Virus record (IMG/VR): IMGVR_UViG_2925677529_000001 | Span: 1,341-65,340 of that record | Direction: 5' to 3' (one strand) | Source of the DNA: a virus | Lineage: Duplodnaviria > Caudoviricetes | Length of the DNA: 64,000 nucleotides | Notes under the pieces: model-generated | Databases searched by the model: none | The model's input: the letters and a program-made list of their open reading frames with translations, nothing else | Told to the model about the DNA's origin: nothing | Shown here: positions 1-64,000 of the stretch, in pieces | How the letters are laid out: every line of letters starts with the position of its first letter | Numbering within the stretch: position 1 is the first letter of the stretch | Made by a program: the position numbers and the translations under genes

Positions 1-39
1 CTGTCACCCGCGTTAACTCGGTGTCGTACGATCCTGCCC

Positions 40-336
40 ATGTACAGGGGGTTCACAGCCGCGTGTCTGATCGCCGGCGCGTTGGCCGCGTCTGCCATCA
101 GCCTCGCCGCGCCAGCCTCGGCTGGGTGCGAGACGCAGCCGTTCGCGCAGTACTGCGACGGTCCGATCCGGCCAGACGGCACATGGGATCGGTGCTTCTC
201 CAGCCAGCCGCAACTGACTTATGGCCAGTTCGGACAAGCCACGGGTGTCGTGCCATCAGTTGGGCGTTGCTACCCCGTCGACCCCAACAACTTCCCGCCG
301 ACGCCTCTCGGTCAACCGCCGTACCACATCGATTAG
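40..336 (+). CDS. Secreted CDGP-domain small protein
   Basis: Signal peptide ending PASA; GCET..YCDGPIRPDGTWDRC..CYPV motif; convergent with the lysis operon. Confidence 0.75.
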   Translation: MYRGFTAACLIAGALAASAISLAAPASAGCETQPFAQYCDGPIRPDGTWDRCFSSQPQLTYGQFGQATGVVPSVGRCYPVDPNNFPPTPLGQPPYHID

Positions 337-431
337 CGCCGGTTCCGCCACGCCAGGCTGAACGCTGCGGCGACGCTCACCGTGCTGTAGCTGATGCCGG
401 CCCAGACCATGGCCCAGGCGGCAGCGTTCAC
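333..431 (-). CDS. 32-aa single-TM peptide after lysB (MNAAAWAMVWAGISYSTVSVAAAFSLAWRNRR)
   Basis: Read manually; GTG 2 nt after the lysB stop, hydrophobic core, basic tail. Confidence 0.55.
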   Translation of the reverse strand: MNAAAWAMVWAGISYSTVSVAAAFSLAWRNRR

Positions 432-433
432 GG

Positions 434-1333
434 TCAGGCCGCTGCGGGTGCCGCGGCGATGGCGCCGAGGTGGTCGACGGCGTACTGGATCCCGGTCCGG
501 CCGTCAGCGTGCACCGGCCGCCATTCGTAGGTGATGTGCGGGGCGGTCGGCGGGTTCTGCGCGACGAACTGCAGGGCGATGGTGATCGACTTGCCGAGCG
601 CCACCACGTTCAGCGGTTTGGCCAGCAGCTCCAACACCTGCTCGGCCAGGCCGCCTTTGCCGGTCAACGCGGCGAGGACCGCGGTGGCCGCGTTGATGTC
701 GAGGCCGAGCTGGACGGCGGCCATGTAGCAGGCGGTGATGTTGTCGCCGGCCTGTTTGTCGAGCACCTTCGGTCCGGCGGGCACCTGGCCGTACATGTCG
801 CCCTCGTTGATGATGTCGACCACTGTGTCCGGAGTATTGGTGAGACGCTTCGCAGCGATGCCGCGCCCGGCGGAGTGGAGCAGCCCGGGCCCGCTGTGGT
901 TCTCTTCGCGCATCGGGTTGCCGACAGTGACTCCGCCGATGAAGTTGTGCCGCAGGTGATAGAGCCGGCCGCCGGGGGTGATGATCTCCAGCAGCACCCG
1001 CGACATGGCTTCGGCGCCCTGCGAGTACCCGACCATCGCGAACGTCTGGAATGGGTGCGCCAAGATCCACGCGATGGCCCACTCCACGGCGATCTGGACG
1101 GACTCCTCGTAGCTCGGTGCCTTCGGGTCCGGGGAGCCGATGAAGCCGAACGACCACGGCGCCTGGACGGGGACCTCGTAGATGGGCGCTTCGAGCGCAT
1201 CGATTGCTCCGGCCACGATCCACGACGGGTACCCGGTGCCGGGCTTGGCCCAGGTGCCCGCGAACGTGAGGACCGCGTGCTTGACGAACTCGAGACCCCG
1301 GCGGCCCGCCAGCAACTCCGCGAAGCTGGTCAT
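434..1333 (-). CDS. lysB: Lysin B (cutinase-like esterase)
   Basis: FAGT motif, GYSQG nucleophile elbow, GNPMR, GDMY, C-terminal His (PHITY); ATGA overlap with the upstream gene. Confidence 0.9.
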   Translation of the reverse strand: MTSFAELLAGRRGLEFVKHAVLTFAGTWAKPGTGYPSWIVAGAIDALEAPIYEVPVQAPWSFGFIGSPDPKAPSYEESVQIAVEWAIAWILAHPFQTFAMVGYSQGAEAMSRVLLEIITPGGRLYHLRHNFIGGVTVGNPMREENHSGPGLLHSAGRGIAAKRLTNTPDTVVDIINEGDMYGQVPAGPKVLDKQAGDNITACYMAAVQLGLDINAATAVLAALTGKGGLAEQVLELLAKPLNVVALGKSITIALQFVAQNPPTAPHITYEWRPVHADGRTGIQYAVDHLGAIAAAPAAA

Positions 1334-1722
1334 AGCCACACCACCGCCGCGACGTTGATCAGCATGTGCAGCACGTTGTCGGCGATGATCAGCAACCACA
1401 CCGACAGCCAGTCCGGCCGGTCGGGGCCGTGCCCGGTCGCGGTGTGCGGCGGCCGGAACGCGTGGGGCGCGAGCTGATTCTTGAACCACACGACGTGCCG
1501 GGCCAGCCGGTACCGGTCGATCACGGCGTGCGTCCCGACGATCACCAGCAGCGCCAGCGGCGACTGCGTGACGAACAGGAAAGGCAGGCCGTACGTGAGT
1601 GCGTGAGCGATCGCAGGCCACCACCGCTTGGTCTTCTCCTGGGCCATCCAGTCGGACTGGATCAGGTAGTCGCCGACCATGTGGGCCAGGCCGGCGGTGG
1701 CGATGGCGGCCGCGATGCTCAC
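1330..1722 (-). CDS. DUF3307-like membrane protein
   Basis: HMVGDYLIQSDWMA, HALTY, HAVID and DNVLH motifs; several TM segments. Confidence 0.8.
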   Translation of the reverse strand: MSIAAAIATAGLAHMVGDYLIQSDWMAQEKTKRWWPAIAHALTYGLPFLFVTQSPLALLVIVGTHAVIDRYRLARHVVWFKNQLAPHAFRPPHTATGHGPDRPDWLSVWLLIIADNVLHMLINVAAVVWL

Positions 1723-1724
1723 CG

Positions 1725-3269
1725 CTACTCGCTCGCCTTGAGCGCGTCGGTGGCCGGGCTGGTGGACTGACCGGCTGCCTTGCGGCGGCCGATCAGATCC
1801 TCCATCAGCTCGATCATCACGTCTCCGTGGTCGCGGGTGATGCCGTCGGAGAACTCGTTGCGCCAGGCGATCTGCTCGGCCGTGGTGACGGTCTGCTCGT
1901 CACTGTCGGTGTGGCCGTTCTGCCATGTGTTGTCCGGCTGGACGCGCCCCCACGGCCCGCGGGCCGGGTCCTTGACGATGCTGTTGAACGGGCGCGCGAA
2001 CCGCGAGTAGACGAATCGCCACGGCTGCGGCCAGCCTCCCCGCTTGCCCTCATCGGAGGGCGGGAACACGCCGCGGGACTGGGCTTCGAGTTCTTCTGCT
2101 GCGGACATGGTGATCTCTCCTGATCCGGTGGTCGGTGGTTCGGTGCCGAGTAGTTGGCGGAGCTGCCCCGGGGTGCCCCGGAACGCGTTGGCGTCCACCG
2201 ACTTGCCGGCCACCTGGGCCCGGTCGGTGAACTGCAGAATGTCGGGCGTGCGGCCGCCGTAGGCGCCCCACAGCGGCGACCGATTGCCCGGGTAGAGCAC
2301 CGAGGCGTAGCCGGTCCCACCCACGTATTCGGAGCGGATCAAGCCGGGCACCTGCGACAGGTCAGGTTTGCCGATCTGCTCCCAGTACCAGTCGGGGATA
2401 TACGACAGCGCGACCCGCACACCGAGCTTCTCGATCTCGGCCTTGACCGCCCAGAACTGATACATCGGGCCGGATCCGGCTTCGAAGTCGAGCATGGCCG
2501 GAATGCTCTTGTCACCGAGCTGGTCGACGAACAGCCGTGCCTGCGCCGCGGGATCGCCGGTCCGGACGTAGTGGTAGCCGGCCAGGATCAGGCCGAGCCG
2601 CTTGGCGTCGTCGCGGGTCTTGGGCCAGAACGGATCCCGGTAGTTCGCGCCTTCGGACACCTTGGCCCAGACGAAGTCGAAACCCTCAGCCTTTACGCGG
2701 TCGAGGTCCATCACGCCCTGGTGGTTGGAGATGTCGATGCCGTAGGTGACCGCGTTCGGATCCGGCGCAACCTCAGTCCCATCGTCAACGATCGGCCCGG
2801 GCAAGTAGGCCCAGTCGTTCGCATAAGAGGTGTCGTAGACGGACCGCGCCCGGTCGCCGGTGACGCAACCGTTCGTGCCGTTGGATTCCATTCGGACACC
2901 GTCGACCTCGACCCACATGTGCGAGTTCGCTCCGCCGCCCGGCCCGTGGTGCAGCGCGATCTTTACCGCGGCGTCGGCCGGGAAGTCCCGCGGGTGGGCG
3001 ACGGTGATGGTGCCGAACGGGCCGCGCTGGCCGACCTCGATGGGCCGCCACGATTCGGTGGTGATCCAAGCGCCAGTGGCTGGATCGATGCGGCGCCATT
3101 GCATTCCGGCCCCGTAGATCACGCCGTTCAGGGCGTGCGCGGCCAGTGCTGAGCAGTCGCAGCCCTGACGCACGACGGTCTTCGACCATTCGCCGCCGTA
3201 CGCGTAGTCATTGCCGACACGTTCACGAAACCGGGCCTTGAGGTACTCGATTGCTTCCCGGGTCGGCAT
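1725..3269 (-). CDS. lysA: Lysin A: N-terminal NlpC/P60-like Cys peptidase + GH25 muramidase + C-terminal domain
   Basis: YAYGG..CDCSA..SHM..MES; GIDISNHQG, KVSEG, LDFE and VDAN GH25 motifs. Confidence 0.9.
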   Translation of the reverse strand: MPTREAIEYLKARFRERVGNDYAYGGEWSKTVVRQGCDCSALAAHALNGVIYGAGMQWRRIDPATGAWITTESWRPIEVGQRGPFGTITVAHPRDFPADAAVKIALHHGPGGGANSHMWVEVDGVRMESNGTNGCVTGDRARSVYDTSYANDWAYLPGPIVDDGTEVAPDPNAVTYGIDISNHQGVMDLDRVKAEGFDFVWAKVSEGANYRDPFWPKTRDDAKRLGLILAGYHYVRTGDPAAQARLFVDQLGDKSIPAMLDFEAGSGPMYQFWAVKAEIEKLGVRVALSYIPDWYWEQIGKPDLSQVPGLIRSEYVGGTGYASVLYPGNRSPLWGAYGGRTPDILQFTDRAQVAGKSVDANAFRGTPGQLRQLLGTEPPTTGSGEITMSAAEELEAQSRGVFPPSDEGKRGGWPQPWRFVYSRFARPFNSIVKDPARGPWGRVQPDNTWQNGHTDSDEQTVTTAEQIAWRNEFSDGITRDHGDVMIELMEDLIGRRKAAGQSTSPATDALKASE

Positions 3270-3568
3270 CAGCGGCCACCACTGAACAGGCCACCGAGGT
3301 TCGGCAGCCGGCTCACGAACTGCTGAAGCTGCGCGACCGCAGTACTGAGCCCGTCGAGCCCGGGGATCTTGGCACCAAGCTGATCAGCCAATGCCTTGAT
3401 GACCTTGTCATCCCACTTCCACGGCGTCGCGCCAGCGAAACGCTCGAGCAACCAAGTGCTGGCGGACTCGACATCTTCGCGGTTCGCTGGGTCCTTCACA
3501 TACTCGACAGCACGATCGAACAGCGCTTTGGCCAGCAGCGATGCGAACACCGCGAGAAGTTTGTTCAC
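3269..3568 (-). CDS. Small amphipathic lysis accessory protein, possibly Ms6 gp1-like LysA chaperone
   Basis: First gene of the lysis operon, TGATG-coupled to lysA; amphipathic termini ending LPNLGGLFSGGR. Confidence 0.5.
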   Translation of the reverse strand: MNKLLAVFASLLAKALFDRAVEYVKDPANREDVESASTWLLERFAGATPWKWDDKVIKALADQLGAKIPGLDGLSTAVAQLQQFVSRLPNLGGLFSGGR

Positions 3569-3599
3569 GGCGCGAAAGTAGGCCCGCCGGGTGCAACGA

Positions 3600-4307
3600 C
3601 TAGGACAGCTCAACCCAGTCGAGTGTCGGCCCGAATCGACGCGGCCCCAACAGATCCTTGGACGCCATCACCACGACACCCAACGAGCGATAGCCGGAGC
3701 CTTTCGACGCGGTGCCGGTGCTGTCGTTCCATTCGCCGACTCGGCTGCCGTTGCGGCGCAACGTGTGCACGTTGCCGACGCCCTTGAGGTTGATGGTGTC
3801 GCCGGCACCGAACGTGCCACCACTGACCATGACGGTGTTGATGCTGAGGAGACGCCGGACGATCCGCAGCGTGGACGAATCCAACTGCACACCAACACCA
3901 TGGGTGAAACCACTGTTGGAGACCCGGGCGAACACCTGCGTCCTGGGCAGGTCCCCGGTGATCGACGGGCCGGATCCTTGGGAGCCGACACGGAATTCGA
4001 GTTCGTAGTCGTCCCCTGGGGCGACAGCGGCGTTGTACCGGGCATGGGAGGTCAGCAGCGGCGACGAAACCAGCCCGTCCGGCAGGGCCAGTCGGCACTG
4101 GCCGTTGACGATCCCAGCTTTGTACGTGGCCGACGGGCCGTGGTCAGTCCAGGCGGAGCCGAGGGTGGCCGCGTCGTCGCGGTCAAAAGTGTCCCGTATC
4201 CCCGACTTTGACCAGATCAGTGTGGAACCGAGGTAGAGCTTCTGGTAGTCGATGCCGCCATGCTTGAGCGCCAGGACCGGATGGGTGCCACCGAAGTTCA
4301 GGGGCAT
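3600..4307 (-). CDS. Minor tail protein (beta-sandwich/lectin-like)
   Basis: KLYLGSTLIW N-terminal motif then DTFDR beta-rich domain; tail-gene position. Confidence 0.65.
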   Translation of the reverse strand: MPLNFGGTHPVLALKHGGIDYQKLYLGSTLIWSKSGIRDTFDRDDAATLGSAWTDHGPSATYKAGIVNGQCRLALPDGLVSSPLLTSHARYNAAVAPGDDYELEFRVGSQGSGPSITGDLPRTQVFARVSNSGFTHGVGVQLDSSTLRIVRRLLSINTVMVSGGTFGAGDTINLKGVGNVHTLRRNGSRVGEWNDSTGTASKGSGYRSLGVVVMASKDLLGPRRFGPTLDWVELS

Positions 4308-4717
4308 CAGTACACCGCGTACAGCACGGTCGGGTTCGGGGTGATCGCCGCGTAGTCGGCTGCGGGGATCGGAACGAGTTCGAGGGTGATCGGGTCGCCG
4401 TCCTTGTTGCGGGCGGTGACGACACCGACACCGGCCTGGTCCGCGGTGACAGCATCGTTGTCGAGCTTGGCTGTAGTCACGGCACCATCACCAAGGTTGA
4501 CGGTCTTGACTCCGCCGGTGGCGATCTTCGGCGACGTCACAGACCCGTCGGCCAACTTCGGCTCCGTGACCGCACCGTCGGCCAGTTTCGCAGTCTTGAC
4601 AGCACCGTTGACCAGCGTTGACGGCGCAACCTCAGCGATCTCGGCGTTGACCTCCGGCCCCAGCCGCTCCCCCGCCGGTTTCGACGGGTCATAGCCCACG
4701 ATGATCTGGTCCGCCAT
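4307..4717 (-). CDS. Tail fibre-like protein with decapeptide repeats
   Basis: About six GAVTxxKLAD-type repeats; C-terminal ..NPTVLYAVY. Confidence 0.65.
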   Translation of the reverse strand: MADQIIVGYDPSKPAGERLGPEVNAEIAEVAPSTLVNGAVKTAKLADGAVTEPKLADGSVTSPKIATGGVKTVNLGDGAVTTAKLDNDAVTADQAGVGVVTARNKDGDPITLELVPIPAADYAAITPNPTVLYAVY

Positions 4718-4735
4718 ACCGCGCAGATTATGGGC

Positions 4736-5404
4736 TTAGCGTGCACCCAACGCGCGGGCCGCAGCCTTGAAATCAGTGGCCACGTCGCCCGGCTCGAACC
4801 CGGCCGGGCGGACCGTCCCCTTGCTGACCGTCTGGGTGGTGCCAGGCTCGGGCCCGTACAGCTTGTCGAACAGTTTCGTCTGTTCGTGTTGGTCGCGGTC
4901 TTCGTTGCCGGTCTGCAGCGATTCGAGCCACAGCTTCTCAGCCTCATCGAGGATGTCGTGCATGGAGGTGAGGGTGGTCATGGGGTTGGGGTGGCCGTCG
5001 CCGCGCAGCCGGGTCCGCAGAGCGCGCCAGTGATCGGCGGCCGCGTAAGCGAGGGTCATGACAGCAACGTAGGGGCGTTCGGTGCCCCACGTGGCCAGGG
5101 CGCGGGCCAACAGTCCGATGGTGTTGTCGGGCATCGTTTCGTCCATCATGGCGGCCAGGATGCGTTCGTGGTCGTCGGGTGCGATGTGGTTGCGCACGAA
5201 CAGCGTCGCGTGATGCTGCTGGGCCTGCGGATCGGTAGCAGGGTTGACCGACAAAGCGAGGTGCGGGATCGCATCCGGACGTGGCCGGCGCGCCAGGACG
5301 GTCCCCACCTCTGGCACTGCGAGCGGCGTGTAGTCCCCCGCCCACGGTGCGGCCAGCTCGGCGTCACCGAGCATGTCACCGAAACTTGGTGGTGGTTCCC
5401 ACAT
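4736..5404 (-). CDS. Tail assembly chaperone paralog, fused G+T-like form
   Basis: N-half aligns by eye with 22022..22609 (LFVRNHIAPDDHERILAAMMD vs LFVAKHLSPETYERVMYRMVD). Confidence 0.6.
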   Translation of the reverse strand: MWEPPPSFGDMLGDAELAAPWAGDYTPLAVPEVGTVLARRPRPDAIPHLALSVNPATDPQAQQHHATLFVRNHIAPDDHERILAAMMDETMPDNTIGLLARALATWGTERPYVAVMTLAYAAADHWRALRTRLRGDGHPNPMTTLTSMHDILDEAEKLWLESLQTGNEDRDQHEQTKLFDKLYGPEPGTTQTVSKGTVRPAGFEPGDVATDFKAAARALGAR

Positions 5405-6699
5405 CAGATCGTGACAGCCCCGGGAACCAGGATGGCCAGCGCGATCGACCGGCCAGACCACTGCGGCACCTTGGACGGGGTGAACCCGCGGTCGAGTGTG
5501 GGGCGCGGCGGATCAGCCAGCACCGCCGACGCCATCGTGGAGCCGTCCGCGGGGGAATCCTCGATCAGGGTCATGTCGTCGGGTGCGGTCTGGTTGATCG
5601 GCGCCTGCAACGGTGTGTGCGCCACGTACGAGGCGCAGATCAGGAGTTGGCCGTCGCGGTCGATGCTGGGGCACATGTTGTTTCCGGTGTCGAGCTCCCA
5701 AAACCGTTTGGTGAGCGTCGACGCGACATGCCACTCGGTGAGGTCGGGTGAGGCGTCGCGCAACGTGATCAGGTGCACGATCTCCTCGGCCAGGGCGCCG
5801 GTGGTGAAGTGATACGACGCCGGTTCACTGGCTGATGCGATGCGCCAGTAGACCTTCATGTGGACGTCGCCGATACCCAGCAGGCCGTCGTTGCGGACAT
5901 GCCACAACGTCCATCCCGTCTCGGAGGGCGTGATGTCGGAAGCCAGACCAATGTTGTTGGCCACGACCGCGACCATGACGTCACCGGCCGCTGTGCCGGC
6001 GGGCACGTCGACGTCGGTGGGGAACGTGTTGTTGATGGAGTGCTCCACACCGACAACAGTGGGGGTTGGGCGTTCGGCCGGCGCGGCGAACGCGGGCACC
6101 CCGTACAGGTCGACGCGGGTGTCACCGGAGATGAACAGGGATTCGGTGTTTTGGTCGCCGCCGTCGATGATGGTGGCTTCCCAGTAGTCGCTCTTGAAGC
6201 GGATTTGTACGCGGCCGAAGAAGGTTTCCCCCGGTGCGATGGTTTCCCAGCCGACGGAGTGCGGCATGAACGGTGCGGTGATGGAGTTTTGTCGTACTTC
6301 GTGCACCGCGAAACCGGTTCCGACTGCGAGGATTCCGCCTTTGCCGGTGTCCATGCCGCATCCGAACCGGGACACTTCGATCATGTCGAACGACGACGGC
6401 GGCGTTGGGGTGCTGAGCTTGTCGGCTCCGTGAAGCATCTGCAGGTAGCCACGGCTGCGGGCTTGCAGGGTGACTTGGGAGCCGCCCCGGGTGACCATGC
6501 CGTACACCTGTTGCGGGACCGGGGTGTTGTTCGTCCACTGCACGTCGACGGTGTGCACCAACTCGTCTTTGTTGCTGCCACCGCTGGTGTCGTAGGTGCG
6601 GGACACCGATGGTGCTGTCTTGGTGGCCAAGATCCGGTATTGGGTCCATGGCTGCGGTTCGATCGCCTCGTCGAGGATCAGGAAGTGGTCGTTGCTCAC
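5404..6699 (-). CDS. Minor tail protein (paralog family) with C-terminal beta domain
   Basis: WTNNTPVPQ..VTRGG motif shared with the two upstream genes; GTGA overlap. Confidence 0.75.
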   Translation of the reverse strand: MSNDHFLILDEAIEPQPWTQYRILATKTAPSVSRTYDTSGGSNKDELVHTVDVQWTNNTPVPQQVYGMVTRGGSQVTLQARSRGYLQMLHGADKLSTPTPPSSFDMIEVSRFGCGMDTGKGGILAVGTGFAVHEVRQNSITAPFMPHSVGWETIAPGETFFGRVQIRFKSDYWEATIIDGGDQNTESLFISGDTRVDLYGVPAFAAPAERPTPTVVGVEHSINNTFPTDVDVPAGTAAGDVMVAVVANNIGLASDITPSETGWTLWHVRNDGLLGIGDVHMKVYWRIASASEPASYHFTTGALAEEIVHLITLRDASPDLTEWHVASTLTKRFWELDTGNNMCPSIDRDGQLLICASYVAHTPLQAPINQTAPDDMTLIEDSPADGSTMASAVLADPPRPTLDRGFTPSKVPQWSGRSIALAILVPGAVTI

Positions 6700-7295
6700 G
6701 ATGCCCCAATCGGTGAGGCCAGCATGACGAGGCGTGTCCAGCGTGCGTGGGCTTCCATGCGTGACTCGAATTCGCTGGGTTGGGTCCAGGTGCCGGGTGT
6801 CTGGACACTGCACACGTAGCGGAAGTGCGCCGAGTGTTGGGGGGCGAGTTCACCGATGGGCACCATGGCCTGGGTTCCGTCGCCGTCGAGGAACAGTCGG
6901 CCGAACAGTAGGTTTTCGGCGGCGGCTTCGGGGCGGTCGATTTGGGCGCGGCCACCGAATGCGTCTTGTGTCACGGACGGGTAGTCGGCCACTGGGGATA
7001 CGCCTTTGGCCCAGGACCAGGCGTCGTGGATGACGACGGTTCCGGGGTTCTGCGCCACGATGGTGCGGGGTGCCCGGTTGACCTGTATGGCAACGACTTG
7101 CGGATCTGGGGAGTTGTTGTACCAGGTGAGGTCGCCTTCGATCATCGTCACCGGGTCGGGGGATCGTTCGATCTTGCCGTCCTTGGTGGACTCGAGGAAT
7201 GCTTCGGTGACGACGCGGGGGAACCAGGTGCGCCGCATGTCGAGCCCGGCGACGGTGGACAGCATGTATTCGCTGGTGCAGACCTTGATGCTCAT
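6696..7295 (-). CDS. Minor tail protein (paralog family)
   Basis: WYNNSPDPQ..VNRAPR motif; ATGA overlap. Confidence 0.75.
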   Translation of the reverse strand: MSIKVCTSEYMLSTVAGLDMRRTWFPRVVTEAFLESTKDGKIERSPDPVTMIEGDLTWYNNSPDPQVVAIQVNRAPRTIVAQNPGTVVIHDAWSWAKGVSPVADYPSVTQDAFGGRAQIDRPEAAAENLLFGRLFLDGDGTQAMVPIGELAPQHSAHFRYVCSVQTPGTWTQPSEFESRMEAHARWTRLVMLASPIGAS

Positions 7296-7936
7296 CCGGT
7301 CACCACCGATCCCTGTTGCGGAAACGCCATCAGCGACAACCGCGCCCAATTCGCTGCCGCCTCATGCTTCGGGGAGTTCTTGTTGGCGTTATCGCTCCAT
7401 GGCGGCGGCGTCCACACATAGCAGCGGTACCAGAGCGCGAACTGCTGATTCGGTTCGATGTCGTACGGCACCCACTCGTCGACGGTGTTGACGTCGGTCC
7501 ACATCCACTGTTGGCCCGGGTTAGGTTCGGCGACGGAGTTGGTGCCGATGTCGATCGCGGAACCGGTTTGGCCGTTGAAGATGCTGGTGGTCAACGGCAC
7601 TGACGGCTCGGCGTCGCGCGCGTAGGTCCAGCGGTCCCGGAACTGGATCGCGTTCGGATTCGACGTGAGCCAGTAGCGGGGGCCGCGGGTAACGCGGATC
7701 AGCACGGTGGCCGGTAGGGGTGAGTCGTTGCGCCAGTACAGCTTCTGATCGATCAGCAGCTTGCCGGGGAGTGTGATGTTGGGGTAGACCTTGCGGTCCC
7801 CGTCGGCGGCCATGGCACGCACATCAGCGACCAATCGGGGGACAGCCCATGGTTGCAGGCGGAGCTGGCCGGCGTCGTCGATGGTGAGGTTTTCACCGAT
7901 GCAGACGTTCGGCTCAGTGAACTCTGTGATCGGCAC
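7292..7936 (-). CDS. Minor tail protein (paralog family)
   Basis: WRNDSPLPA..VTRGPR motif; leaderless late promoter upstream. Confidence 0.75.
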   Translation of the reverse strand: MPITEFTEPNVCIGENLTIDDAGQLRLQPWAVPRLVADVRAMAADGDRKVYPNITLPGKLLIDQKLYWRNDSPLPATVLIRVTRGPRYWLTSNPNAIQFRDRWTYARDAEPSVPLTTSIFNGQTGSAIDIGTNSVAEPNPGQQWMWTDVNTVDEWVPYDIEPNQQFALWYRCYVWTPPPWSDNANKNSPKHEAAANWARLSLMAFPQQGSVVTG

Positions 7937-7963
7937 GCCGTGGAGGTTACGGAGCCCGGGTGC

Positions 7964-8056
7964 TTACTTGCGTCCGGTCATGACGGTGAGGGAGGTCGCG
8001 GCCGAACCGAGGACGGCGCCGAGTGTGAACACCAGGATGACCTGGTGCCACAGCAT
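7964..8056 (-). CDS. 30-aa single-TM peptide (MLWHQVILVFTLGAVLGSAATSLTVMTGRK)
   Basis: TGATG coupling to the upstream peptide; hydrophobic. Confidence 0.5.
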   Translation of the reverse strand: MLWHQVILVFTLGAVLGSAATSLTVMTGRK

Positions 8057-8148
8057 CAGAACGCGGCGAGGGTGTCGTAGGTGGTGATGGGGCGCAGCGC
8101 CGCCCAGGTGAGCGCGGCGAGCACGACGACTGCGGCGACGGCGAGCAT
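8056..8148 (-). CDS. 30-aa single-TM peptide (MLAVAAVVVLAALTWAALRPITTYDTLAAF)
   Basis: ATG 2 nt after the previous stop; hydrophobic. Confidence 0.5.
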   Translation of the reverse strand: MLAVAAVVVLAALTWAALRPITTYDTLAAF

Positions 8149-8150
8149 AG

Positions 8151-8573
8151 TCAGCCTTCGGGGAGGTCGATGGTGCCCGAGGTGACCGCGACGGTCGACC
8201 CGGCGGTGATCGCAGTGGTGTTGAGGACCAGATCGGCCGCGCTGGTGCCGACGGTGCCCTGCCCCTTGACGCTGCTGCCGCTGTTCTCGATGCGGAAGAA
8301 CGACGCAACGCCGGTGTTGTCCGCGCTGGTATCGCTGGCGATAGGGCCGAAGGTGGCCCGGCCCTTGTCCGTGGCATCGGTGAAACCCGAGAACGGTGTT
8401 GCCGCCAACGTGAGCTCGGCGAGCAGGGTGCCGGCGTTGGCGGCGTCCGCATTGGCCGGGACGGTTCCAGAGTAGATCTTGAGTTTCCCGTTGGCGCCGA
8501 TCGCTTCGGCCAGCCCGGTAGAGTTCAGCATCCCGAGGATGGTGGCGTTAGAAAGCCAGAACGCGTTAGCCAT
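8151..8573 (-). CDS. Virion structural / tail fibre-associated protein
   Basis: LKIYSGTVPANAD..ADNTGVASFFRI..GTVGTSAADL, a common phage structural family; A/G/T-rich. Confidence 0.65.
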   Translation of the reverse strand: MANAFWLSNATILGMLNSTGLAEAIGANGKLKIYSGTVPANADAANAGTLLAELTLAATPFSGFTDATDKGRATFGPIASDTSADNTGVASFFRIENSGSSVKGQGTVGTSAADLVLNTTAITAGSTVAVTSGTIDLPEG

Positions 8574-8859
8574 TGGTCATCGGGCTTCCAGGCTGGAGGT
8601 TTCCGCCGACCTGCTGCGGTGTGGGGAACAGGTGCAGTAGCCAGGCTTCGGCGAGCCACTGGGATTGTTCGTCACCGTTGGCTCGGAACACTTCGACTGT
8701 GCCGACGAGCGTTTCGACGGTCATCGTTTGGAGCATTACGAACTCGTCGGGGTTGGCCGCGATGTACGCCTCCGCGAGGTTGCGTGCGACTTCACGGTCG
8801 CGGCCGCCGGGGCGGTCCTTGTCCATGGCGTCGCGGATAGCTTCAAGCTCTGCGTTCAC
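8566..8859 (-). CDS. Hypothetical protein
   Basis: ORF overlapping the next gene; start placed by the late-promoter motif. Confidence 0.55.
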   Translation of the reverse strand: MNAELEAIRDAMDKDRPGGRDREVARNLAEAYIAANPDEFVMLQTMTVETLVGTVEVFRANGDEQSQWLAEAWLLHLFPTPQQVGGNLQPGSPMTNG

Positions 8860-8895
8860 GACGCACATCATTCGGCCCTGGGGTGAAACGGCGAC

Positions 8896-10173
8896 TCACG
8901 CGGCGTTGATGAGCACAACGGCACCGGACTTTGCGCCGGAATGGCTGCCGGAGAAGTTGATTCCAGAGCCGGTATCGAGGCCCCAGCCCCCGACGGTGCC
9001 CCAGGCGACGAACGTGATGAAGCCGTAGTTGGCGGCCTGGTTGGGGCTGAGTGTGCCGAAGTTGCTGCTGCCGCCGACGTACCCGCAGATGGCGGCCTGG
9101 CCTTCGTTCGGGGCGATGTTCTGGTTGATGTTGCCGCTGGAGGTGTCAGCGATGACCGATCCGATAGATCCGGCGTTCCTGAATGACATGGCTGTTGCGG
9201 CGCTTGCGGTCCCAGCTTGGTTGACTGAGACGGTGTTGGAGCCTTGCGGAATGCTGTTGCTGACCAGCACGAAGATGCTGATGTAGCTGGTGTAGGGGAA
9301 CACGCCGCCGTCGGCGACCGGGCCGTACACCCGGGGGATGGTGACACCGCCGTAGGTGCATGTCGGCGCGGAGTTGGTGGTGTTGGTGAAGACGACGGCG
9401 AGGCAGTTGCCGTCCGTGGGGTGCGCCCACGCGCGTGAGCTGGCGCCACCGGACCCGCCGAGTGTGAAGGCATCGAACAGTACGAGGCTCTTGGATGAGC
9501 CTGCCGCGTTGGTGAGGGCAGCTTGGAGCTGGGCGGCCAGGGTGCCGTGTTGCTGTTGGCCACCGCTGCCTGAGAACAGTGCTGCGCGGAGCGCGACGGC
9601 CAACTGGCCGAGTTGCTTTTGACCGCCAGATCCGGCGAACGTGGCGGCCCGGAGCGTCGCTGCGAGCTGGCCGGACTGGGATTGGTTGCCGGTGAGCGCG
9701 GCTGTGGCGGCCCGCATTTGGGCGGCCATGGCACCGGTCTGAGTCTGGCTTCCGGTGAGGTTGATCGCGGCGGGGCGGAGGGTGGCACCGATCTGCCCGA
9801 CCTGCTGCTGGCCCCCGATGAGTGCGGCGCGGGCCGGTTGGAGGGTGGCAGTGAGGGGGCCGCTGGTGATGTTCGTTCCGGCGAAGGTCGCGGGCCGGAG
9901 TATCCCTGCCAGCTCACCGCGCTGCTGGTGCGCACCGATTCCGGCGAACGTGGCTGCGCGCAACACAGCGGCGAGCTGGCCGAGTTGTTCCTGGCTTCCG
10001 AGCAGTGCGGCGCGGGCCGGTTGCAGCTCGACGGCCAGCAGTGCCTCGACGGCCTCAAACCAGCCGACGGGCGGTTCAACAGCCTCAGGGACGACGAGGT
10101 CGCCGAACCATCCCCGGGGGATCGTGCGGGCGAGCAGAGCGAGTTCGTCGGACCACGACATCGTGGCGGTCAT
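8896..10173 (-). CDS. Minor tail/fibre protein with about nine 19-21-aa repeats and a C-terminal beta domain
   Basis: G(Q/E/P)LAAxLRxAxxAGxGxQxQx repeats; start may be 10161. Confidence 0.7.
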   Translation of the reverse strand: MTATMSWSDELALLARTIPRGWFGDLVVPEAVEPPVGWFEAVEALLAVELQPARAALLGSQEQLGQLAAVLRAATFAGIGAHQQRGELAGILRPATFAGTNITSGPLTATLQPARAALIGGQQQVGQIGATLRPAAINLTGSQTQTGAMAAQMRAATAALTGNQSQSGQLAATLRAATFAGSGGQKQLGQLAVALRAALFSGSGGQQQHGTLAAQLQAALTNAAGSSKSLVLFDAFTLGGSGGASSRAWAHPTDGNCLAVVFTNTTNSAPTCTYGGVTIPRVYGPVADGGVFPYTSYISIFVLVSNSIPQGSNTVSVNQAGTASAATAMSFRNAGSIGSVIADTSSGNINQNIAPNEGQAAICGYVGGSSNFGTLSPNQAANYGFITFVAWGTVGGWGLDTGSGINFSGSHSGAKSGAVVLINAA

Positions 10174-10241
10174 TCCACTGGCCAGCCGTGCAGAAATCGT
10201 TCATCCTGCTAACAAAGTCCGTTAGCTGATGGCATCATCTG

Positions 10242-10547
10242 TTGATGGTGAAATGCCCCATCGCCGGATGTGACGGCTCCCATATGGCCGCGCGTCGCTG
10301 TCACTTCTGCGACCAACCGTTCAAGGCGAAAGGCTGCTGCAAGCCGTGCTACGCGAAGCAGCGCCGCGTCTACAGCGTTCGGACGTTGCCGAAGTTCCAC
10401 ACACTCATGCCTGACGACGTGCGCGAGATCCGGTACCTGTACGACACAGGCAATTACAGCCAGAGTGAGCTTGGGCAGAAATTCGGGGTTTCAGGTAAGT
10501 CGGTGTGCCAGATCGTGCATCGCAAGACGTGGGCGAACGTGGACTAG
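10242..10547 (+). CDS. Zn-finger + HTH protein (HNH endonuclease flanking domains without nuclease core)
   Basis: CxxC..AKGCCKPCY then DDVREIR..SQSELGQKFGVS..RKTW; opposite strand to the tail operon. Confidence 0.65.
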   Translation: MMVKCPIAGCDGSHMAARRCHFCDQPFKAKGCCKPCYAKQRRVYSVRTLPKFHTLMPDDVREIRYLYDTGNYSQSELGQKFGVSGKSVCQIVHRKTWANVD

Positions 10548-10555
10548 ATATGACG

Positions 10556-10583
10556 AAGACCCCCGGATAGTTCCGAGGGCCTT
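10556..10583 (-). terminator. Hairpin between convergent genes
   Basis: Minus strand AAGGCCCTCGGA-ACTA-TCCGGGGGTCTT, fully paired with G-U. Confidence 0.65.
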
Positions 10584-10596
10584 ACGTCGTTGCGGG

Positions 10597-10908
10597 TCAG
10601 TGCTGGTCGAACCAGTCCTGGATCTTCTGCAACGTCTGCTCGCGGCGCTGCTCGAAGTAGCGATCCTTCGTTTGCTTGCGGGCCACCTTGTGGGGCAGCC
10701 GGGGGCCGGTGACGGTGAGGTCATGATCCCCCTTCCGACCCGGGGGCGTCGGCGCGGGTTTGACGTCTGGGGCTTTCGCTGCAACCTTGGGTGAGGCGTC
10801 CTGGCTGGACCGGTCGTGCTTCGTGTGGGGATCGGCAGTCGCAACGGGCGCGCCTATCAGCACAAGTGTGCAGACTGCAGCAGCAGCCGCGAGGGTGGTG
10901 CGTAGCAT
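10597..10908 (-). CDS. Secreted basic small protein (moron-like)
   Basis: GGAGG SD, signal peptide ending PVATA-DP, own terminator. Confidence 0.65.
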   Translation of the reverse strand: MLRTTLAAAAAVCTLVLIGAPVATADPHTKHDRSSQDASPKVAAKAPDVKPAPTPPGRKGDHDLTVTGPRLPHKVARKQTKDRYFEQRREQTLQKIQDWFDQH

Positions 10909-11050
10909 GTGTATGCCTCCATTGGGGGTGGGCCGTGCGGCGGGCCGATGGTTCCTAGGCCGGTTAGCCCGCCGCACGGTGTCTGAGTAACACCGCCAGT
11001 CTAATCACGTTTGACCATGTGAACGCAAGGTATTGGTAGACTCAACCCTT

Positions 11051-11245
11051 GTGACAGCCTTCGAGCGAATAGCCGCCAACCGAGCCGAGAGGTCGGAAGC
11101 AGTCACACGACTGGACACCGAACTCGCTCGCCTCGTCGCGACAGCGATGGACCACGAAGGCCACACGTGGCAAGAAGTCGGCGCAGTCCTGGGCGTCAGC
11201 AAGCAACGGGTGTACCAGCTGCGCGCTCACGGCCGAAAAGGTTGA
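11051..11245 (+). CDS. Small HTH DNA-binding protein
   Basis: GHTWQEVGAVLGVSKQRVYQL; TAGACT -10 lies 8 nt before the GTG. Confidence 0.75.
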   Translation: MTAFERIAANRAERSEAVTRLDTELARLVATAMDHEGHTWQEVGAVLGVSKQRVYQLRAHGRKG

Positions 11246-11248
11246 GCC

Positions 11249-13900
11249 TCACTCCCATTCAATGAGGGTGTAGCCGGACTGCCCCGGACTGCCAGACGGA
11301 CTGACTCCAGACGTTGCCCTGTAGCCACCGTCGCCACCATTGCACCCCGTCAGCCCGCCTGGATCGCTGCCGCCGATACCCTGGGTTGAGCTGCCGCTCC
11401 CGGAGGTACCTGCGGTTCCCGCGTTGCCGTTGGTTGTGGCCGCCGAGAATCCGGTGGCACTGGCGGTGCCACCCGACCCGGCCGCTCCTCCGGCAGTGCC
11501 GCTCGCGCCCCCGGAACCGCCACCGGCTGTCAAAGTGATCGACCCAGACGAGAACTGAGAAGCTCCGCCATTGGCACCTGTTGCCCCTTGCGAGCCCACA
11601 ACCACGCTGTAGTCGGCACCGAGTGCGGCAATAGGAATCCACACCCTGGGGATGACCGCGCCAGATCCGCCGCCACCGCCACCACGCCCTGAGCCCGTCT
11701 GCAGTGGGGCTCCGCCGCCACCGCCACCACCGCCAAGCGTGACCCAGCAACCGGACGCGCCACCCGATACGGGAGCGTTGGTGCGCGCAACATTCTCTTC
11801 AGCGTTCGGGTTGAACTCTTCCTCTTCCTGACCGATGTATACCGCCAACACGTAAGTGCCGTCGGGATATCCGGCAACCACGTCCAACGCGCCCCCGGAG
11901 TTCTGGAACGCCTCGATCGAAAACTTGTCCGTCGCAGCCAACGAATCCCTAACCCCAACCTCCTGCAAGTCCCGAATCTTGTTCCGAACACCCCACGATG
12001 GGTTATCGGACGCGTCAGCCCCATCGGTAGCCGGTACCACAGAACCGCTCGATAGCGTCCGCCTAATCGCAGACTGCCGTTTACCTGTCGTAGACGACTC
12101 CCAAACCACCTGCGACTGGATATCCCACCACCCCGTTTTCGGGAGCGTGAACCGTGTATTGGTTCCATCATCGAACGTCGCCGCCAAGCTGCCGGCCTGC
12201 TCCCAGCCTGTGAGTGCCGTAGCCGCACCGGACGGGATGTTCTGATCCGCAGGCAGCGTGAACAGAATGTGATCGTTCGGCACACTCTCTCCACCGCCGC
12301 CGGAGCTAGCGGGAATGTAGATCGACGGGATTAACCGGTTTCCATCAAGCGGCGCAACACCGTTGATCGCACCCTTCTGCGACAGCGGAATGGCGTTCGA
12401 TGAGCCTCCGCCGAACCAGGAGTTCCACCAATCCTTCACGGCCTGCACCGCTGAGTCGATTGGTGTAACGACGTTTCCAGCAAGAATCTCGATGATTTGA
12501 TTCGACTGCGTAGACAGGTCAGTCAGGCCATCGACTGCGGCTTTCGGGATGTTCTGCAATGCCGCCAGCACATCGGCTGCGGTGTGCCCGGTGCCGGTGC
12601 CGCCCAGGGCTTGCACGATCGCGTCCCGGACGCCCTGGCCTGCATTGTTCAGGGCAGTCGGAATATCGTTCAGGGTGGCGCCCGTACCGCCTTTGAACTT
12701 GTTGAGCAACGCTTGCCAACCAGAGGTAGCGTCGGCCAGCCAGTCGTCCCAATCGGAGATCCCGAGCTTGTTCGCGAGGTCCGTGAGCGCGTTGTTGGCG
12801 TTGGTCCACGCGGTCCCGGCCATGTTGTCGAGGTCGGCCAGGCCGTCCTGAAAGTCGAGCATCTTGTCGAACAGCGACCCGATCGGCGGAATACCCAGGC
12901 CCTCCAACGCTTTGTCGACGACCTCCTCAATCCAATCGCCCAGATTCGAGAGGTCGGGGACCAGGTCGAGAATCCAGTCCTGCGGCATCCCGTCCCGCGT
13001 CTTGGTGACCGTGGCGTCGTCGACGTTGATGGTGCCGCCGGTCGCGTCCTCGGTGACCTTGACCTCGAGCACCACGTCCGTCACTGGGAGGCCGCCGACC
13101 GGGCCCGGCACCGTGTACGTCGCGCCGAGCCACACCCAATCGTCGTCCTGATCAGGATGATCCGCTGACTCCCCCGACGTCGCGGTGAGCGCCGCGACCT
13201 GCGCGGTGGACAACAACGTCAGGGAGTCGTCGGCCGCGCGGTGGTACGCCCGGACCGACACACGCACCGGAGCGGCCGACGCCGCCAGCTCCTCGTAGAA
13301 CACCCACGCACCAACCGGCAACTTCTCGCCCTGCTCGACCGCGATCAGGTTCGAAACCACCAGGTGCGCCACACCATTCGCGACGATCTCCGCCGAACCC
13401 GGCTTCGACCGGCCGAACTCCGCGTTGCGTGTGATGTTCGGATCACCCGAGTTGAACGTCGACGCCGCATCGAACCCCGGGTCGTCCAACAACTCCGCCG
13501 TCCCACCACCCAGATGCGCCCACGGCAACTGCTGGATCCGGCCCGGCGACACCGGCCCGAACAGATGCGACACCATCCACTGGCGGATCTCATCCAACGT
13601 CGGCGGAGCCTCAGGATCCACATCCGGCATACCCACCGCAGTCGCCAAATCGCCGGTGTTCATGTCCGACACCACCGACCCGCGAGCACTGAGGTCCACA
13701 ACCTCCGGCGTCGGCACCTGACCGACCTCCAGCGCCCCCTCACCGGGCCTGGTGGCCACCAGCCGCCCGTTCGGCGCCGACAGCACCCACGGCCCAATCC
13801 GGGCCGTCTGAGACCGCTCCAGCGCCGTCGTACGCCGATCAATCTCACGCACCCACTCAGCAGGCGAACGCGGCGACCGCCCCAACCTGGTGTCAGTCAC
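11249..13900 (-). CDS. Large minor tail protein (carbohydrate-binding-like and Gly-rich domains)
   Basis: Downstream of tail-tip genes; ELLDDPGFD domain, GVAPLDGN motif, Gly-rich C-terminus ending LIEWE. Confidence 0.8.
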   Translation of the reverse strand: MTDTRLGRSPRSPAEWVREIDRRTTALERSQTARIGPWVLSAPNGRLVATRPGEGALEVGQVPTPEVVDLSARGSVVSDMNTGDLATAVGMPDVDPEAPPTLDEIRQWMVSHLFGPVSPGRIQQLPWAHLGGGTAELLDDPGFDAASTFNSGDPNITRNAEFGRSKPGSAEIVANGVAHLVVSNLIAVEQGEKLPVGAWVFYEELAASAAPVRVSVRAYHRAADDSLTLLSTAQVAALTATSGESADHPDQDDDWVWLGATYTVPGPVGGLPVTDVVLEVKVTEDATGGTINVDDATVTKTRDGMPQDWILDLVPDLSNLGDWIEEVVDKALEGLGIPPIGSLFDKMLDFQDGLADLDNMAGTAWTNANNALTDLANKLGISDWDDWLADATSGWQALLNKFKGGTGATLNDIPTALNNAGQGVRDAIVQALGGTGTGHTAADVLAALQNIPKAAVDGLTDLSTQSNQIIEILAGNVVTPIDSAVQAVKDWWNSWFGGGSSNAIPLSQKGAINGVAPLDGNRLIPSIYIPASSGGGGESVPNDHILFTLPADQNIPSGAATALTGWEQAGSLAATFDDGTNTRFTLPKTGWWDIQSQVVWESSTTGKRQSAIRRTLSSGSVVPATDGADASDNPSWGVRNKIRDLQEVGVRDSLAATDKFSIEAFQNSGGALDVVAGYPDGTYVLAVYIGQEEEEFNPNAEENVARTNAPVSGGASGCWVTLGGGGGGGGAPLQTGSGRGGGGGGSGAVIPRVWIPIAALGADYSVVVGSQGATGANGGASQFSSGSITLTAGGGSGGASGTAGGAAGSGGTASATGFSAATTNGNAGTAGTSGSGSSTQGIGGSDPGGLTGCNGGDGGYRATSGVSPSGSPGQSGYTLIEWE

Positions 13901-14951
13901 CGCGGCCACCCCCAAACCCGGGCTTCACATCCTCCAACAGCTCCGGCAAATCGTCAGGAGACACCGACTCCAAATCCACCCCCACAGTCGACTGACCCTG
14001 GGTGCACGACACCGTCACACCTTCAAGTTCCATCGTCGACAACAGCCCAAACGCCTCCACATTCAGCCGCGCCGACGGCACCAACTGCCCAATCGTCACC
14101 GGCGCGTCCGGATGCAACACCGCCCCCTGCGGCACACTGATCGCATCCCTGACCGCCCCCGAATACCGGACCGCCTGCACCGCAGCACGATCCGCATTCG
14201 ACACACCAAACATCGAATCCCGGCGCACAATCGTCTGAAGATTCAACCCACCCATCGGCACCCGCGCCCGCGACTTGCTGTCACCGGCCAGCAGCAGCAC
14301 ATCGTTGTAGGTGTTGGCGCCGTCGCGGATCACCGACAGATCCGTCAGGAAATCGTTCTCACTCAGAGCAGAGACAGCGTCAGTCTTCACCGGCCCAAGC
14401 AGCGGAATACCCGCCACCACAGACCAATACAGACCCAAGTCTGTGAGCTCCTGCATGACCTCGTCGGTCATCTTCGCGTCGGCCTCGCAAGAAAACTCGA
14501 ACCGGTCACCGCGAGGATCGTTACGCGAAATCGGCCGCAGATTCAGGCCATGATGCTCGATCAGCGACGACCACAACTCGCTGGCAATCTCAGCCGGATC
14601 CGCTGAATCCCAACGCTTCGTCAACGGGCACCGCGTCCTGGCACCCAATGCGGACACATCACGCGCAGACACCGACAGCCAATCCCGGCCCTGCTCCACC
14701 CGCTGAATCGGCCCCGACCAATAGAGATCCCGCTGGTTGCCGTCCCACACGTCCACCCAATGCAGCCACGGCGTCAAATCAGGGATCCGCACATACCCGT
14801 CCACCGGCGGCACCGTCAGGTCGCACGTCGACACCTCCCGCAGCAGCCACCGCCACTTCAACGAGGTATAGCCAGTGGTGAGGAACTGATACAGCTGAAC
14901 ACCGTGAACTGTGCGGATCGACACGATCTGCTCACCGCTGATGACCGCCAT
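13893..14951 (-). CDS. Minor tail protein (baseplate hub-like)
   Basis: Second gene after the tape measure; PWLHWVDVW..YWSGPI. Confidence 0.75.
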   Translation of the reverse strand: MAVISGEQIVSIRTVHGVQLYQFLTTGYTSLKWRWLLREVSTCDLTVPPVDGYVRIPDLTPWLHWVDVWDGNQRDLYWSGPIQRVEQGRDWLSVSARDVSALGARTRCPLTKRWDSADPAEIASELWSSLIEHHGLNLRPISRNDPRGDRFEFSCEADAKMTDEVMQELTDLGLYWSVVAGIPLLGPVKTDAVSALSENDFLTDLSVIRDGANTYNDVLLLAGDSKSRARVPMGGLNLQTIVRRDSMFGVSNADRAAVQAVRYSGAVRDAISVPQGAVLHPDAPVTIGQLVPSARLNVEAFGLLSTMELEGVTVSCTQGQSTVGVDLESVSPDDLPELLEDVKPGFGGGRGD

Positions 14952-16384
14952 CAGGGCTCCCGATCGCACAGCACCAGGTCAACCTCAAACTCGCTCGACG
15001 CTGCGGTCTGAACGATGAACTCCCAGCACGTTTCACGGTCGATGATCGGCGGCCGCCACGGCGCACCGTTCGGCGTACCCACCACACCAACCACCCGGCG
15101 GACACGTTCGTCATAGTTCGCCCAGAACCGGCCCGTGATCCCGTCCAGCACCAGCTCGGCACCCGCGGGGAGTCCGGCGATCTGCAGCGGCCAACGGTTG
15201 TCCTCGCACCGAATATCGGAACCGCACTCACGCCAGAACGCCTGCAACGACACCGGATTCTCGCCAGTGTTGCGGATGGTCGTCGTCACCGCGGTCTCCC
15301 GGCAGCGGAACGCGTACTCCATCGTCGGAACCCGGAATGAGTATTTGTCGATCTCCCCCACCGGCAGGCAGCCCCCGCACACCGGCGGCGGCGTCGTCAC
15401 CACCCCAATCTCTTCCGGGACGCACTCGGTGGAGAACATGATCGGCATGTCCTCGCACGTCTCCGGCTTCTGGCAGTCCGCGGCGTGGATCCAGTTCACC
15501 GGCTGACGCGTGATCACATCCCAATCCACCGACACCGCCACCGCCGGCAGGTAGGCGTACGGCGACAGCGCCGCCATCTCCCAAGAGATCCGGTACATCG
15601 TGGCCTGCTGGTGCTGCCGCGCTTCGGTGTTGACCTCCTGGGTGATGGTCGGCGCCTTCGTCAACACCAGGCCGTGAACCTCACGCACCAGCGAATCGGG
15701 ATCCACACCCGAATACGACGGGGACGCAGCCAGATACCGCAGCGTGCTCGTCGTGCCGGTCGTGGTGCCGCGCAGCAGACACGTCAGCCACTTCAACCCG
15801 AAATCCACACCCGCATGAGTGCACGCGATCAGCACCGCCTCAAACGACACGGTGCGCGACGCGTCGCGGTGCGGTCCGGCCGCCGCACCAGATCCGGCCA
15901 TCTGAACGATGTTCCGTTCGACCGGGGTAGCTTCCAGACCGTCAACTGACATGACCCACACGCCGCCGAACTCGCCCGACTCGGGCAGCTCCGTCGAATA
16001 CCACGGCGCCAGCTCCGGCCGGTAAACCATGTCGCCCAGGAAGTCCTGCAGGCCCGGCCATGAATCGTCGTAGTCGACCGTGAGCGTGCAGTCCGAGCAG
16101 ATCGCGGCCGGCCCCCAGCAGGTACCGTCGAGCACGAATAGGCCGGGCCCGAAGCGCCTTGCGCCGGGCGGCGGTGACCACAATCCCGGCGATACCTCGA
16201 CCATGGTGTCTGGGATCTCGAACATCCCCGGATATGTCTCGGATTCGACTAGGGCGCAATCTGTTCCGCCGTCGGTGAAGATGCCGATGTCTGACGTGGG
16301 CACACTCCGGCCAAGGTGCGCGATCGTGCGCGCGCTGTTGGCGATCTCGACACCATCGACCGTGAACCATCCTCGATATGCCAT
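14951..16384 (-). CDS. Minor tail protein (distal tail-like)
   Basis: Immediately after the tape measure; MAYRGWFTVDGVEIANSAR, APWY, Cys-rich. Confidence 0.8.
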   Translation of the reverse strand: MAYRGWFTVDGVEIANSARTIAHLGRSVPTSDIGIFTDGGTDCALVESETYPGMFEIPDTMVEVSPGLWSPPPGARRFGPGLFVLDGTCWGPAAICSDCTLTVDYDDSWPGLQDFLGDMVYRPELAPWYSTELPESGEFGGVWVMSVDGLEATPVERNIVQMAGSGAAAGPHRDASRTVSFEAVLIACTHAGVDFGLKWLTCLLRGTTTGTTSTLRYLAASPSYSGVDPDSLVREVHGLVLTKAPTITQEVNTEARQHQQATMYRISWEMAALSPYAYLPAVAVSVDWDVITRQPVNWIHAADCQKPETCEDMPIMFSTECVPEEIGVVTTPPPVCGGCLPVGEIDKYSFRVPTMEYAFRCRETAVTTTIRNTGENPVSLQAFWRECGSDIRCEDNRWPLQIAGLPAGAELVLDGITGRFWANYDERVRRVVGVVGTPNGAPWRPPIIDRETCWEFIVQTAASSEFEVDLVLCDREP

Positions 16385-19300
16385 CAGCTCATCAGCTCCA
16401 ACAGTCCATCCCGCACATCGCGGCCAGCATCCGGACCGCCGGCCACGTGGATCTCCGCCTGAACCAGGGTTTGCCCAGCCGCGGTGGTTTGGCCGCGCTC
16501 CAGCGCCGACACCATCCGCTCAAACAGCACAGTCTGATTCGGCGACAACACCCGCTCCGGCGCAATCGTCGCCTTCGCCATCAAACCGACACCCGATGCG
16601 ACACCACCAGAGTCGAACGCGATCCCACCCACCAGAGCGGCCAACGGCGCGAACAACGCCCCCAGGCCCCCGGTCAACGCGCCGATCATCGCCAACGGGA
16701 TCTCCAACGCCGCCTGAATCGGCGCCACCAATAGCTGCTCCAAGATGCCGCCACCGAACAGGCCAGTCATCAGATCAGGGAACAGCCCCTGCAAGCCCTC
16801 GCTGATCGCATCGATCGCAACCTCCGACACGGCCAACGCCAGGTCTGTGCCGACCTCGGCGACGATGTCCACACCCGCCGAGCCGGCCGACGAAATCAAC
16901 GACTGCACAATGCTGCCCGCACCGGGGGCTTGCGTGTTGACCGCGGCACCAGCAGCGGATGCGCCCGCGTTGATCGCCGCGTTGGCCACCGCCTTGCCGA
17001 TCGGCACGATGACCTTCTCGATGATGTACTTGATCAGCGCCTGAATGACGATCTTGAGGATCCGGATGCGTTCCTGCGCCGCGATCTCCTCCGACGACTG
17101 GGACCGGTCCATCAACGCGCTGGTGTCGTTCAGCAGTCGGCCGGACGCGTCGAAGCCCTTGAAGTCGCCCCGGAACTGGCGGAACTGGTCCGTCATCTCA
17201 CCGAGGGTGTCGCGGGCCTCGATCTGCACACCCAGCACCGACAGCAACACCCGCACGAGGATGTTGACGATCGCGCCGATGATGGGGATCTGGGACACAC
17301 CGAAGAACTCGGCTCCGACGGTGTCGTTGACGTTGACCCCGCCGCCGGTCGCCATGCCGCGCACGCCGCCGCTACGGTGCAGCGCGGCACGGAACGCGTA
17401 GACGCCGGCGTGGCCGCCCATCGCCGCCACGTCGGCTGTAGTGAATACGTGCTCGTCCGGCATCAGCATGGTGGGCACCGAATCCCGGCCCCGCACACCG
17501 CCGAACACCGGGCCACCGGTGGCCATCCCGGTTGCGGCCTTCACACCGTTAACAGCATCACCGGCCAGGCCGCCCGCGCCGGTCTGGCTGGGGATAGCCG
17601 AGCGGACCGCGTCAGCGATCGGTGGGGCCGCTGCCTGACCCATCGACGTACCAATCGACGACGTGACCGAATCCTTGAGCCCTTCGAGGGCGGACTGCAC
17701 ACCAGCCTTCACGACCGGCTGCAGCGCCTCCTCGTTGAGCTTCTGGTTGGTCTGCTCGATCACGTCGACCAACTGCTTACGCATGGCGTCCAGTTGGGCG
17801 TTGAGGTTGGTGAACGTCCGGTCGAGCAGTGCGCCGGTGTCGGAGAACATGCGGCCGCTCGAGTCGAATGCCTGGTCGTTCTTCATGACGTCGGCGCCGT
17901 CGCCGCCCTGCCGGGTGAAGTCCGGCACGTCGAGGCCGAACGCCTTCGCCAACGCCATTGGGTTGCGTTCCTTCACCAACGCGTTCAGGGTGGCGTAGTT
18001 GGTGGCCTTGTTCCATGGTTCCTGACCCAGGCCGCCCACCGCACTCATCACGTCACCAGCGACACCCGATGTGGCCTGGCCGCCAGCCGTCAGACCGGCG
18101 CCGAGCACCTGGCCCACACCTGGCGGCAAGCCTTGGCCACCGGGCCAGTTCGTGACGAACACCGGAGTGCCAGCGCCACCTGTTGCGCCTGCCAGGCCCG
18201 CCATACCGGGAACAGCGCCGTTGACGGGCAGCGACATGATGTTCGGCATTCCCGCCGCGCCTTGCGCGTTGCCGCCGTAGGTTGCGCCCTGTCCAGTGCC
18301 ACCACCTGATTCGAAGTTCACGCCGTTGGGCAGCGTGGCCCGCATGTGGCTGTCGGACCAACCGATCTGCAGCGCACCGGGCACTGAACCCTGGACAGCG
18401 CCGAGGCTCTTGAGGACGCTCGCGGCGTCGGAGGTGGAGAACAGCCGTTCCGGCCCGGCCTGACCCTTGGTGATCAGCTCCACCAAATCGCTGACAGCGC
18501 CGGAACAGTCGGACAGTCCCTTGGCCAGATCGGAGGAACCCCAGCTGTACTGGCCGCCGCTGAACTGCTGTGCATACGCGCTCACCGGGTCCATGCCCAG
18601 CCCGTAGGTGGGTACCCCGGTCAGGCTGGCGGTCACTGCCGTACCGCGTCCGCCCTTGCTCGGCTTGGCCAGCTTCTCCCGGAACGTCTGCAACGTCGAG
18701 ATCAGGCTGCTGTTGCTGGAGTCGAGCGTGCCGGTGTAGCCGCCACCGGTGAGCACCTGGTCGACAAGCCCAGCGATCGTGTCGCCACCCAGCGCGCCCT
18801 TTTTCTTGTTGCGGGCCGTCGTGATCGCCTTCACCACCGGATCGTTCGCATCCAAGCCCAGATCGCCCGTCAGGTTTCCGGTGCGGGCGAACGCGCCCAG
18901 CACGGCAGCGTAGTTGCCGTAATCGGCCCCGCCTGCCAGGACGCTGCCACCGCCAGCAACCGCGGGCATGTAGGTGGACGGGTCGGCGCCGATCCACTTC
19001 TCCGGATCCCCGCCCAACGCCGAGATCGCCGCAGCCGCCATCTCATAGCCGGGATCTCCGCGCTTTTTCAGTGGCGTCCCGAACGGCCCCGTCTGCTGGC
19101 CACCCCGCCCCGACGTGCCCGCCAGGTTCGACACCGCATCGGCAGTCTGATTCAACGGCGCCGACGTGCCGCCCTTGCCGGCCAACAGATCACGGATCTG
19201 CCGCAGCACACCCAACTCGGTCGCATCGTCCACACCGGGCGCCCCACCGACCACACCACCATCGGCATAGCCGCGCCGCGACAGACCAGAACGGAACCGA

Positions 19301-21993
19301 GAGTTGATCGCATAGACCGCCGCAGCGCCACCTAAGCCACGCACAGCCTCCGGGATCAGCACACCCTCACCGGGCGACACCCACGACAGAATGCTGTCCA
19401 CCCCAGGGGCATAGCCAGGGAACACGCCACCCTCAGCGCGGCCACCCTTCGGGACCGTCGTGTCCCCAGGGAATGCGGGCATCCGCGCCGGAGTCCGGAA
19501 CGTCGACGGGTCGATGGGGTTGCCGTTCGGATCGGTGAACTGCACCCGTACAGCCATGTGCCCGTCGGGGAGTTGCTGCACTGCCAGCCCTAGCTTCTTG
19601 AGCCGATCGATCGCCTCGGGCGTCTCGTCTTTGATCTGCACTTCACCGGTCGGGAGTGCCTTGATCGCGCCGCCGAGAGCTTCGACTTCGGTGCCAGCGT
19701 CCCGCGCCTCAGCGGTGGCATCCTGAATCGACTTCAACACGTCGGGCGCCACCGGTGGCACACCGTTGCGCGCACGCTGTCCGGCGTCGGTGGCGGCCTG
19801 AAGATCGGCCTGGCGCTGCAGCTCCGCGCCATAGCCGGGGTCGCGGGGGGTGAGACCTCCACGATCACCTGGCCGGAACCCAGGTCCCAACGAGTTTGGA
19901 GTCGGGAGCGTGCCTTGGCGCTGCGCGGCATTCGGGTCGACGTATGCCCCGTTCGCCAACACCGGGGCCACTGCCACGGCAGTACCGATGCCGGCGCCGA
20001 TGAACGCACCCGGAACCCCGCCGTATTGGGCGCCGATCGCCGCGCCGCCACCGATCAGCGCCGCCGACCGACCGGCGTCCGGTTTCTGCGCCTGGCCGCT
20101 GCTAATGTCCTTGACCGCGTCGATGACCGCCGGCAACGCCAGCACGGCGCCGAGCATTCCGAGTTTTCCGAGGACACCGCCGCCACCCTTGCTGCCCAGC
20201 TTGCCGCTGATCCCGTCGAGCAGTCCACCGACCTTGCCCAGGTTGGTGATCAAGCCCAGAATGCCTGCGGCGCCGCTGATCGTCTTCCACGCCAGGAACG
20301 CCGTCACCACACCCGTGATGCCGCCCGGCATTTCAGACAGAACACCGGTGATGCCTTGCAGCACTGGCAGCAGGACATCGGTCCACTGCTTGAACCCGTT
20401 GTATGCCCCGACCAGGATCGGGCCGAGGTTCACGAGGATGTCGCCCCACTTCTTGAGCTGTTCCCGGCCATCGCGGAAGAACTCTTTGAGCTTGGTCTGC
20501 CCCGCATCGGATGATAGGAACGCGTGCAGTTTCGTCGTCGCGTCGTTCAGCCACTTCAGGAACCCGCCGTCCCCGCCGGCGGCTTTCGTGATGTCGGTGA
20601 TGATCTTTCCGACGTTCAGGAACGCCTCACCGAAGTTCTTGGCGGCGTCGATGCCCTGGTTGATCCACTTGTCGAGGTTGCCGTTCTGGGTGGACGTGGT
20701 GATCCAGTTGTCGAACCGAGTGGTGACGCCCTTCAGTCCGTCGGCCAGTCGCGGCAGGAAATCAGACGACTCCGAAGTGAGTGTGCCGAGACCGTGCACC
20801 AGCGGCTCGATCGCCTTGTTCAGATTCGTCTGCGCCTTCGACGTGTTGCCGAACAGCTTGTCGAGGAATCCCTGTGTCGAGTCCAACCCGCCGACGCGGC
20901 CAAGTTCCTTGAACGTGTTGTTCCACGCCGTCGCGATACCGCCCAGCCCCTTCTCAAGGGTGGGCATCGACTTGCCGGCCAGGTCGGTGATCGTCTTGTC
21001 GAGACCGTCAAACATGTTCTGCTGCACGACGTCGCGCTGCAGCCGCTCCCACTCGGGGCGCAACCCCACCACAGCCTTGACCGCCGACTGCGCCGCGGGG
21101 GCGAGGTTCTTCATCGCCTCGGCGGCCTTCTCGATGTCCTTCGGATCACCGGATGCCGCGGCCTCCCACGCGGCTTCGAAACCGTCCTTCACACCAGCCA
21201 ACCCGAGCTTCAGGGTGCCGACCGACGACGCGATCCCACCGATCACACCAGGCAGGGCAAGCCCCGCCTGGCCGAGCTGCTGCACCGCGCCAACGAGATT
21301 GGTCACCGCGGTGGCGGCGGATGGGAACGAACCGATCCCGGCGGCGACCGCGTTCCAGCCGACCGCGCCAGCAACCGGGCCACCCATGCCGAAGAACCCA
21401 CCACCACGACCACCACGACCACCGGAGCCACCACCGCCCGGAGGTGGGGTGTTCGGTTGAGGGGCGGCCGCAGCCGCGGTCTGTGCCTTCGCCAACCGCT
21501 GCCACGCGTTAGCCTGCCGATTCACCGCCGCCGTGACCAGGTTGATCTGCCGCGTCGACATCGCCGCCATCGCGGCCTTGCCCGCCGCCGTCTGCTCGCC
21601 CAACGCCCGCGTCACAGAATCGATCGCCGCGGTCTGCACCTTCGACGACGCCAACGCCTTTGCAGCGGACCTCGAATAGCCTCCGCCGATCTGATCCAGT
21701 GCCCGAGTGGTTGCCTTAGCCGCCGTGGTTGTTTTCGCCGCGGTCTTCGCCGCCTCGTCGCCGATGTCCTCCACTGCGTCGGCCGCGACCTTGGCCGCAG
21801 CCGCCTGCTTCGCACCCGACTTCTCAGCCGCCCGGCCGGTCTGGTCGAGCTTGCGCTGCAACTGGTCCAACTCGCGGTTCAGCTTCGCCAGAGTCGGCTC
21901 CAACGCCGTGCTGATCTCCCGCAAAATATCGGCAGGCAACCCTGACCCGTCGATCGACAGGCCAAGACTGATCGAGCCGACGGGCGTGGTCAC
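16384..21993 (-). CDS. Tape measure protein with internal NlpC/P60-like peptidase motif
   Basis: 1869 aa, Ala/Gly-rich helical, ATGG motifs; YSWG..DCSGAVS..SHM..NFES. Confidence 0.93.
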   Translation of the reverse strand: MTTPVGSISLGLSIDGSGLPADILREISTALEPTLAKLNRELDQLQRKLDQTGRAAEKSGAKQAAAAKVAADAVEDIGDEAAKTAAKTTTAAKATTRALDQIGGGYSRSAAKALASSKVQTAAIDSVTRALGEQTAAGKAAMAAMSTRQINLVTAAVNRQANAWQRLAKAQTAAAAAPQPNTPPPGGGGSGGRGGRGGGFFGMGGPVAGAVGWNAVAAGIGSFPSAATAVTNLVGAVQQLGQAGLALPGVIGGIASSVGTLKLGLAGVKDGFEAAWEAAASGDPKDIEKAAEAMKNLAPAAQSAVKAVVGLRPEWERLQRDVVQQNMFDGLDKTITDLAGKSMPTLEKGLGGIATAWNNTFKELGRVGGLDSTQGFLDKLFGNTSKAQTNLNKAIEPLVHGLGTLTSESSDFLPRLADGLKGVTTRFDNWITTSTQNGNLDKWINQGIDAAKNFGEAFLNVGKIITDITKAAGGDGGFLKWLNDATTKLHAFLSSDAGQTKLKEFFRDGREQLKKWGDILVNLGPILVGAYNGFKQWTDVLLPVLQGITGVLSEMPGGITGVVTAFLAWKTISGAAGILGLITNLGKVGGLLDGISGKLGSKGGGGVLGKLGMLGAVLALPAVIDAVKDISSGQAQKPDAGRSAALIGGGAAIGAQYGGVPGAFIGAGIGTAVAVAPVLANGAYVDPNAAQRQGTLPTPNSLGPGFRPGDRGGLTPRDPGYGAELQRQADLQAATDAGQRARNGVPPVAPDVLKSIQDATAEARDAGTEVEALGGAIKALPTGEVQIKDETPEAIDRLKKLGLAVQQLPDGHMAVRVQFTDPNGNPIDPSTFRTPARMPAFPGDTTVPKGGRAEGGVFPGYAPGVDSILSWVSPGEGVLIPEAVRGLGGAAAVYAINSRFRSGLSRRGYADGGVVGGAPGVDDATELGVLRQIRDLLAGKGGTSAPLNQTADAVSNLAGTSGRGGQQTGPFGTPLKKRGDPGYEMAAAAISALGGDPEKWIGADPSTYMPAVAGGGSVLAGGADYGNYAAVLGAFARTGNLTGDLGLDANDPVVKAITTARNKKKGALGGDTIAGLVDQVLTGGGYTGTLDSSNSSLISTLQTFREKLAKPSKGGRGTAVTASLTGVPTYGLGMDPVSAYAQQFSGGQYSWGSSDLAKGLSDCSGAVSDLVELITKGQAGPERLFSTSDAASVLKSLGAVQGSVPGALQIGWSDSHMRATLPNGVNFESGGGTGQGATYGGNAQGAAGMPNIMSLPVNGAVPGMAGLAGATGGAGTPVFVTNWPGGQGLPPGVGQVLGAGLTAGGQATSGVAGDVMSAVGGLGQEPWNKATNYATLNALVKERNPMALAKAFGLDVPDFTRQGGDGADVMKNDQAFDSSGRMFSDTGALLDRTFTNLNAQLDAMRKQLVDVIEQTNQKLNEEALQPVVKAGVQSALEGLKDSVTSSIGTSMGQAAAPPIADAVRSAIPSQTGAGGLAGDAVNGVKAATGMATGGPVFGGVRGRDSVPTMLMPDEHVFTTADVAAMGGHAGVYAFRAALHRSGGVRGMATGGGVNVNDTVGAEFFGVSQIPIIGAIVNILVRVLLSVLGVQIEARDTLGEMTDQFRQFRGDFKGFDASGRLLNDTSALMDRSQSSEEIAAQERIRILKIVIQALIKYIIEKVIVPIGKAVANAAINAGASAAGAAVNTQAPGAGSIVQSLISSAGSAGVDIVAEVGTDLALAVSEVAIDAISEGLQGLFPDLMTGLFGGGILEQLLVAPIQAALEIPLAMIGALTGGLGALFAPLAALVGGIAFDSGGVASGVGLMAKATIAPERVLSPNQTVLFERMVSALERGQTTAAGQTLVQAEIHVAGGPDAGRDVRDGLLELMS

Positions 21994-22021
21994 CGCGTCA
22001 AACTAGCTAGGCGGGGTGCGA

Positions 22022-22609
22022 CTACTTGCCCTTGCCAGCCTTGCCATTTGCGACCTCGGCGAGGGCCTCAGCTTCCGCCTTGGCGTGCTCCCCACCGATC
22101 TCCGCGATAGCGCCGATCAGCTCACCCCATGCCCCGGTGGTGAACTCCTCGTCGTCGGGATCGACCATGCGGTACATGACCCGCTCGTAGGTTTCCGGGG
22201 ACAGGTGCTTGGCGACGAACAGGTTGACCAGCCGGTCCTGGAACTCGAGGCTGTTGTGCCGGGCCGCGCCGAGCGCCTGCAGCGCAGCGCCTTTCGGAAC
22301 CCGGATGGCGAGCTCGTCGCCCTTGAACGGCAGCCAGGCGTGCTTCCACTCGGACTGATGGGTCCACTTCTCTTCGGCAGCCGGGTCGACGACCTCGGTG
22401 GAGCCGGGCACCGCGACCTCAGCAGCCGGGGCAACGACCTCCGGTTCAGGTGCAGCATTGGGGTCGGGGCTGGACTCAACGGTGATGACGTGCTCCGCCT
22501 CCGCCGCGGGCGCAGCGGGTTCAGGTGCAACAGTCGGCGCAACAACAGCGGCAACATCCGGCGTGACAGTCGTCGTGACAGTGGTGGTATCCGAGGCAGG
22601 ATTGGTCAT
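22022..22609 (-). CDS. Tail assembly chaperone (G-like)
   Basis: Directly upstream of the tape measure; acidic; no slippery site or T ORF follows. Confidence 0.75.
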   Translation of the reverse strand: MTNPASDTTTVTTTVTPDVAAVVAPTVAPEPAAPAAEAEHVITVESSPDPNAAPEPEVVAPAAEVAVPGSTEVVDPAAEEKWTHQSEWKHAWLPFKGDELAIRVPKGAALQALGAARHNSLEFQDRLVNLFVAKHLSPETYERVMYRMVDPDDEEFTTGAWGELIGAIAEIGGEHAKAEAEALAEVANGKAGKGK

Positions 22610-22638
22610 AGGCCGCATGTTGCTCAGCCAGGGTGCAC

Positions 22639-23043
22639 TCAGTGTTCCCGCTCCGCAACCCGCATACCGGCGTTCCGCAGGAACGGCCTGGCCTTCGTGC
22701 CCGGGTGTCGCACCAACTTCGCGAACACCGTGCGACCGCCGATCTGGAAACGCAACGCCTGCGCCTTACGTGGCCGAATCACATGCGGCCGGGAGCCCTC
22801 ATGGACGTACAGCGCATAATCGGCCTTCGCATGCACCGACCCCGCCACGGTGCGCGGCCCAGTGAAATGGATCTGCCCCTCACCAATCGTGCGCCCCAGG
22901 TTGCCCGTCCGGACCGGGACATCCACGCGCGCCTGGGTCGCCGTGCGGCGCTGCAGCGACGCCATACGCCGGCGTAGGAACGTGCGTGTCTGGTCATTGA
23001 GCTCGCGTTCATTGAGCTCAACGTGGGCGCTAACTCTCGCCAC
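22639..23043 (-). CDS. HK97 gp10-like neck/tail completion protein
   Basis: PVRTGNL..YALYVHEG..HPGTKARPFL. Confidence 0.8.
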   Translation of the reverse strand: MARVSAHVELNERELNDQTRTFLRRRMASLQRRTATQARVDVPVRTGNLGRTIGEGQIHFTGPRTVAGSVHAKADYALYVHEGSRPHVIRPRKAQALRFQIGGRTVFAKLVRHPGTKARPFLRNAGMRVAEREH

Positions 23044-23389
23044 TGGACTTGCTGCGCGTCCGGCGCGGCTTCGACTCCGCGCTGACCGGTTCGTCGACCA
23101 CGGCCACCGTGGGCTCCTCACCGCGGGTATCGCCCGGGAATTCTGAGATGCGCTCGTACGCGTCATCTTCGGCTGCCTCGGCAGACATCTGCGCCAGCAC
23201 CGCGCCGCGGTCCGGTTCGCCGTAGGCAACAGCATCGGGATCATCGAGGCTGCCCGCTACGACGATCGCACCGCCGCCGGCCACCAGCTTGCGGATCGTG
23301 TCCGTCACCTCGACCGTGGCCCGCTGACCACGCCCCAGCAGGTCGGTCGGCATGTACTGGCTGCCCTCAATCGTGACGCGATGTCCCAC
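23030..23389 (-). CDS. Hypothetical head-tail region protein
   Basis: GGGAG SD before GTG; packed in the operon. Confidence 0.55.
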   Translation of the reverse strand: MGHRVTIEGSQYMPTDLLGRGQRATVEVTDTIRKLVAGGGAIVVAGSLDDPDAVAYGEPDRGAVLAQMSAEAAEDDAYERISEFPGDTRGEEPTVAVVDEPVSAESKPRRTRSKSSGES

Positions 23390-23403
23390 AACGAACTCCC
23401 TTG

Positions 23404-23946
23404 TCAGAACGATGCGTAGGCCATGCCGGTCCACGCGATCAGCCCGCCCTCGGGGCCGAGTGGCGCGATGGTATCGGTGGCGACTGCATGGTCATCGGCC
23501 TTCAGGGCGGTGGCCGCGATGCACAGTGCGGTCTCGATACGCCACGAATCATCCAGGCTGATCTCAGCCTCACGCTCCAGCACCGACCACTTCGGCTTCG
23601 CCGACATATCCGAGCAGCGGGCCACACCGACCTCGATCGCGACGCCACGCACCACATCAGCAGCCTTGCAGTCCCTGTCACCGACATAGACGGCGGGGAA
23701 CTCGCCTCGGCGGGACCGGAACCGGCGATCAACCCGCACCCACAAAAACGGATCCTTACAGCTGATGTTCAGCCCAGTGTCGGGATCCCACACCGACGTC
23801 GGCAGCCCACCATCGGACGCGAAGAACCGCACATCGGTCGACCCGCCACCCAGCGGCGGCTGCACCGTATCGGCCGGATTGAACGCTCGCTTCATCGCCG
23901 CGATGAACGCATTCACCACGTCGGAGGCCGGATCGTGCGGAATCAC
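23404..23946 (-). CDS. Tail terminator-like protein
   Basis: LWVRV..EVGVARC..PLGPEGG; position in the head-tail block. Confidence 0.65.
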   Translation of the reverse strand: MIPHDPASDVVNAFIAAMKRAFNPADTVQPPLGGGSTDVRFFASDGGLPTSVWDPDTGLNISCKDPFLWVRVDRRFRSRRGEFPAVYVGDRDCKAADVVRGVAIEVGVARCSDMSAKPKWSVLEREAEISLDDSWRIETALCIAATALKADDHAVATDTIAPLGPEGGLIAWTGMAYASF

Positions 23947-24686
23947 AACACCTCCGGCGCGGCCATGAGCCGGTTCGGGTTGACCGCGGCCAGCCAAAGG
24001 TCCACCTCGGTCAGCCCGGTCTTGCCGGCGGCCAGGATCTTCGACGAGTCGAACACGTTCGTAACGCCCCGCCGCGTCGTCGACACCAGCGTGCGGGGCA
24101 GCCGGCACTCATCTTCGTCACCACAAGCGGCGTTGAGGAACTCGCGGGCGAGCTGCCCGGTCAGCTTGTCCACACCCGCCGGGACGGGGATACCGAGCCC
24201 GTAGGTGACCGACCACGTGCCAGGCTCGCCGAGCGGGCTGCCGAGGTCCTGACGTGGCCACTGGCCGCCCTTGCGGTACAGCGCGTTTCCCTCCAGCTGA
24301 TAGTCAGACTCGTCGAGCACCGCACCGTCGACCGTCACCGACATAATCGCGGCCACCGGGCCAGGCAGATGCACCACCCGCGGCCCCGACACCGAACACG
24401 ATCCGACACAGCCGCACGGCCAGTTCGACCAATGTCCCAAGTCGAGAGTGAGGATAAACGGGCCATAGCCGAAGCCCTGCGCGTAGTCCGGGCATGGTCG
24501 CACCGTCGTCTCGCACACACCGAACTGGCGCCCAGACAACGCCCACAACACCTGGACCGCAATGTCCTCCGCGCTGTTGCGCTGAGCCAGGGCTGCAACG
24601 TATTCCGGGGTCGGGTTATCTGGATCATCACCTACGGCAGGCAGCTCCGGCAGACATTCACGAGCTATTGGCCAGTCGCAGGACAT
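23943..24686 (-). CDS. Head-to-tail adaptor
   Basis: LWALSGRQFGVC..RPC, WPRQD, CRLP, TGLTEVDLWL motifs. Confidence 0.8.
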   Translation of the reverse strand: MSCDWPIARECLPELPAVGDDPDNPTPEYVAALAQRNSAEDIAVQVLWALSGRQFGVCETTVRPCPDYAQGFGYGPFILTLDLGHWSNWPCGCVGSCSVSGPRVVHLPGPVAAIMSVTVDGAVLDESDYQLEGNALYRKGGQWPRQDLGSPLGEPGTWSVTYGLGIPVPAGVDKLTGQLAREFLNAACGDEDECRLPRTLVSTTRRGVTNVFDSSKILAAGKTGLTEVDLWLAAVNPNRLMAAPEVL

Positions 24687-24725
24687 GCGGGCCACGGTAG
24701 CCAGCAAGGGTGCTCACAAATGACG

Positions 24726-24757
24726 AACCGCCCCGGGGCAACAGCACCCGAGGCGGT
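24726..24757 (-). terminator. Imperfect hairpin after the fibre gene
   Basis: Minus strand ACCGCCTCGGG..CCCGGGGCGGTT. Confidence 0.45.
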
Positions 24758-24774
24758 CCGCTTGTCTCGTGCGG

Positions 24775-25260
24775 TTACGGAGCAGCTTCCAGATCGGCGA
24801 TACGCTTCTCCAGCTTCGCTATCGCCGCGTTGACGGTATCGGCTGGGGCTACCGCAGCCTCAGCCACGGTGCCGATCGTGTAGCCGGTCAGGGCGGCATC
24901 GGCACCGGTCAGAGTCACGTTGGCCGACAAGGCCTTTCCGTTGACCGTCCGTGTCGTAGGTACGTACGTCGAATGCGTGTGATCGCCTGCCGCCGCCGTG
25001 GTGCTGGTGGTGCCCAGCGCCAGATTGGAGCTGCCGGTGCCCGCACCGATCGCAGTCCGAGCAGCAGCGGCATCGGCTGCCTTCAACACATTCCGGCCCA
25101 CCGTGGTGGCATCCGTGATGTTGGCAGCCGTCACCGAATCGGCTGCGCTGGCCGCCGCATCAGCCGCGGCAACCCCGTCCTCAATGTGGTTCAGCCGGGC
25201 CGCGGTGATGGGAGTGCCACCACCGGACCCGTCCGCCCACGTCTGCTTCGAATAGGCCAT
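24775..25260 (-). CDS. Head/tail fibre (decoration) protein
   Basis: MAYSKQTWAD..TPITAARLNHIEDG N-terminus, RTVNGKALS repeat, C-terminal coiled coil; AGGAGG SD. Confidence 0.75.
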   Translation of the reverse strand: MAYSKQTWADGSGGGTPITAARLNHIEDGVAAADAAASAADSVTAANITDATTVGRNVLKAADAAAARTAIGAGTGSSNLALGTTSTTAAAGDHTHSTYVPTTRTVNGKALSANVTLTGADAALTGYTIGTVAEAAVAPADTVNAAIAKLEKRIADLEAAP

Positions 25261-25319
25261 AGGTCATCCTCCTGGGTAGAGCGCCGCGCCGGGGTAGAGG
25301 TCCGACCCCGGCACGGCGG

Positions 25320-26384
25320 TTAAGGGGTTCCGACCGGGGTCACGGTGGCGGTACCACCGGTGAGGTCCGTGCTGTCCGCGGTAAGCGCACCCAGCGAGGA
25401 ATCCAGCTTGACGGTGTAGTCGCCCGCCGAGCCGATCACCTGCACCTGCCCAACTTCGACGCTCGCCAAAGCCTCGATCGCCGACTGCACCGCGGCCGGA
25501 AGCGCAGTCGACGCGATGTTGGCAGTCGGATCGGAGCCGACGGACAGCTTGAAATTGCCCGTACCAGTGACCTCGAGTCCGTAGGTCTTGGCGTTGCAGA
25601 TCGGCTGAGCCGGAGCGACATCCGCCGCCGAAGCACCGAAATAGGTGTCCGGGCTTGTGAAGATCGACTGAACAGCCAGCTCGCAAGCGCCATTCGTCGG
25701 CTTCGGCGGAGCGATCGGCGTCGCGAACAACGCCAGATGGTTCTCGTCGACCGGATCGTAGAGCGGCACCAGCAGACGGCCAGCAGCGCCGGAGCTGTCG
25801 GTGGCAGCCACGTTGTACGGGCCACGACCCCACTGCTTCGGCGCGAAGCTACGACCGGTCAGGGTGAACGTCGACGGATTGGCTTCCACCGCGAGCGCGC
25901 TGGAAACGAACTCCTTACCGCCAATGACGAAGTAGCCCCACTGGGATCCGCTCACCGAGCTGGAGAAGATCGAATCGTCGGTCGGGATGTCGCAGCCGTC
26001 GTCATCGTCGCCGCCGGCCCACAGTTCGAACATCACACCGGTCTCGGTCTCGACCGACTTGCGGTCACGGACACCGACCGGGTTGCCGTCGTAGTCGGTC
26101 ACCCGCGCCCACGCCGCGACCAGAGCGAACAGGTCAGGGTCGACGCCACAGAGCTGGGCTTCGATGTTCCACCATTTGCGTTCAGCGGGGGTGTTGGCCG
26201 AGACGCAGACCTTGCCTGCGGCGTTGGTCTGTTCGAGGTCCTCGCGGGCCTTCATCTCGGGATCCAGGCTGAATCGAATGAATCCGTCGGTCACCATACG
26301 GTTCGCGGGGCCTTCGAGGGGCAGCCCGCACTTGTCGGTCTTGGTCACGCGAAGCGCCAAGCCTTTGACCACTGCAAAAGCCAT
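25320..26384 (-). CDS. Major tail protein
   Basis: LRVTKTDKCG, NAAGKVC, CGVDP, WGRGPYNV; strong SD. Confidence 0.88.
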   Translation of the reverse strand: MAFAVVKGLALRVTKTDKCGLPLEGPANRMVTDGFIRFSLDPEMKAREDLEQTNAAGKVCVSANTPAERKWWNIEAQLCGVDPDLFALVAAWARVTDYDGNPVGVRDRKSVETETGVMFELWAGGDDDDGCDIPTDDSIFSSSVSGSQWGYFVIGGKEFVSSALAVEANPSTFTLTGRSFAPKQWGRGPYNVAATDSSGAAGRLLVPLYDPVDENHLALFATPIAPPKPTNGACELAVQSIFTSPDTYFGASAADVAPAQPICNAKTYGLEVTGTGNFKLSVGSDPTANIASTALPAAVQSAIEALASVEVGQVQVIGSAGDYTVKLDSSLGALTADSTDLTGGTATVTPVGTP

Positions 26385-26450
26385 GTGCTGGCTGTCCTCC
26401 TACTAAAGGCGCTGCGCGCCGGTCGGTTCGGTTCTCCCGAGGCAGTTCGG

Positions 26451-26471
26451 ACAGTAAGAGGGCAGGGTGCA
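26451..26471 (-). promoter_or_regulatory. Late promoter of the major tail gene (TGCACC-CTGCCCTCT-TACTGT)
   Basis: Differs at 2 of 21 nt from the capsid promoter at 30306..30326. Confidence 0.7.
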
Positions 26472-26861
26472 TCAGCAGTCAGGCCGGTTACACCGACGCT
26501 GATCACCAGCTATGCGTTCCTTCCGCTCGGTCCGCATCTCTTCCCGGAGACCACCGATGTCACGTTCGACCTGGCGGAATCCGTCCCGCAACATGTCCCG
26601 GATGTCGTCGAGGTCCTCGCGCAGGTTGGTGTCGTGATCGTTGACCGTGTTCTCGTGAATCTCGGTGGTTTTCGCGTCGATCTTGCGCGCACGCTCCCGG
26701 CCTTTTCGCTGGCCTCGGACGGTCACGATCAATGCGGCGACTGCGGGTAGGGACATCGGGAGACCAACGATGAGCATTCCCAACAGGTCAATACCGTCGT
26801 CTGGATCGAGCACTTCGCTTGTGGAGCGGACAGATTCACCAATGAGCCCCAGTAGGCTCAC
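26472..26861 (-). CDS. DUF2746-like membrane/coiled-coil protein
   Basis: TM helix then NDHDTNLREDLD..DIGGLREE..TERKERIAGD. Confidence 0.8.
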   Translation of the reverse strand: MSLLGLIGESVRSTSEVLDPDDGIDLLGMLIVGLPMSLPAVAALIVTVRGQRKGRERARKIDAKTTEIHENTVNDHDTNLREDLDDIRDMLRDGFRQVERDIGGLREEMRTERKERIAGDQRRCNRPDC

Positions 26862-27064
26862 AGCGTGCCGTCTTTCCGCTGCCGAGAGAGCATCACACCA
26901 GCGGTACCGGTGCCGCTGATACCCAGCACGTTGGCAGCCAGGTCCAGCCACATCGGGGCGTGTTCCGGCGCGATCGCCTTGTACCCCACTGCGACAGTGA
27001 TAGCTGCGACGGTGATGCCGTAGAGCCACTGGCGCCGCTCGGGGGTCAACTCTGGCAGCTCCAT
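26858..27064 (-). CDS. Putative two-TM holin
   Basis: 68 aa, RQWLYGI, two hydrophobic helices, basic tail; coupled to the DUF2746-like gene. Confidence 0.6.
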   Translation of the reverse strand: MELPELTPERRQWLYGITVAAITVAVGYKAIAPEHAPMWLDLAANVLGISGTGTAGVMLSRQRKDGTL

Positions 27065-27067
27065 GGC

Positions 27068-27487
27068 CTAGCTCACTTCCTGGATGGCGGCCAGGGCCGC
27101 GGTCTTGTTGGGGAGTTCACGAGTGTCGATGCCGTGCGCGGCGGCGTACGCGTCGAGCTCGGCGCGCTTCCAGCCGTCGTCGGGCTCACTGTCCGGCCAC
27201 GACGCAGGGACAGTGTGTCCGGTATCGGGAAGTGCCTCCGGCAGATCAGCGTCTGCTGGAATCGGGCCACCGCTGGCGAACTTGGGAGCTTCGTCGAGCA
27301 GGCCGGCCAGGCGGGCGTTGCCCTCCGGCACGATGTACGCCAACCGCGGCCGAGTGACCTTCTCGATCAGCTCCGGCGGCGTGCCCACCTCGAGCAGCTT
27401 CCCGAGGCCGGGGCCACGCAGCGACGGATCGACGAATTCGATAGTGGCGAAACCGTCTTCGACCGCCACGTCCACACCAGTAGGCAT
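27068..27487 (-). CDS. Capsid-region protein with C-terminal HeH-like domain
   Basis: WKRAELDAYAAAHGID..NKTAALAAI. Confidence 0.6.
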   Translation of the reverse strand: MPTGVDVAVEDGFATIEFVDPSLRGPGLGKLLEVGTPPELIEKVTRPRLAYIVPEGNARLAGLLDEAPKFASGGPIPADADLPEALPDTGHTVPASWPDSEPDDGWKRAELDAYAAAHGIDTRELPNKTAALAAIQEVS

Positions 27488-27490
27488 GGT

Positions 27491-28336
27491 CTACCCTCCA
27501 CTCGGGAAATTGGTGCTACCAGGGAAATTCGTGAGCCCAGGGAAGCCGTCGCCGTCGACCGGCGCGGTGACCGTCACGGCCCCCACCAACGCCTCATAGC
27601 CGACAACCAAGCTGCGCTCAGCGACCGCCACGAACTCGTTCACTTCCATGCTCGGCGCGTCCCGCAACGCCACCGGGCCGCGCCACCCCAACGTCGGCGA
27701 CGTCGCGATCAGTGTGGATCCCAGGGTGTCGACGTAGCCGCCGCCAAACACCCACGTATGGCCCAACGGCGACACCAGCTTGCCGCCCTGATATCGGACC
27801 AGATTGGCGTAGGCCGCGAATGCCGCCCACTCCGCCGACGCATGAATGAGACCGATCGTGTTGGTCTTCGCCAACAGGCCCTCCAAATGCGCGACCGCAG
27901 CGACGATTCCAGCGGCCGTGCCCGGCGTACCGGCGTCGGCCAGCAGCCGCGTAGCCAGCATCTTCTCGACCTGGTTGGGTTCCTGCAGGCGATGCACCTG
28001 CTGAGCCCGCACACGGACCTCTTCACGCGACCGCTTGAGCAGGTCGCACTCATCCGTCGCGTAGGTGGTCATGGCGACGAACGTGTCAGGGAAGTCCGGC
28101 CGCACGCCCTCTTTCACATCAGAGGGCGCCAACTCGGACTCCGCGGCGTTCCACGGCGCGGCCCACACACCGAACTGGGTGCCACCGCCGTAGTTGAACA
28201 CCCGAACATCGACACCGGACGGCAGCCATCGCAGCGGCCCGTCCTCGTCGGTCCACTGCGTCGCCGTGAACAACCCGTTGGGTGCCGGGTTGACCAGCGG
28301 TGCATCGAACACCACCGGGGACAGTGCAGCCGTCAT
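27491..28336 (-). CDS. Major capsid pentamer protein-like
   Basis: Follows the large capsid gene as in cluster-B-type phages; SPLGHTWVFGGGY, AVAER; C-terminal FPG repeats. Confidence 0.7.
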   Translation of the reverse strand: MTAALSPVVFDAPLVNPAPNGLFTATQWTDEDGPLRWLPSGVDVRVFNYGGGTQFGVWAAPWNAAESELAPSDVKEGVRPDFPDTFVAMTTYATDECDLLKRSREEVRVRAQQVHRLQEPNQVEKMLATRLLADAGTPGTAAGIVAAVAHLEGLLAKTNTIGLIHASAEWAAFAAYANLVRYQGGKLVSPLGHTWVFGGGYVDTLGSTLIATSPTLGWRGPVALRDAPSMEVNEFVAVAERSLVVGYEALVGAVTVTAPVDGDGFPGLTNFPGSTNFPSGG

Positions 28337-28358
28337 GTGCGGTCCTCTCTACCGGGAA

Positions 28359-28403
28359 GGCGGGCGACCGTGAACGCCTCGGATTTGTCCACAGTCGCCC
28401 GCC
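28359..28403 (-). terminator. 17-bp RNA stem-loop between the hexamer and pentamer genes
   Basis: GGCGGGCGACTGTGGAC/GTTCACGGTCGCCCGCC pairs fully, with G-U, only on the minus strand. Confidence 0.65.
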
Positions 28404-28430
28404 AGTCCATTGCGATTCGCCGGTCAGCCG

Positions 28431-30218
28431 CTACGGGGTCTCGGCCGGGGTGTTGCACGCCACGGTCTGGCGAGCCCCGATAGCACCGGAGATGCAGATC
28501 GGCAGCGTCACGAGGATCGACTGATCGCACCGCTTCCCCACCTGGAACGAGTCCTCGGTGAAGATGTGGGTGTACTGGTTGAGGACCAGTTGCTGCAGCG
28601 GGTACTGGACACCGAGGGTGATGATGTTGTTCAGCGTCCGGAACCACGTGCCGGCCGGGAACAGCATCACCTGGACGGTGGCCGGGTACACCAGGGTGGC
28701 CATATTGCCGGGCTGCCCGGAGCCGCGGGTCTGCCAATCCACCACGTACTGCAGGTAGATGTCGCGGACCGCCAGCCAGTTGTCGATCTCGGCGTTGGTG
28801 ACGGCCAGGGTGTCCTTGCCTTCACGCAACGCGAGGTCGGCGCGCAGCACCTCGCGGAACCACACTGGCGCAACACCTTCGATGGTGGCGTCACCCTTGA
28901 GGCCCTTGTTGTATCGCAGGTTCGCGGCCTGCAGAGCCAGCCCGTTCAGCACGGAGCTGGTCGCGCCCAACACCGAATCGGCCGGGACCACCTTCGCGGT
29001 GCCGGAACCGGCGACCATCTTGGCGATCGTCTTCTGCGAGACGCGGTGCTGGTGAGCGACCTGGATCTGCTCCAGCGCGTTCTCGATGGCCTCCGGCCAC
29101 GCCTGCCGCTGCAGGATGCCCGCCTTGGCGGCCCAACCGATCGCTTCCAGCCGCCACTCGATGAACTGATCCGGGCAGGGCAGTTCGATGATCGGCTTGA
29201 CCGCAGTCGGATCACCGTTGCCGTCAACGGCTTCCAGCTCGGTTTCGGTGAAGTGCCACACGTCGTCCAGCAGCGCCGACATGTCCGGGTTCACCGGGAC
29301 GCGCACACCGCCGCGGGAGAAGTCGAACGGGAAGTCTGGCAGCGAGATGAGATCCGACGCCGGGGGCACGTTGCAGAACGTGTAGATCTGCTCCGAGGGT
29401 GCGCACCAGCCACCGGCGGCGACGAGCGCCTGGGCGGAAACCTTGCCCTTGCCGGGGATCTCGCGACCCATCTGCTGGATCGCCTCGTACGCCTCATGCT
29501 CGTTCGCAGGCACGGGGCCCTCCGGCTGAGGCCGCGGCAAGCGAGCTACAGCCTGGGTGGCGAAGTCCTGCCCCTCCATGCTGACCTGGCCGGTGCGCTG
29601 ACGGCCAGTGTTCTGACCGGGGTTCACCGATGCGATCGACTGCGCAATCTCAGCGAAACCGACCTTGTCGTTGCCGAACTCGCCGTACTTCGGGGCCGAC
29701 GGCAGCAGTTCCCAACCCTTCGGCTTCTCACCGGTGGCTGCGGGGCCGGGCAGGTCGTTGTTGCCGTTGGTGGCACCCGCGAAGCTGACGGCCTTGCCGG
29801 CGGAAGCGGCGACAGCCTGGGACTGCTCGGCAGCCTCAACGGTGGCAGCTTCGGCCTCAGCCACGACGTCGGCCGCGGCCTCGTCGGTCCCGTCACCGTC
29901 AGTGTCGGAATCGGCGGCTTCGGCCTCAGCCTCGGCGGCCGGCTCGGCGTCGACGGGCTTCTTGGCGGTCCGTGCGAGCACCGAGTTCAGCTTGTCGGTC
30001 TGCGACTGGTCAGCAGCGGCAACAGCATCGCGCGCCTCGGTGACCTTGTCGTGAGCGTCGGCGAGCTCTTCGAACCGGGCGACGTCCTCAGGGGAGAATT
30101 CCTGGCCGGCGTCGTGCCGGGCCTGGAAGACGTTGATTTCCTTGGTGATCGCGTCGGCGTATTCGTCCAGCTCGGCGACGGTGGCGGGAAGCTGATCGGG
30201 CAGCTTGTCGAACTTCAC
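28431..30218 (-). CDS. Major capsid (hexamer) protein with N-terminal scaffold-like region
   Basis: LVAAGGWCAPSE..Y, RGG, WHFTE, IFTED; GAGGAG SD. Confidence 0.88.
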   Translation of the reverse strand: MKFDKLPDQLPATVAELDEYADAITKEINVFQARHDAGQEFSPEDVARFEELADAHDKVTEARDAVAAADQSQTDKLNSVLARTAKKPVDAEPAAEAEAEAADSDTDGDGTDEAAADVVAEAEAATVEAAEQSQAVAASAGKAVSFAGATNGNNDLPGPAATGEKPKGWELLPSAPKYGEFGNDKVGFAEIAQSIASVNPGQNTGRQRTGQVSMEGQDFATQAVARLPRPQPEGPVPANEHEAYEAIQQMGREIPGKGKVSAQALVAAGGWCAPSEQIYTFCNVPPASDLISLPDFPFDFSRGGVRVPVNPDMSALLDDVWHFTETELEAVDGNGDPTAVKPIIELPCPDQFIEWRLEAIGWAAKAGILQRQAWPEAIENALEQIQVAHQHRVSQKTIAKMVAGSGTAKVVPADSVLGATSSVLNGLALQAANLRYNKGLKGDATIEGVAPVWFREVLRADLALREGKDTLAVTNAEIDNWLAVRDIYLQYVVDWQTRGSGQPGNMATLVYPATVQVMLFPAGTWFRTLNNIITLGVQYPLQQLVLNQYTHIFTEDSFQVGKRCDQSILVTLPICISGAIGARQTVACNTPAETP

Positions 30219-30305
30219 TTCGTGCTCCTCGTTTTCTGAGTGAAACTCTCGGTCTGTCGATCGCTCCCCGGCACATAGCGCATGGCAGGAACTCTCTGGC
30301 GCAGG

Positions 30306-30326
30306 ACGGTAAGAGGGCACGGTGCA
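30306..30326 (-). promoter_or_regulatory. Late promoter of the capsid gene (TGCACC-GTGCCCTCT-TACCGT)
   Basis: Member of the repeated CACC-N9-TAnnnT family; sits just downstream of a terminator. Confidence 0.7.
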
Positions 30327-30340
30327 GCACCCGGGTACGC

Positions 30341-30372
30341 GAAAGGCCCCGGACGTGAACCCGGGGCCTTTC
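30341..30372. terminator. Intrinsic terminator, symmetrical
   Basis: GAAAGGCCCCGG-N8-CCGGGGCCTTTC perfect inverted repeat. Confidence 0.85.
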
Positions 30373-30394
30373 TGCGCGATTTCTGCGTGTGCGG

Positions 30395-30580
30395 CTATGC
30401 GCCGCTGGTGAGTTGCAAGATGGTGCCGCCACCATTACGGCGCTGTTCGGCGACGGCCTCGATCTTCGTCAGGAACACCTTCACCTCACCGGTGGGTGAC
30501 GTGTACCGGTAGCCGGCGATCGTCGCACCGCTGCTCGTCTTACCGCCGGCACGGTTCCGGCCTCTACATGCGCAGCCCAC
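30395..30580 (-). CDS. Small basic protein preceding the capsid gene (MGCAC..GGGTI)
   Basis: Leaderless late promoter 7 nt upstream; own terminator. Confidence 0.75.
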   Translation of the reverse strand: MGCACRGRNRAGGKTSSGATIAGYRYTSPTGEVKVFLTKIEAVAEQRRNGGGTILQLTSGA

Positions 30581-30654
30581 GGGTAGGACGGTACGAACCG
30601 CGAGTGCATCAGGACGTATTGCAATCACTCGGACGTCAGGTAGAATCGAGCCTG

Positions 30655-30693
30655 CGGGACGTCCCCCCGTTTCACGGGGGATTGGCGTCCCGC
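30655..30693 (-). terminator. Hairpin immediately after the nuclease-domain stop
   Basis: GCGGGACG..TCCCCCGTG-AA-ACGGGGGGA-CGTCCCGC imperfect stem. Confidence 0.55.
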
Positions 30694-30695
30694 TA

Positions 30696-31292
30696 CTATT
30701 TTTGCAGGTCAATTGCGTTCAGTTGTCCCTGCGCCATCACCCACAGACCCTGCAGCCGATATTTTTCACGGCCAACGTTGAACTGCTCTAACGCTACGCG
30801 GATCTCATCTGTGAGTGGCGAGTCCTCAATATCAATGACGAACCGGTCTTTCACGACACCGTGCTTCGCTGCCCGCGAGGCGGCATCCACAATCCGGCCA
30901 TGAATCGATTGCGGGCGTGGTACGACGGTCTTCTGCTCGACCTCAACATTCCCGTTGGACCGCCAGATGAAATCGTTGGTCGGCTTAAACCCTGCAGTCG
31001 CTATCCACTCGGGGGTTTCCCCCACATCCAAGAACCGCTCAACGAACCGCACCTCGCCCGGCTCCAGCCGTTCGCCATTGAACTCCACCGGTAGCGCGCC
31101 CTGCCGCGCCTTCCAGTAAGCCCGGTAGACGTCTCGATCTGATGAGTTCGGCTCAGGCCCCAGCTCAGCTGGTCCGCCGGTGAACCGTAGCCGGTGACCG
31201 ATGCGCTTCTTACCACCGCCACCAACCGAAATCCACCTGCCGTCGGGGCCGCGCTTCTGCCTCGGGTTAAAGGCGAAGTCGGCGGTCAGGCT
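30696..31292 (-). CDS. CdiA-CT-like PD-(D/E)XK nuclease domain, probably expressed as a -1 frameshift extension of the MuF/protease protein
   Basis: Frame open from the slippery site to 30696; KPTNDF..EVEQK..FVIDI; linker FNPRQKRGPDGRWI. Confidence 0.65.
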   Translation of the reverse strand, partial: SLTADFAFNPRQKRGPDGRWISVGGGGKKRIGHRLRFTGGPAELGPEPNSSDRDVYRAYWKARQGALPVEFNGERLEPGEVRFVERFLDVGETPEWIATAGFKPTNDFIWRSNGNVEVEQKTVVPRPQSIHGRIVDAASRAAKHGVVKDRFVIDIEDSPLTDEIRVALEQFNVGREKYRLQGLWVMAQGQLNAIDLQK

Positions 31293-33787
31293 TTTGGGAG
31301 TGCCTCGATCAGGACGGCCATACGCTCAGTAGGAGTTGCGGGCCGGGGCGGCTCTCCGACAGCGGCGAACGCCCGCGCGAGCACCGCGTCACGGCGACGC
31401 GCCAACTCGGCCGCCTGCGCCGACTCCGCCAACGCCTCAGCCACAATCGCCTTGAAATCCGCGAGGGTCGGCACGTCGCCGCCAGGTTGCGACCGGGGCG
31501 ACGGACCGAGACTGGCGACCAGCGCAACGTCCCGGCCGTCCGGCCCCGTCACCGCACTGTAGATCGGGAACCCGGGGCTGTTGACCGCATGCGCGCCGAT
31601 CATGTCCAGACCCGCACCTGGGCAGTCACGCCAATCACCCGACAGTGGGGCGGTCATGCCCATCTGGAACGTCTCGGGATCCACGCCAGGCGCCGGCACG
31701 CCAGAGAACCAGATACCGTGCGCGTCCTCACCGACACGCACCAACCCGAACGCGGTGCACACATTGTCGTAGTGCGCCCGCGCCGTCGCGACCGTGACAC
31801 CGGGTGCGGTCGAGGCGTGGCCACCCTGAACCGTGAGCCGGCCAACGGACAGCTGCTTGCCGTCGTCGAGCATCACCTGGCTGGTGTGGAAATTCAGGTA
31901 CCCGTTGCGGTTCCGAGGAGTGACCTCGCTGCCGCCGCGAATCGTGTGCCCCCACTCAGCGAGATGCCCGTAGATTCGTCCGGTCTCGGCGTTCATCGTC
32001 GGCGCGGTGGCCCGCGTCAACTGAGGGTTCTCGAACAACGCCGGATCGTAGGTCTTGACGTGGGACTGGAAGTTCTCCGCGGCCGCCGCCACCAGCGCCC
32101 GGTCCCGCGCTTCTCGATCCGCGTTCAGGCTGATGCGCGTCTCACCGAACGCCGGGATCGCAACGATCGTCGTGGCCATCACCTTGGCCTTCGTGATCGT
32201 CCGGTAGATCGGCCGCGATGGGTCGAAATTCTCGTCGGTGACAACGGTTCCGTCGTCGTAGGTTTCGAACATCTCGAACTCGCCGCCGAGGTCCACCGAC
32301 GGGTTCGCGACACCGTGCGACATGAGGTCGAACGCCTTCGTCGCGTGTTCGTTGTTCAGCAGGTACCCCGAGGCCCGGACCTCACCGTCGGCGTAGGACA
32401 GGGATTCGATGACGCCGATGGTCACTGAATCGTCGTGGCCGCCCTTGGATTTCTCGCACCACTGCAACGGCAACGGTGTGTCCCGGAACGTCAGGTCGAT
32501 GTCGGTCGCGAGCATCCGCCGATCGTCGGTCGGGGTCCCGATGACCGCGAACAGCGCATCGGTGAACGTCAGATAGGTCTCAGCGTCCTCGGTGGCCATC
32601 TCATACTCCTGTTCACTCGGTGCGGCCCAGCCGCCGGACGCCACGCGCCCGATTCCGTCGTCGGTGTCGCGCGCACGAACATTCCCCGCGCCGGCGCGCC
32701 GCTCAATTTCCTCTGCCTGGGTGCGCCCGTTCCGATTGATCGCCACGCTGTCCCGGCCATTGAGCCGTTCGGTGTGCCGATCCACCTCGTCGGGCAGCTC
32801 CTCGTCGACGGCCAGGATCCCCATGCGGCACCGGCAGTTCTTCCACTCCGCCGGCGACGCCGTGGTGTCACCGGGGAACTGGAGCTGCTCACCACCGATC
32901 GTGAAAGCCGTAGCGAGCGGGACTCGTTGGCCATCCCCAGCCCAATGCGACGGGCGGGTCTTGCCGTCGAGCGTGCTGATCCACGTTTTCTGTAGCTCCT
33001 CGCCGGATTCGGCGGCCGACGCCTGCGCCGCAGCGAGCACCGCGTGGTTCATCACCCCGGCCGCCTGATAACCCTGCTGCTTGGCGACGTCGCGCATCTC
33101 CGGTGATGCAGCCTGCATCACCTCATCGGCCCTGACCCGCAACACCTCCGGTCTGTTCTCCGGCACGACCTCGATAGCGATGGACGGCTCCGCCGCTGGT
33201 GCGGGCGCAACATCCGGTGCCTGGGGAGCAGACGGTGCGGTCACCTCGCCGTCCAGTGCAGGTGGTGTCCGCTCCACCTCCATCGTCGAGTTGGCCAGCG
33301 CCGCCTCAACCTTCGCCCGCACTACGCTCGGCGTCGCCGCCACGAACTCACGCTTACTCGTCAGGAAGTCCGCCCGCGCCCGCGCCAGCACCGGTGTCGA
33401 ATCGACATAGGCGACCGCCTCGAGCACCTGCTTGCGGGACAACCCGATCAGCGACGCCAGCACGATCCCCAGCACCACTGTGTCCACGTCGGGCACCACA
33501 GCATCGCCCACCGTGCCGCCGAGCTCCACCGCGGTCTCGTACACTGCCAGCGCCCACAGGATCCCCAACCCCGCCACAATCACGGTGTCGGCGTGCTGAT
33601 CCCACGCGGACTGGGCCTGCGCGACCGCAGCCGGGTCCGGCGGCAGAGCCGATGCAGTCAGCGCGGGCAGTACCGCGGCCCGGGCCCCCGGGCACCAGCG
33701 GCGCAACGCCTCCGTATACAGATCGGAGATCGCCGACTCCGCTTCGATGGTGCGCGACAACGCCTCACCCTGACCAGGCCAAAACAC
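31286..33787 (-). CDS. MuF-like minor capsid protein + capsid maturation protease fusion
   Basis: KTWISTLDGKTRPSH..DGQRV..FPGD..NCRC (MuF); PLPLQW..H..SVD (protease); LSGDWR. Confidence 0.88.
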   Translation of the reverse strand: MFWPGQGEALSRTIEAESAISDLYTEALRRWCPGARAAVLPALTASALPPDPAAVAQAQSAWDQHADTVIVAGLGILWALAVYETAVELGGTVGDAVVPDVDTVVLGIVLASLIGLSRKQVLEAVAYVDSTPVLARARADFLTSKREFVAATPSVVRAKVEAALANSTMEVERTPPALDGEVTAPSAPQAPDVAPAPAAEPSIAIEVVPENRPEVLRVRADEVMQAASPEMRDVAKQQGYQAAGVMNHAVLAAAQASAAESGEELQKTWISTLDGKTRPSHWAGDGQRVPLATAFTIGGEQLQFPGDTTASPAEWKNCRCRMGILAVDEELPDEVDRHTERLNGRDSVAINRNGRTQAEEIERRAGAGNVRARDTDDGIGRVASGGWAAPSEQEYEMATEDAETYLTFTDALFAVIGTPTDDRRMLATDIDLTFRDTPLPLQWCEKSKGGHDDSVTIGVIESLSYADGEVRASGYLLNNEHATKAFDLMSHGVANPSVDLGGEFEMFETYDDGTVVTDENFDPSRPIYRTITKAKVMATTIVAIPAFGETRISLNADREARDRALVAAAAENFQSHVKTYDPALFENPQLTRATAPTMNAETGRIYGHLAEWGHTIRGGSEVTPRNRNGYLNFHTSQVMLDDGKQLSVGRLTVQGGHASTAPGVTVATARAHYDNVCTAFGLVRVGEDAHGIWFSGVPAPGVDPETFQMGMTAPLSGDWRDCPGAGLDMIGAHAVNSPGFPIYSAVTGPDGRDVALVASLGPSPRSQPGGDVPTLADFKAIVAEALAESAQAAELARRRDAVLARAFAAVGEPPRPATPTERMAVLIEALPKA
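31292..31298 (-). other. -1 programmed frameshift heptamer C_CCA_AAA
   Basis: CTC CCA AAA GCC TGA in the X_XXY_YYZ phase; stem-loop 6 nt downstream. Confidence 0.75.
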
Positions 33788-35695
33788 TCAGACCACCTGC
33801 CCGTCAACGACCTGCGCAGTCAACTCCCGCCGCGCGATCCGCTTCACCGCGGCCCGCACCCGCTTCGGATCCACACCGTGCGCAGCCGCGAACTCGTCAC
33901 TGAAAATCGCGTCCCACCCCTTGATCAACCCAGCGACCTGCTCATCAGTCACCGGATCCATCAGGCGATGCCATTCCCGCTTCGGCACACTGCGCAGCCG
34001 CGCGTACTGCGCCCGATCATTCGTCGTCACACGTCGATTACTCGCCAACTCCAACGCCCGACCGGCAAGCAGATCCACCACCGCCAGCTCGGTGTCGGTG
34101 CGGGTTGCGTGCTGCCCATCTCGGGCGTCGTCCTCGGTGTCAGGTTCCTCGCGGTCCTCCGCGCCCGGATCCTCGTCGACACCCTCACCCTGGCCGGGTG
34201 GCAACGCTGGTGTCGGCTCGGGGAAGTCGAGCGCCTGAATCGACTTGTCCAACAACGGCAGCAGATCCCGGATCAACGCCGGGTCCTGAGACACCCGATC
34301 CTGCGCCCATTCCTGCCAACCCTCGATGGTGTTGAAGTCGTACATATCGTCATCAGGCAGCCCGTACCTGCGTACCAGCGCGGCGGAGGTGATCGCGCCC
34401 TTCTCGTGCGCATCCTTCGCCTCGTCGGTCAGGTCCGGATCGGCGGTCAACTGGCTGGCGTCATACCAAAGGATGTATTTGTCCGGGTCGATGTTCTCGC
34501 CCTCAAGCACGTTGCGCAGCACGCTGTCGTAGATGGCTTGGCAGATCGTTTCCATCACCGGCGCGATGTGCAGCTGGACATCCTCTTCACCGATCTGACG
34601 GGCAGACCAGTGATTGGTCGAGTTACCCAGGCCGAGCAGTCGTTCCGGCGACATATCCAGCCCCATGGCCAGGCGGGCGATCGCATCGTTGCGCTTCCGG
34701 ATTTCGGTGTCGGTTACTTCCTTGCCGAACTCCAGATGCTGGATCTTGCTGATGTGCTCGCCCGGGGCCGCCGCGACGATTGGCACGTTGGACGCGGCGC
34801 TGTTCTCATTTTTGGCGCCCTCCTGGGACACCTGAATGATCAGCTTCTGGAGGCTGGCCGCGACCTTGCGCGGCGCGGCCGGCGCCGGAGTTCCGGGCTG
34901 GCCGGCGGCGGTCGGGGCCTGCGAATCCGGTAGCGACGCCTCCGACGGTACGAACAGGATGCCGTTGTTGAACAGTCGCGACTCGTCAGCGTTGGCGATT
35001 TTTCGGGTCGTCCGCACAATCTCCCGCAATGGGCCCAAGCACGCCCGGACAGGCGAATCCGGCTCCGCCGCATCCTCGGCGTCCGGGTTCCACACCCGGA
35101 ACATCGAGTCCCCATTGGCCGCGTCAAACTCGTGCTTCGTGCCGTCCGGCAGCTTGATCGTCACGCTGTTGCTGCGGGTGCCGAGCTCGATCTGCTTGCG
35201 GGTGACCGCGAACCACTTCTCCACCACACGCTTCCGCGCCCCGGTGCCCTCGGTGCGCATCAGGATGGCAACCCACAACTCACCCGGTACGGTCAGAACC
35301 TCGGCGATCCGTTTGACCAGTTGCGCTTGCCCCAGCGTGCCGCCGGCGATCTGGCGGACAATCTCCGCGACCCGCAAACCCTCTTTGTTGTCCGGATCGA
35401 TGCTGCCCGTCGGCCGCCCACTGTCCTCGTCGATCTCCGACGCAATCAGAGATGTTCGGGAGCACGAATTCGACCGCCACCGCACGTAATAGCCGAACTC
35501 GCCGACCTCGCGGTACATCTTCCACGCTTCGTCCTGCCAGTTGTCGCGCCGACCCGTCATGCTCGACGAGGCCCGGAAGATCTGGGCAGGGTCGGATACG
35601 GGGGCAGACGCAGCAGTCAAAGCGCGCGGCGCGGCCACAGATGCCGTCAGCGCGCCGCGGCGACGTCGAACGATGCGCAGGTCAGTGGCGGTCAC
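33788..35695 (-). CDS. Portal protein
   Basis: WQDEAW..VGE, NNGILFVP, RLAMGLD.SPE.LLG..NHW; position. Confidence 0.88.
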   Translation of the reverse strand: MTATDLRIVRRRRGALTASVAAPRALTAASAPVSDPAQIFRASSSMTGRRDNWQDEAWKMYREVGEFGYYVRWRSNSCSRTSLIASEIDEDSGRPTGSIDPDNKEGLRVAEIVRQIAGGTLGQAQLVKRIAEVLTVPGELWVAILMRTEGTGARKRVVEKWFAVTRKQIELGTRSNSVTIKLPDGTKHEFDAANGDSMFRVWNPDAEDAAEPDSPVRACLGPLREIVRTTRKIANADESRLFNNGILFVPSEASLPDSQAPTAAGQPGTPAPAAPRKVAASLQKLIIQVSQEGAKNENSAASNVPIVAAAPGEHISKIQHLEFGKEVTDTEIRKRNDAIARLAMGLDMSPERLLGLGNSTNHWSARQIGEEDVQLHIAPVMETICQAIYDSVLRNVLEGENIDPDKYILWYDASQLTADPDLTDEAKDAHEKGAITSAALVRRYGLPDDDMYDFNTIEGWQEWAQDRVSQDPALIRDLLPLLDKSIQALDFPEPTPALPPGQGEGVDEDPGAEDREEPDTEDDARDGQHATRTDTELAVVDLLAGRALELASNRRVTTNDRAQYARLRSVPKREWHRLMDPVTDEQVAGLIKGWDAIFSDEFAAAHGVDPKRVRAAVKRIARRELTAQVVDGQVV

Positions 35696-35723
35696 GAGTC
35701 AGGACGGTAACCAAGCTGGGTGT

Positions 35724-36131
35724 TTACCCCTGCTCAATGTCCAACTCATCAGCCGACAACGGAGCCACCAGGCCAACGACATACGAGCAGGCGAGCGCCA
35801 CCGGCACCACCGCCCACCACGACCAGACCAACACGTGCACCACCAGCACGGCGCCGGCCAGCGCGACCCACCAGCCGACACACCACGGGCAACCCATGAA
35901 CTCGAGCGCGATGTTCCACCGGGTCTGACGGCGCCGATGCAACTCACCGACCGTCCACTGGTCCGCCGCCTCAGCCTCTTCCGCCGCGGCCAATGCGGAT
36001 CCCGCACGGCGCGCCACGAACAGGCGGGCCCAGTCCAGCACGGTGTCGTAGTTGATCAGCCGAGTCACCCGCGCGACGGCGAGCACGTAGAAGACAAGAA
36101 TCAGGACGGTCAATCCGAGGTTGTGGTTCAT
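35724..36131 (-). CDS. DUF1360-like membrane protein
   Basis: RVTRLINYD, CPWCVGWW, TM helices. Confidence 0.75.
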   Translation of the reverse strand: MNHNLGLTVLILVFYVLAVARVTRLINYDTVLDWARLFVARRAGSALAAAEEAEAADQWTVGELHRRRQTRWNIALEFMGCPWCVGWWVALAGAVLVVHVLVWSWWAVVPVALACSYVVGLVAPLSADELDIEQG

Positions 36132-36176
36132 AGCGCGAGACGGTATGACGTTGGGGTGAAGAAGGATTCGGGCCGA

Positions 36177-36725
36177 TCAGGCAGAAATCTCTAGTTCCTG
36201 GGGAACTAATGCGCTGGTAGCGGGCGCTTTTCGGTTGGCTTGCCATTCTCGGCGGCATTCCCGGCACCGTTCCTTACCGCCGTGGCGGTACGTGTTGTAC
36301 GGCAACATCAGATGCCGGCCCTTGGAACAGAACCGCACACTACCGCCCACAGCGAGCGTATCGATCAACTGGTCCAGTTGCATTCGCAGCCGATCGTTTT
36401 CGCCCTGGGCCTCCGCGAGCTCCCGTCGGGTCAGCGAGTGCTGGCAGCGTTCAGCCGACAGTTCCTCACTGATCTCGCCGGTCTGCTGCTGCGCGATCTT
36501 GCACACCTGCGTCATGTCCTCGGCGCGGATCGACATCACCAGCCGGCGTGAGCATTTGGTGCGTTCGGCGATCTCCTCAGCCGTCATGCCCGCCAAGGTC
36601 AGTCCGGCAACGAGCCACGCCCGGTCCGGGTCGGACAGCTCGGTCATCGCGCGGGAAGCCTTCGGCATCGACAGGACCGCCGCGACCATCTGCGCGTCGG
36701 GCTCCCACCGGTCCGGCGTCGTCAA
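36177..36725 (-). CDS. HTH + coiled coil + Zn-ribbon DNA-binding protein
   Basis: GMTAEEIAERTKCSRRLV; CSKGRH..NTY..RCREC. Confidence 0.7.
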   Translation of the reverse strand: MTTPDRWEPDAQMVAAVLSMPKASRAMTELSDPDRAWLVAGLTLAGMTAEEIAERTKCSRRLVMSIRAEDMTQVCKIAQQQTGEISEELSAERCQHSLTRRELAEAQGENDRLRMQLDQLIDTLAVGGSVRFCSKGRHLMLPYNTYRHGGKERCRECRREWQANRKAPATSALVPQELEISA

Positions 36726-36867
36726 CTCGCGGCGACCACGGTGCTCAGCAACTCCACGACCGCCAAGATAGAACCCGAAACCGGCGCCCTATCCGGATAA
36801 CCCGGCGGTTGTCACGGTTCGACAGCTAAACCGTTACGGTAGCTGTGAACTGGCGCACTTCTTGGGG

Positions 36868-37218
36868 TCACCAACCATCGAGCTTGCCTCTCTGGTCCAG
36901 GCAGTAGGACCCCACGGCCCCGCCCACCTGTAGCAGTGCTTCGTCGATGGTTTGATTGGGGTTGGTTTTCGACAACCGAGAGGCCACCGAGAAGGGGTAG
37001 ACGCCGTTCTCGAGGTCAATGCAGATCCGCCGCGCCTGATCCAGCAGGACCTTGTCGTCCACGCCCTCCACTCCAGCATCGGACAGTCCGTCAAGGTAGG
37101 TCTGATCGATGCTGGAATGCCGTGGGGTCTGCGACCAGATCATCAGGCCGATGCCAACGACGGCGGCAACGATGCTCGCGAAGATCGTGATGCGAACCCA
37201 ATCAGGGCTGTTCTTCAT
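36868..37218 (-). CDS. DUF732-like membrane-anchored protein (moron)
   Basis: TM helix, DQTYLDGL..ARRIC..AVGSYC; own TATGGT -10 6 nt before the ATG. Confidence 0.7.
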   Translation of the reverse strand: MKNSPDWVRITIFASIVAAVVGIGLMIWSQTPRHSSIDQTYLDGLSDAGVEGVDDKVLLDQARRICIDLENGVYPFSVASRLSKTNPNQTIDEALLQVGGAVGSYCLDQRGKLDGW

Positions 37219-37295
37219 CGGCAGACCATAACTGAGACAGCACTCCCATATTCGGGTAATCGCCTCTTGCGTGAGGCAACTCGCCGACAGTGTTC

Positions 37296-37550
37296 CTACG
37301 CTCGACCCGACCGGGCCCAGCACTGCCCACGATCCGCCCCGGCTGCCAACCGGATCGACGCCGCCAACTCCGGCCCGAGCGCCGCCAGCATCGCGTCGAG
37401 CACACCGCGCCGCGCCAACTCATCGACCAACGCCGACACCCGACCCGCATACGCCGCTTTCGGATTCGCCACCGACATGCCGAGCGCCAGAGCCAACGCC
37501 GTGTCCGGCAGCGCGGCCAGACGATCATCCACCCGAGCTGGCGCCGTCAT
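37296..37550 (-). CDS. Hypothetical protein
   Basis: TGATG coupling to the DUF3310-like gene. Confidence 0.55.
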   Translation of the reverse strand: MTAPARVDDRLAALPDTALALALGMSVANPKAAYAGRVSALVDELARRGVLDAMLAALGPELAASIRLAAGADRGQCWARSGRA

Positions 37551-37921
37551 CAGTCCAGAACCTCGCCCAACATCGCGTTCACCGCGTCCAGCGCCCGGCC
37601 GACATCGCCGCGTTTCATCGCGTCGAAGAACACCCGCCGATCGCGATCCGTTTCATACTCCAGCACCACCGCCAACCGCCGCTCGACAGTGAAGTTCCAC
37701 GACCGCAAGAACGGCGCGTCGGCGTGCTCGATCGCATCCAGCAGATACCAGCGAGCCTTCTCAAGATCCTGGCGGCCGTTCTTCGCGTCGGCGCGCCACA
37801 CGTACTTGAACGCGTTGCCAGCATCAAACGACAAATGCCGCGTGAATGCGATGCACTCGATCCCGGACGGATGCCGGTAGTGCGGCGGATGATTCACGAA
37901 GTCGATGGTTTCCGAGGCCAT
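37550..37921 (-). CDS. DUF3310-like protein
   Basis: VNHPPHY..IECI..GNAFKYVWRA..KNG..DLEKARWYL. Confidence 0.85.
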   Translation of the reverse strand: MASETIDFVNHPPHYRHPSGIECIAFTRHLSFDAGNAFKYVWRADAKNGRQDLEKARWYLLDAIEHADAPFLRSWNFTVERRLAVVLEYETDRDRRVFFDAMKRGDVGRALDAVNAMLGEVLD

Positions 37922-37952
37922 ACGCGGGAACGTACGCCCGCATGGTGATCAG

Positions 37953-38255
37953 TCAGAACGCCTGCGGCGGCAGCTCGCCACCCGTCCAGCGCGTAATCAA
38001 CTCCAGTTGCTCAGCGTCACGGTAATCCAGATCGAACGGAATGAACGTCTCGATCGGCAGCCGATGCACAGGGTCGAGCGTGACTCGGCGAAGCGAACTC
38101 TCTTCCGTAGTCCACCCCGTGGCCTGCTCAAACGACCGCACCGTCTCCACGAAGTCACGCACCCGGTGAACCCGCATCCACATCTGCCGCTCCGGATGCA
38201 ATACAACGTCACCCTCGACGAGATCGGTAACCGCCACCTGCCCCGTGTTCTCCAC
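37953..38255 (-). CDS. Hypothetical protein
   Basis: Fills the gap after TerL on the coding strand. Confidence 0.55.
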   Translation of the reverse strand: MENTGQVAVTDLVEGDVVLHPERQMWMRVHRVRDFVETVRSFEQATGWTTEESSLRRVTLDPVHRLPIETFIPFDLDYRDAEQLELITRWTGGELPPQAF

Positions 38256-38286
38256 ACCGCGAGCATCCCACGAGCTGGCCGCAGAA

Positions 38287-39846
38287 TCAGCCGACCTGCT
38301 GACGCCACCACTCCATCGACGTCACATTCCCGCCGCCACCGCCAGGCGCAACCCCGCCCCCCGGCGAATCCAACGGGCTGGCCAAATCCCACTCCAACCC
38401 CGCCGAATGCACACACTCGTCGTGACCAATCACCAACGCCGCCAAGTTGTCCGGCTGGTGCTGGCCGGCCTGCCACGCGATCGCCTTCGCCTCGAAATCC
38501 GGGAAGTACCCGGCTAGGCGGCAGGTGCCCACCTCGAGCGCCTGCAGCAGCGCCGAGCTCCTGGCGATCGCATCCCCCACCCGCGGTCGGCCCTTCGGTG
38601 GCCACGACGTCACCCGAATCGGATGCAACACAGTGCCCTTGGTCGTCAGCTCCCGAACCCGGGCCCGCTCCAACGCCTCATTGACCACCCGCGTGTACGT
38701 CTCCCGAGCCGCGAAACCCTCCACCGTGATCTGGCTGGCCCCTACGTCGAGCGCCAACTGAACAGCCTCCCGCGCCCATTCGTCCGACGTCATCGGCGCG
38801 CTCTTGTCCGCGATCATCGCCACCACACCGCCCGACGTCATCGACGTGGCCACCAGACCACACGCGTCGCCCTTACCCGAATCCGACGGGTCCACCGCCA
38901 CCACCGTGAACACCGGCGACGACGGCGCCACCGGCAACCGCCAAGACCCCAACCAATCCGACTTCACCAAACCACCCGCCGGCGTCGACGGCACACCCAT
39001 GTACATCGCGTACCAAGCCCGCTCCCCCGACGTCCGCCGCATCGCCCCGAAATGTTCCGGCGTATAACCCAACGCCGACACCATCGCCACACCCGGCGGC
39101 CGACGCAACGCATCCGCAATCCCCGACTCGCTGACCGCCGGAATGTTCGTGTGCCGCCACCGCTCCGGCTCCTGCGCCAACAACGCCCCCGCCAAATCCT
39201 CCTCATGCCACCTGGTCATCAACACCAAGCACGAACCACCCGGATGGATACGCGTCGCCAACGTCGACCGGTACTCGTTCAGAATCCGCTTCCGATGCGC
39301 AGCCGAATCCGCCTCCGAAGCGTCCTTCAGCACATCGTCGATGATCATCAAATCCGCGCCATGCCCAGTGATACCCGAGCTGATGCCCGCGGCCAGCACG
39401 CCGCCCTGATGCCCCTGCACATTCCACCGACCGACTGCGGTCTTATCCGGCGCGATGCTGTACCCGAGAAACTCGCCGTGCTCACGGATGATCGCCCGCA
39501 CCTTCCGAGAATGCGTCTGCGCCAGATCATCCCCATGCGAGACGACGACGATCCGCATATCCGGGCCCTTCATCGGAAACGCAGGATCAGGCATCAGCGC
39601 CCACACCGGCGTCCAGATCGCGAACAACTCCGACTTACCCGTCCGCGGTGGCGTGTTCACGACGTCCCGCTGGTCCGGCTCGGTCACCCACCGCACAGCG
39701 ACGTCGGACAGCAGGCGAATCGTCGGCGTCACACGGAACTTCGGATCCAGCAGCCGCGCCAGCTCCGCCGGCGACGACGGGCGACGTGTGGCGCGCATGG
39801 CCTTGACGTGGCGAATGGCCGCGAGGGTCCGCACCGGGTCTGACAT
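38287..39846 (-). CDS. terL: Terminase large subunit
   Basis: PPRTGKS Walker A, MIIDD Walker B, MTRWHEEDLAG, VAVDPS nuclease motif. Confidence 0.93.
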   Translation of the reverse strand: MSDPVRTLAAIRHVKAMRATRRPSSPAELARLLDPKFRVTPTIRLLSDVAVRWVTEPDQRDVVNTPPRTGKSELFAIWTPVWALMPDPAFPMKGPDMRIVVVSHGDDLAQTHSRKVRAIIREHGEFLGYSIAPDKTAVGRWNVQGHQGGVLAAGISSGITGHGADLMIIDDVLKDASEADSAAHRKRILNEYRSTLATRIHPGGSCLVLMTRWHEEDLAGALLAQEPERWRHTNIPAVSESGIADALRRPPGVAMVSALGYTPEHFGAMRRTSGERAWYAMYMGVPSTPAGGLVKSDWLGSWRLPVAPSSPVFTVVAVDPSDSGKGDACGLVATSMTSGGVVAMIADKSAPMTSDEWAREAVQLALDVGASQITVEGFAARETYTRVVNEALERARVRELTTKGTVLHPIRVTSWPPKGRPRVGDAIARSSALLQALEVGTCRLAGYFPDFEAKAIAWQAGQHQPDNLAALVIGHDECVHSAGLEWDLASPLDSPGGGVAPGGGGGNVTSMEWWRQQVG

Positions 39847-39885
39847 GCGGCGAGAGTGTCAGTTGATGGTGCGAACAATAGTGTC

Positions 39886-39914
39886 TTGCACTTATCGAAT
39901 AAGTGCCCTACACT
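39886..39914 (+). promoter_or_regulatory. SigA-type leaderless promoter with palindromic operator for the TA operon
   Basis: TTGCAC-17-TACACT-7-ATG; GCACTTAT-CGA-ATAAGTGC at 39888..39906. Confidence 0.8.
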
Positions 39915-39921
39915 TTAGGTT

Positions 39922-40254
39922 ATGGCGATCGACATCCAACCCACCGGCTGGCAGCACAGCATCACCGCCACCGAAATCTTCGCCATCATCGCCTACCCCC
40001 TCTTCCGCTACGCCATCACCACCCCCGGCTTCGAGCACCTCGCCACCTTCATGTTCGTCGGCCGCATCAACAACGAAACCCCCATCGAGGTCGCCGCCAA
40101 CGACGTCGACGGCCAGACCTGGGCCGTCTTCCACGCCATGCTCCTCACCACCCGCGTCGCCAACGAAGTGCTTGAGGTCAGCCAAGGCGCAAAGGACCTC
40201 CGCAACGACGTTGCCGCCAAGCAACGTCCCTTCATCGGACCGCAATACACCTGA
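39922..40254 (+). CDS. Putative type II toxin (BrnT/RelE-like fold)
   Basis: HSI..EI..FVG..PIEV..VFHAM pattern; precedes an RHH protein. Confidence 0.6.
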   Translation: MAIDIQPTGWQHSITATEIFAIIAYPLFRYAITTPGFEHLATFMFVGRINNETPIEVAANDVDGQTWAVFHAMLLTTRVANEVLEVSQGAKDLRNDVAAKQRPFIGPQYT

Positions 40255-40266
40255 AAGGAATCCGCC

Positions 40267-40683
40267 ATGGCCAAGAATGAACCCGTCGACTACGCCGCCC
40301 TCAGCCGCGCCGTCGAATCCGGCGACTACGTCGTCAGTGGCCCCCTCGAAGACGGGGCAACCCTCCGCATGGGCCGCCCCGCCAAGGGCGCCCAGTCGGC
40401 TGGCAAAACCCCCAACCTCACCGTCCGCGTGGACCCGAGCATTCGCGGCATCCTGCAGGCCATCGCCGACGACAAGGGCGTCAAAGAATCCGAGATCGTC
40501 CGCCAGGCCGTCCTCGAATTCATCGAATGCCACCCCGTCGGGGAACTCGCACCGGCGGTCTACACCGTCGAGGACAACGCCGGCCACGTCCTCAGCATCC
40601 ACCGCACCGAGCAGGGCGCCGAAACGGCACTGTCAGTAATCGCCGGGGCTATCGGAATCAACAAGCAGCTGATCGAACGCTGA
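40267..40683 (+). CDS. Ribbon-helix-helix antitoxin with C-terminal extension
   Basis: GRP..LTVRVD..SEIVRQAVLEF. Confidence 0.7.
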   Translation: MAKNEPVDYAALSRAVESGDYVVSGPLEDGATLRMGRPAKGAQSAGKTPNLTVRVDPSIRGILQAIADDKGVKESEIVRQAVLEFIECHPVGELAPAVYTVEDNAGHVLSIHRTEQGAETALSVIAGAIGINKQLIER

Positions 40684-40684
40684 C

Positions 40685-40927
40685 TCACAACTCAACAACC
40701 CGGGCGGGCCCGACCAGCACATCGCACTCAGCGGTTTGCGTCGGGCCCGTCACTGTTCCGCCGCACCAGCACGTCCAGGTCGTGTGCCCACCACGATGGG
40801 AACCGCACGCCCGATGCCCCACGATCATCCGACCCGGCACGAACCGGTGTCCGGCCGGGCAATGCGTCGGCGCCAACCGCTTCCAGCCACCCGACGTCGA
40901 GCGCACAAGATCCCCAACCTTGGCCAC
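40685..40927 (-). CDS. Small Cys/His Zn-binding protein
   Basis: CPAGH..C..GGHTTWTCWCG..C; leaderless promoter. Confidence 0.65.
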   Translation of the reverse strand: MAKVGDLVRSTSGGWKRLAPTHCPAGHRFVPGRMIVGHRACGSHRGGHTTWTCWCGGTVTGPTQTAECDVLVGPARVVEL

Positions 40928-40981
40928 ACCACCAACGGTAAAACCGGGAACCGACCAACCGCCGGCCAGCGTCCAACCATC

Positions 40982-41161
40982 ATGCGAACCATCCGGATGA
41001 TCGACGCCGAACTCCGCGCCCTGGCCACCTACCGCGCCGCGTGCGCCGCCGACGGCAACCCCGTCCGAACCACTACCGCAGTGGACCGACTACTCGATGA
41101 CAGACACCTCGCGTGCCAGCCCGATTCAGTGCCGCCCAATGGCGCGAGCAATCGCCTCTAG
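40982..41161 (+). CDS. Small hypothetical protein (MRTIRMIDAELR..DRLLDDR)
   Basis: Divergent from the Zn-binding gene; recurrent mycobacterial small-protein pattern. Confidence 0.45.
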   Translation: MRTIRMIDAELRALATYRAACAADGNPVRTTTAVDRLLDDRHLACQPDSVPPNGASNRL

Positions 41162-41803
41162 CGCCTTCACCCACCGCCGCTGCATCCCCGGATCATCCCT
41201 ATTCCCCGGATAGCTCCCCGACTGGTCCCGCAGTGTGCCCATCGTGAGTTCATACGCATCGGTGTACTTGCGACCATGAGCGTCGACGTAGGAAATCGTG
41301 ACGGTGAAGTCATCAGGGACAGGCTCGTCATCGTTGGCGCCCTGGTAGTAGTTGTCCATCGCCATCCCGGGTGGAAACGTCGGGATCACACGGCTGTACC
41401 GCCGTTGAAGGTACGGAGTGAGCACGCCCACTCGTTCCTCACCGCCACCGTCAGCAGGGTCAGGAAGCGGCGGATCAAAATCGACTTTCACATTGCGGGC
41501 CACCGACTGACCAACATTGCGAATCAGCAGCTCGGAGTTCTGCGTCAAGACCGCATGCTTAAGTTCAGCGATGAGGACCGGGCGAGTCCTGTCAGCGCTG
41601 TCCTGCTTGAGTGACACCAACGTGAAAATCGCGACGACCGCGGCGGAAACCGTGGCAATGGAACCGAACGCGGTCCATGTAGTCGCAGGCACCGCCCAGT
41701 CCTTCACCGCGAGAACCCCAACGATGCACAACAGCACGACGAGCCCAACAACAGCAGCGACGACGAGCTTGACGACCTGCCCCAATCGAACGGGTTGCAT
41801 CAC
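41126..41803 (-). CDS. Membrane-anchored accessory protein
   Basis: Two N-terminal TM helices then RPVL..IRNVG..A.NV..VTISY.D..G beta-sandwich. Confidence 0.7.
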   Translation of the reverse strand: MMQPVRLGQVVKLVVAAVVGLVVLLCIVGVLAVKDWAVPATTWTAFGSIATVSAAVVAIFTLVSLKQDSADRTRPVLIAELKHAVLTQNSELLIRNVGQSVARNVKVDFDPPLPDPADGGGEERVGVLTPYLQRRYSRVIPTFPPGMAMDNYYQGANDDEPVPDDFTVTISYVDAHGRKYTDAYELTMGTLRDQSGSYPGNRDDPGMQRRWVKALEAIARAIGRH

Positions 41804-42135
41804 GACTCCCGAGGGTCGGTCTCAGCGTCCCGCCCGGCACCTTCGCCACCCTCGTCGTCATCGAATTTCTTCGGCTTCCGAACGATTCGCCCCGTTTCGG
41901 TACTGATCGTCTCGGTCGCGTCGCGGATCTGGCACTCCGCCAACTGCTCCGGCGTCATGCAGTCCGGGCAGATGACCTGGTAGACGAATCCGAACATGTT
42001 CTGCATGCCCCACGTGCGTTTCTCGTCCCTGTCCTCAGGACTGGGCCGACCGCACTTGATGCATTTGCTCATTCGCTCGGTGTACGCGTTGATGAACCAT
42101 TCCTTCAGCTTGTCCAGGTTCGGGTTTTCACTCAT
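41800..42135 (-). CDS. Small Zn-ribbon protein
   Basis: CIKC..CPDC; overlaps the resolvase stop. Confidence 0.6.
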   Translation of the reverse strand: MSENPNLDKLKEWFINAYTERMSKCIKCGRPSPEDRDEKRTWGMQNMFGFVYQVICPDCMTPEQLAECQIRDATETISTETGRIVRKPKKFDDDEGGEGAGRDAETDPRES

Positions 42136-42712
42136 CGCCACCATCCTTGTTCGCCGCCGCGCGGTTGCGCACGTTGTACACCGTCGCACGAGCAACTCCG
42201 AGCTCTTTCGCCAAATCCGTGGCGGACTCGCCGGCGTCCAGGCGGCGAACCACCTCGGCCACCTGGTCCTCGGTGAGTGCCGGTTTGCGGCCCTTGTACA
42301 CACCTTTCGCTTTGGCGATCGCGATTCCTTCCCGTTGCCGCTCCCGGATCATCGAGCGTTCGAACTCGGCCACCGCGCCGAGCATGGACAGCAGCAGCGT
42401 CGACATCGGCGAATCCTCGCCCGTGAACGTCAGGTTCTCCTTGACGAACTCGACCCGCACGCCGCGGGCGGTCAGCTCCCGCACGGTGCGCCGCAGATCC
42501 TCCAGCGACCGGGCCAGCCGATCCATCGAGTGGACCACGAGGGTGTCGCCCTCGCGGACGTAGCCGAGCGCCTCGGTGAGGGCCGGGCGGGCGGTGTCCT
42601 TGCCGCTGGCCTTGTCCTCGTACCGCTTATCGACCTCGATGCCGTCGAGCTGGCGTTCGGTGTTCTGGTCGACCGTGGAGACGCGGACGTAGCCGACTCG
42701 CTGCCCGGTCAT
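42128..42712 (-). CDS. tnpR: Small serine resolvase/invertase
   Basis: GYVRVSTVDQ, DRLARS, AEFER, KGRKP, C-terminal HTH. Confidence 0.93.
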   Translation of the reverse strand: MTGQRVGYVRVSTVDQNTERQLDGIEVDKRYEDKASGKDTARPALTEALGYVREGDTLVVHSMDRLARSLEDLRRTVRELTARGVRVEFVKENLTFTGEDSPMSTLLLSMLGAVAEFERSMIRERQREGIAIAKAKGVYKGRKPALTEDQVAEVVRRLDAGESATDLAKELGVARATVYNVRNRAAANKDGGDE

Positions 42713-42960
42713 CGTCCGGCCGCCAGCCATTCGACGAGCTGGTGTACGAGGTTCGCGGCGGCCTCACGGTCGAGAGTCACGGTGGCCTTGCCGTCGGCGT
42801 CGGAGGCGGTGAAGATCGCCACGTCGGGCCATGCACTATCGACGAACGTGCTGACGTCCAGGTGCAGTTGGTCGTGGTTGTCGGACTCGATGTCGCGATA
42901 GGTCTGTGAGCGTCGGATGCTGGTCGGCCGGCGGTCATCGGTGTCGGGGTTGGTGGTCAT
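42709..42960 (-). CDS. Hypothetical protein
   Basis: GGAG SD; ATGA overlap with the resolvase gene. Confidence 0.55.
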   Translation of the reverse strand: MTTNPDTDDRRPTSIRRSQTYRDIESDNHDQLHLDVSTFVDSAWPDVAIFTASDADGKATVTLDREAAANLVHQLVEWLAAGR

Positions 42961-42973
42961 CAGCGGCTCCATA

Positions 42974-43113
42974 TCGTCTAAATAGGTTCTAGACCAGACT
43001 AGTCCAGTGTCAAACAATTCGCCAACCACCTTTGTTGGACACTGATTGCGCTGGTCACGCCCAACGTTTCGACAATCCGCAACAGTTCACCACGGGTACA
43101 CCCCAGTTAGACA
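42974..43113. promoter_or_regulatory. Putative three-subsite res site
   Basis: GTCTAAATAGGTTCTAGAC; GTGTCAAACAA-N-TTGTTGGACAC; GGGTACACCCCAGTTAGACA. Confidence 0.6.
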
Positions 43114-43225
43114 GCCCTGGCTACGCCCGCTCCGCCTTTCGGCGGTGGCGGCGTCGGCGGCAACGGGCGCGGCCGAGTGTTGACGCCCGGCCGGTACCCG
43201 CCTCCACGTGGCGGCATCCAGCCCA

Positions 43226-43579
43226 TCAGGACGCCCCGTCCTCGTCGTCGTCGAACGCGGCCAGCGCCCGCTCGATCCACGACGGCACCGCTTCCACCAC
43301 CTCGACGCCCTGAGCGGCCCGGGACACTGCCAGCCACTCCGCCAGCTCATCGACCGGGATGCCATCGAGCCCCAACACCTGGCGGGCCACCGACACGTGC
43401 AGATCCCACAGCGGGTCACCCTCGCCGGCCACCCTGCCGAACAGCTCGCGGCACTCGGCCTGGACTGCGACGTCGAGCTGCGCGGTGTCCACCCGGCCGG
43501 TAGCGATGTCCTCCGCCACCGACATGGCTGCATCCACGCCGGCCTTCTTGGCGGCCTTCACCTGGTCGGCGGTGGTCAT
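43226..43579 (-). CDS. Hypothetical protein coupled to TerS
   Basis: CRELFG.V...DPLW.LH...ARQVL..DELAEWLAV; ATGA overlap. Confidence 0.65.
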   Translation of the reverse strand: MTTADQVKAAKKAGVDAAMSVAEDIATGRVDTAQLDVAVQAECRELFGRVAGEGDPLWDLHVSVARQVLGLDGIPVDELAEWLAVSRAAQGVEVVEAVPSWIERALAAFDDDEDGAS

Positions 43580-44046
43580 CGTTCAAGCTCCTCGGGTAGC
43601 GGCACAACCTCGGCGTCGATCGCGGCCTGCAGCTTGGCGCGGGTGTCGGTGATCATCTCCACCACGGTCTGAGTCACCTGGACGTCAACGACCTGTGGGA
43701 CAGCGACGTACAGCCCTTCGAGCTTGGCGCGTTTGTCCAGACCGTCGAGGAGCACCTTGCCGAGCTCGGCGACGTCGCGGTGCTTGCCGGCGTCGTGGGC
43801 TTCGTCGAGGCTGTCGCGGACGGTGCTGATGACTTCGACCATGACCTGACCGACGGCGCGGCGCATGGTGTCGATGTCGTCGGGCGGGTTCTTCTCGAGG
43901 AATGTCCGGACGGCCTTGAACGCGGAGTGTCGAGATTTGAACCCGACCTCGTCGGCGATCTCCTGCCATGTGCGCCCGCGGACCCGCAGGCGCCAGGCGT
44001 GTTCGGCGCGGGCTCTGGTTGTGGCTCTGTCGCCGCTGGGTGCCAT
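43576..44046 (-). CDS. Putative terminase small subunit
   Basis: N-terminal HTH (GRTWQEIADEVGF), C-terminal KRAKLEGL; late promoter. Confidence 0.6.
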   Translation of the reverse strand: MAPSGDRATTRARAEHAWRLRVRGRTWQEIADEVGFKSRHSAFKAVRTFLEKNPPDDIDTMRRAVGQVMVEVISTVRDSLDEAHDAGKHRDVAELGKVLLDGLDKRAKLEGLYVAVPQVVDVQVTQTVVEMITDTRAKLQAAIDAEVVPLPEELER

Positions 44047-44170
44047 GTTGCGCATTTTCTGTTGGTGGGGTGCGGGTGGTGTGGACTGCGGTCCGGTCTC
44101 GTCTTGTTCATTTTGGGGGCTGCTGGGTGAGTTACAGGGGTGTTTTTTGCCGCCTGGTGTCCACGGAGAG

Positions 44171-44440
44171 CTACGAATGGGGTGGTTCTGGTGTGGCGGT
44201 GGCGGGCCAGCCCATTTTGGCCCGGATTTGGGCGATTCCTCGGCGGGCGGTTTCGGTGTGGTCTTGGTGGTCGCAGACTTGGGTTCCGCGGTAGCCGTCT
44301 GGGTCGCACATCTCGCATGCCTGGATGGCGGCGGCGCGGTTGGTGCGGGCGTCGCGGGCTTGTTGGGCTTCCCAGAGTTCGGCGGGGCTGGGGCCGGCGG
44401 CGGCGCGTTCATCTGCGTACGGATCGGATGGGTCACGCAT
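44171..44440 (-). CDS. Small Zn-binding protein resembling the Rep C-terminus
   Basis: AAIQACEMCDPDGY..CDH. Confidence 0.6.
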   Translation of the reverse strand: MRDPSDPYADERAAAGPSPAELWEAQQARDARTNRAAAIQACEMCDPDGYRGTQVCDHQDHTETARRGIAQIRAKMGWPATATPEPPHS

Positions 44441-45323
44441 GGCCTGAACCCCAGTCGTGGTGAGTGCATCGGGTGGCGGGTTCGACGGGTTCGTGTGTGT
44501 CGGGGTCGAGCAGCCATCCGACGGGATCGCAGTCGGGGCAGTCGCGGATCGCGGCGTTGCGTGCCTTCTGCGCTTCGGTGGCTGCGACGGCTTGGGCGGC
44601 ATGCCATTCGTCGTAGCGCTTGCGTGCTCGACCGCAGGGACCGCAGGGGCGGTCGGTTCCGTCTGGGTGGCCGGGGCAGAACGGGGAGGGCTCGTTGAGG
44701 TCCGGTTTGGGCTGGGTCGGTTCGGTTCGTGCGGACCCGCGCGCACGCGTCCCCCCAACGCAACCATCTACGGAAGGTGAGAGCTGATCTACAACTGAGC
44801 TACAGCTGGGGGGTTCCGGAAGGGTTCGGGAAGGGTTACCCGTTTCGGAAGGGTTCGGGAAGGGTTCTGAAAGGGTTTCGGAAGGGTTCCAACCGGCGTC
44901 GATCTCGTTGGCCACGGCGGTCGCTTCGGCTTTGTTCAATCGGTGGAGCTCGACGGCGAGAACGGACCTCAATTTCGGCGACACAACGGCTCTCGCGGCC
45001 TTCAATGCAGCCTTGAGAATGTTCGGTGAGCGGGCCGCGATGCGCCTGATGTAGGACCGCACGAGCAGCTCGTCGGTGTCGGTGTCGTAGTAGACGAATC
45101 GGGCCGCTTCGAGCGCCTTGAGGTCGCCCCAGATGTCGTCGGCGGTGAGTTCGTCGCAGCCCTTGGCGAGCAGGTCAACGTGGAGTGTGAGGATTCCGGC
45201 GCAGTCGACGTCGCGCTGGGATAGCAGTTGCAGGAAGGTGCATTGGGCGAATCGTGGGAGGGCGCGGAAGTCTTTGTCTCGCCGCCAGATCGCTTCGTCG
45301 ATCATTGCGAACGCGTTAGCCAT
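44433..45323 (-). CDS. Replication initiation protein
   Basis: IWRRDKDFRAL..AGIL..ELLVRSYIR N-domain, iteron-coding linker, C-terminal Zn ribbons. Confidence 0.75.
   Translation of the reverse strand: MANAFAMIDEAIWRRDKDFRALPRFAQCTFLQLLSQRDVDCAGILTLHVDLLAKGCDELTADDIWGDLKALEAARFVYYDTDTDELLVRSYIRRIAARSPNILKAALKAARAVVSPKLRSVLAVELHRLNKAEATAVANEIDAGWNPSETLSEPFPNPSETGNPSRTLPEPPSCSSVVDQLSPSVDGCVGGTRARGSARTEPTQPKPDLNEPSPFCPGHPDGTDRPCGPCGRARKRYDEWHAAQAVAATEAQKARNAAIRDCPDCDPVGWLLDPDTHEPVEPATRCTHHDWGSGHA
44811..44890. repeat. Iteron array / probable replication origin
   Basis: Seven AAGGGTT copies plus one partial, mostly at 10-11-bp spacing, inside the rep gene. Confidence 0.8.
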
Positions 45324-45327
45324 GGAT

Positions 45328-45618
45328 TTATGCACCGACCGTTTCGTAGCGGACGAAGTTATGGATGGGGTCAAGCGTTTGGATCAGGTGCCGCTCGTGG
45401 GCTGCGGCAGCTTCGCGGCTTTCGCAGTGGGTGATGACGACGCGGGAGATGTCGCTGTACCAGGGCTTGCGGGGCTTCTGGTTACGGTGCCCAGCAAGGC
45501 GGTTGATGAGCTCTTGCGTCATGCCGATGTACAGCGGGCGGTCACCGTCTGCTGGGTACAGGGTGTAGACGATGTTGCCGTCGACCTCGCCGGCCTGGTT
45601 AGTCCACTCGAACTTCAC
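45328..45618 (-). CDS. GIY-YIG nuclease domain protein
   Basis: IVY..LYIGMT..RLAGH..E..I....PIHN. Confidence 0.8.
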   Translation of the reverse strand: MKFEWTNQAGEVDGNIVYTLYPADGDRPLYIGMTQELINRLAGHRNQKPRKPWYSDISRVVITHCESREAAAAHERHLIQTLDPIHNFVRYETVGA

Positions 45619-45797
45619 TGTCCGACCTCCTGGCTGCTGGTGAACATGGCATCGATCTCAGCCAAGTCGTATCGGACGGTGCGGCCGATCTTGTGACCGG
45701 TGATGAGTCCTTGTGCCCGCCAACGGCGGAGTGTGCTGGCGGAGACGCGAGCGTGTTCAGTGGCCTCCTGTTCGGTGGCCCAACGTGGTTGCGTCAC
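45615..45797 (-). CDS. Excisionase-like HTH protein
   Basis: EATEHARVSASTLRRW..GHKIGRTVRYDLAEID. Confidence 0.75.
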   Translation of the reverse strand: MTQPRWATEQEATEHARVSASTLRRWRAQGLITGHKIGRTVRYDLAEIDAMFTSSQEVGQ

Positions 45798-45988
45798 AAC
45801 TTCTCCTGAGTCCTCGTGACTGCTGTTGACTGCTGCTGCACGGTAGGGCTGCCGGGTGCAGGCTCGTCCCATGTTGGGCAGTCGGGGTGGTGCCCTTGGG
45901 TTTTCGGATGCCAGCCGCAGTCTGGGCAGCGGCCCATGCCGATGAGTTGGGCGCGGGTGAACAGCAGCCGGATCTTCGGATCTGTCAT
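45794..45988 (-). CDS. Small hypothetical protein
   Basis: CPDCGWHPKTQGH; 4-nt overlaps. Confidence 0.6.
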   Translation of the reverse strand: MTDPKIRLLFTRAQLIGMGRCPDCGWHPKTQGHHPDCPTWDEPAPGSPTVQQQSTAVTRTQEKL

Positions 45989-46272
45989 CGCGGTTGACCG
46001 GGCCCTTGTGCCGGGTGCTCGTCGGCGTGCATCGGGCAGTACGTGAGCGCGTAGCCGGTGTACGGGTCGCCGTGCTCGCGGACCGACCAGCCTTCGGGCA
46101 GATACTCATTGAGGCGTGCGCCGTCAGAGTGCACAGCATTCCCGTGCCAGTCGGAGGCGTACACGTCGACCGCCTCTTCGGCTGCCCATGGAGGTTCACC
46201 GGGGCCGGGCTGTCGCGGGCCCTCGTACCCGTTGCATCCGCTGTGGTCGCACTCGAACTCGACGCTGATCAC
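45985..46272 (-). CDS. Hypothetical protein
   Basis: ECDHSGC..GW..YCPMH; AAGGAA SD. Confidence 0.55.
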   Translation of the reverse strand: MISVEFECDHSGCNGYEGPRQPGPGEPPWAAEEAVDVYASDWHGNAVHSDGARLNEYLPEGWSVREHGDPYTGYALTYCPMHADEHPAQGPGQPR

Positions 46273-46273
46273 T

Positions 46274-46549
46274 TCAGTTGTTCCTTCCGATTCGGTAGCC
46301 GCCTCGGGGTGGTTTCCCTGGTGGGTATGAGGGCCGGCCTTTGTCGTTGCGTTCGAATCCGGCCCAGACGCCGTATTTCTCGCGTTGCGCGTTGGCGGCC
46401 GCCATGCACTCAGGTCGGACTGTGCAGGTGGCGCAGATGGATTCGGCGACCTCACGTGTTTGGTCGTCGGACGGATCGGGGAAGAACAGCTCGGGGTCTT
46501 GGCCCCGGCATGCTGCGCCGGTGCGCCAGTCGGGTTGTGGGGTGGTCAT
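46274..46549 (-). CDS. whiB: WhiB family transcription factor
   Basis: AAC..DPELFFP..CATCTVRPEC..GVWAG. Confidence 0.9.
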   Translation of the reverse strand: MTTPQPDWRTGAACRGQDPELFFPDPSDDQTREVAESICATCTVRPECMAAANAQREKYGVWAGFERNDKGRPSYPPGKPPRGGYRIGRNN

Positions 46550-47182
46550 TGGGCCCATTCCTTCCGGGCTGGGTGCAGGTGGGAGAGGTGCCATTGGCCG
46601 CAGCGGCACTGGTAGGGGTAGAGCCGTTGTTTCGTTTCGCCGAGGGGCGGTCGGGTGAGGCGTTGAAACTGGTTGGCTTTGGCCTTGGAGCGGTAGGCGC
46701 GTTTCTCGGGGGTTGGGCAGTCGGCCATCACGTGCCCGCCTCAGGGTCGGGGACCTGGAGTGAGATGAGGCGCATGCAGTCTCGGAGATGCTCCAGGTAT
46801 GCCGACACTGTGATGCGCCAGGCGGTGTCGAGTTCGTAGTTGTCGGCGACCTGTTTGGCGTGTTCGGCGAGGAACTGGGCGGCGGCTTCGAGGCCGTTGC
46901 GGACGCCTTCTTGGTGGGCGAGCGTGTAGAGGTCGACGACCTGTTGGCAGATGGTGTGAGTGGCGGTCTTCCCTGCGGATTCGGCGGCGTCGGGGTCGGG
47001 GTTGGTCATCGGCGTGCCTGTGCGTAGTGGTGGGCGTAGGTCATGGCGGCCTCGTGACGTTTGAGGTAGCCGACTTCACGCCAGCCGACGTGGCCGCGGC
47101 GTTCGACGGCCCAGCCTTGGATGCGTTCGTTGGCGGAACGGATGGCGCGCACCCTGAGTGGACGGAGCGGACGCTCAGGCAT
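46546..47182 (-). CDS. Three small coupled hypothetical genes (46546..46731, 46728..47009, 47006..47182)
   Basis: ATGA/GTGA overlaps; first has C..K..Y..YQCRCGQWHLSH. Confidence 0.55.
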
Positions 47183-48392
47183 CGGCGCGCTCCCACCTGG
47201 TGACGTGGCGGGTGACGACGAACTGGTCTGCGCAGAGTCCCCGGTTGCGCGCGGTCTGCCAGTCCGGGTCGTTGTAGCCGAGCCAGTCGGCGGGACCGCC
47301 CGCGCCGTCGAGCATTCCGACGGAGTAGACCTGCGTCAGGCCGAGCGTTTCGGCCAGCACAGCGGCGAGGTGGGGAACCATGTCGGGCTCCTCGTCATCG
47401 AGCGCCCGCCCGCACTCACACTGGTGAATGAGCGATTTCACGTCGTAGACGTGCTCACGCAGCACTTCGGTGATGCGGTCAGTGATGCGTGCACCGGTTG
47501 CCACTTCGGGCATGGGAATGTCACTCATCGGAGGCCCCGTTCCCGAACAGCGCGTCGATGGCCACCTTGCTGTCACGCCACTGCTGCTCCGAATGGCGAT
47601 ACAGCGCAGCTTCACGCTCTTGCCGGTCGGCCTGTTCGCGCGCCAACCGCGCGGATTCTTCACACGCTGCGGCCTTGCCTGACCAGTAGTCAGCAGCGCC
47701 CTGGCACGCGTCGCTTGGGGTCCGGTTGACCATCCCGATCGGGACGGTGGGGTCACTCATCGGTTCTCCTCGTATCGTTCGGGCTCGGGTTCGGGTTCGT
47801 CGTCGGGTGGTGTCTCAAATCCGGGACACCCGCAGGGGTTTCCGCGTCCGTCGGTGGCTTCACACGGTCCGCCGCGCTCGGGCTGGTCGTGTTGGATGCC
47901 GTAGCAGCCGCACAACTCGCAGCGGGTGTCGTCGTAGTTCAGTGGCTCAGGCATCGGTGGCCGCCTCGAAATCTGTGCAGGCTGGCCACCAGGCTCGGAT
48001 GTCGGACGATTCACACCCCGTATCACGGAGATGCACCGTCTTGTCGCCGCGCCGTGTTGGGAAGTGGCACTTCGGGTACGTCTTGTCGCGATAGCTGGTG
48101 ACAACACGGAACCGGCAGCCTCCGCAGCGCGGCCCCACCCCGTCACGTTCCTTGGACGCATCTGGGTGGAGGCGCACGTAGCCGAGCGGGTGCATGCCCT
48201 GGGCGATGCGTTTCGCGATGAGCCGGTGGCGCTTCTCCGACCGTGAAAGCTGCTCTGGCTCCGGTGGAATGAGGTAGGCGTCGGCGGGCACCTCGAACAG
48301 TCCGTCGCTCATGGCCACAACCCCCGCGCGATCTGGTAGGTGCCGAACAGGGTGAGGCCCAACGCGACCGCGAGCACGATGACGTCAACCAT
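47175..48392 (-). CDS. Five small coupled hypothetical genes (47175..47528, 47521..47760, 47757..47954, 47947..48312, 48309..48392)
   Basis: Overlapping start/stop codons; several Cys-rich; the last is a 27-aa TM peptide. Confidence 0.55.
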
Positions 48393-48810
48393 GGGTCACC
48401 GCCTCGAGCTGCGCGACGATGTCGGCGGGCGGCGTCCAGAGGCCGAGCATCCCGCGGCACTTGGGCTGTTCGTTCAGTGGGATCGGGCGCGGGTTGGCCA
48501 GCACGAGGTGGTGCCCGCCCCAGATCAGCTCTCCCCAGTCGCTCCCGCAGCAGAACGGCGCCGACTGGTGCACGTCGACGAGGTCCACCACGCCGAGGAT
48601 CACGCCGTAGTCGAAAACCCGGCGCGCGGTGACCCACTCGGGTGCGCGGCGCGGCAACCGGGCCAACGCCTCCTGGTCAGGCTTCAGCCCGGCGTGGATC
48701 GCGACTGGGCCCCGGTACTTGCCCGCGATGTTGCGGGTCCGGTTCTCGATGTTCTTGCCCTGGTGGATGATCTGCCAGGCCCACGGCTGACGAACGGTGA
48801 TAGCCCTCAT
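48385..48810 (-). CDS. ASCH domain protein
   Basis: AITVRQPWA..GKNIENR..YRG..AIHAG..GMLGLW. Confidence 0.9.
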   Translation of the reverse strand: MRAITVRQPWAWQIIHQGKNIENRTRNIAGKYRGPVAIHAGLKPDQEALARLPRRAPEWVTARRVFDYGVILGVVDLVDVHQSAPFCCGSDWGELIWGGHHLVLANPRPIPLNEQPKCRGMLGLWTPPADIVAQLEAVTHG

Positions 48811-50161
48811 CGGTCACGCTCCAGTGCTTCGCGGATCTTGTTGACCGTGATGAAGCCGGGCATGGCGCCGCGTGCGTCGTCGTCGGCGAGGATCTGGCGG
48901 ATCTCGCTGAGCTTGTCGGCGAGTTCGGCCACGAGCTGCGGTGCGGCAGCGATGAACGCCTTGTCCGCGTCGCTGATTGTCAGCTCCAGCTCGCACGATG
49001 ACCGGCACCCGCACTCGCCGGAATGCGAGGCCTCCAGTACCTCGATGTCGTATTCGTAGATGTCCGGATCACCGGCGCGGCCCATCAGGTCGGGCACCCG
49101 GTAGTCGTTCCACTGCCACGGCCACCGCGTGATCCCGGCGAGTAGTTCGCGGGCACGCTGCGCAACGTCAGCCATGGTGGGCCTCCGCAACGTCAGCGGC
49201 AGCGAGGACGTCGGCCGCGAACACCCGGGCCTCGATCACGTTGGTGCGGAACACGTGCTCGCACCGCGCGCCGATCTCGATCTCATCGCCGTCAACCCGG
49301 GTGAACGGGTAGTGATTCCACTGGGGATTGTGGTTCGGCCCCCAGTACTCGGACGGCGACTTCGGCAGTTCCACGACTGCGATGTTGGGGAGCGCCATGA
49401 GAACACTGGCGACGTGCTCGGCGACCTCTGTGCAGATGAGCCTCGGCGCGTATCCCTGTCGCCCCTCGTCCCACGCTTGGTACGCCCGATCATTCTCGGC
49501 GAGATCGGATTCCGGCGTGCGGTAGTGGTCGTGGGTACCGATCGGGCCTGGGTACAGCCGCCGGTAGAGTTCCCGCGCCATCGCGTCGGTGAGTTGTGCA
49601 TGAATCGGGGTGCTCATTTTCTCCTCCAAATTGATCCACGGGTGCGGCGCCGAGTTCGGAACCAACACATGGCTTCAGTGGTCAGCACCGGCGCGCACCC
49701 TTGCGACGTGGCGGGCCCAGTCGTCGCCGTCGACCACGACCGTCTGGCATTTGCAGCGCATGTCGACCCCGTTGAAATAGGGGCCCTGATGCGCGGCCAG
49801 GACTGCGGCGTCCTGCTGCTCAGCGGCGCGGGCGTGCTCGGCCAGCAGGACGGCGAGTTCGATCACCGGGTGCTGGCTGGCCGGGACCTGTTCGGGCAGG
49901 CGGAATGACGCTGCGGCACCAGCCTGCAACCTCGCGGCCAACGCGTCGGCCCGCTCCGCTATCGAGAGTTCAGACATCGGGGTTCCGTTCTTCTCGGGCC
50001 ATGTCCCGCAACAGATCCGAAACCGGCCGGTCGTATCGCTCCAACATCCGCTCAAGCGAGGAGAGCGTGACTTCCATGCGTTGGGCGATCTGCCAATCCG
50101 GAAGCCCAATCGCGTGCATCTCGTCGTAGCGTTCGGTGAACGACAACGTCGTGGCGATCAT
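48807..50161 (-). CDS. Four hypothetical genes (48807..49175 ead/Ea22-like, 49168..49617, 49675..49977, 49970..50161 HTH-like)
   Basis: ITRWPW..ADKAFIAAAP in the first; coupled ORFs. Confidence 0.55.
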
Positions 50162-51972
50162 GCGGCTGCCTCGCCGTGCAAGGCGGCGCGCAGCCGGGCG
50201 CTGATCCACTCACCGACCGGTGGGCTGACCGCGTTGCCGTACCCGTCGACCTGGTTACGGGCACTGCCCCAGACGACGAAACTGCCTTGGTAGTCGGCGA
50301 AGTCGACGTCGAATCCGCAGCCGCGGCCGATCTCGTGGGCGGCCATCATCCGGAAGTAGCAGTCCTCCAACGTGATCTCTTCGAGCATCGCGCGCCACTG
50401 CGCGGTCAGCAGCCCCGTGTTGGCCTGCGAGGTCTGCGCGCCAAGCGGATCAGTCAGCGGGTGCGGTGCCGGGAACTGGCCCGGCGAGGTGCCGTTCTGC
50501 TTGAACCACCCAGAGAACAACAGGCCCAAGTGATTACCCGCTCCGACGACCGTCTTCATTGGCCGATCGACTCCGGCCACCCGCCGGTCGACGCCCTCGT
50601 TGTACTGGACCATCCCGGCCGCGGTGAGTAGACCAGGGATCTGCTCGGCCGTCACGGTTGGCATCGGTTCCCCATGGCCGGCGGGCAGGGTGTTCTTTCG
50701 GTACGGGATCACCCCGGACGACAGCAGCGATAGCGTCTCCGAACCGCCCTGCGTCGGCAGTACCTCGTCCACACCGCGCGGCGCGCCCTGGAAGTTGTTG
50801 ACCGCCAGCAGCACAGCCTTCTCATGCGTCGAGGTGACGGTGTCCATCGGCTGGGTGATGTGCTTGCCGTCGCCGTTGTGCCGGTGCGCGGCAATAACCG
50901 ATCCGGTGGACAGGATCGCGGTCTCCTGCTGGCTGGTCTGCGTCGCCAGCGGCTCCCACGGGTGCTTCTCGGCGCCGCGCTGGGCCTTGGCCGGCATGAG
51001 CACCGCGGGGAATTCGGCGAACCGCTGGCGGCACCGCTCGGCCCGGGCCATGGTGGCCACGGCCAGAGGCTTCTTCCGGTCGCCAATGCGAGTGCCCAGG
51101 TTCGACAAGTCGAGGCAGTCCAGCGAAGGCGCCGCCGGCGGGATCACGACACACCTGCAACGCTCGCACCGGTACTCGTACTGCTTGCCGTAGCGCACCG
51201 ACCCGGTGGGCGGCACCCCGGTCTTCCACGTCCACCGGGCCTCAACGACCTTGTCGCACAGGCTGCACCACGACGGCGGCCGGTGATCCAGGTCCGGTGT
51301 CGGAATCTTGGCGTCCCAGAACGCGATGTACAGCCGATCCCTGGACTGAGGCACCCCGAAGAACATCGAATTCAAGTACAGGACACGGCATTTGTAGCCG
51401 AGCGACTCGAACTGCTGGAGCCACCACCGGTAGGTCGAACCGTCGCCCACCTTCGCCTTGCCGGGCAGGGCCGGGCCCCACGAGCTGAGCTCAGTGGTGC
51501 ACTCAATGAGAATCAGCCGCGGGTGATGCTGCGCGGCGTAGTGCAGCACACAGTTCGCCGTGGCGCGGTCACGCTCCGACCGGGTGACCCGCTCATCGAA
51601 CTCAGGGTCGTCCAGATCGAACAGCGACAGGCCCTGCGCGTACGCCTTCTGTGTGTTGGCCTGGGAGTGGTTGACGCAGGACACCCCAGCGCACAGCAGA
51701 TCAGCGGCCGGCAGGTCGCGGGCCGAGTGGTAGTCCGACGCTTCCTTGTTGACCAGGTCGGCAATCCAGTGCTCGGCCTCCGGGTGGTTGGCCTCGTGGA
51801 CCTCGACCTTGTAGCGGTTGTGGTTGGCCGCCATGATCGTCTCAAACCCAGCCCGTTTGATCCCGGTGGTCAGTCCTCCGAATCCGGAGAACAGGTCGAC
51901 GGCGACCAGGGAATCGTGCCGGAACCGACGCGGCTGCACCGCAGGCCTGTGCTCGGCGACAGCCGCGGTCAT
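50158..51972 (-). CDS. DNA (cytosine-5) methyltransferase
   Basis: DLFSGFGG (I), GVSC (IV), LIECT (VI), PQSRDR (VIII), GNAVSP (X). Confidence 0.88.
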   Translation of the reverse strand: MTAAVAEHRPAVQPRRFRHDSLVAVDLFSGFGGLTTGIKRAGFETIMAANHNRYKVEVHEANHPEAEHWIADLVNKEASDYHSARDLPAADLLCAGVSCVNHSQANTQKAYAQGLSLFDLDDPEFDERVTRSERDRATANCVLHYAAQHHPRLILIECTTELSSWGPALPGKAKVGDGSTYRWWLQQFESLGYKCRVLYLNSMFFGVPQSRDRLYIAFWDAKIPTPDLDHRPPSWCSLCDKVVEARWTWKTGVPPTGSVRYGKQYEYRCERCRCVVIPPAAPSLDCLDLSNLGTRIGDRKKPLAVATMARAERCRQRFAEFPAVLMPAKAQRGAEKHPWEPLATQTSQQETAILSTGSVIAAHRHNGDGKHITQPMDTVTSTHEKAVLLAVNNFQGAPRGVDEVLPTQGGSETLSLLSSGVIPYRKNTLPAGHGEPMPTVTAEQIPGLLTAAGMVQYNEGVDRRVAGVDRPMKTVVGAGNHLGLLFSGWFKQNGTSPGQFPAPHPLTDPLGAQTSQANTGLLTAQWRAMLEEITLEDCYFRMMAAHEIGRGCGFDVDFADYQGSFVVWGSARNQVDGYGNAVSPPVGEWISARLRAALHGEAAA

Positions 51973-52827
51973 GCGCCGGCCTCATCGATCGCGCGGATGG
52001 TGGCGCACGGAAAGTTCCAGTGGCAGCAGACGCAGCCGCCCGCTCCGTTCGCCCGATGTAGTTCACGGATCTTGTTGAGCGCCTGGGTTTGCCGTTCCGC
52101 GAGCTGCTTGGTGGCCAGGATCTTGTCGCACTCGGACAAGAACCCGGTCACACCGGCATGCTCGATCGCATCCAGGGTGTCGAAGCCGCTCACGATGCCA
52201 CCTCGAACTCGTGGTCCTCGTGGTCGGCGCACACCAGGTGGTCATCGGACTCGTAGGCGCGATCGGCTCGGCATACCTCGCACTTCTGGCACTCCTCGCA
52301 CAACAGCTCGGCGAGTTCGGTTTCCGGGTATCCGGTGCAGGTCGTGCGGCCGGTCGGCACGTAGCGGGCGAACCATCCGGCGTCGGTGACCTGTTCGATT
52401 GGGGTGCCCGGGTCTCCGTAGGCAGTGAAGTCGCCGTAGTCGTCGCAGATGTGCCCGCACGTAGTGCAGCGCGCCTGGTAGTAGGTGACCTCGTGCACCG
52501 GCGCGAACTTCGGCGCCTTCGTGTCGATCGCTGGCGCCTCACCCATCGGCTCGTCGCCGTCCTCGGTTGCGTTCATCGTCACACTCCACTTGCTTGGGAT
52601 TCAACGGATTTGACTCGGTCCAGCTCGCCGGCCCAGGTTTGCGCCGAGTCGAGCGTGGCGAATGCCTTGCCCTGGAATGGGATCGCCAGCATCGTGAGAC
52701 CGTCGTGGCCGCGGCCCTGCAGGATCCACTCGGGCCCGACGCGCTGCACGCTGTACTCACCCTTGGCGCCGACCGACACGAGGGTGCCGATCATGTGTTC
52801 GTGGCTCGACCAATTCAGCATCAGCAC
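51969..52827 (-). CDS. Three hypothetical genes (51969..52193, 52190..52582, 52579..52827)
   Basis: Coupled ORFs, Cys-rich. Confidence 0.55.
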
Positions 52828-53204
52828 GACTCCGCCCTATGCCCGTGCCTCTGCCCGGTGATCAGGGCCAGGAGGTCATCGACGGTCATGTGGGCCCAGT
52901 ACTCGCCGGGGTTGGTGGTGCCGCGGCGTTTGGCCACCACCACCCCGACCAGTGCGCCGTCGTTGTTGGCTTCGGTGTGGGCCTCGCGGGTCCAGCCGGG
53001 AACATCGGGGCGGGCGCAGTCCTTGACCTCGATCACGACGCGCTGGCCGTGCGCCCGAACGTTGGCGATGTCGCCGCAGTCCTTCGCGCCGGTCTTCACC
53101 CTGCGGTCGATCCGGTCATCGTCGAGGGCCTGGGCGAGGTAGTCGGCCACCGCACGCTCGGTGCGGGAACCGGCTGCCCTTGCGCTCACGCGAGAACGGG
53201 TCAC
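52821..53204 (-). CDS. Holliday junction resolvase (Hjc-like)
   Basis: GSRTER.VADYL..GAKDCGDI..IEVKD..EA..EA.N. Confidence 0.8.
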   Translation of the reverse strand: MTRSRVSARAAGSRTERAVADYLAQALDDDRIDRRVKTGAKDCGDIANVRAHGQRVVIEVKDCARPDVPGWTREAHTEANNDGALVGVVVAKRRGTTNPGEYWAHMTVDDLLALITGQRHGHRAESC

Positions 53205-53470
53205 AGCATGTCTCCTGTCGCCGTGCGGGTTTCGATGTGCGGCCCGTGGATGCGGGCGCGGAGGATGTCGAGCTGGTCGCCGTCCGGGTGCTCGTAGTCG
53301 TCGTCGAGCAGGCCGGGCCACCACGGGGATTGGGCGAGGCGGGCGTGGATCTCGGCCAGCCGCAGCTTGAAAGCGACGTGAGGCAGCTTCGGCGCCACCT
53401 GCGGGTCGGCCTGCTCCAACTCGGCCAACAGCCGATCAGCCGCGGCATAGTGCTCGCTCGGGGTCCTCAC
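53201..53470 (-). CDS. Hypothetical protein
   Basis: EHYAAADRLL..AEIHARLA; GTGA overlaps. Confidence 0.55.
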   Translation of the reverse strand: MRTPSEHYAAADRLLAELEQADPQVAPKLPHVAFKLRLAEIHARLAQSPWWPGLLDDDYEHPDGDQLDILRARIHGPHIETRTATGDML

Positions 53471-54093
53471 TTCGCCCCGCCCATCACCGCGTCCCACTGC
53501 GCCCGCACCCACCGGACGTCACCCATCGCGGTGTGGCGCGGGAACTTGGTGGGATCGACACCGACCGCGGCTGACAGCAGATCCGAGGACAACGGCAGGG
53601 TCGTCAATCGGTCGATCTGGTCGCGTGGCGCGCCGTCCTCGTGCCGAACCGATCGCAGGTACCCGAACACGACGTTCTCCACGTCAATCAGGTGGTAATG
53701 CCATGGATCCAAAATCCCCCGCGGAGCGAGCAACTGGCGGCTGATTCGCTCTGTGTCGAAGTTCGGCACCGCGCCCACGATGAGCGGTCGGCCACCGAGG
53801 AATGAGGCGATGGAATGCGCCGCGCCCTGCCGGCTGAAGGCGTTCCCCTCGTCGAACCGTTCCCGGTAGTCGGCGGCCATGTCGGGCACCTGCTCCTCGA
53901 ACGGCTCGATCCAGCCGTCGGGGTCGTGCTGGATGAACAGGTGTAATTCCTCTTCGATCCACGGGTCGTCACCGAACATCGACGGTTCGTCGGGATCGTT
54001 CATCCGCCGGCGGATCGCCGCGAACTCCCAGATCGGGGCATCCAGGTCGAGGCCCAGAGTTTCGGTGTCCATGAACACGATGTCGGTGGTCAC
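53467..54093 (-). CDS. DEDDh 3'-5' exonuclease (DnaQ-like)
   Basis: DTETLGL, NFD, HTAMGD. Confidence 0.88.
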   Translation of the reverse strand: MTTDIVFMDTETLGLDLDAPIWEFAAIRRRMNDPDEPSMFGDDPWIEEELHLFIQHDPDGWIEPFEEQVPDMAADYRERFDEGNAFSRQGAAHSIASFLGGRPLIVGAVPNFDTERISRQLLAPRGILDPWHYHLIDVENVVFGYLRSVRHEDGAPRDQIDRLTTLPLSSDLLSAAVGVDPTKFPRHTAMGDVRWVRAQWDAVMGGAK

Positions 54094-55148
54094 TCGGCGG
54101 GCCCGTCGAACAGCGAAATGACCGCGACCGCCTCGTCATATGTCACATCCGCCTGGCGCGTCGCCTTCACCCCGGCCGCGTCACCCAGGTAGGAGAACCA
54201 CTCGGTGTCGGAGTCGTACTTCTCGGCTTTCTGGATCTGCGCCAGGCGGGTGAGCTGCGCCTTCGTAGCCATGCGGACCTCGGTCGACTGGCCGTCAACG
54301 ACCTGCTCGTAGTCAGCGGGCGGCGCAGCCGATTCCGCCGGCGACTCGTCCACCTCGCCCTCGATGTAATCGGGGGTCTTCTCGATCGCCGACGGCGATA
54401 AGTCCAGGCGCACACCCTCGTCCTGCGCGATCGCGTGCTGCGCCTCCGTCGACTTCGGCAGCAGCTTCATCAGCTTGCGCACCATCGTCTTGTGCGCCAT
54501 CGCCTCGAAGTGATCGACCCACGGACCGAACACCTTGCCGTCACGGTTCTTCGCCGTGGCGTGCCTGTCCCGGTAATCCTCCATGTCGGCCACCGTCATC
54601 GGGTCGGTCATCGAGTAGCCGCCGTCGACGGTGCGGCCCACCGCATAGAACAGGACGGGCTTCCCACGGGGCCCGTCGATGCACGGCCTGTGAATCCACT
54701 TGTCCTCGGCGGCACCGTATTCGACCTCGAAGTAGTCGTTCGAGTAGACAGTGCGTGCATGGATGGAGGCGATGCGGCCGGAGCGGTGCGCCAGCTCGAC
54801 ATACCCCTGGTAGCCGATCACCAACTGGGCCTTCTGGCCGCGGGTCTTGGAGTCCCAGAACGGCAGCAGGTACGCCTGGCCCAACGCGCCGACACCAGGC
54901 CTGAGCCCGAGCTGGGCGCAGGTCATCAGCGACCCGAGCACCGACTTGGGTTCACACTCGGCGAGTTTCGGATTCACCGACAAGCAGGTCAGTGCGTCCC
55001 GGATCAACTGGGTGGCCTCGACACCGCGGGGCATGGCCAGCTGAAACTGCTGCTCCATCTTCTGGATCTGCCGCTGCAGCGACTCATCTTCACCGCTGCC
55101 CTGCTGCGCGACGGACTGGCGGGCACGGGTGGCCAAATCTCTTGCCAT
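54090..55148 (-). CDS. recT: RecT-like ssDNA annealing protein
   Basis: AQLGL.P..AYLLPF..IGYQG..PW...FEAMAHKT..KLLPKS. Confidence 0.93.
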   Translation of the reverse strand: MARDLATRARQSVAQQGSGEDESLQRQIQKMEQQFQLAMPRGVEATQLIRDALTCLSVNPKLAECEPKSVLGSLMTCAQLGLRPGVGALGQAYLLPFWDSKTRGQKAQLVIGYQGYVELAHRSGRIASIHARTVYSNDYFEVEYGAAEDKWIHRPCIDGPRGKPVLFYAVGRTVDGGYSMTDPMTVADMEDYRDRHATAKNRDGKVFGPWVDHFEAMAHKTMVRKLMKLLPKSTEAQHAIAQDEGVRLDLSPSAIEKTPDYIEGEVDESPAESAAPPADYEQVVDGQSTEVRMATKAQLTRLAQIQKAEKYDSDTEWFSYLGDAAGVKATRQADVTYDEAVAVISLFDGPAE

Positions 55149-55153
55149 GAGGG

Positions 55154-56167
55154 TTACTTGCCTTTCGGGATGTAGATGGATGTGGACTGAAAACGGCGGT
55201 ACAACTCGGGGTCCTCGGCCTTGAGGCGGTCCTTGTCGATCACCTCGACCTTGTGCAGCCAGGGCGCGTCGTCCTCTTCGTCGCGGAACGCCTTCTCGCG
55301 GAAGATGCCCCGCCGGAGCGCGACGAGCTTTCGACCAGACGCGTCGGCCAGCGCATCGGACCCCTGGAGCAGATCAGCCAGCACGTTGACGGCCTGCGAC
55401 TTCTCCGACTTGGCTGACTTCTCGGCGTCCAACGCGGCCCGGTAGTCGGCGATGGCAGCCTCAACCTGGGGTAGGTGTTCGTCGTCGAGCACCTCGACCT
55501 CGTCATACCGGCGCGGCCAGCGCGCGGCGATCGCCTCGGCCGTCGCGTCCGACCCGTCGATCGGCGGCGCCTTATCCGGAACGATGTACGTGTCCCAAAG
55601 GTGCTGCTCAGCCTGGTTGATCGTGGCGATCAGTTCGTCGTCGCGTGGCACGTACTCCCACCGCAACCGGTTCCCGCCGACCAGGCCGGCGACGTACGCG
55701 CCGTCAGCGCCGGTGACCGCCATGCCGTGCTGGACCTGCAGCTCCGCGTGGTCCGGGACCTCGCCGTCCTCCCAATCGTGAGCGAGCCAGGCAGACGCGT
55801 TCTTGATCTCAACCAGGGCGTTCTGCGCCAGGATCAGACCGTCGGGGTTGTAGAGCTGCCATGGCCGCTCCAGTGATCGCAGCGTTGGGCATTCGACGAT
55901 CTCGACGTTGAGGCGGCGGGCCAGCTCGGCACGGATGACCGGCTCCAGCAGGGTGCCCCACATCATCACCTCGGTCTCGTCGTCCGGCCGGGACTTGCCG
56001 GTCTTGTCGGCCCACACGGAGAACGCGGATCCGTACTTGCCTAGGCCCAGGACGGCGGAGCAATCAGACGAGCCGATGCCGGTGCGGCGCAACTCAAGCC
56101 ACTCGTCGCGGTCTTTGTAGTGGCCGGCCAGTTCGGCGTGCTCGGCCCAGAACGGTGCGATGGTCAC
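55154..56167 (-). CDS. recE: RecE/YqaJ-like exonuclease
   Basis: WLELRRTGIGSSD, WGTLLEP, PDG..EIK, QVQH.MAVTG. Confidence 0.9.
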   Translation of the reverse strand: MTIAPFWAEHAELAGHYKDRDEWLELRRTGIGSSDCSAVLGLGKYGSAFSVWADKTGKSRPDDETEVMMWGTLLEPVIRAELARRLNVEIVECPTLRSLERPWQLYNPDGLILAQNALVEIKNASAWLAHDWEDGEVPDHAELQVQHGMAVTGADGAYVAGLVGGNRLRWEYVPRDDELIATINQAEQHLWDTYIVPDKAPPIDGSDATAEAIAARWPRRYDEVEVLDDEHLPQVEAAIADYRAALDAEKSAKSEKSQAVNVLADLLQGSDALADASGRKLVALRRGIFREKAFRDEEDDAPWLHKVEVIDKDRLKAEDPELYRRFQSTSIYIPKGK

Positions 56168-57697
56168 CAGCGGCTCATTTCGTCGAGCGCGTCCGTCCGG
56201 TCACCACACAGTCCGACCGCTGCGCGGGGAGCCTCGATGGCCTGGGCGCGGTCCGTTTCGGTCATGTCGTTGACGGCGCGCCTCCACTCGTCTGCTTCGT
56301 GCTGATACACGGGTGTCCTCCAAGTTGGTTCGGGTTGGACGCGGAAACCCCACGCCAGCCAGGTGAGAGCCGCCAGAATCGCTGTGGCGGCGAGCAGCTC
56401 GGCCGGCCCGGTGAACAGGGCTCCGACCGCGGCACCGGTGAAAACCCAAGCGGCCCAATACAGTGCGCTGGTCATGACGCGACGCCCGTCAGTCGGCGAC
56501 CAACCCGCGTCTCCGTGATGGACTCCACGCGCGCCCACAGCGTGCTGGTCGACGTGTCAGGGTCCAGCCACGCGGCCAGGCACATGGTCACCTGCGCGGC
56601 TTTCGCCGGATGCTGCTGCGCCAGCGCCACCAGCTCCGAGTAGAGGCGGGCGGGGTCCTCGTCGCGGATCTTCTCCGCCATCCCGAGTGCGATCTCGGCG
56701 ACCCTGTCCAGGTTGGAATCTGGGACCAGATCGACCACCGCGCGGCTCACCGGGCACCGCCCATCAGATCCTCGGTGGAGTAGACCAGCGGAGCGAGCGC
56801 GTCGAGGACCAGGCGCATTCCGTGCTCGACCTCGGCGTCTTCGTCCAGCGCGCCTGTGCACAGCTCCTGGTGCAGTTCGCGGATCGGCTTCAACGCCTCA
56901 CGGGCAGCGGTCCGAGCCACCCGTCCACGCGATGCCTGATTCATGCCATCAGTGGTCAACCCAAGCGCCCGTTGCGCGGCGTCGATTACGGGATCGGCCA
57001 TCATGCACCGCCGATCCACCGGGCGGGGACGACCGGGCCAACGATCGCCGCGACGCGTGCGTCGAACTCCAGTCGCCCGTACACCTCACCGAGCGGAACG
57101 GTGCGGGGGTGCCTGCTCGGCTGCACGGCACCGAGGTCAGCGACGCGGCGGCTGAACCTGTTGGCGCGGTGCCTGCCCCGCCTCATTCGTCACCGCCCGG
57201 CACCACTGGCCCGTTGGCGTCGTGCACGGTGAGGTTCTTCGCCCCGGTGTCGACGCCCTGCAGCCGTTCGCGGACCTCAGCGCGCACCTGCTCCATCGCG
57301 GCCGGATCGCCGGTCAGGTGGCCGCACAGCTTGTCTGCGAGCCGGTCGGCCGCCTCGTCGCTGTAGCCGAGAAGGAATTTCGACGTCGAGGCGACACCGC
57401 TGTTGAACCCGTCAAGCCAGATCATGATCAGGACACTGGAATCCAGTCGTTGCACGACCGCCTTTTTCGGGCTCATTCGGCACCGCCTGATACGAGGCGC
57501 AGGCCACGCTCACCGCGATGCTGGGCAGCGGCCCGAGCGGCCTGGCGGGCGTCGTGCGGGCACCACACCAGACGGGGCCGGTGCGGTGCCGGGAGCTCGT
57601 CGCACAACGCCTCCATCAACTCGCACGCCTCTTCAACCAGGCGGGAGTCGCCCGTCAACAGCAGTGAGATCGCCCGCGTTACACGCGTATCCGTCAT
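56164..57697 (-). CDS. Six small coupled hypothetical genes (56164..56475 membrane, 56472..56750, 56747..57004, 57001..57186, 57183..57476, 57473..57697)
   Basis: Chain of 4-nt start/stop overlaps. Confidence 0.55.
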
Positions 57698-57699
57698 CG

Positions 57700-58083
57700 T
57701 CACCGGATCACATCCGATCCCGTTGGCAGCCAACCCGGCTCATCCGGCAACACGTTGCCGTCGTTGACCGGATAGACCTCCTTGGCCTGCAGCGTCTCTT
57801 CGCGGTAATAGCCCTGCGAGCAGCTGCTGTAATAGGTGCCGAACGAGCAGTAGCCGCGCACCCATCCCGCTGGTGTCCACACCACCCGGGCACGCATCCA
57901 TGAACCGTCCGCGAGGCGCGGCGTATCGCAGATGGTGCGGCGTTGCGAGCCGAGGAAACCCCACCGGATCGTTTCGCAGCCCACACCCGGGTCGGCCTTC
58001 GCCTCAGTGGCCCACAGGGTTCCAGTGCCTGCCAGGACCGCCCCGGCGGCCATCGCGGCGAGCAGCCGCTTGATGGAGATCAT
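57700..58083 (-). CDS. Secreted CDGP-like protein
   Basis: Signal peptide AKA-DP; GCET..ICDTPRLADGSWMR..YPV. Confidence 0.7.
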   Translation of the reverse strand: MISIKRLLAAMAAGAVLAGTGTLWATEAKADPGVGCETIRWGFLGSQRRTICDTPRLADGSWMRARVVWTPAGWVRGYCSFGTYYSSCSQGYYREETLQAKEVYPVNDGNVLPDEPGWLPTGSDVIR

Positions 58084-58355
58084 CGGGTCACCGCCGCAAC
58101 GTGATAGGCGGCGATCGCCTGCACCGCGTACGCAGCTTCAGCGTGGGTGGGGACGAAGAACGGCGCCAGATAGTGCTGGCCGATCTGCCGGTACGCCTCA
58201 CCCGCCGGGGAGACCATCCAATGCCCGTCGTCACCCATCGGGGTGGCGGACACGATGACCGTGTCTCCGAACGTGGCGCGGATCAGCGGTTTCGGCCTGT
58301 CCTCACACTCCAACAGGGTCTCGATCCGGGGTTGAGCTAACATCAGGGTTGACAC
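58080..58355 (-). CDS. Hypothetical protein
   Basis: GAGG SD; ATGA-type overlap downstream. Confidence 0.55.
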   Translation of the reverse strand: MSTLMLAQPRIETLLECEDRPKPLIRATFGDTVIVSATPMGDDGHWMVSPAGEAYRQIGQHYLAPFFVPTHAEAAYAVQAIAAYHVAAVTR

Positions 58356-58390
58356 TGGGTTTCCTCTCTGCGGGGTGTTACTGGTGTCGT

Positions 58391-58421
58391 GGCCCGCCCC
58401 GGCGCACACCGGGCGCGGGCC
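58391..58421. terminator. GC-rich hairpin inside the early operon
   Basis: GGCCCGC-CCCGG/CCGGG-C-GCGGGCC; T-tract on the plus side. Confidence 0.5.
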
Positions 58422-58445
58422 GCTTACTTTTTGGTGATGTGGGAT

Positions 58446-58769
58446 TCAACTCCCGAGCACCCCTGCGCCCGGAGTTGCGTTGATCCGCTGCTGCACAAAC
58501 CGGATGCGCTGCTGCAGCGAAAGCATCGGCACACGGCCAAACATCCGTATCGCCACCAACGCACTGAGCGCGACGTCGGCTAGTTCATCGACCACATCAG
58601 ATTGCTGCGCGCACTTACCTTTACGCGGATTCATGCCGCTGTAATTCAGGTATATCTGTGCGGCTTCCCCGGCCTCCTCGGACACCTTCATGATCTGCGC
58701 CCACAAAGGGGTGTTGTGGCTGTCGATCCAGTCGGTTATCTCTGCAATCGCCTCATTGGTAGTGGTCAT
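58446..58769 (-). CDS. MazG-like nucleotide pyrophosphohydrolase
   Basis: KVSEEAGEA..NPRKG..DELADV. Confidence 0.82.
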   Translation of the reverse strand: MTTTNEAIAEITDWIDSHNTPLWAQIMKVSEEAGEAAQIYLNYSGMNPRKGKCAQQSDVVDELADVALSALVAIRMFGRVPMLSLQQRIRFVQQRINATPGAGVLGS

Positions 58770-59838
58770 TCCTCAACACCACCCAGGTAGTTATCCAGCT
58801 CGTTTGCGCAGTTCCGGTATGCGTTTCGCACCGAGTTCGGTTGGGCTTCGTCAGCGGCGATCTGATACCACCGCTCCATGAACACCTCTAGTGGCGTGGG
58901 GGATTCACCCGCAACCACCGGAGGCACGGGAATGAGCTCGGCAGCGGCTTCGTCCTGGCACTGAACGCACCTGAAGTCGAACGGGCCAAAAGAGCCGGCA
59001 TAGAAGCCGTGAGCGCAGGTTGGTTGCCCGGGGGGTGCCGACTGGGGAATGTCGGATGCACCCCCCGGGCCTTCATCACCCACCGTTGGCGCGGTTACGG
59101 GTGACGGGTCTGCCGCTGCGCTGACGGCGGCAGAGTCTTCAGGGCGGAACCGCCGCCGCATCTCGGCGAAGTAGTCGGCCCACATCGTTGATAACAGGCC
59201 CTCGTCCGCTTCGGCTTCGTCGCAGATGTCCTCAGCTTCGAGGGGGCACTGGGAATTCGGGCATGTGCACGAACCATCTATGCCCGCGGTGTCGAGGTAG
59301 TCGCCCGCCTCCCGCTCCGAGAACCCTGTGCGCTGCTCACGGATCGCATCCGAGACCGCGTCGATCAAATCGGCTGTGCCACGCAGAATGTTGGCCAGAT
59401 CGCTCACCGAGTCACCGCCTGGCCCAGGTACGGCTCAACCGGGCGAGCGGCCAACTGTTCCTTCAGCAGCACGACCTCATCGCGCGCCGAATTCCGCTCG
59501 TCGGTGACCACCTCGACCTCGTCGCGCAACTCATCGACCCGCACCACCAGCTCGTCCCGCTCGTCGCGGATCCGGTCCTGATCCGACAGCAGATGCTCGA
59601 ACTCGCGGGACATGGCCGCGTTCGCCTCGCACGCCGTCCTGAGCAGCGGGCCCAAGTTCCCGTGCTCGGCCAGAACGTCGTTCAGCTCCTCACGCGTCGC
59701 CTGCAACTCAGCCATCGCCTCGTCGTAGGTCAGTGGCATCGGCCAGTGCTCCGGCGACATACCCACGCGGCGCTGCGCAGGCCCAGTGAAGGCGCGGTCA
59801 TGCGCGTCGACCGCCGCGGACAGATCAGTCGTGGACAT
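58766..59838 (-). CDS. Two hypothetical genes (58766..59407; 59404..59838 coiled coil)
   Basis: Coupled ORFs. Confidence 0.6.
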
Positions 59839-60047
59839 CAGGCGCCCACCTCCGCCAGCTCACGGGGGGTTGACGTCGGCAGACCCGCAATGAAAGTCGC
59901 GATCTGCTCATCGGTGGAGAACCGCCGCGTCCCGATCAATTTGGACTCCAGAGCCCCGGACGCCCACAGCGCGAACACCTTCGCGCGGCTGATACCACCG
60001 AGCTTGGATGCCGTCGACTGCCAGTTGTTCAACCAGTTGTCGCTCAT
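59838..60047 (-). CDS. Excisionase-like HTH protein
   Basis: KLGGISRAKVFALWASGALESKLIGTRRF. Confidence 0.75.
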   Translation of the reverse strand: MSDNWLNNWQSTASKLGGISRAKVFALWASGALESKLIGTRRFSTDEQIATFIAGLPTSTPRELAEVGA

Positions 60048-60319
60048 GCCGGCCTCACCCGGAACTCGGACGGGAATGCCCTGATGTGCGCACCAAGTGC
60101 GTTGTGCAGCTTCACGACCTCGGACGAGTCCAACGTGAACGGCCCGATCTCAACGGCAGGCCCGGACACAGCCGACAGGACCGAGCGCACCGGGATCGAC
60201 ACACACTGGTCGGTCCGGTCGTCGTGGGGCTCCAAGATGGTGGGCTGATCCACCACCTGGCGGAAGTCGTCGAACTCGCCGGTGCGATCAACCAACGGAA
60301 AGCGATGCAGTGTCCTCAC
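60044..60319 (-). CDS. Hypothetical protein
   Basis: Coupled to the antirepressor gene. Confidence 0.6.
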   Translation of the reverse strand: MRTLHRFPLVDRTGEFDDFRQVVDQPTILEPHDDRTDQCVSIPVRSVLSAVSGPAVEIGPFTLDSSEVVKLHNALGAHIRAFPSEFRVRPA

Positions 60320-61128
60320 GCGTCGCCGCCTTGCACCAGTCGCAATGCGGAATCAGCAACGACGTTGGCGTAGTGCTTGGCCCAAACCGAGTCGAACAAT
60401 GGGCGGTCAGACTCGGTGTAGGCGTACACCTTGCGGACGGTGCCGTTCGGGAGCGTCTGGTGATGCTGTTCCGGTGCGCGGTCGTGCTCCACGATGTACC
60501 GGGCCTTGAGACGCCGGCCGAACCCGGACGCCTTCGCCTCGATGAGTGACCGCTGCAGGCCCTTGCTGGCGAGGTAGTCCGAGACGTACAGCGGCACGTC
60601 GGCCGGCTCAATCTCCGGAGCTTCACCGAGGGCGCGGGCCAGGACGATTCGCGCCTTGGACTCCAGGTGCTTCGGGTCGATCAGACCCTTGGCGAGTTGC
60701 AGGACCTCGATTTGGCCGCGAGCTTGCCGGGTGAGTCGGTCGAGCTGGTCCTCGGTGGCGCGCGGGTTGATCGCGCCGCCCTCGTTGAAATAGGCGTCGA
60801 GCGCGTCGGCGGCTTCGGCTTGGAAGGCGATCAGCACGGGGCGCGCGTCGGACGAGACCCGATTCTCGTCGATTCCGCCGAGCCACATCGTGAAGGTGCG
60901 GCGGTCGATCATTGTCATTTCGCGCGGCTTGCCGTCCTCGGCAACCGACACCTCCTGGGTGACGGTTGCCCAAGACCGAGCATTCAGCTTGCGGCGCTGC
61001 GAGTCCGTCGCAAGTCCGATCGCCTCGCAGGCATGGCGCAGGGAGACAATCTCGCGGCCGCTGACGCGCGCCGCCATGACCTTGCGGTCTGTTCCGGGGA
61101 TTGCGATCTGAACAAGTTCGGCGGTCAT
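60316..61128 (-). CDS. Antirepressor (P22 Ant N-terminal-like domain)
   Basis: LRHACEAIGL..QRRKL..AEDGKPREM..MWL..FQAEAADAL. Confidence 0.85.
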   Translation of the reverse strand: MTAELVQIAIPGTDRKVMAARVSGREIVSLRHACEAIGLATDSQRRKLNARSWATVTQEVSVAEDGKPREMTMIDRRTFTMWLGGIDENRVSSDARPVLIAFQAEAADALDAYFNEGGAINPRATEDQLDRLTRQARGQIEVLQLAKGLIDPKHLESKARIVLARALGEAPEIEPADVPLYVSDYLASKGLQRSLIEAKASGFGRRLKARYIVEHDRAPEQHHQTLPNGTVRKVYAYTESDRPLFDSVWAKHYANVVADSALRLVQGGDA

Positions 61129-61400
61129 CAGGCCACCCGCTCCCGTGACGACTTCAACGGTTCGGGCTGCCACACGTTCAGCGACGACAGTCCGAGCGCC
61201 TTGGCCCAGGCGGTCATAAGCGGGTTGCTGGCCCGCTTGTAGCCGAGTTCGACGTTTCGGATGGTGTCGGGGTGGACACCGTCGACTCCGTTTTCGGCGA
61301 TTCGATCGATGAGTTGGTTCACGCTGAGTCCGTGCGCTTCGCGGAGATCCCGGATTCGAATCTGCGGACCGATTGGCCTGGCGCTGTCTTTATCGGGCAT
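61128..61400 (-). CDS. cro: Cro-like XRE HTH protein
   Basis: IRDLREAHGLS..TIRNVELG; divergent from the repressor. Confidence 0.8.
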   Translation of the reverse strand: MPDKDSARPIGPQIRIRDLREAHGLSVNQLIDRIAENGVDGVHPDTIRNVELGYKRASNPLMTAWAKALGLSSLNVWQPEPLKSSRERVA

Positions 61401-61579
61401 GGCGCTAACTGTAGCGACAGGTTCGGACAGGAGCAAGCATTTGGCGCTAGATCTGTCGATTTCTGTCCATTGACCTGCGGAATGACAGACATGTCATTAC
61501 ATGTCGGAACCGCTACCAAGCGCTAGACCTGTCAAACTGTCGCTAGACCTGTCACACCCTGTTGCGCAACACTGTTCCC
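61401..61579. promoter_or_regulatory. Lysis-lysogeny switch: divergent promoters and operators
   Basis: Minus strand TTGCTC-17-TACAGT-7-ATG; CGCTAGAYCTGTC repeats at 61445, 61521, 61541. Confidence 0.75.
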
Positions 61580-62350
61580 ATGACCGCAGAAGAGTGGGAA
61601 CGGCTCGCTGATTTCGTGTCCGCACGAATAGACGAGCTCGACGTAACACAGGCGCAGATACAGCAGCGCGGAGGACCCAGCCCGGCCAAGGTCCGTGAAG
61701 TCACCTCACGCAGGGCAACGGCGATGAGCCCAAGTAAGCGACGTGATCTAGAACGCGCGCTCGAATGGGCGCCACGGAGTATCGATGACGTACTTGCCGG
61801 CGGTGATCCAACGCCGATGCAGCGCCCCACCGTTGCCGCCGAGGCTGAACCACCTCCAGCTATGGACCTCAGTCGCGGAGTAATCGACGATCTGATCAAC
61901 ACCGTTGGCCGGACCCGGGAATCGCCGCCGATCGACAGGGCCACGGAGATCTTCCGTGTGATCGCCAAGTCGGTGAACATCACCCGGAACACGTTGGTCC
62001 ACGAGACCGGCGCCTCCGGCCGGGCGAATGCCATCAACTCGATATATGCAGCGACTAACGCGATCCCCTATATGCGGGACGCACTCGAAGAGATCAGAGG
62101 AGAAAGCCATGACGTGGAAACTGCGCCGGAATCGGATGCACAAACGGAAGGCCAGCAAGGCCAGGAGGCTGGCGTCGACGAAGCCGCTGATGCGGAGTCA
62201 GCCAGGCCGGCCGGAGACCACCACCCGCCATCAGGCACCGAGTCGCCGACGAAGCCGCGGCGACGAGACGCATCCCAGATTCAGGACCGGATTCCGAGAT
62301 CGGCGAAGGCTGGTAAGCGTGGCAAGGACACGACGGGCTTCGATCAATGA
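61580..62350 (+). CDS. Immunity repressor
   Basis: WERLA..RIDELD.TQ....RGGPS..LERALEW..GGDP N-terminal HTH; divergent from cro. Confidence 0.8.
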   Translation: MTAEEWERLADFVSARIDELDVTQAQIQQRGGPSPAKVREVTSRRATAMSPSKRRDLERALEWAPRSIDDVLAGGDPTPMQRPTVAAEAEPPPAMDLSRGVIDDLINTVGRTRESPPIDRATEIFRVIAKSVNITRNTLVHETGASGRANAINSIYAATNAIPYMRDALEEIRGESHDVETAPESDAQTEGQQGQEAGVDEAADAESARPAGDHHPPSGTESPTKPRRRDASQIQDRIPRSAKAGKRGKDTTGFDQ

Positions 62351-62425
62351 CCACTCAGTCGGGGGCATCACGTCCATCTCGGCGTGGATCAAATCGAATG
62401 TGGCACTTAGCTCGTCGTCGTCCAT
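62231..62425 (-). CDS. Possible small ORF antisense to the repressor 3' end
   Basis: GAGGGG SD 8 nt before the ATG; MDDDELSATFDLIH..EWSLIEARRVL. Confidence 0.35.
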   Translation of the reverse strand: MDDDELSATFDLIHAEMDVMPPTEWSLIEARRVLATLTSLRRSRNPVLNLGCVSSPRLRRRLGA

Positions 62426-62800
62426 CAAGGTTTCCCCTCTTGTCCTGCTCAACTGCTGTGAGGAGGAGAGTAGATGGTTGCGCCGACAAACTTTTGACGA
62501 CCCAGCAAATTACAGATGTGTCATTTGACCTGCACAAACAGTGAATGCTGGCTACTTAGAAACCCGTTACCCAACAGCCAACCTTCCCGAGTTAGCGGTG
62601 CCTTAAAACTGCGGGGGGGGGGCGTCTTTTGCGTAGTTGTTTTTCAAACGAACCCGCGGTGCAGGTATGTTTCGCCGCTTCGACCTGATCGATCGCGACA
62701 CCCCACTACTGCACGCACCGCCAGTCAGAACACGCGTTGCCAGGTAGTCCACTGGCGAAATCTCAGCCGCGAAACTGAAAACATACTGAGGGAGAAACCG

Positions 62801-64000
62801 ATGCCCCGTCAACGGCTCGCGCCGGGCGAGCACGGCAAGATCACCACGACCCGCAAGGACAGCACTTGGTATGCCACAACCTATGTGCGGCTGCACACCG
62901 GGAAGCTGCGCGAGCGAGAGGCCTCCTCAGGGAAGTCGGCAGAGGACGCGCGCCGCACCTTGTTGCGGCGGATCAAGACCGAGCTGGAATCCAACGCGCC
63001 GGCCGGGGTCATCGGGAACCGGACCACACTGTCCGAACTGTTCGAGGTGTGGATCGCAGCGAAGATCACCGAGGACGGGCTGAAGCCTCAGACCGAGGCC
63101 CAGTATCAGAGGGCGTGGCGGCTGCATGGAAGTGCGCAGCTCGGCGAGCTGCGGATCTCAGAGCTGACGACTAGCCGCGCGGACGCTCACCTCAAGGCAT
63201 TGCCGGCGGGACCATCGACGCAGCTACGGACCGTGCTGGCCGGCATGTTCAGCCTGGCCGCCCGGTTCGACGTGGTGCGGCATAGCCCGATCGCTGAGGC
63301 CCGGGCCACGGCGGCAGAAAAGAAACCTGCCCGATCGTTGACCTCGGCAGAACTGGACCGAGTGCGTGAGGCGGTCAGGGTGTATTGCGAACTGAGTCCA
63401 GCTCGGGGCAAGCGCGCGGCGGGAGCGGGACGTCAGAAAGGCCCGATGTTGCGTGCGTTCGTGGAGTTGCTCGCCGCGACGGGTGTCCGCCCGGGTGAGG
63501 TGTTGGCTATCCAGTGGCCGGAGGTGGATCTGCTGGGTGACCCGCCGACGGTAACTGTGTCGGGGACGCTGCTCGATCACGGTGCGATTCCGGGCAAGCC
63601 CCTGCATCGGCAGGACTCACGGAAGAAGGATGCGCCGTCGCACACGGTGATCTTGCCGAAGTTCAGCGTCGAGGTGTTGACGGAGCTGTTCGGCCGGACG
63701 GGCAGTGTGGAGGATGGGCCGGTGTTGGCCAGTTCGTCTGGCGGCTGGGTGTCGCTGTCGAGCATCTCGAAGCAGCTTCGGGCGGCGCTCAAGCCGCACC
63801 CTGATCTTGCGTGGGTGACGCCGCACTCGTTCCGGCGGTCGGTAGCCACGGTGGTTCGCGACGGCCTCGGTATCGAGGCGGCACAAGCGCAGTTGTCGCA
63901 CAGCCAACTGTCGACGACGGAACACCACTATGCGCAGCGGAGAACGATGGGACCCGACGCCCGGGCGGTCCTCGACAAGTGGGCAGGTCAACCAGGGTGA
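62801..64000 (+). CDS. int: Tyrosine integrase
   Basis: TGVRPGE, HSFRR, LSH, TTEHHY catalytic motifs; GGGAG SD. Confidence 0.93.
   Translation: MPRQRLAPGEHGKITTTRKDSTWYATTYVRLHTGKLREREASSGKSAEDARRTLLRRIKTELESNAPAGVIGNRTTLSELFEVWIAAKITEDGLKPQTEAQYQRAWRLHGSAQLGELRISELTTSRADAHLKALPAGPSTQLRTVLAGMFSLAARFDVVRHSPIAEARATAAEKKPARSLTSAELDRVREAVRVYCELSPARGKRAAGAGRQKGPMLRAFVELLAATGVRPGEVLAIQWPEVDLLGDPPTVTVSGTLLDHGAIPGKPLHRQDSRKKDAPSHTVILPKFSVEVLTELFGRTGSVEDGPVLASSSGGWVSLSSISKQLRAALKPHPDLAWVTPHSFRRSVATVVRDGLGIEAAQAQLSHSQLSTTEHHYAQRRTMGPDARAVLDKWAGQPG

What the first reader, a model, noticed from the sequence alone, without database searches (positions are those of the whole stretch)
3566..44074. About 15 late promoters share a CACC-N9-(-10) architecture and are mostly leaderless
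Seen on the minus strand as hexamer / N9 / -10 / spacer to start: 44046 CGCACC/GAAAAT/7; 39846 CGCACC/CACTCT/6; 37921 ATCACC/TACGTT/7; 36131 TTCACC/TACCGT/8; 35695 AACACC/TACCGT/8; 30580 TGCACT/TACCGT/7; 24686 AGCACC/TACCGT/7; 22609 TGCACC/CAACAT/7; 21993 CGCACC/TAGTTT/6; 8859 TTCACC/AATGAT/7; 7936 AGCACC/TAACCT/7; 4717 TGCACG/TAATCT/7; 3568 TGCACC/TACTTT/6. Leadered copies sit at 30306-30326 and 26451-26471, and a weak one at 10172-10192. Spacing is invariant, and I saw the motif only from TerS leftward, not before early genes or morons. Established: mycobacterial PafBC redirects SigA to a -26 element (TGTCGG-N10-TAnnnT). Inference: a phage-encoded activator does a similar sigma adaptation at about -25 across a distributed late regulon. 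Candidates are WhiB (46274), the HTH-Zn protein (36177) or another early protein.
Basis: partly seen in the sequence, partly recalled or inferred. Interest (0 to 1): 0.82.

Follow-up and report, generated by a model that had tools for sequence, protein, structure and literature searches.

The report
Phage late promoters with -26 element
A mycobacterial prophage and many related phages carry about sixteen copies of a two-part promoter signal, placed so that most late genes would be transcribed without a leader, which suggests an unidentified phage factor redirects the host RNA polymerase.

Summary
CACC-N9-TANNNT occurs 12 times in the window against 1.6 expected, 11 of them on the late-gene strand. 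An unbiased scan of 4-mers and spacings returns only tGCACCc at N9. The 9-nt spacing is invariant. The -10 lies 6-8 nt before start codons, the same geometry as about 500 leaderless host genes, and these starts lack Shine-Dalgarno pairing. The host genome shows no enrichment.

The motif recurs at orthologous genes, with diverged spacers, in Dori, Mao1, an M. abscessus prophage, Taptic, cluster B3 Athena, Gordonia phage Shatter and further prophages. It is absent from four phages used as controls.

Best reading: these are hybrid late promoters with no -35, a SigA-type -10 and a phage-specific element at about -26, mostly giving leaderless mRNAs and needing a phage factor. This is inferred; no transcription start data exist. 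WhiB is disfavoured as that factor. The HTH-zinc-ribbon protein (36177-36725) is the only DNA-binding candidate that co-occurs with the motif. I found no published description.

The parts
45840..45858 (-). Strict tGCACC-N9-TACCGT copy, leadered. The expected start of transcription is near 45833. A leader of about 36 nt with AGGAG precedes the GTG at 45797 of the HTH_17 gene.
   Evidence: a similar copy lies before Dori gp80
44054..44072 (-). The -10 is a variant.
   Evidence: the same variant (nAAAAT) is conserved before the orthologues in Dori (58790) and prophiT49-1
39853..39871 (-). CACC-N9-CACTCT, 6 nt before ATG 39846 (large terminase). The -10 is weak and the site is specific to this window, downstream of two plus-strand genes.
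   Evidence: no counterpart in Dori or Mao1, where the terminase gene abuts the upstream gene
37929..37947 (-). Strict copy, 7 nt before ATG 37921 (DUF3310 protein).
   Evidence: orthologous copy in prophiT49-1 at 12529
36140..36158 (-). Strict copy, 8 nt before ATG 36131 (phrog_781 protein, similar to Dori gp6).
   Evidence: orthologous copies in Dori 3248, Mao1 3643 and T49-1 13644
35704..35722 (-). Strict copy, 8 nt before GTG 35695 (portal). The stop codon of the upstream gene abuts CACC.
   Evidence: orthologous copies in Dori, Mao1, T49-1, Taptic, Athena (to annotated start 7077) and Shatter (to annotated start 5303)
30588..30606 (-). CACT-N9-TACCGT, 7 nt before GTG 30580 (61-aa phrog_2069 protein). 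It follows an inserted ORF and hairpins.
   Evidence: seen in this window only
30306..30324 (-). Strict leadered copy before the major capsid gene. The leader is about 81 nt and the gene starts at GTG 30218 after GAGGAG.
   Evidence: orthologous copies in Dori 8403, Mao1 8799, Athena 11688 and Shatter 9732
26451..26469 (-). Strict leadered copy before the major tail gene (ATG 26384 after AGGAGG). Its 21-mer matches the capsid copy at 19 of 21 positions.
   Evidence: orthologous copies in Dori 13243, Mao1 13639, T49-1 23032, Taptic 15272, Athena 17039 and Shatter 14601
24694..24712 (-). Strict copy, 7 nt before ATG 24686 (head-tail adaptor).
   Evidence: orthologous copies in Dori, Mao1, T49-1, Shatter (to annotated start 15599) and Oline (to annotated start 16635)
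22617..22635 (-). CACC-N9-CAACAT, 7 nt before ATG 22609 (tail assembly chaperone). The -10 is weak, and an alternative ATG at 22618 lies inside the -10.
   Evidence: a similar weak copy in T49-1 at 26331
22000..22018 (-). Strict copy, 6 nt before GTG 21993 (tape measure).
   Evidence: orthologous copies in Dori 17390 (to annotated start 17415), Mao1, T49-1 and Taptic
8867..8885 (-). CACC-N9-AATGAT, 7 nt before GTG 8859 (phrog_6443 protein).
   Evidence: strict orthologous copy in Dori 29999 (to annotated start 30025)
7944..7962 (-). Strict copy, 7 nt before GTG 7936 (phrog_282 protein).
   Evidence: orthologous copies in Dori 30852, Mao1 30768 and T49-1 37876
5066..5084 (-). Strict copy inside the 4736-5461 ORF, 6 nt before an in-frame ATG at 5059. 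It may be an internal promoter or a coincidence kept by coding constraint.
   Evidence: the Dori counterpart at 33739 has lost the last T of the -10
4725..4743 (-). CACG-N9-TAATCT, 7 nt before ATG 4717 (tail-fibre-like protein).
   Evidence: the CACG variant is conserved in Dori 34092 and T49-1 41122
3575..3593 (-). Strict copy, 6 nt before GTG 3568 (99-aa protein just before lysin A).
   Evidence: orthologous copies in Dori 35238 and Mao1 35154
36177..36725 (-). Candidate activator. 182 aa with an N-terminal sigma-region-4/LuxR-like HTH, a 56-residue helix and a C-terminal zinc ribbon. It has its own -10 without CACC.
46274..46609 (-). Disfavoured by its distribution among phages.
45615..45797 (-). 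HTH_17 (excisionase/MerR-like) gene of 60 aa, downstream of the 45858 copy. It is a member of the motif set and a minor candidate regulator.
43576..44046 (-). gp83-like protein of 156 aa (phrog_645, labelled 'RNase E' in records) with an N-terminal HTH. It may be a small terminase or a regulator.

Best explanation
The sites are late promoters of a hybrid type. They have no -35 hexamer. They have a SigA-type -10 (TAnnnT, here mostly TACCGT) and a phage-specific element, tGCACCc, exactly 9 nt upstream of the -10, at about -28 to -23. At 13 genes the -10 lies 6-8 nt before ATG/GTG, so transcription would begin on the start codon and give a leaderless mRNA that needs no Shine-Dalgarno sequence. 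Three further copies (before the capsid, major tail and HTH_17 genes) have leaders with a Shine-Dalgarno sequence. One more copy (5066-5084) lies inside a gene and is uncertain.

Inferred: host RNA polymerase with SigA reads the -10, and a phage-made protein bound at the -26 position supplies the contact that a -35 would give. This would resemble PafBC 'sigma adaptation' or T4 MotA/AsiA. It would keep the roughly 16 promoters silent in the lysogen and switch them on together late.

The most likely factor is the HTH-zinc-ribbon protein (36177-36725), with odds of about one in three. Shown here: the sequence pattern, its statistics, its conservation, its geometry and the absence of Shine-Dalgarno pairing. 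Not shown here: transcription starts, timing, or any protein-DNA or protein-polymerase contact.
For: 1. Non-random and strand-specific: 12 matches against 1.61 expected, 11 of 12 on the gene strand. It is the only outlier among 5376 word-and-spacing combinations. The spacing is N9 only.

2. Promoter geometry calibrated on the host. In the rest of the genome, TANNNT lies 6, 7 or 8 nt before first-in-frame starts of long ORFs 294, 124 and 80 times. At other distances the count is 3-26, and a control word is flat. The phage sites use the same 6-8 nt window.

3. Shine-Dalgarno pairing. The 13 motif starts pair weakly with the anti-Shine-Dalgarno sequence (median -1.5 kcal/mol). Twenty-seven other starts in the region have a median of -6.1. 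Mann-Whitney p = 4e-5. The leadered copies precede GAGGAG or AGGAGG.

4. No conserved -35. Positions upstream of the element carry little information. The core columns of that matrix are fixed by the way the sites were selected.

5. Specific to the phage. Among 498 host leaderless promoters CACC at N9 occurs 5 times against 5.1 expected. The same test recovers TGTC at N12, the geometry recalled for the PafBC/RecA-NDp motif.

6. Conservation with diverged spacers at orthologous genes. Gene strand / opposite strand counts: Dori 12/0, Mao1 10/0, prophiT49-1 7/0, Taptic 7/0, Athena 7/0, Shatter 7/1. Six further prophage loci give 10/1 in 119 kb against 1.25 expected per strand, p = 8e-7. In Dori, 6 of 9 predicted leaderless starts equal the annotated start. 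The other 3 lie 9-18 nt downstream in frame.

7. Temporal logic. In Athena the opposite-strand (replication-gene) blocks, which I take to be early, carry 15 canonical TTGACA-N16-18-TANNNT promoters, while the late strand carries the CACC type.

8. Candidate factor. The HTH-zinc protein is present in 8 of 8 motif phages and 0 of 4 controls. In Athena it lies downstream of a canonical promoter at 60138. In the window, Mao1, Dori and T49-1 it has its own -10 without CACC. The model has a sigma-4/LuxR-like HTH.
Against: - No RNA data: no start site, no timing and no dependence on a phage protein has been measured.
- In cluster B1 Oline the leaderless layout is kept at 7 late genes, but the 4-mer at N9 is degenerate (CAAC, CACG, CACC, CGCG, CATC, CCGC, CATC). 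The element may therefore be dispensable, or its reader may be tolerant.
- Five of the 13 leaderless sites have a -10 that departs from TAnnnT (GAAAAT, CACTCT, CAACAT, AATGAT) or an element that departs from CACC. As a class, one-mismatch sites are only about twofold above background.
- The link between the HTH-zinc protein and the motif is confounded. All motif phages share one structural module. Among Mycobacterium phage records the portal and the HTH-zinc protein give the same count, 496.
- The structure search gave no match with E <= 0.001.
- The recognition helix does not co-vary with the element in a simple way. Athena lacks an arginine that is otherwise conserved, yet keeps CACC.
- A long coiled-coil suggests a dimer, but the element is asymmetric.
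- The spacing to the start codon peaks at 7 nt in the phage and at 6 nt in the host (3 of 13 sites at 6 nt against a host share of 0.59, p = 0.009). This is unexplained.
Confidence: 0.6

Rival explanations
1. These are ordinary SigA promoters with only a -10. The CACC element is an intrinsic contact for host RNA polymerase or a host factor that raises promoter strength, and no phage protein is needed.
For: Promoters with only a -10 and leaderless genes are common in this host: about 500 by the test. Oline keeps the layout with a degenerate element.
Against: Host leaderless promoters show no enrichment of CACC at N9: 5 against 5.1 expected in 498. Constitutive SigA promoters before lysis and virion genes would be active in a lysogen (inference). 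The element is kept across phages of Mycobacterium, Gordonia and Rhodococcus while the spacers diverge.
Confidence: 0.15
2. CACC is the site of a negative regulator, such as the immunity repressor or a timing repressor acting like the stoperators of cluster A phages. That regulator would hold constitutive -10 promoters off.
For: The sites are asymmetric, biased to one orientation and intergenic, as recalled for stoperators. The prophage must silence these genes.
Against: The same element marks late genes in Athena and Shatter, whose records list no integrase or immunity repressor. The strictly fixed 9-nt distance to the -10 fits an element that is read together with the -10. A bound protein at -26 would, however, also be well placed to block the polymerase.
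Confidence: 0.1
3. A phage-encoded sigma-like specificity factor reads both elements and replaces SigA.
For: The -10 interior (TACCGT) differs from the host preference. The HTH-zinc protein gives a weak match to region 4 of ECF sigma factors (E = 0.002, below the curated cut-off).
Against: No sigma factor or RNA polymerase family was found in the 46 window proteins (44 phage-strand, 2 plus-strand) scanned against Pfam. T, A and T of the -10 are at the positions SigA reads. A 9-nt gap is far shorter than in any two-element sigma promoter I can recall.
Confidence: 0.08
4. The motif acts on RNA or has another DNA role, such as a processing site, a translation signal like the start-associated sequences of cluster K, or a methylase or packaging site.
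For: It lies just upstream of start codons, as start-associated sequences do (recalled). The phage encodes a C5 DNA methylase.
Against: It holds no Shine-Dalgarno-like core. Its 3' half and its distance to the start codon match the host's leaderless promoter signature exactly. A methylase site would not be tied to TANNNT at one spacing or to one strand.
Confidence: 0.04

Closest known systems
PafBC-dependent promoters of mycobacteria ('sigma adaptation', Sci Adv 2021, PMC8635444; abstract and passages read)
   Same: Both lack a -35, have a canonical SigA -10 and carry a specific element at -23 to -28. Many are leaderless in this host: TGTC at N12 is the top signal among host leaderless promoters. 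The phage element occupies the same place, offset by 1 nt.
   Different: The sequence differs: tGCACCc against TGTCGG (the latter recalled; the TGTC part is seen). No WYL-domain or PafB/C-like protein was found among the phage proteins scanned. The regulon is viral and late, not a DNA-damage response.
Phage T4 middle promoters (MotA box at -30 plus sigma-70 -10, with AsiA remodelling of sigma region 4); recalled, and mentioned as a related phage strategy in PMC8635444
   Same: A phage-specified upstream element replaces the -35 while the host primary sigma still reads the -10. It acts as a temporal switch.
   Different: The element is at about -26, not -30. No MotA or AsiA family hit was found. 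Most of these promoters are leaderless and are scattered inside the late operon.
Leaderless SigA promoters of mycobacteria (TANNNT 6-8 nt before the start codon)
   Same: The -10 pattern, the distance to the start codon and the lack of a Shine-Dalgarno sequence are the same.
   Different: The host promoters have no CACC element. The phage spacing peaks at 7 nt rather than 6, and the -10 interior differs.
Start-associated sequences of cluster K mycobacteriophages
   Same: A short conserved motif a few bases upstream of many start codons in a mycobacteriophage.
   Different: Start-associated sequences contain a Shine-Dalgarno-like core and are thought to act in translation. This motif has none and has the form of a promoter.
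Stoperators of cluster A mycobacteriophages (named in the section title seen in PMC9262239; their properties are recalled)
   Same: Many asymmetric sites, biased to one orientation, in short intergenic gaps across the genome.
   Different: Stoperators are repressor sites not tied to a -10. Here the element is locked 9 nt from a -10 and also occurs in phages with no annotated repressor.

Membership tests
Mycobacterial leaderless SigA-type promoter | A TANNNT -10 hexamer | tested here: met
   Eleven exact copies on the gene strand. Four of the 13 listed leaderless sites keep only A2 and T6.
Mycobacterial leaderless SigA-type promoter | The -10 lies 6-8 nt upstream of the start codon, as in host leaderless genes | tested here: met
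   The host peak is at 6, 7 and 8 nt with 294, 124 and 80 cases. The phage sites lie at 6, 7 or 8 nt.
Mycobacterial leaderless SigA-type promoter | No Shine-Dalgarno sequence before the start codon | tested here: met
   Median -1.5 against -6.1 kcal/mol, p = 4e-5.
Mycobacterial leaderless SigA-type promoter | The primary 5' end of the mRNA lies on the start codon | not testable with these tools
   No RNA run was listed.
PafBC-type hybrid ('-26 element') promoter | No -35 hexamer together with a canonical -10 | tested here: met
   Information content is low at the positions where a -35 would lie. No canonical TTGACA-N16-18-TANNNT was found in the window.
PafBC-type hybrid ('-26 element') promoter | A specific element at -23 to -28 | tested here: met
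   By geometry, tGCACC spans -28 to -23 with a 7-nt discriminator. This assumes the start codon is +1.
PafBC-type hybrid ('-26 element') promoter | The PafBC consensus (a TGTC-containing element) and dependence on PafBC | tested here: not met
   The element is CACC at N9, not TGTC at N12. Dependence cannot be tested here. It is not a member of the PafBC regulon but may work in the same way.
T4-type sigma appropriation (MotA/AsiA) | MotA-like and AsiA-like proteins encoded by the phage | tested here: not met
   No such Pfam family was found in the 46 window proteins scanned.
Cluster K start-associated sequence | A conserved 13-bp motif with a Shine-Dalgarno-like core just upstream of starts (recalled) | tested here: not met
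   There is no Shine-Dalgarno-like pairing at the motif sites.
Cluster A stoperator | A 13-14 bp repressor site independent of promoter elements, in temperate phages with a matching repressor (recalled) | tested here: not met
   The element is locked to a -10 at N9. It is present in Athena and Shatter, which have no annotated repressor or integrase.

The most novel reading that the evidence does not exclude
The HTH-zinc-ribbon protein (36177-36725; 523 phage records with a tblastn match) founds a new family of phage 'sigma adaptors'. Its sigma-region-4-like HTH would read tGCACCc at -26 in place of a -35 contact. It would switch host SigA polymerase onto a distributed, mostly leaderless late regulon shared by cluster B, Dori-like and Taptic-like mycobacteriophages, M. 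abscessus prophages and relatives in Gordonia and Rhodococcus.
Probability: 0.3. Interest if true: 0.85.

Novelty: new variant of a known kind. Interest (0 to 1): 0.74.

Why it matters
A 2022 review of mycobacteriophages says that few late promoters have been characterised, that they are highly active, and that they deserve study (PMC9262239, passage read). Eight of my nine literature searches looked for a description of this motif or for transcription start maps of these phages. None listed one. The ninth retrieved the PafBC papers.

If the reading holds, it gives a sequence rule for late transcription in one of the largest groups of sequenced actinophages. It would be a second, viral case of a promoter built from a -10 plus a -26 element. 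It would explain why many late genes in these phages lack ribosome-binding sites. It suggests that start codons in several records should be revisited: in Dori, 3 of 9 annotated starts fall inside the promoter. It would also offer compact, switchable promoters for mycobacterial genetics. All of this can be tested in M. smegmatis with existing phages.

Tried and rejected
- RNA evidence: no RNA holder was listed for window 30001-40000 (the first attempt was one base too long).
- PDB sequence search with the HTH-zinc profile: nothing below E = 0.07.
- Foldseek against the PDB: no match with E <= 0.001. The weak hits were LuxR/GerE-type and ECF sigma region 4 domains.
- Co-variation between the recognition helix of the HTH-zinc protein and the element (Oline against the others): inconclusive.
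- The consensus promoter and terminator scan of 21000-40999 was no better than shuffles (1 promoter against 1.8; 14 terminators against 10.3).
- The 'weak' site at 10172-10192 was rejected.
- The one-mismatch hits at 59291 and 14004 were treated as chance.
- Taptic was first fetched as a possible control but proved to share the module and the motif. TM4, Giles, Che9c (first 50 kb each) and Twister6 (first 50 kb) served as controls.
- A host regulon with the same motif was considered and rejected.
- A link to the phage C5 methylase was considered and rejected, because the spacing and strand are fixed.

Full report
**What the window is.** The window is almost entirely a prophage in a 6.38 Mb, 66% G+C Mycobacterium-type chromosome. 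About a third of its late region is roughly 76% identical in DNA to mycobacteriophages Dori, Mao1, Mask and Sejanus, and about a quarter to M. abscessus prophages such as prophiT49-1. Virion and lysis genes run on the minus strand from about 44 kb down to 0.4 kb. Early genes (antirepressor, RecE/RecT, C5 methylase, WhiB) lie on the same strand from 61 kb to 46 kb. An integrase gene lies on the plus strand at 62.5 kb.

- Every one of the 13 listed sites has the stated hexamers, the 9-nt gap and the stated 6-8 nt distance to ATG or GTG.
- Exact CACC-N9-TANNNT occurs 12 times against 1.61 expected. None of 100 shuffles reaches 12, and 11 of the 12 are on the gene strand.
On the minus strand the four best of 5376 combinations are overlapping words of tGCACCc at one register (p 6e-12 to 1e-9). 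The plus strand gives nothing comparable.
- Only the 9-nt gap occurs: 11 cases, against 0 or 1 for all other gaps from 4 to 15.
- The rest of the host genome has 1.35 exact matches per 64 kb. With a start codon 6-8 nt downstream there are 8 in the window against 23 in the other 6.3 Mb.
- One-mismatch sites are only about twofold above background as a class: 16 sites with up to one mismatch on the gene strand, 8 of them exact, against 3.9 per 64 kb per strand. I accept such sites only where they sit at a real gene start, and I rank them by conservation.
- My count is 7 exact leaderless copies at gene starts, 6 one-mismatch leaderless copies at gene starts, 3 exact leadered copies and 1 exact copy inside a gene.
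The 'weak' one at 10172-10192 does not stand.

**Why these are promoters for leaderless mRNAs.**
- I calibrated on the host. Outside the window, TANNNT lies 6, 7 or 8 nt before the first in-frame start of long, high-GC3 ORFs 294, 124 and 80 times. At other distances the count is 3-26, and a control word shows no peak. This is the signature of about 500 leaderless genes, and the phage sites use the same 6-8 nt window.
- The 13 motif-associated starts pair poorly with the anti-Shine-Dalgarno sequence (median -1.5 kcal/mol). Twenty-seven other starts in the same region have a median of -6.1 (p = 4e-5). The 'other' starts are my own calls and some may be wrong.
- The three leadered copies precede genes with clear Shine-Dalgarno sequences.
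- No -35-like conservation is seen upstream, and the window has no canonical TTGACA-N16-18-TANNNT at all.
- In several cases the stop codon of the upstream gene directly abuts the element, so the whole promoter fills a gap of 25-30 nt.

**The element belongs to the phage, not the host.** Among 498 host leaderless promoters, CACC at N9 occurs 5 times against 5.1 expected. The same analysis picks out TGTC at N12 as its top signal: 12 against 1.9, p = 8e-7. That is the geometry recalled for the PafBC/RecA-NDp motif, so the test can detect a real -26-type regulon when one exists. The PafBC paper describes promoters that lack a -35, keep a canonical -10 and carry a specific element at -23 to -28 (PMC8635444, passages read). 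Taking the start codon as +1 and a 7-nt discriminator, tGCACC spans -28 to -23. It occupies the same place, shifted by 1 nt, with a different sequence.

**Conservation.** The motif recurs on the gene strand at orthologous genes, with different spacer sequences. Gene strand / opposite strand counts:
- Dori 12/0
- Mao1 (first 50 kb) 10/0
- prophiT49-1 (50 kb) 7/0
- Taptic 7/0
- cluster B3 phage Athena 7/0
- Gordonia phage Shatter 7/1

Six further chromosomal loci found through the HTH-zinc protein (four named Mycobacterium or Mycolicibacterium genomes, one Mycobacterium metagenome-assembled genome and one Rhodococcus) give 10 on the gene strand and 1 opposite in 119 kb. The expectation is 1.25 per strand, p = 8e-7. 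One of these loci, with only a partial homologue, has none on the gene strand.

The portal, capsid, major tail, adaptor and tape-measure genes carry a copy in most of these genomes. Independent annotation agrees with the predicted starts:
- In Dori, 6 of 9 predicted leaderless starts are the annotated starts. The other 3 lie 9-18 nt downstream in frame, and the annotated codon sits inside the promoter.
- In Athena the portal start matches, and in Shatter three starts match exactly.

Four phages used as controls have 0, 0, 1 and 0 copies on the plus strand and 0, 1, 0 and 1 on the minus strand: TM4, Giles, Che9c and Gordonia phage Twister6, first 50 kb each. Twister6 has a distant portal homologue.

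Cluster B1 phage Oline is an intermediate case. Seven late genes keep the leaderless -10, but the 4-mer at N9 is degenerate.

**Early and late contrast.** In Athena the minus-strand blocks, which hold the replication genes and which I take to be early, carry 15 canonical TTGACA-type promoters. The unbiased test finds TTGACAAT at the proper distance with p down to 1e-23. The late strand carries the CACC type. This fits two promoter classes read at different times, which is the usual logic of phage development.

**Mechanism (inferred).** Promoters with only a -10 work with SigA in this host. Unregulated copies in front of lysis and virion genes would be incompatible with lysogeny. The simplest reading is that these promoters are weak alone and need a phage protein at the -26 element, as PafBC promoters need PafBC. 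A GC-rich -10 interior (TACCGT, against the host's preference) and the shift of the preferred distance to the start from 6 to 7 nt (p = 0.009) may be part of this. I cannot explain either feature. Many internal promoters follow naturally: a leaderless mRNA must begin at its start codon, so every gene without a Shine-Dalgarno sequence needs its own start of transcription.

**Which protein.**
- Athena, Oline and Shatter have no WhiB, no HTH_17 protein and no gp83-like protein by tblastn.
- TM4 and Giles have WhiB and no motif.

The HTH-zinc protein is found in all 8 motif-bearing phages and in none of the 4 controls. It has matches in 523 phage records, mostly cluster B. Its alignment shows an invariant HTH core and a C-terminal Cys/His cluster. 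The model (mean pLDDT 90) has a four-helix HTH, a 56-residue helix and a zinc ribbon. The HTH gives weak matches to ECF sigma region 4 and to LuxR/GerE domains, none of them significant.

Its gene is placed where a regulator should be. In Athena it lies about 480 nt downstream of a canonical promoter, in a small cassette on the late-gene strand flanked by opposite-strand (putatively early) blocks. In the window, Mao1, Dori and T49-1 it has its own conserved -10 followed by GTG at 7 nt, without CACC, behind a conserved dyad.

The caveat is serious. All these phages share one structural module, and the counts of portal and HTH-zinc matches among Mycobacterium phage records are equal at 496 each. 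Co-occurrence may therefore be plain co-inheritance. I put this identification at about one in three.

**Rivals.** An intrinsic host contact, a negative regulator, a phage sigma factor and an RNA-level or other signal are set out with their evidence in the Rival explanations section. None explains the fixed link to a -10, the absence from host promoters and the presence in phages with no annotated repressor as well as an activator does. None is excluded without RNA data.

**Novelty.** Eight literature searches for the motif or for start-site maps found no description of it and no start-site map for these phages. A 2022 review says few late promoters are characterised. These searches cover open-access text only. 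I saw only listings for most papers, and supplements were closed. An earlier mention in a subscription paper or in annotation notes cannot be ruled out. I class the finding as a new variant of a known kind: an activator-type or sigma-adaptation-type late promoter, in a viral, distributed and leaderless form.

Noticed in passing
window 30218-30299 (minus strand): The roughly 81-nt leader of the major capsid gene is nearly identical in prophiT49-1 and recognisably conserved in Dori and Athena. In the window and in T49-1 it holds a 22-codon upstream ORF whose TGA overlaps the GTG start of the capsid gene. Two compensating indels change the peptide but keep the frame, so the conservation looks to be at the RNA level.
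   Followed up: partly
window 36790-36850 (minus strand); Mao1 L003 about 2955-2985; Dori L001 about 2590-2620: A conserved dyad with the palindromic core ACCGT-A-ACGGT lies about 50 nt upstream of the HTH-zinc gene's own -10. It may be an operator or a hairpin that controls the candidate regulator.
   Followed up: no
window 30610-31286 (minus strand): There is an extra ORF between the protease/MuF gene and the next late gene. It resembles the C-terminal part of other phages' 'head maturation protease' records. GC-rich hairpins follow it, then the promoter copy at 30606. The arrangement looks like an insertion after which transcription restarts.
   Followed up: partly
window 39922-40683 (plus strand) and 36868-37323 (minus strand): Two plus-strand genes, one with a weak ribbon-helix-helix match, interrupt the late strand just upstream of the terminase promoter copy. 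A DUF732 gene sits inside the late operon. Both look like acquired passenger genes.
   Followed up: partly
Athena L005+L006, minus strand: There are fifteen canonical TTGACA(AT)-N-TANNNT promoters, an unusually uniform early promoter set. The unbiased test gives p down to 1e-23. Oline has a similar set of 15.
   Followed up: partly
Twister6 L016, upstream of the capsid, major tail, tape-measure and lysin A genes: A different repeat of about 22 nt (core GCTGGCCGAGGGCCGGGCG) lies 30-50 nt before four late genes. It may be another late-gene signal in a phage with a distant portal and no HTH-zinc protein.
   Followed up: no
host genome G000, 498 leaderless promoters: TGTC at 12 nt upstream of TANNNT is the top enriched word (12 against 1.9). 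This is presumably the host PafBC regulon, and many of its members appear to be leaderless.
   Followed up: no
Dori L001 3691, 14673, 35255; Mao1 L003 4087, 15069, 35171; T49-1 L004 12354: Annotated start codons fall inside or upstream of the promoter motif. The motif predicts in-frame starts 9-18 nt downstream, or 201 nt downstream for T49-1 gp48.
   Followed up: partly
window 30306-30326 and 26451-26471: The capsid and major tail promoter copies share 19 of 21 bases, including the spacer (TGCCCTCT). This hints that the spacer sequence matters at the two most highly expressed genes.
   Followed up: no

Follow-up and report, generated by a model that had tools for sequence, protein, structure and literature searches.

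We asked how, and whether, the two overlapping reading frames at the 3′ end of a head protein gene are joined in translation. The locus lies in a 64,000-nucleotide stretch of a Caudoviricetes genome (hereafter the window; IMG/VR record IMGVR_UViG_2925677529_000001), in which a gene for a minor capsid protein that is MuF-like and fused to a capsid maturation protease is followed, in the −1 frame, by a long open frame that lacks an early start codon.

The protease gene and the open frame behind it

The MuF and protease fusion gene (31286..33787, minus strand, 0 frame) encodes 833 amino acids (aa) and is situated between the portal and capsid genes of a prophage in a 6.38-Mb bacterial chromosome. 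Its product matched phrog_859 (E = 1.5e-274), several MuF PHROGs (E = 1e-11 to 1e-22), Phage_Mu_F (PF04233; E = 1.9e-5, with 25.8 bits, under the gathering cut-off of 29.6) and, in Pfam, Peptidase_S78 (E = 0.035). The PF04233 and PHROG matches, along with the annotation of relatives as MuF fusions, identify the head protein domain of the MuF polymorphic toxins. At the nucleotide level the gene is 76% identical over 1065 nt to gene 8 of Mycobacterium phage Dori, annotated as a “capsid maturation protease and MuF-like fusion protein.” Dori and the window share the order portal, protease fusion, DUF7196 gene, capsid. In Dori, prophi88-1 and Sejanus, however, the protease gene is followed by the small gene with a 4-nt overlap (gp9 over gp8 in Dori) and then by the capsid gene, with nothing in between, whereas in the window an insertion of 705 nt (30581..31285, minus strand) separates the protease stop from the DUF7196 gene. 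The latter (30395..30580, minus strand; 61 aa from GTG 30580; PF23826, E = 1.1e-14; phrog_2069) is the homologue of Dori gp9. The nuclease cassette of the window is missing from both Dori and the M. abscessus prophages, and their proteases terminate in LLERV or a similar sequence, lacking the LPK tail of the window’s protein.

The protease gene ends CTC CCA AAA GCC TGA, with the stop at 31288-31286. Reading the frames confirmed what the first-pass annotation had described at this position: from 31292 the −1 frame is open for 198 codons, beginning SLTADFAFNPRQKRGPDGRW, and runs through the annotated open reading frame (ORF) 30696..31088 to a TAG (30696..30698, minus strand), which the four related contigs all replace with TAA, likewise a stop. 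Measured from stop to stop, the open frame comprises 209 aa, and its first ATG, GTG or TTG is the GTG at 31088 (open-frame residue 79); none of these codons is present among the first 68 codons of the −1 frame. The short ORF itself (GC 0.572) was also as first noted: there is no good Shine-Dalgarno (SD) sequence at GTG 31088, GC bias is weaker (GC3 0.677, where the genes for protease, portal and capsid reach 0.81 to 0.86), and a strong hairpin follows. This hairpin, just past the domain stop (30649..30697, minus strand), folds at −31 kcal/mol (z = −4.32, 0/200 shuffles as good); it is terminator-like, with the T-run, and the terminator-like matches, on the plus strand.

The first 44 codons of the −1 frame (31161..31292, minus strand) form a Gly-rich linker that contains the motif NPRQKRGPDGRW and no ATG, GTG or TTG, and that was modeled with low to moderate confidence (pLDDT 47 to 82). 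Within this stretch, GC3 is highest in the −1 frame. With phmmer, the matches to P0013 and P0005, both in-frame fusions, start at −1-frame residue 24, and those to P0051, which carries NPRQKRGPDGRW in frame, start at residue 7. By homology, conserved residues, GC3 and structure model, the downstream frame thus reads as coding while having no start of its own. These sequence comparisons support the conclusion that the coding sequence of the extension reaches upstream of any ATG, GTG or TTG start.

Fold and distribution of the domain

Residues 45 to 198 of the −1 frame (30699..31160, minus strand), of which the annotated ORF includes only residues 69 to 198, were modeled by AF2 with high confidence (pLDDT 89; block means of 94 to 98 for residues 51 to 198 and 82 for residues 41 to 50). 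The model displays the alpha-beta-beta-beta-alpha-beta core of PD-(D/E)XK nucleases (helix 78-89, strands 94-96, 108-110 and 116-122, helix 127-142, strand 150-154; block-mean pLDDT 96 to 98) and the corresponding motif, with E85 in the first helix, D107 at the start of strand 2, and E119-x-K121 in strand 3. Homologues were numerous (280 at E ≤ 1e-3), and the conserved residues are R63, E80, E85, D107, E119, K121 and K148. E119 is invariant among 49 sequences, E85, D107 and K121 are present in at least 90% of them, and all of the conserved residues except R63 are invariant in 12 fusion proteins. A further helix, residues 53 to 65 (YWxxRQxAL; block-mean pLDDT 94 to 96), precedes the core and contains R63, present in at least 90% of the 49 sequences.

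The CdiA-like nuclease fold proposed in the first-pass annotation was borne out by the structure model. Both Foldseek (E = 6.4e-4, TM = 0.60 on the target) and VIA-align (Z = 9.4, root mean square deviation [rmsd] = 3.4 Å, 118/132 residues; next entry, Z = 5.7) returned 4g6v_A, the CdiA-CT of Burkholderia pseudomallei 1026b, as the best match, aligned with model residues 67 to 196. The 130-aa ORF by itself spans the whole stretch aligned with CdiA-CT. The CdiA-CT of strain E479 (5j4a) was matched too (Z = 5.5), as were Hef/XPF/Mus81, restriction enzymes and influenza PA-N, and PF18451 (CdiA_C) occurs in 23% of the members of the domain’s Atlas feature neighbor cluster. Although domain and 4g6v share the PD-(D/E)XK toxin fold, their sequence identity is only 10 to 12%; the domain does not fit the CdiA_C (PF18451) sequence model, a profile of the domain found no CdiA match among PDB sequences, and searches with the nuclease ORF (P0001) returned 0 families from Pfam-A at E ≤ 0.1 and 0 from NCBIfam. 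Taken together, modeling and conservation support the extension as a real, conserved protein domain whose predicted fold is closest to the CdiA-CT of B. pseudomallei. Its nuclease activity is putative, as is the tRNase specificity that the first-pass annotation suggested; 4g6v is a tRNase, according to PMC5576092.

To place the domain among its relatives, we compared the architectures of its homologues. The long homologues P0005 to P0010 are, in 6/6 cases, in-frame C-terminal fusions to MuF/VG15 head proteins, and four good matches in the family’s genomes are open frames of 403 to 960 aa adjoining SPP1-type portals. Of the 61 viral loci examined, 60 have the domain as the in-frame C terminus of a MuF/VG15 head protein, closing a frame of 315 to 656 aa except in one case cut by a locus edge. 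These architectures support the C terminus of MuF-type head proteins as the usual place of the domain. Toxin and MuF thus share one polypeptide in frame in P0005 to P0010 and the 60 viral loci; in the window they would do so only if frameshifting happens. No split gene occurs among the 60 other viral loci, and frameshifting is therefore no general habit of the domain family. Free-standing members with starts of their own also exist (among them P0017, P0161, P0162 and P0164).

The junction and how it may be read

The heptamer C_CCA_AAA (31292..31298, minus strand) lies two codons ahead of the 0-frame stop. It is in X_XXY_YYZ phase because, counting back from the stop (31288-31286), AAA occupies 31294-31292, CCA 31297-31295 and CTC 31300-31298; the end of the ORF, the position of CCCAAAA and its phase were all as first annotated. 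Both frames are open together over only 13 codons, and the heptamer sits inside them. As a plain word, CCCAAAA is not enriched in the window (3 occurrences versus 3.31 expected). To estimate how often such a site would arise by chance, we surveyed 1,702 long ORFs from the genome, which offer 985,339 in-phase positions. In-phase XXXYYYZ with Y = A or T occupied 350 of these, or 0.0046 (about 0.005) expected per 13-codon overlap; the expectation was 0.025 for any in-phase XXXYYYZ (a count that includes 188 N-run artifacts) and 0.00008 for in-phase CCCAAAA itself. The codons concerned are minor ones in the protease gene (CCA, 6/55 Pro; AAA, 3/16 Lys). Among bacterial heptamers, others are more efficient than those with Z = A after Y = A. 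In Lactobacillus phage A2, CCCAAAA reportedly drives −1 frameshifting of the head and tail genes. According to PMC6950654, the major head gene has CCCAAAA as its slippery sequence in phages of the Lactobacillus casei group, including the A2-related phage BH1.

An imperfect stem-loop (31249..31285, minus strand) starts 6 nt 3′ of the heptamer, as the first-pass annotation had it. Locally it is more stable than expected (45 nt, 31289-31245; −17.2 kcal/mol, z = −3.03, 1/200 shuffles as good), in a segment picked after the stem had been seen; in the context of the 92 nt 3′ of the heptamer, however, the structure is not significant (z = +0.46, 132/200 shuffles).

Four contigs from 4 isolates and 4 studies, about 89 to 91% identical to the window, span the junction, and the 0/−1 frame relation is kept in 4/4. 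Gap totals relative to the window are 3 in X2, X3 and X7 and 4 in X1, whose fourth gap is at 30584. The only indels in the upstream stretch are insertions of 3 nt, of two different kinds and each between −1-frame codons, and they land in the 5′ arm of the stem-loop. Eight related protease clusters all end in LIEALPK followed by A or D (seven at 90 to 93% identity over residues 560 to 833; P0214 at 58%). L-P-K is therefore common to the window’s protein and all eight, at the level of protein and not of the heptamer’s nucleotides, and is weak evidence because 39/45 of the last residues are invariant in the clade. Non-clade relatives whose C termini were compared have other endings, many of them LLERA or LLERV and none with LPK. 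The relatives’ domain gene (cluster P0160, 5 members) is annotated at 130 aa, and calls of about 198 aa are absent; gene callers do miss the full frame, as first suspected. Between X1 and the window, the substitutions listed for codons 72 to 198 comprise at least 13 synonymous and at least 10 nonsynonymous changed codons (pN/pS = 0.24, p = 0.0009, resting on a list that may be incomplete). No nonsense change was found, and the stop differs as TAA for TAG. These data support purifying selection on the domain.

Together, these results make programmed −1 frameshifting the best reading of the protease-nuclease junction, one that we consider fairly probable on indirect evidence; no RNA run was found to contain the stretch. 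The CTGA overlap offers a route without frameshifting that the first-pass annotation overlooked. The second codon of the −1 frame is CTG (31289-31287), overlapping the protease stop, and ribosomes that terminate and reinitiate there would produce the linker and nuclease as an unfused protein of about 197 aa. The downstream gene always lies in the −1 frame when start and stop overlap by 4 nt, the gene in the same slot is so coupled in relatives (GTGA in Dori, ATGA in prophi88-1), the family has free-standing members with their own starts, and the coding signal from codon 3 on would be accounted for equally well. CTG is, however, a very rare initiator in bacteria, the closest SD-like sequence (GAGG) is 13 nt upstream of it, the hairpin would lie directly on it, and it would be odd for a free protein to begin with 45 disordered, Gly-rich residues copied from the linkers of fusions. 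The lack of a call of about 198 aa in the relatives means that a canonical start at the CTG position seems absent from all of them, and the in-phase heptamer would be a coincidence (0.0046 expected). We therefore regard reinitiation as unlikely. Alternatively, the 130-aa ORF could be a real gene that starts at GTG 31088 and encodes a free nuclease core, the homologous stretch upstream being a recent relic of the source fusion gene. For the window and for the related cluster P0160 alike, this is the start that gene callers picked; P0042 and P0112 begin at the same position, the region aligned with CdiA-CT nearly equals the ORF, GC falls from 0.66 to 0.57 about there, and a 68-codon stretch of this GC would be stop-free by chance with a probability of roughly 0.19 (an estimate from base composition). 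Such a gene would nevertheless have no good SD, and its product would lose helix 53-65, which is conserved, confidently modeled and present in free-standing members with canonical starts. The restriction of upstream indels in four relatives to two 3-nt insertions at −1-frame codon boundaries also speaks against it, and the same heptamer coincidence would have to be accepted, making this an improbable account.

A third possibility is that an ancestral in-frame protease-nuclease gene was split by a 1-nt deletion in the A-run and that the domain is no longer made. One more A in the AAAA run would give a single frame, in-frame fusion is the rule elsewhere, and homopolymers are indel hotspots, but a dead domain should not show a pN/pS of 0.24, a TAG-to-TAA stop, all motif residues and only 3-nt indels. 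Moreover, the native protease C terminus of relatives falls at the same position, so the stop is the normal protease end, and we hold a broken fusion to be very improbable. Its variant, an assembly error, is excluded by the same frame relation in four contigs of four studies and the same stop in eight protein clusters.

Given a nuclease module without its own start codon in a shifted frame, slippage is therefore the probable means by which a minority of protease copies acquire it. Under programmed frameshifting, a cassette of flexible linker, PD-(D/E)XK domain and hairpin would have recombined into the 3′ end of the MuF and protease gene in the −1 frame; GC is 0.57 in the domain versus about 0.66 around it. 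Most ribosomes would end at the TGA and yield the 833-aa protein with its native C terminus. At C_CCA_AAA a minority would move one base backward, tRNA-Pro exchanging its pairing with CCA for one with CCC and tRNA-Lys its AAA for AAA, probably aided by the hairpin 6 nt downstream, and would read 198 further codons to give a protein of about 1030 aa comprising MuF, protease, linker and nuclease. MuF-type proteins belong inside the head, so packaging would include the nuclease in low copy number, and it could pass into the next host together with the DNA. The slip and its efficiency are presumed, as are packaging and delivery; release by the fused protease, which the first-pass annotation raised, is hypothetical.

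Relation to known systems

The MuF polymorphic toxins, as presented by Jamet et al. (2017; PMC5576092), resemble the window in having a prophage MuF-type head protein with a variable C-terminal effector, and the first-pass statement that MuF proteins bear polymorphic C-terminal toxins is thus in print. In discussing highly toxic MuFs, the authors mention the CdiA-2 tRNA nuclease domain of B. pseudomallei 1026b (cd13442) as one of the nuclease toxins that belong to other polymorphic-toxin families. The window differs in that its carrier is a MuF and protease fusion and its domain is in another frame, so that recoding would be needed; the word “frameshift” is absent from the paper. A small immunity ORF follows 89.4% of the MuF toxin genes according to the same text, whereas none follows the window’s domain, where the next small gene is DUF7196. 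Adjoining the nuclease frame, no immunity gene was recognized: 3′ of its stop there are the hairpin and 115 nt, then DUF7196. We rejected the DUF7196 gene as an immunity candidate, since it occurs also in relatives without the nuclease module. At the homologue loci L006 and L007, Pfam likewise revealed no immunity-like gene among the next genes (0 families in L006; only sub-threshold coiled-coil-type matches in L007). CdiA-CT systems have a cognate CdiI immunity gene directly downstream, in contrast to the phage domain, which is followed by no CdiI-like gene; the CdiA-CT of B. pseudomallei is delivered by a two-partner secretion filament, whereas we propose that the phage domain would go by the head. 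To our knowledge, MuF-type head proteins, known carriers of toxins and effectors, have always carried them as plain fusions.

Frameshift extensions of virion proteins are established elsewhere. In the Lactobacillus phage A2 head and tail, the T3 capsid and lambda G/GT, a minor, longer −1 product joins the virion, and such genes resemble the window in that a structural gene has a heptamer close to its 3′ end and a stem-loop downstream (Atkins et al., 2016; PMC5009743). Those extensions are Ig-like or assembly domains on a capsid or tail protein, whereas the window’s would be an enzyme domain on a protease/MuF protein. A parallel in carrier and cargo comes from MuF-like/VIP2 gene pairs, which PRFect flagged as possible frameshift fusions (PMC10885494) and which are fused in frame, as MuF-VIP2 ADP-ribosyltransferases, in Microbacterium phages (PMC7302621). 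The pairs are, like the window’s, adjacent genes in different frames with a MuF carrier and a toxin-like enzyme cargo that are fused elsewhere. The window differs in that its cargo is a nuclease and its carrier also holds a protease. In PMC10885494, the PRFect case is a one-sentence remark on software “false positives,” without site, conservation or structure.

We tentatively propose that exchangeable effector cassettes dock at the C terminus of the protease/MuF protein, and that in the mycobacterial prophage clade the cargo may sit out of frame with its dose set by the heptamer, such that few copies would carry the CdiA-CT-like nuclease and no immunity gene would be needed; frameshift-dosed virion effectors may then be a hidden class in actinobacteriophages. 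If frameshifting does add the nuclease, recoding would serve as dosage control for an enzyme that is a danger to the cell in which it is made and of use in the following one, and such dosing, if true, would explain the lack of an immunity gene. An enzyme cargo would then join the short list of virion frameshift extensions, which so far comprises Ig-like or assembly domains. Automatic annotation misses the domain: the protein collection lists, for the window and for every relative, a shortened 130-aa “hypothetical protein” without the conserved helix. If our reading is true, gene callers would report such cargo as orphan short ORFs, as they do, at 130 aa, in every relative here.

An insertion in the prophage head module

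The window comes from a complete genome, a single contig of 6.38 Mb. The head genes of the prophage lie on the minus strand: a portal gene (33788..35695), a gene for an 833-aa fusion of a MuF-like domain with the capsid maturation protease (31286..33787), an orphan ORF of 130 aa (30696..31088), a small DUF7196 gene (~30395..30580), and the large capsid gene (28431..30320). The nearest entries in the phage collection were Mycobacterium phages Dori, Mao1, Mask, and Sejanus and several M. abscessus prophages, with 76 to 78% identity confined to the protease part; no record in that collection covered the extension, the 198 codons open in the −1 frame behind the protease gene. Nothing separates the protease gene from the DUF7196 gene in Dori, prophi88-1, and Sejanus, where the two overlap by 4 nt and the capsid gene comes next. 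Because of this gene order, we regard the 705-nt segment between 31285 and 30581 as an insertion. Its domain-encoding part has a GC content of 0.57, compared with ~0.66 in the surroundings.

The DUF7196 gene (30395-30580), displaced by 705 nt from the protease stop, has no evident Shine-Dalgarno (SD) sequence. A hairpin 3′ of the domain stop (30649-30697; −31 kcal/mol, z = −4.32) is much stronger than the stem-loop at the gene junction described below. It lies within the head gene operon and has a T-run on the plus strand only, so that on the gene strand it would be a terminator lacking a U-tract; it appears to have arrived together with the cassette.

Fold and family of the extension

Pfam and NCBIfam recognized no family in the extension, and two PHROGs, one labeled head maturation protease, matched residues 50 to 197, each with the C-terminal part of a longer profile. 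A phmmer search of 1.84 billion representatives returned 280 homologues (E ≤ 1e-3). In an alignment of 49 of these, W110 and E119 were invariant, and R63, E80, E85, D107, F108, K121, and K148 were present in at least 90%. The AlphaFold2 model built from this alignment (mean pLDDT 89; block means of 94 to 98 over residues 51 to 198 and 82 for residues 41 to 50) has the alpha-beta-beta-beta-alpha-beta core of PD-(D/E)XK nucleases; E85 falls within the first helix, D107 precedes strand 2, and strand 3 contains E119-x-K121. Searched against the PDB with Foldseek, the model had a single match below 1e-3, the CdiA-CT of Burkholderia pseudomallei (4g6v_A; E = 6.4e-4, probability 1.00). VIA-align, run independently of Foldseek over 48,161 representatives, also ranked CdiA-CT of B. 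pseudomallei first (Z = 9.4, rmsd 3.4 Å, 118 of 132 residues), ahead of the second entry (Z = 5.7) and of CdiA-CT E479 (Z = 5.5). With the domain alignment as a profile, the PDB sequences yielded nothing beyond a chance match (E = 0.75), and a neighboring ESM Atlas cluster, in which 23% of members carry Pfam CdiA_C, is a lead only. The first-pass annotation had proposed a CdiA-like PD-(D/E)XK nuclease from the sequence, and the predicted structure agrees with that proposal.

Homologues of the domain usually form the C-terminus of a longer head protein. All six long homologues from a word-indexed search were head proteins that end, in frame, with the domain; one of them contains MuF and an intein, and the N-terminus of the rest is VG15/MuF-like. 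Four good matches in genomes of the bacterial family lay in open frames of 403 to 960 aa. The two of these loci that were examined, L006 and L007, encode a VG15 N-terminal domain and adjoin SPP1-type portal genes; in their downstream genes, we recognized no significant Pfam family and no immunity-like gene. A 260-aa downstream ORF in L007, with sub-threshold coiled-coil-type matches only, is possibly scaffold-like. Scanning IMG/VR for the motif pattern yielded 61 loci, including many near-identical copies, and in 60 the domain terminates an open frame, of 315 to 656 aa except in one locus that is cut by its edge. None of these 60 showed the split arrangement. Free-standing forms (137 to 180 aa) use canonical starts, and all begin 5′ of the conserved helix. 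Of the 13 loci in the initial set, the window alone had a short open frame (209 aa) with its first start codon inside the conserved region. Viral loci sought with the homologues P0016 and P0046 were not found.

Several members of the family have unusual settings. P0051 (802 aa) is a polyvalent head protein that combines, in one frame, a MuF domain, an HxT stretch, the motif NPxQxRxxxGRW, and the nuclease domain; the two HxT-type motifs of its middle stretch are, on our reading, reminiscent of 2H phosphoesterases. P0005, P0183, P0197, P0225, and P0270 are MuF or MuF-protease proteins with an inserted intein (PF14890, precomputed), and P0005 carries the nuclease domain in addition. In Mycolicibacter icosiumassiliensis (NZ_LT546166.1), a copy at 3006-3914 of locus L013 belongs to no recognizable phage head module and adjoins a XerC-like recombinase ORF; the long open frame upstream of the copy lacks head-protein features. 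Distant members (27 to 28% identity) occur in the candidate phylum Saccharibacteria, on MAGs and metagenome contigs (L014, L015, L040, and L041); one of them terminates an open frame of 877 aa, and another stands alone as an ORF of 172 aa.

The junction and its possible readings

The protease gene ends CTC CCA AAA GCC TGA. The heptamer CCCAAAA (31292-31298) is in X_XXY_YYZ phase, and the −1 frame is open for 198 codons from 31292 to a TAG at 30696. A stem-loop begins 6 nt past the heptamer (−17.2 kcal/mol, z = −3.03), and 1 of 200 shuffled sequences was as stable; the wider 92-nt context after the heptamer is of ordinary stability (z = +0.46). The first-pass annotation had described this gene end, phase, frame, and stem-loop correctly. 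Since the −1 frame has a TGA 9 codons ahead of the heptamer, both frames are jointly open over 13 codons only. Counted irrespective of phase, CCCAAAA is not enriched in the window (3 observed, 3.31 expected). In phase, heptamers of the form XXXYYYZ with Y = A or T occur at 350 of 985,339 positions in 1,702 long ORFs of the same genome, corresponding to 0.0046 expected per 13 codons; CCCAAAA itself is in phase six times in these ORFs. Both of its codons are minor in the protease gene (CCA, 6 of 55 Pro codons; AAA, 3 of 16 Lys codons). A G/GT-type slippery site, sought upstream of the tape measure gene (22022-23256) as an internal positive control, was not seen there, nor was an overlapping T-frame.

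No ATG, GTG, or TTG occurs in the −1 frame until GTG 31088, codon 69, and yet the stretch before this codon is protein-coding by several measures. Matches by phmmer to the in-frame fusions P0013 and P0005 begin at residue 24 and to P0051 at residue 7. The linker GGGG...R..FTGGPxxLGPEP and the helix YWxxRQxAL (residues 59 to 67) align with all three proteins, the helix is modeled at a block-mean pLDDT of 94 to 96, and GC3 is highest in the −1 frame. The motif NPxQxRxxxGRW had been taken to be common among head proteins of actinophages. In a set of 159 proteins, it occurred only in the domain protein P0001 and in P0051, where it is in frame; it was absent elsewhere in the loci examined and in the window, and tblastn of the first 68 residues against phages found nothing significant. 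We dropped the motif as a general argument.

Four contigs that span the junction (X1, X2, X3, and X7; ~89 to 91% identical; four isolates from four studies) allowed us to follow its frame relation in relatives. Gaps total 3 nt in X2, X3, and X7 and 4 nt in X1: each contig has one 3-nt insertion, at 31283/84 or 31277/78, and X1 has a further 1-nt gap at 30584, outside genes, so the relation between the 0 and −1 frames is kept. Indels inside the extension comprise whole codons at −1-frame codon boundaries. In a possibly incomplete list of substitutions for codons 72 to 198, X1 differs from the window by 13 synonymous and 10 nonsynonymous changed codons (pN/pS = 0.24, P = 0.0009) and by no nonsense change; the domain stop TAG is TAA in all four contigs. 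The two proteins of the window have no cluster partner at 90% identity. Like the protease protein of the window, eight related protease clusters (seven with 90 to 93% identity over residues 560 to 833; P0214, from the X7 contig, with 58%) end ...LIEALPK[A/D], a conservation at the residue level, and relatives outside the clade whose C-termini were compared have other endings (many ...LLER[AV]), LPK being found in none. The domain gene P0160 (92% identical; five members, one on the X1 contig) was also called at 130 aa, and the protein collection contained no form of ~198 aa. One of the contigs behind P0160, P0214, and P0165 to P0171 is an NCBI record of Mycolicibacterium fortuitum.

The four contigs X1, X2, X3, and X7, from Logan, are the sole close copies found that span the junction. 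The family genome search matched 6 of 400 genomes, distantly and with no junction copy. Two genus searches found no junction or domain match in 399 genomes (short marginal ones at E ≤ 0.001) and none at E ≤ 1e-30 in 389, and a search of relatives gave 0 of 400 at E ≤ 1e-10. Nucleotide copies sharing the junction were absent from genome contigs (three distant loci), viral contigs (four, with P0001), and metagenome contigs (three). No sequencing run contained at least half of the words of the stretch, and no RNA run was listed as containing it.

We consider it probable, though by no means assured, that the junction is a site of programmed −1 frameshifting, in which a slip at C_CCA_AAA would join the nuclease extension to the protease. 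Such frameshifting would account for the missing start and the coding signal up to the junction, for a site two codons before the stop and precisely where the protease natively ends, and for the local hairpin, the usual fused architecture, and a split state conserved under purifying selection. Reinitiation at a CTG, codon 2 of the −1 frame, which overlaps the stop as CTGA, would instead release a free protein of ~197 aa. This reading, absent from the first-pass annotation, has the geometry of the ATGA/GTGA coupling used by the gene that usually occupies this slot, but it demands an initiator that is very rare, an SD sequence in a poor position, and a coincidental heptamer, and we judge it unlikely. 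Initiation at GTG 31088 seems equally improbable: the resulting free nuclease core would cover the stretch that aligns with CdiA-CT (model residues 67 to 196), but the conserved helix would be lost and the upstream signals left unexplained. That the locus is simply a broken fusion is very unlikely, given that the relatives rule out an error of assembly and speak against a defunct remnant. A small remainder of the probability we assign to no reading.

Known carriers, cargo, and recoding signals

Each element of the proposed frameshift product has precedents. In the survey of MuF polymorphic toxins (PMC5576092), these are in-frame fusions, mostly to nucleases, and a small putative immunity ORF follows in 89.4%, whereas no immunity gene adjoins the cassette of the window; that paper nowhere uses the word "frameshift." Iyer et al. 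described effectors fused to MuF, 2H and RNase domains among them, as delivered by the virion (PMC5512222), and MuF-protease and MuF-VIP2 fusions have been described in Microbacterium phages (PMC7302621). The extension of capsid and tail proteins by frameshifting is well known (PMC5009743), and for an A2-like phage, CCCAAAA has been named as the slippery sequence of the head gene (PMC6950654). The sole hint of frameshift-joined MuF/toxin pairs that we found is one sentence in the PRFect paper, on MuF-like/VIP2 "false positives" (PMC10885494). We found no paper on a MuF or protease toxin attached by frameshifting in a literature coverage that mostly excludes subscription journals. The novelty is thus a new combination of a known carrier, a known type of cargo, and a known recoding signal.

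The nuclease domain is not the only addition at this position. A different in-frame extension of 73 to 87 aa follows the same C-terminus in 13 of 119 protease relatives (P0174 to P0176, P0179, P0181, P0184, and P0186 among them), several ending ...NLHRE..G.NPG.H, and the C-terminus of the MuF-protease therefore accepts added modules and is a hotspot for them.
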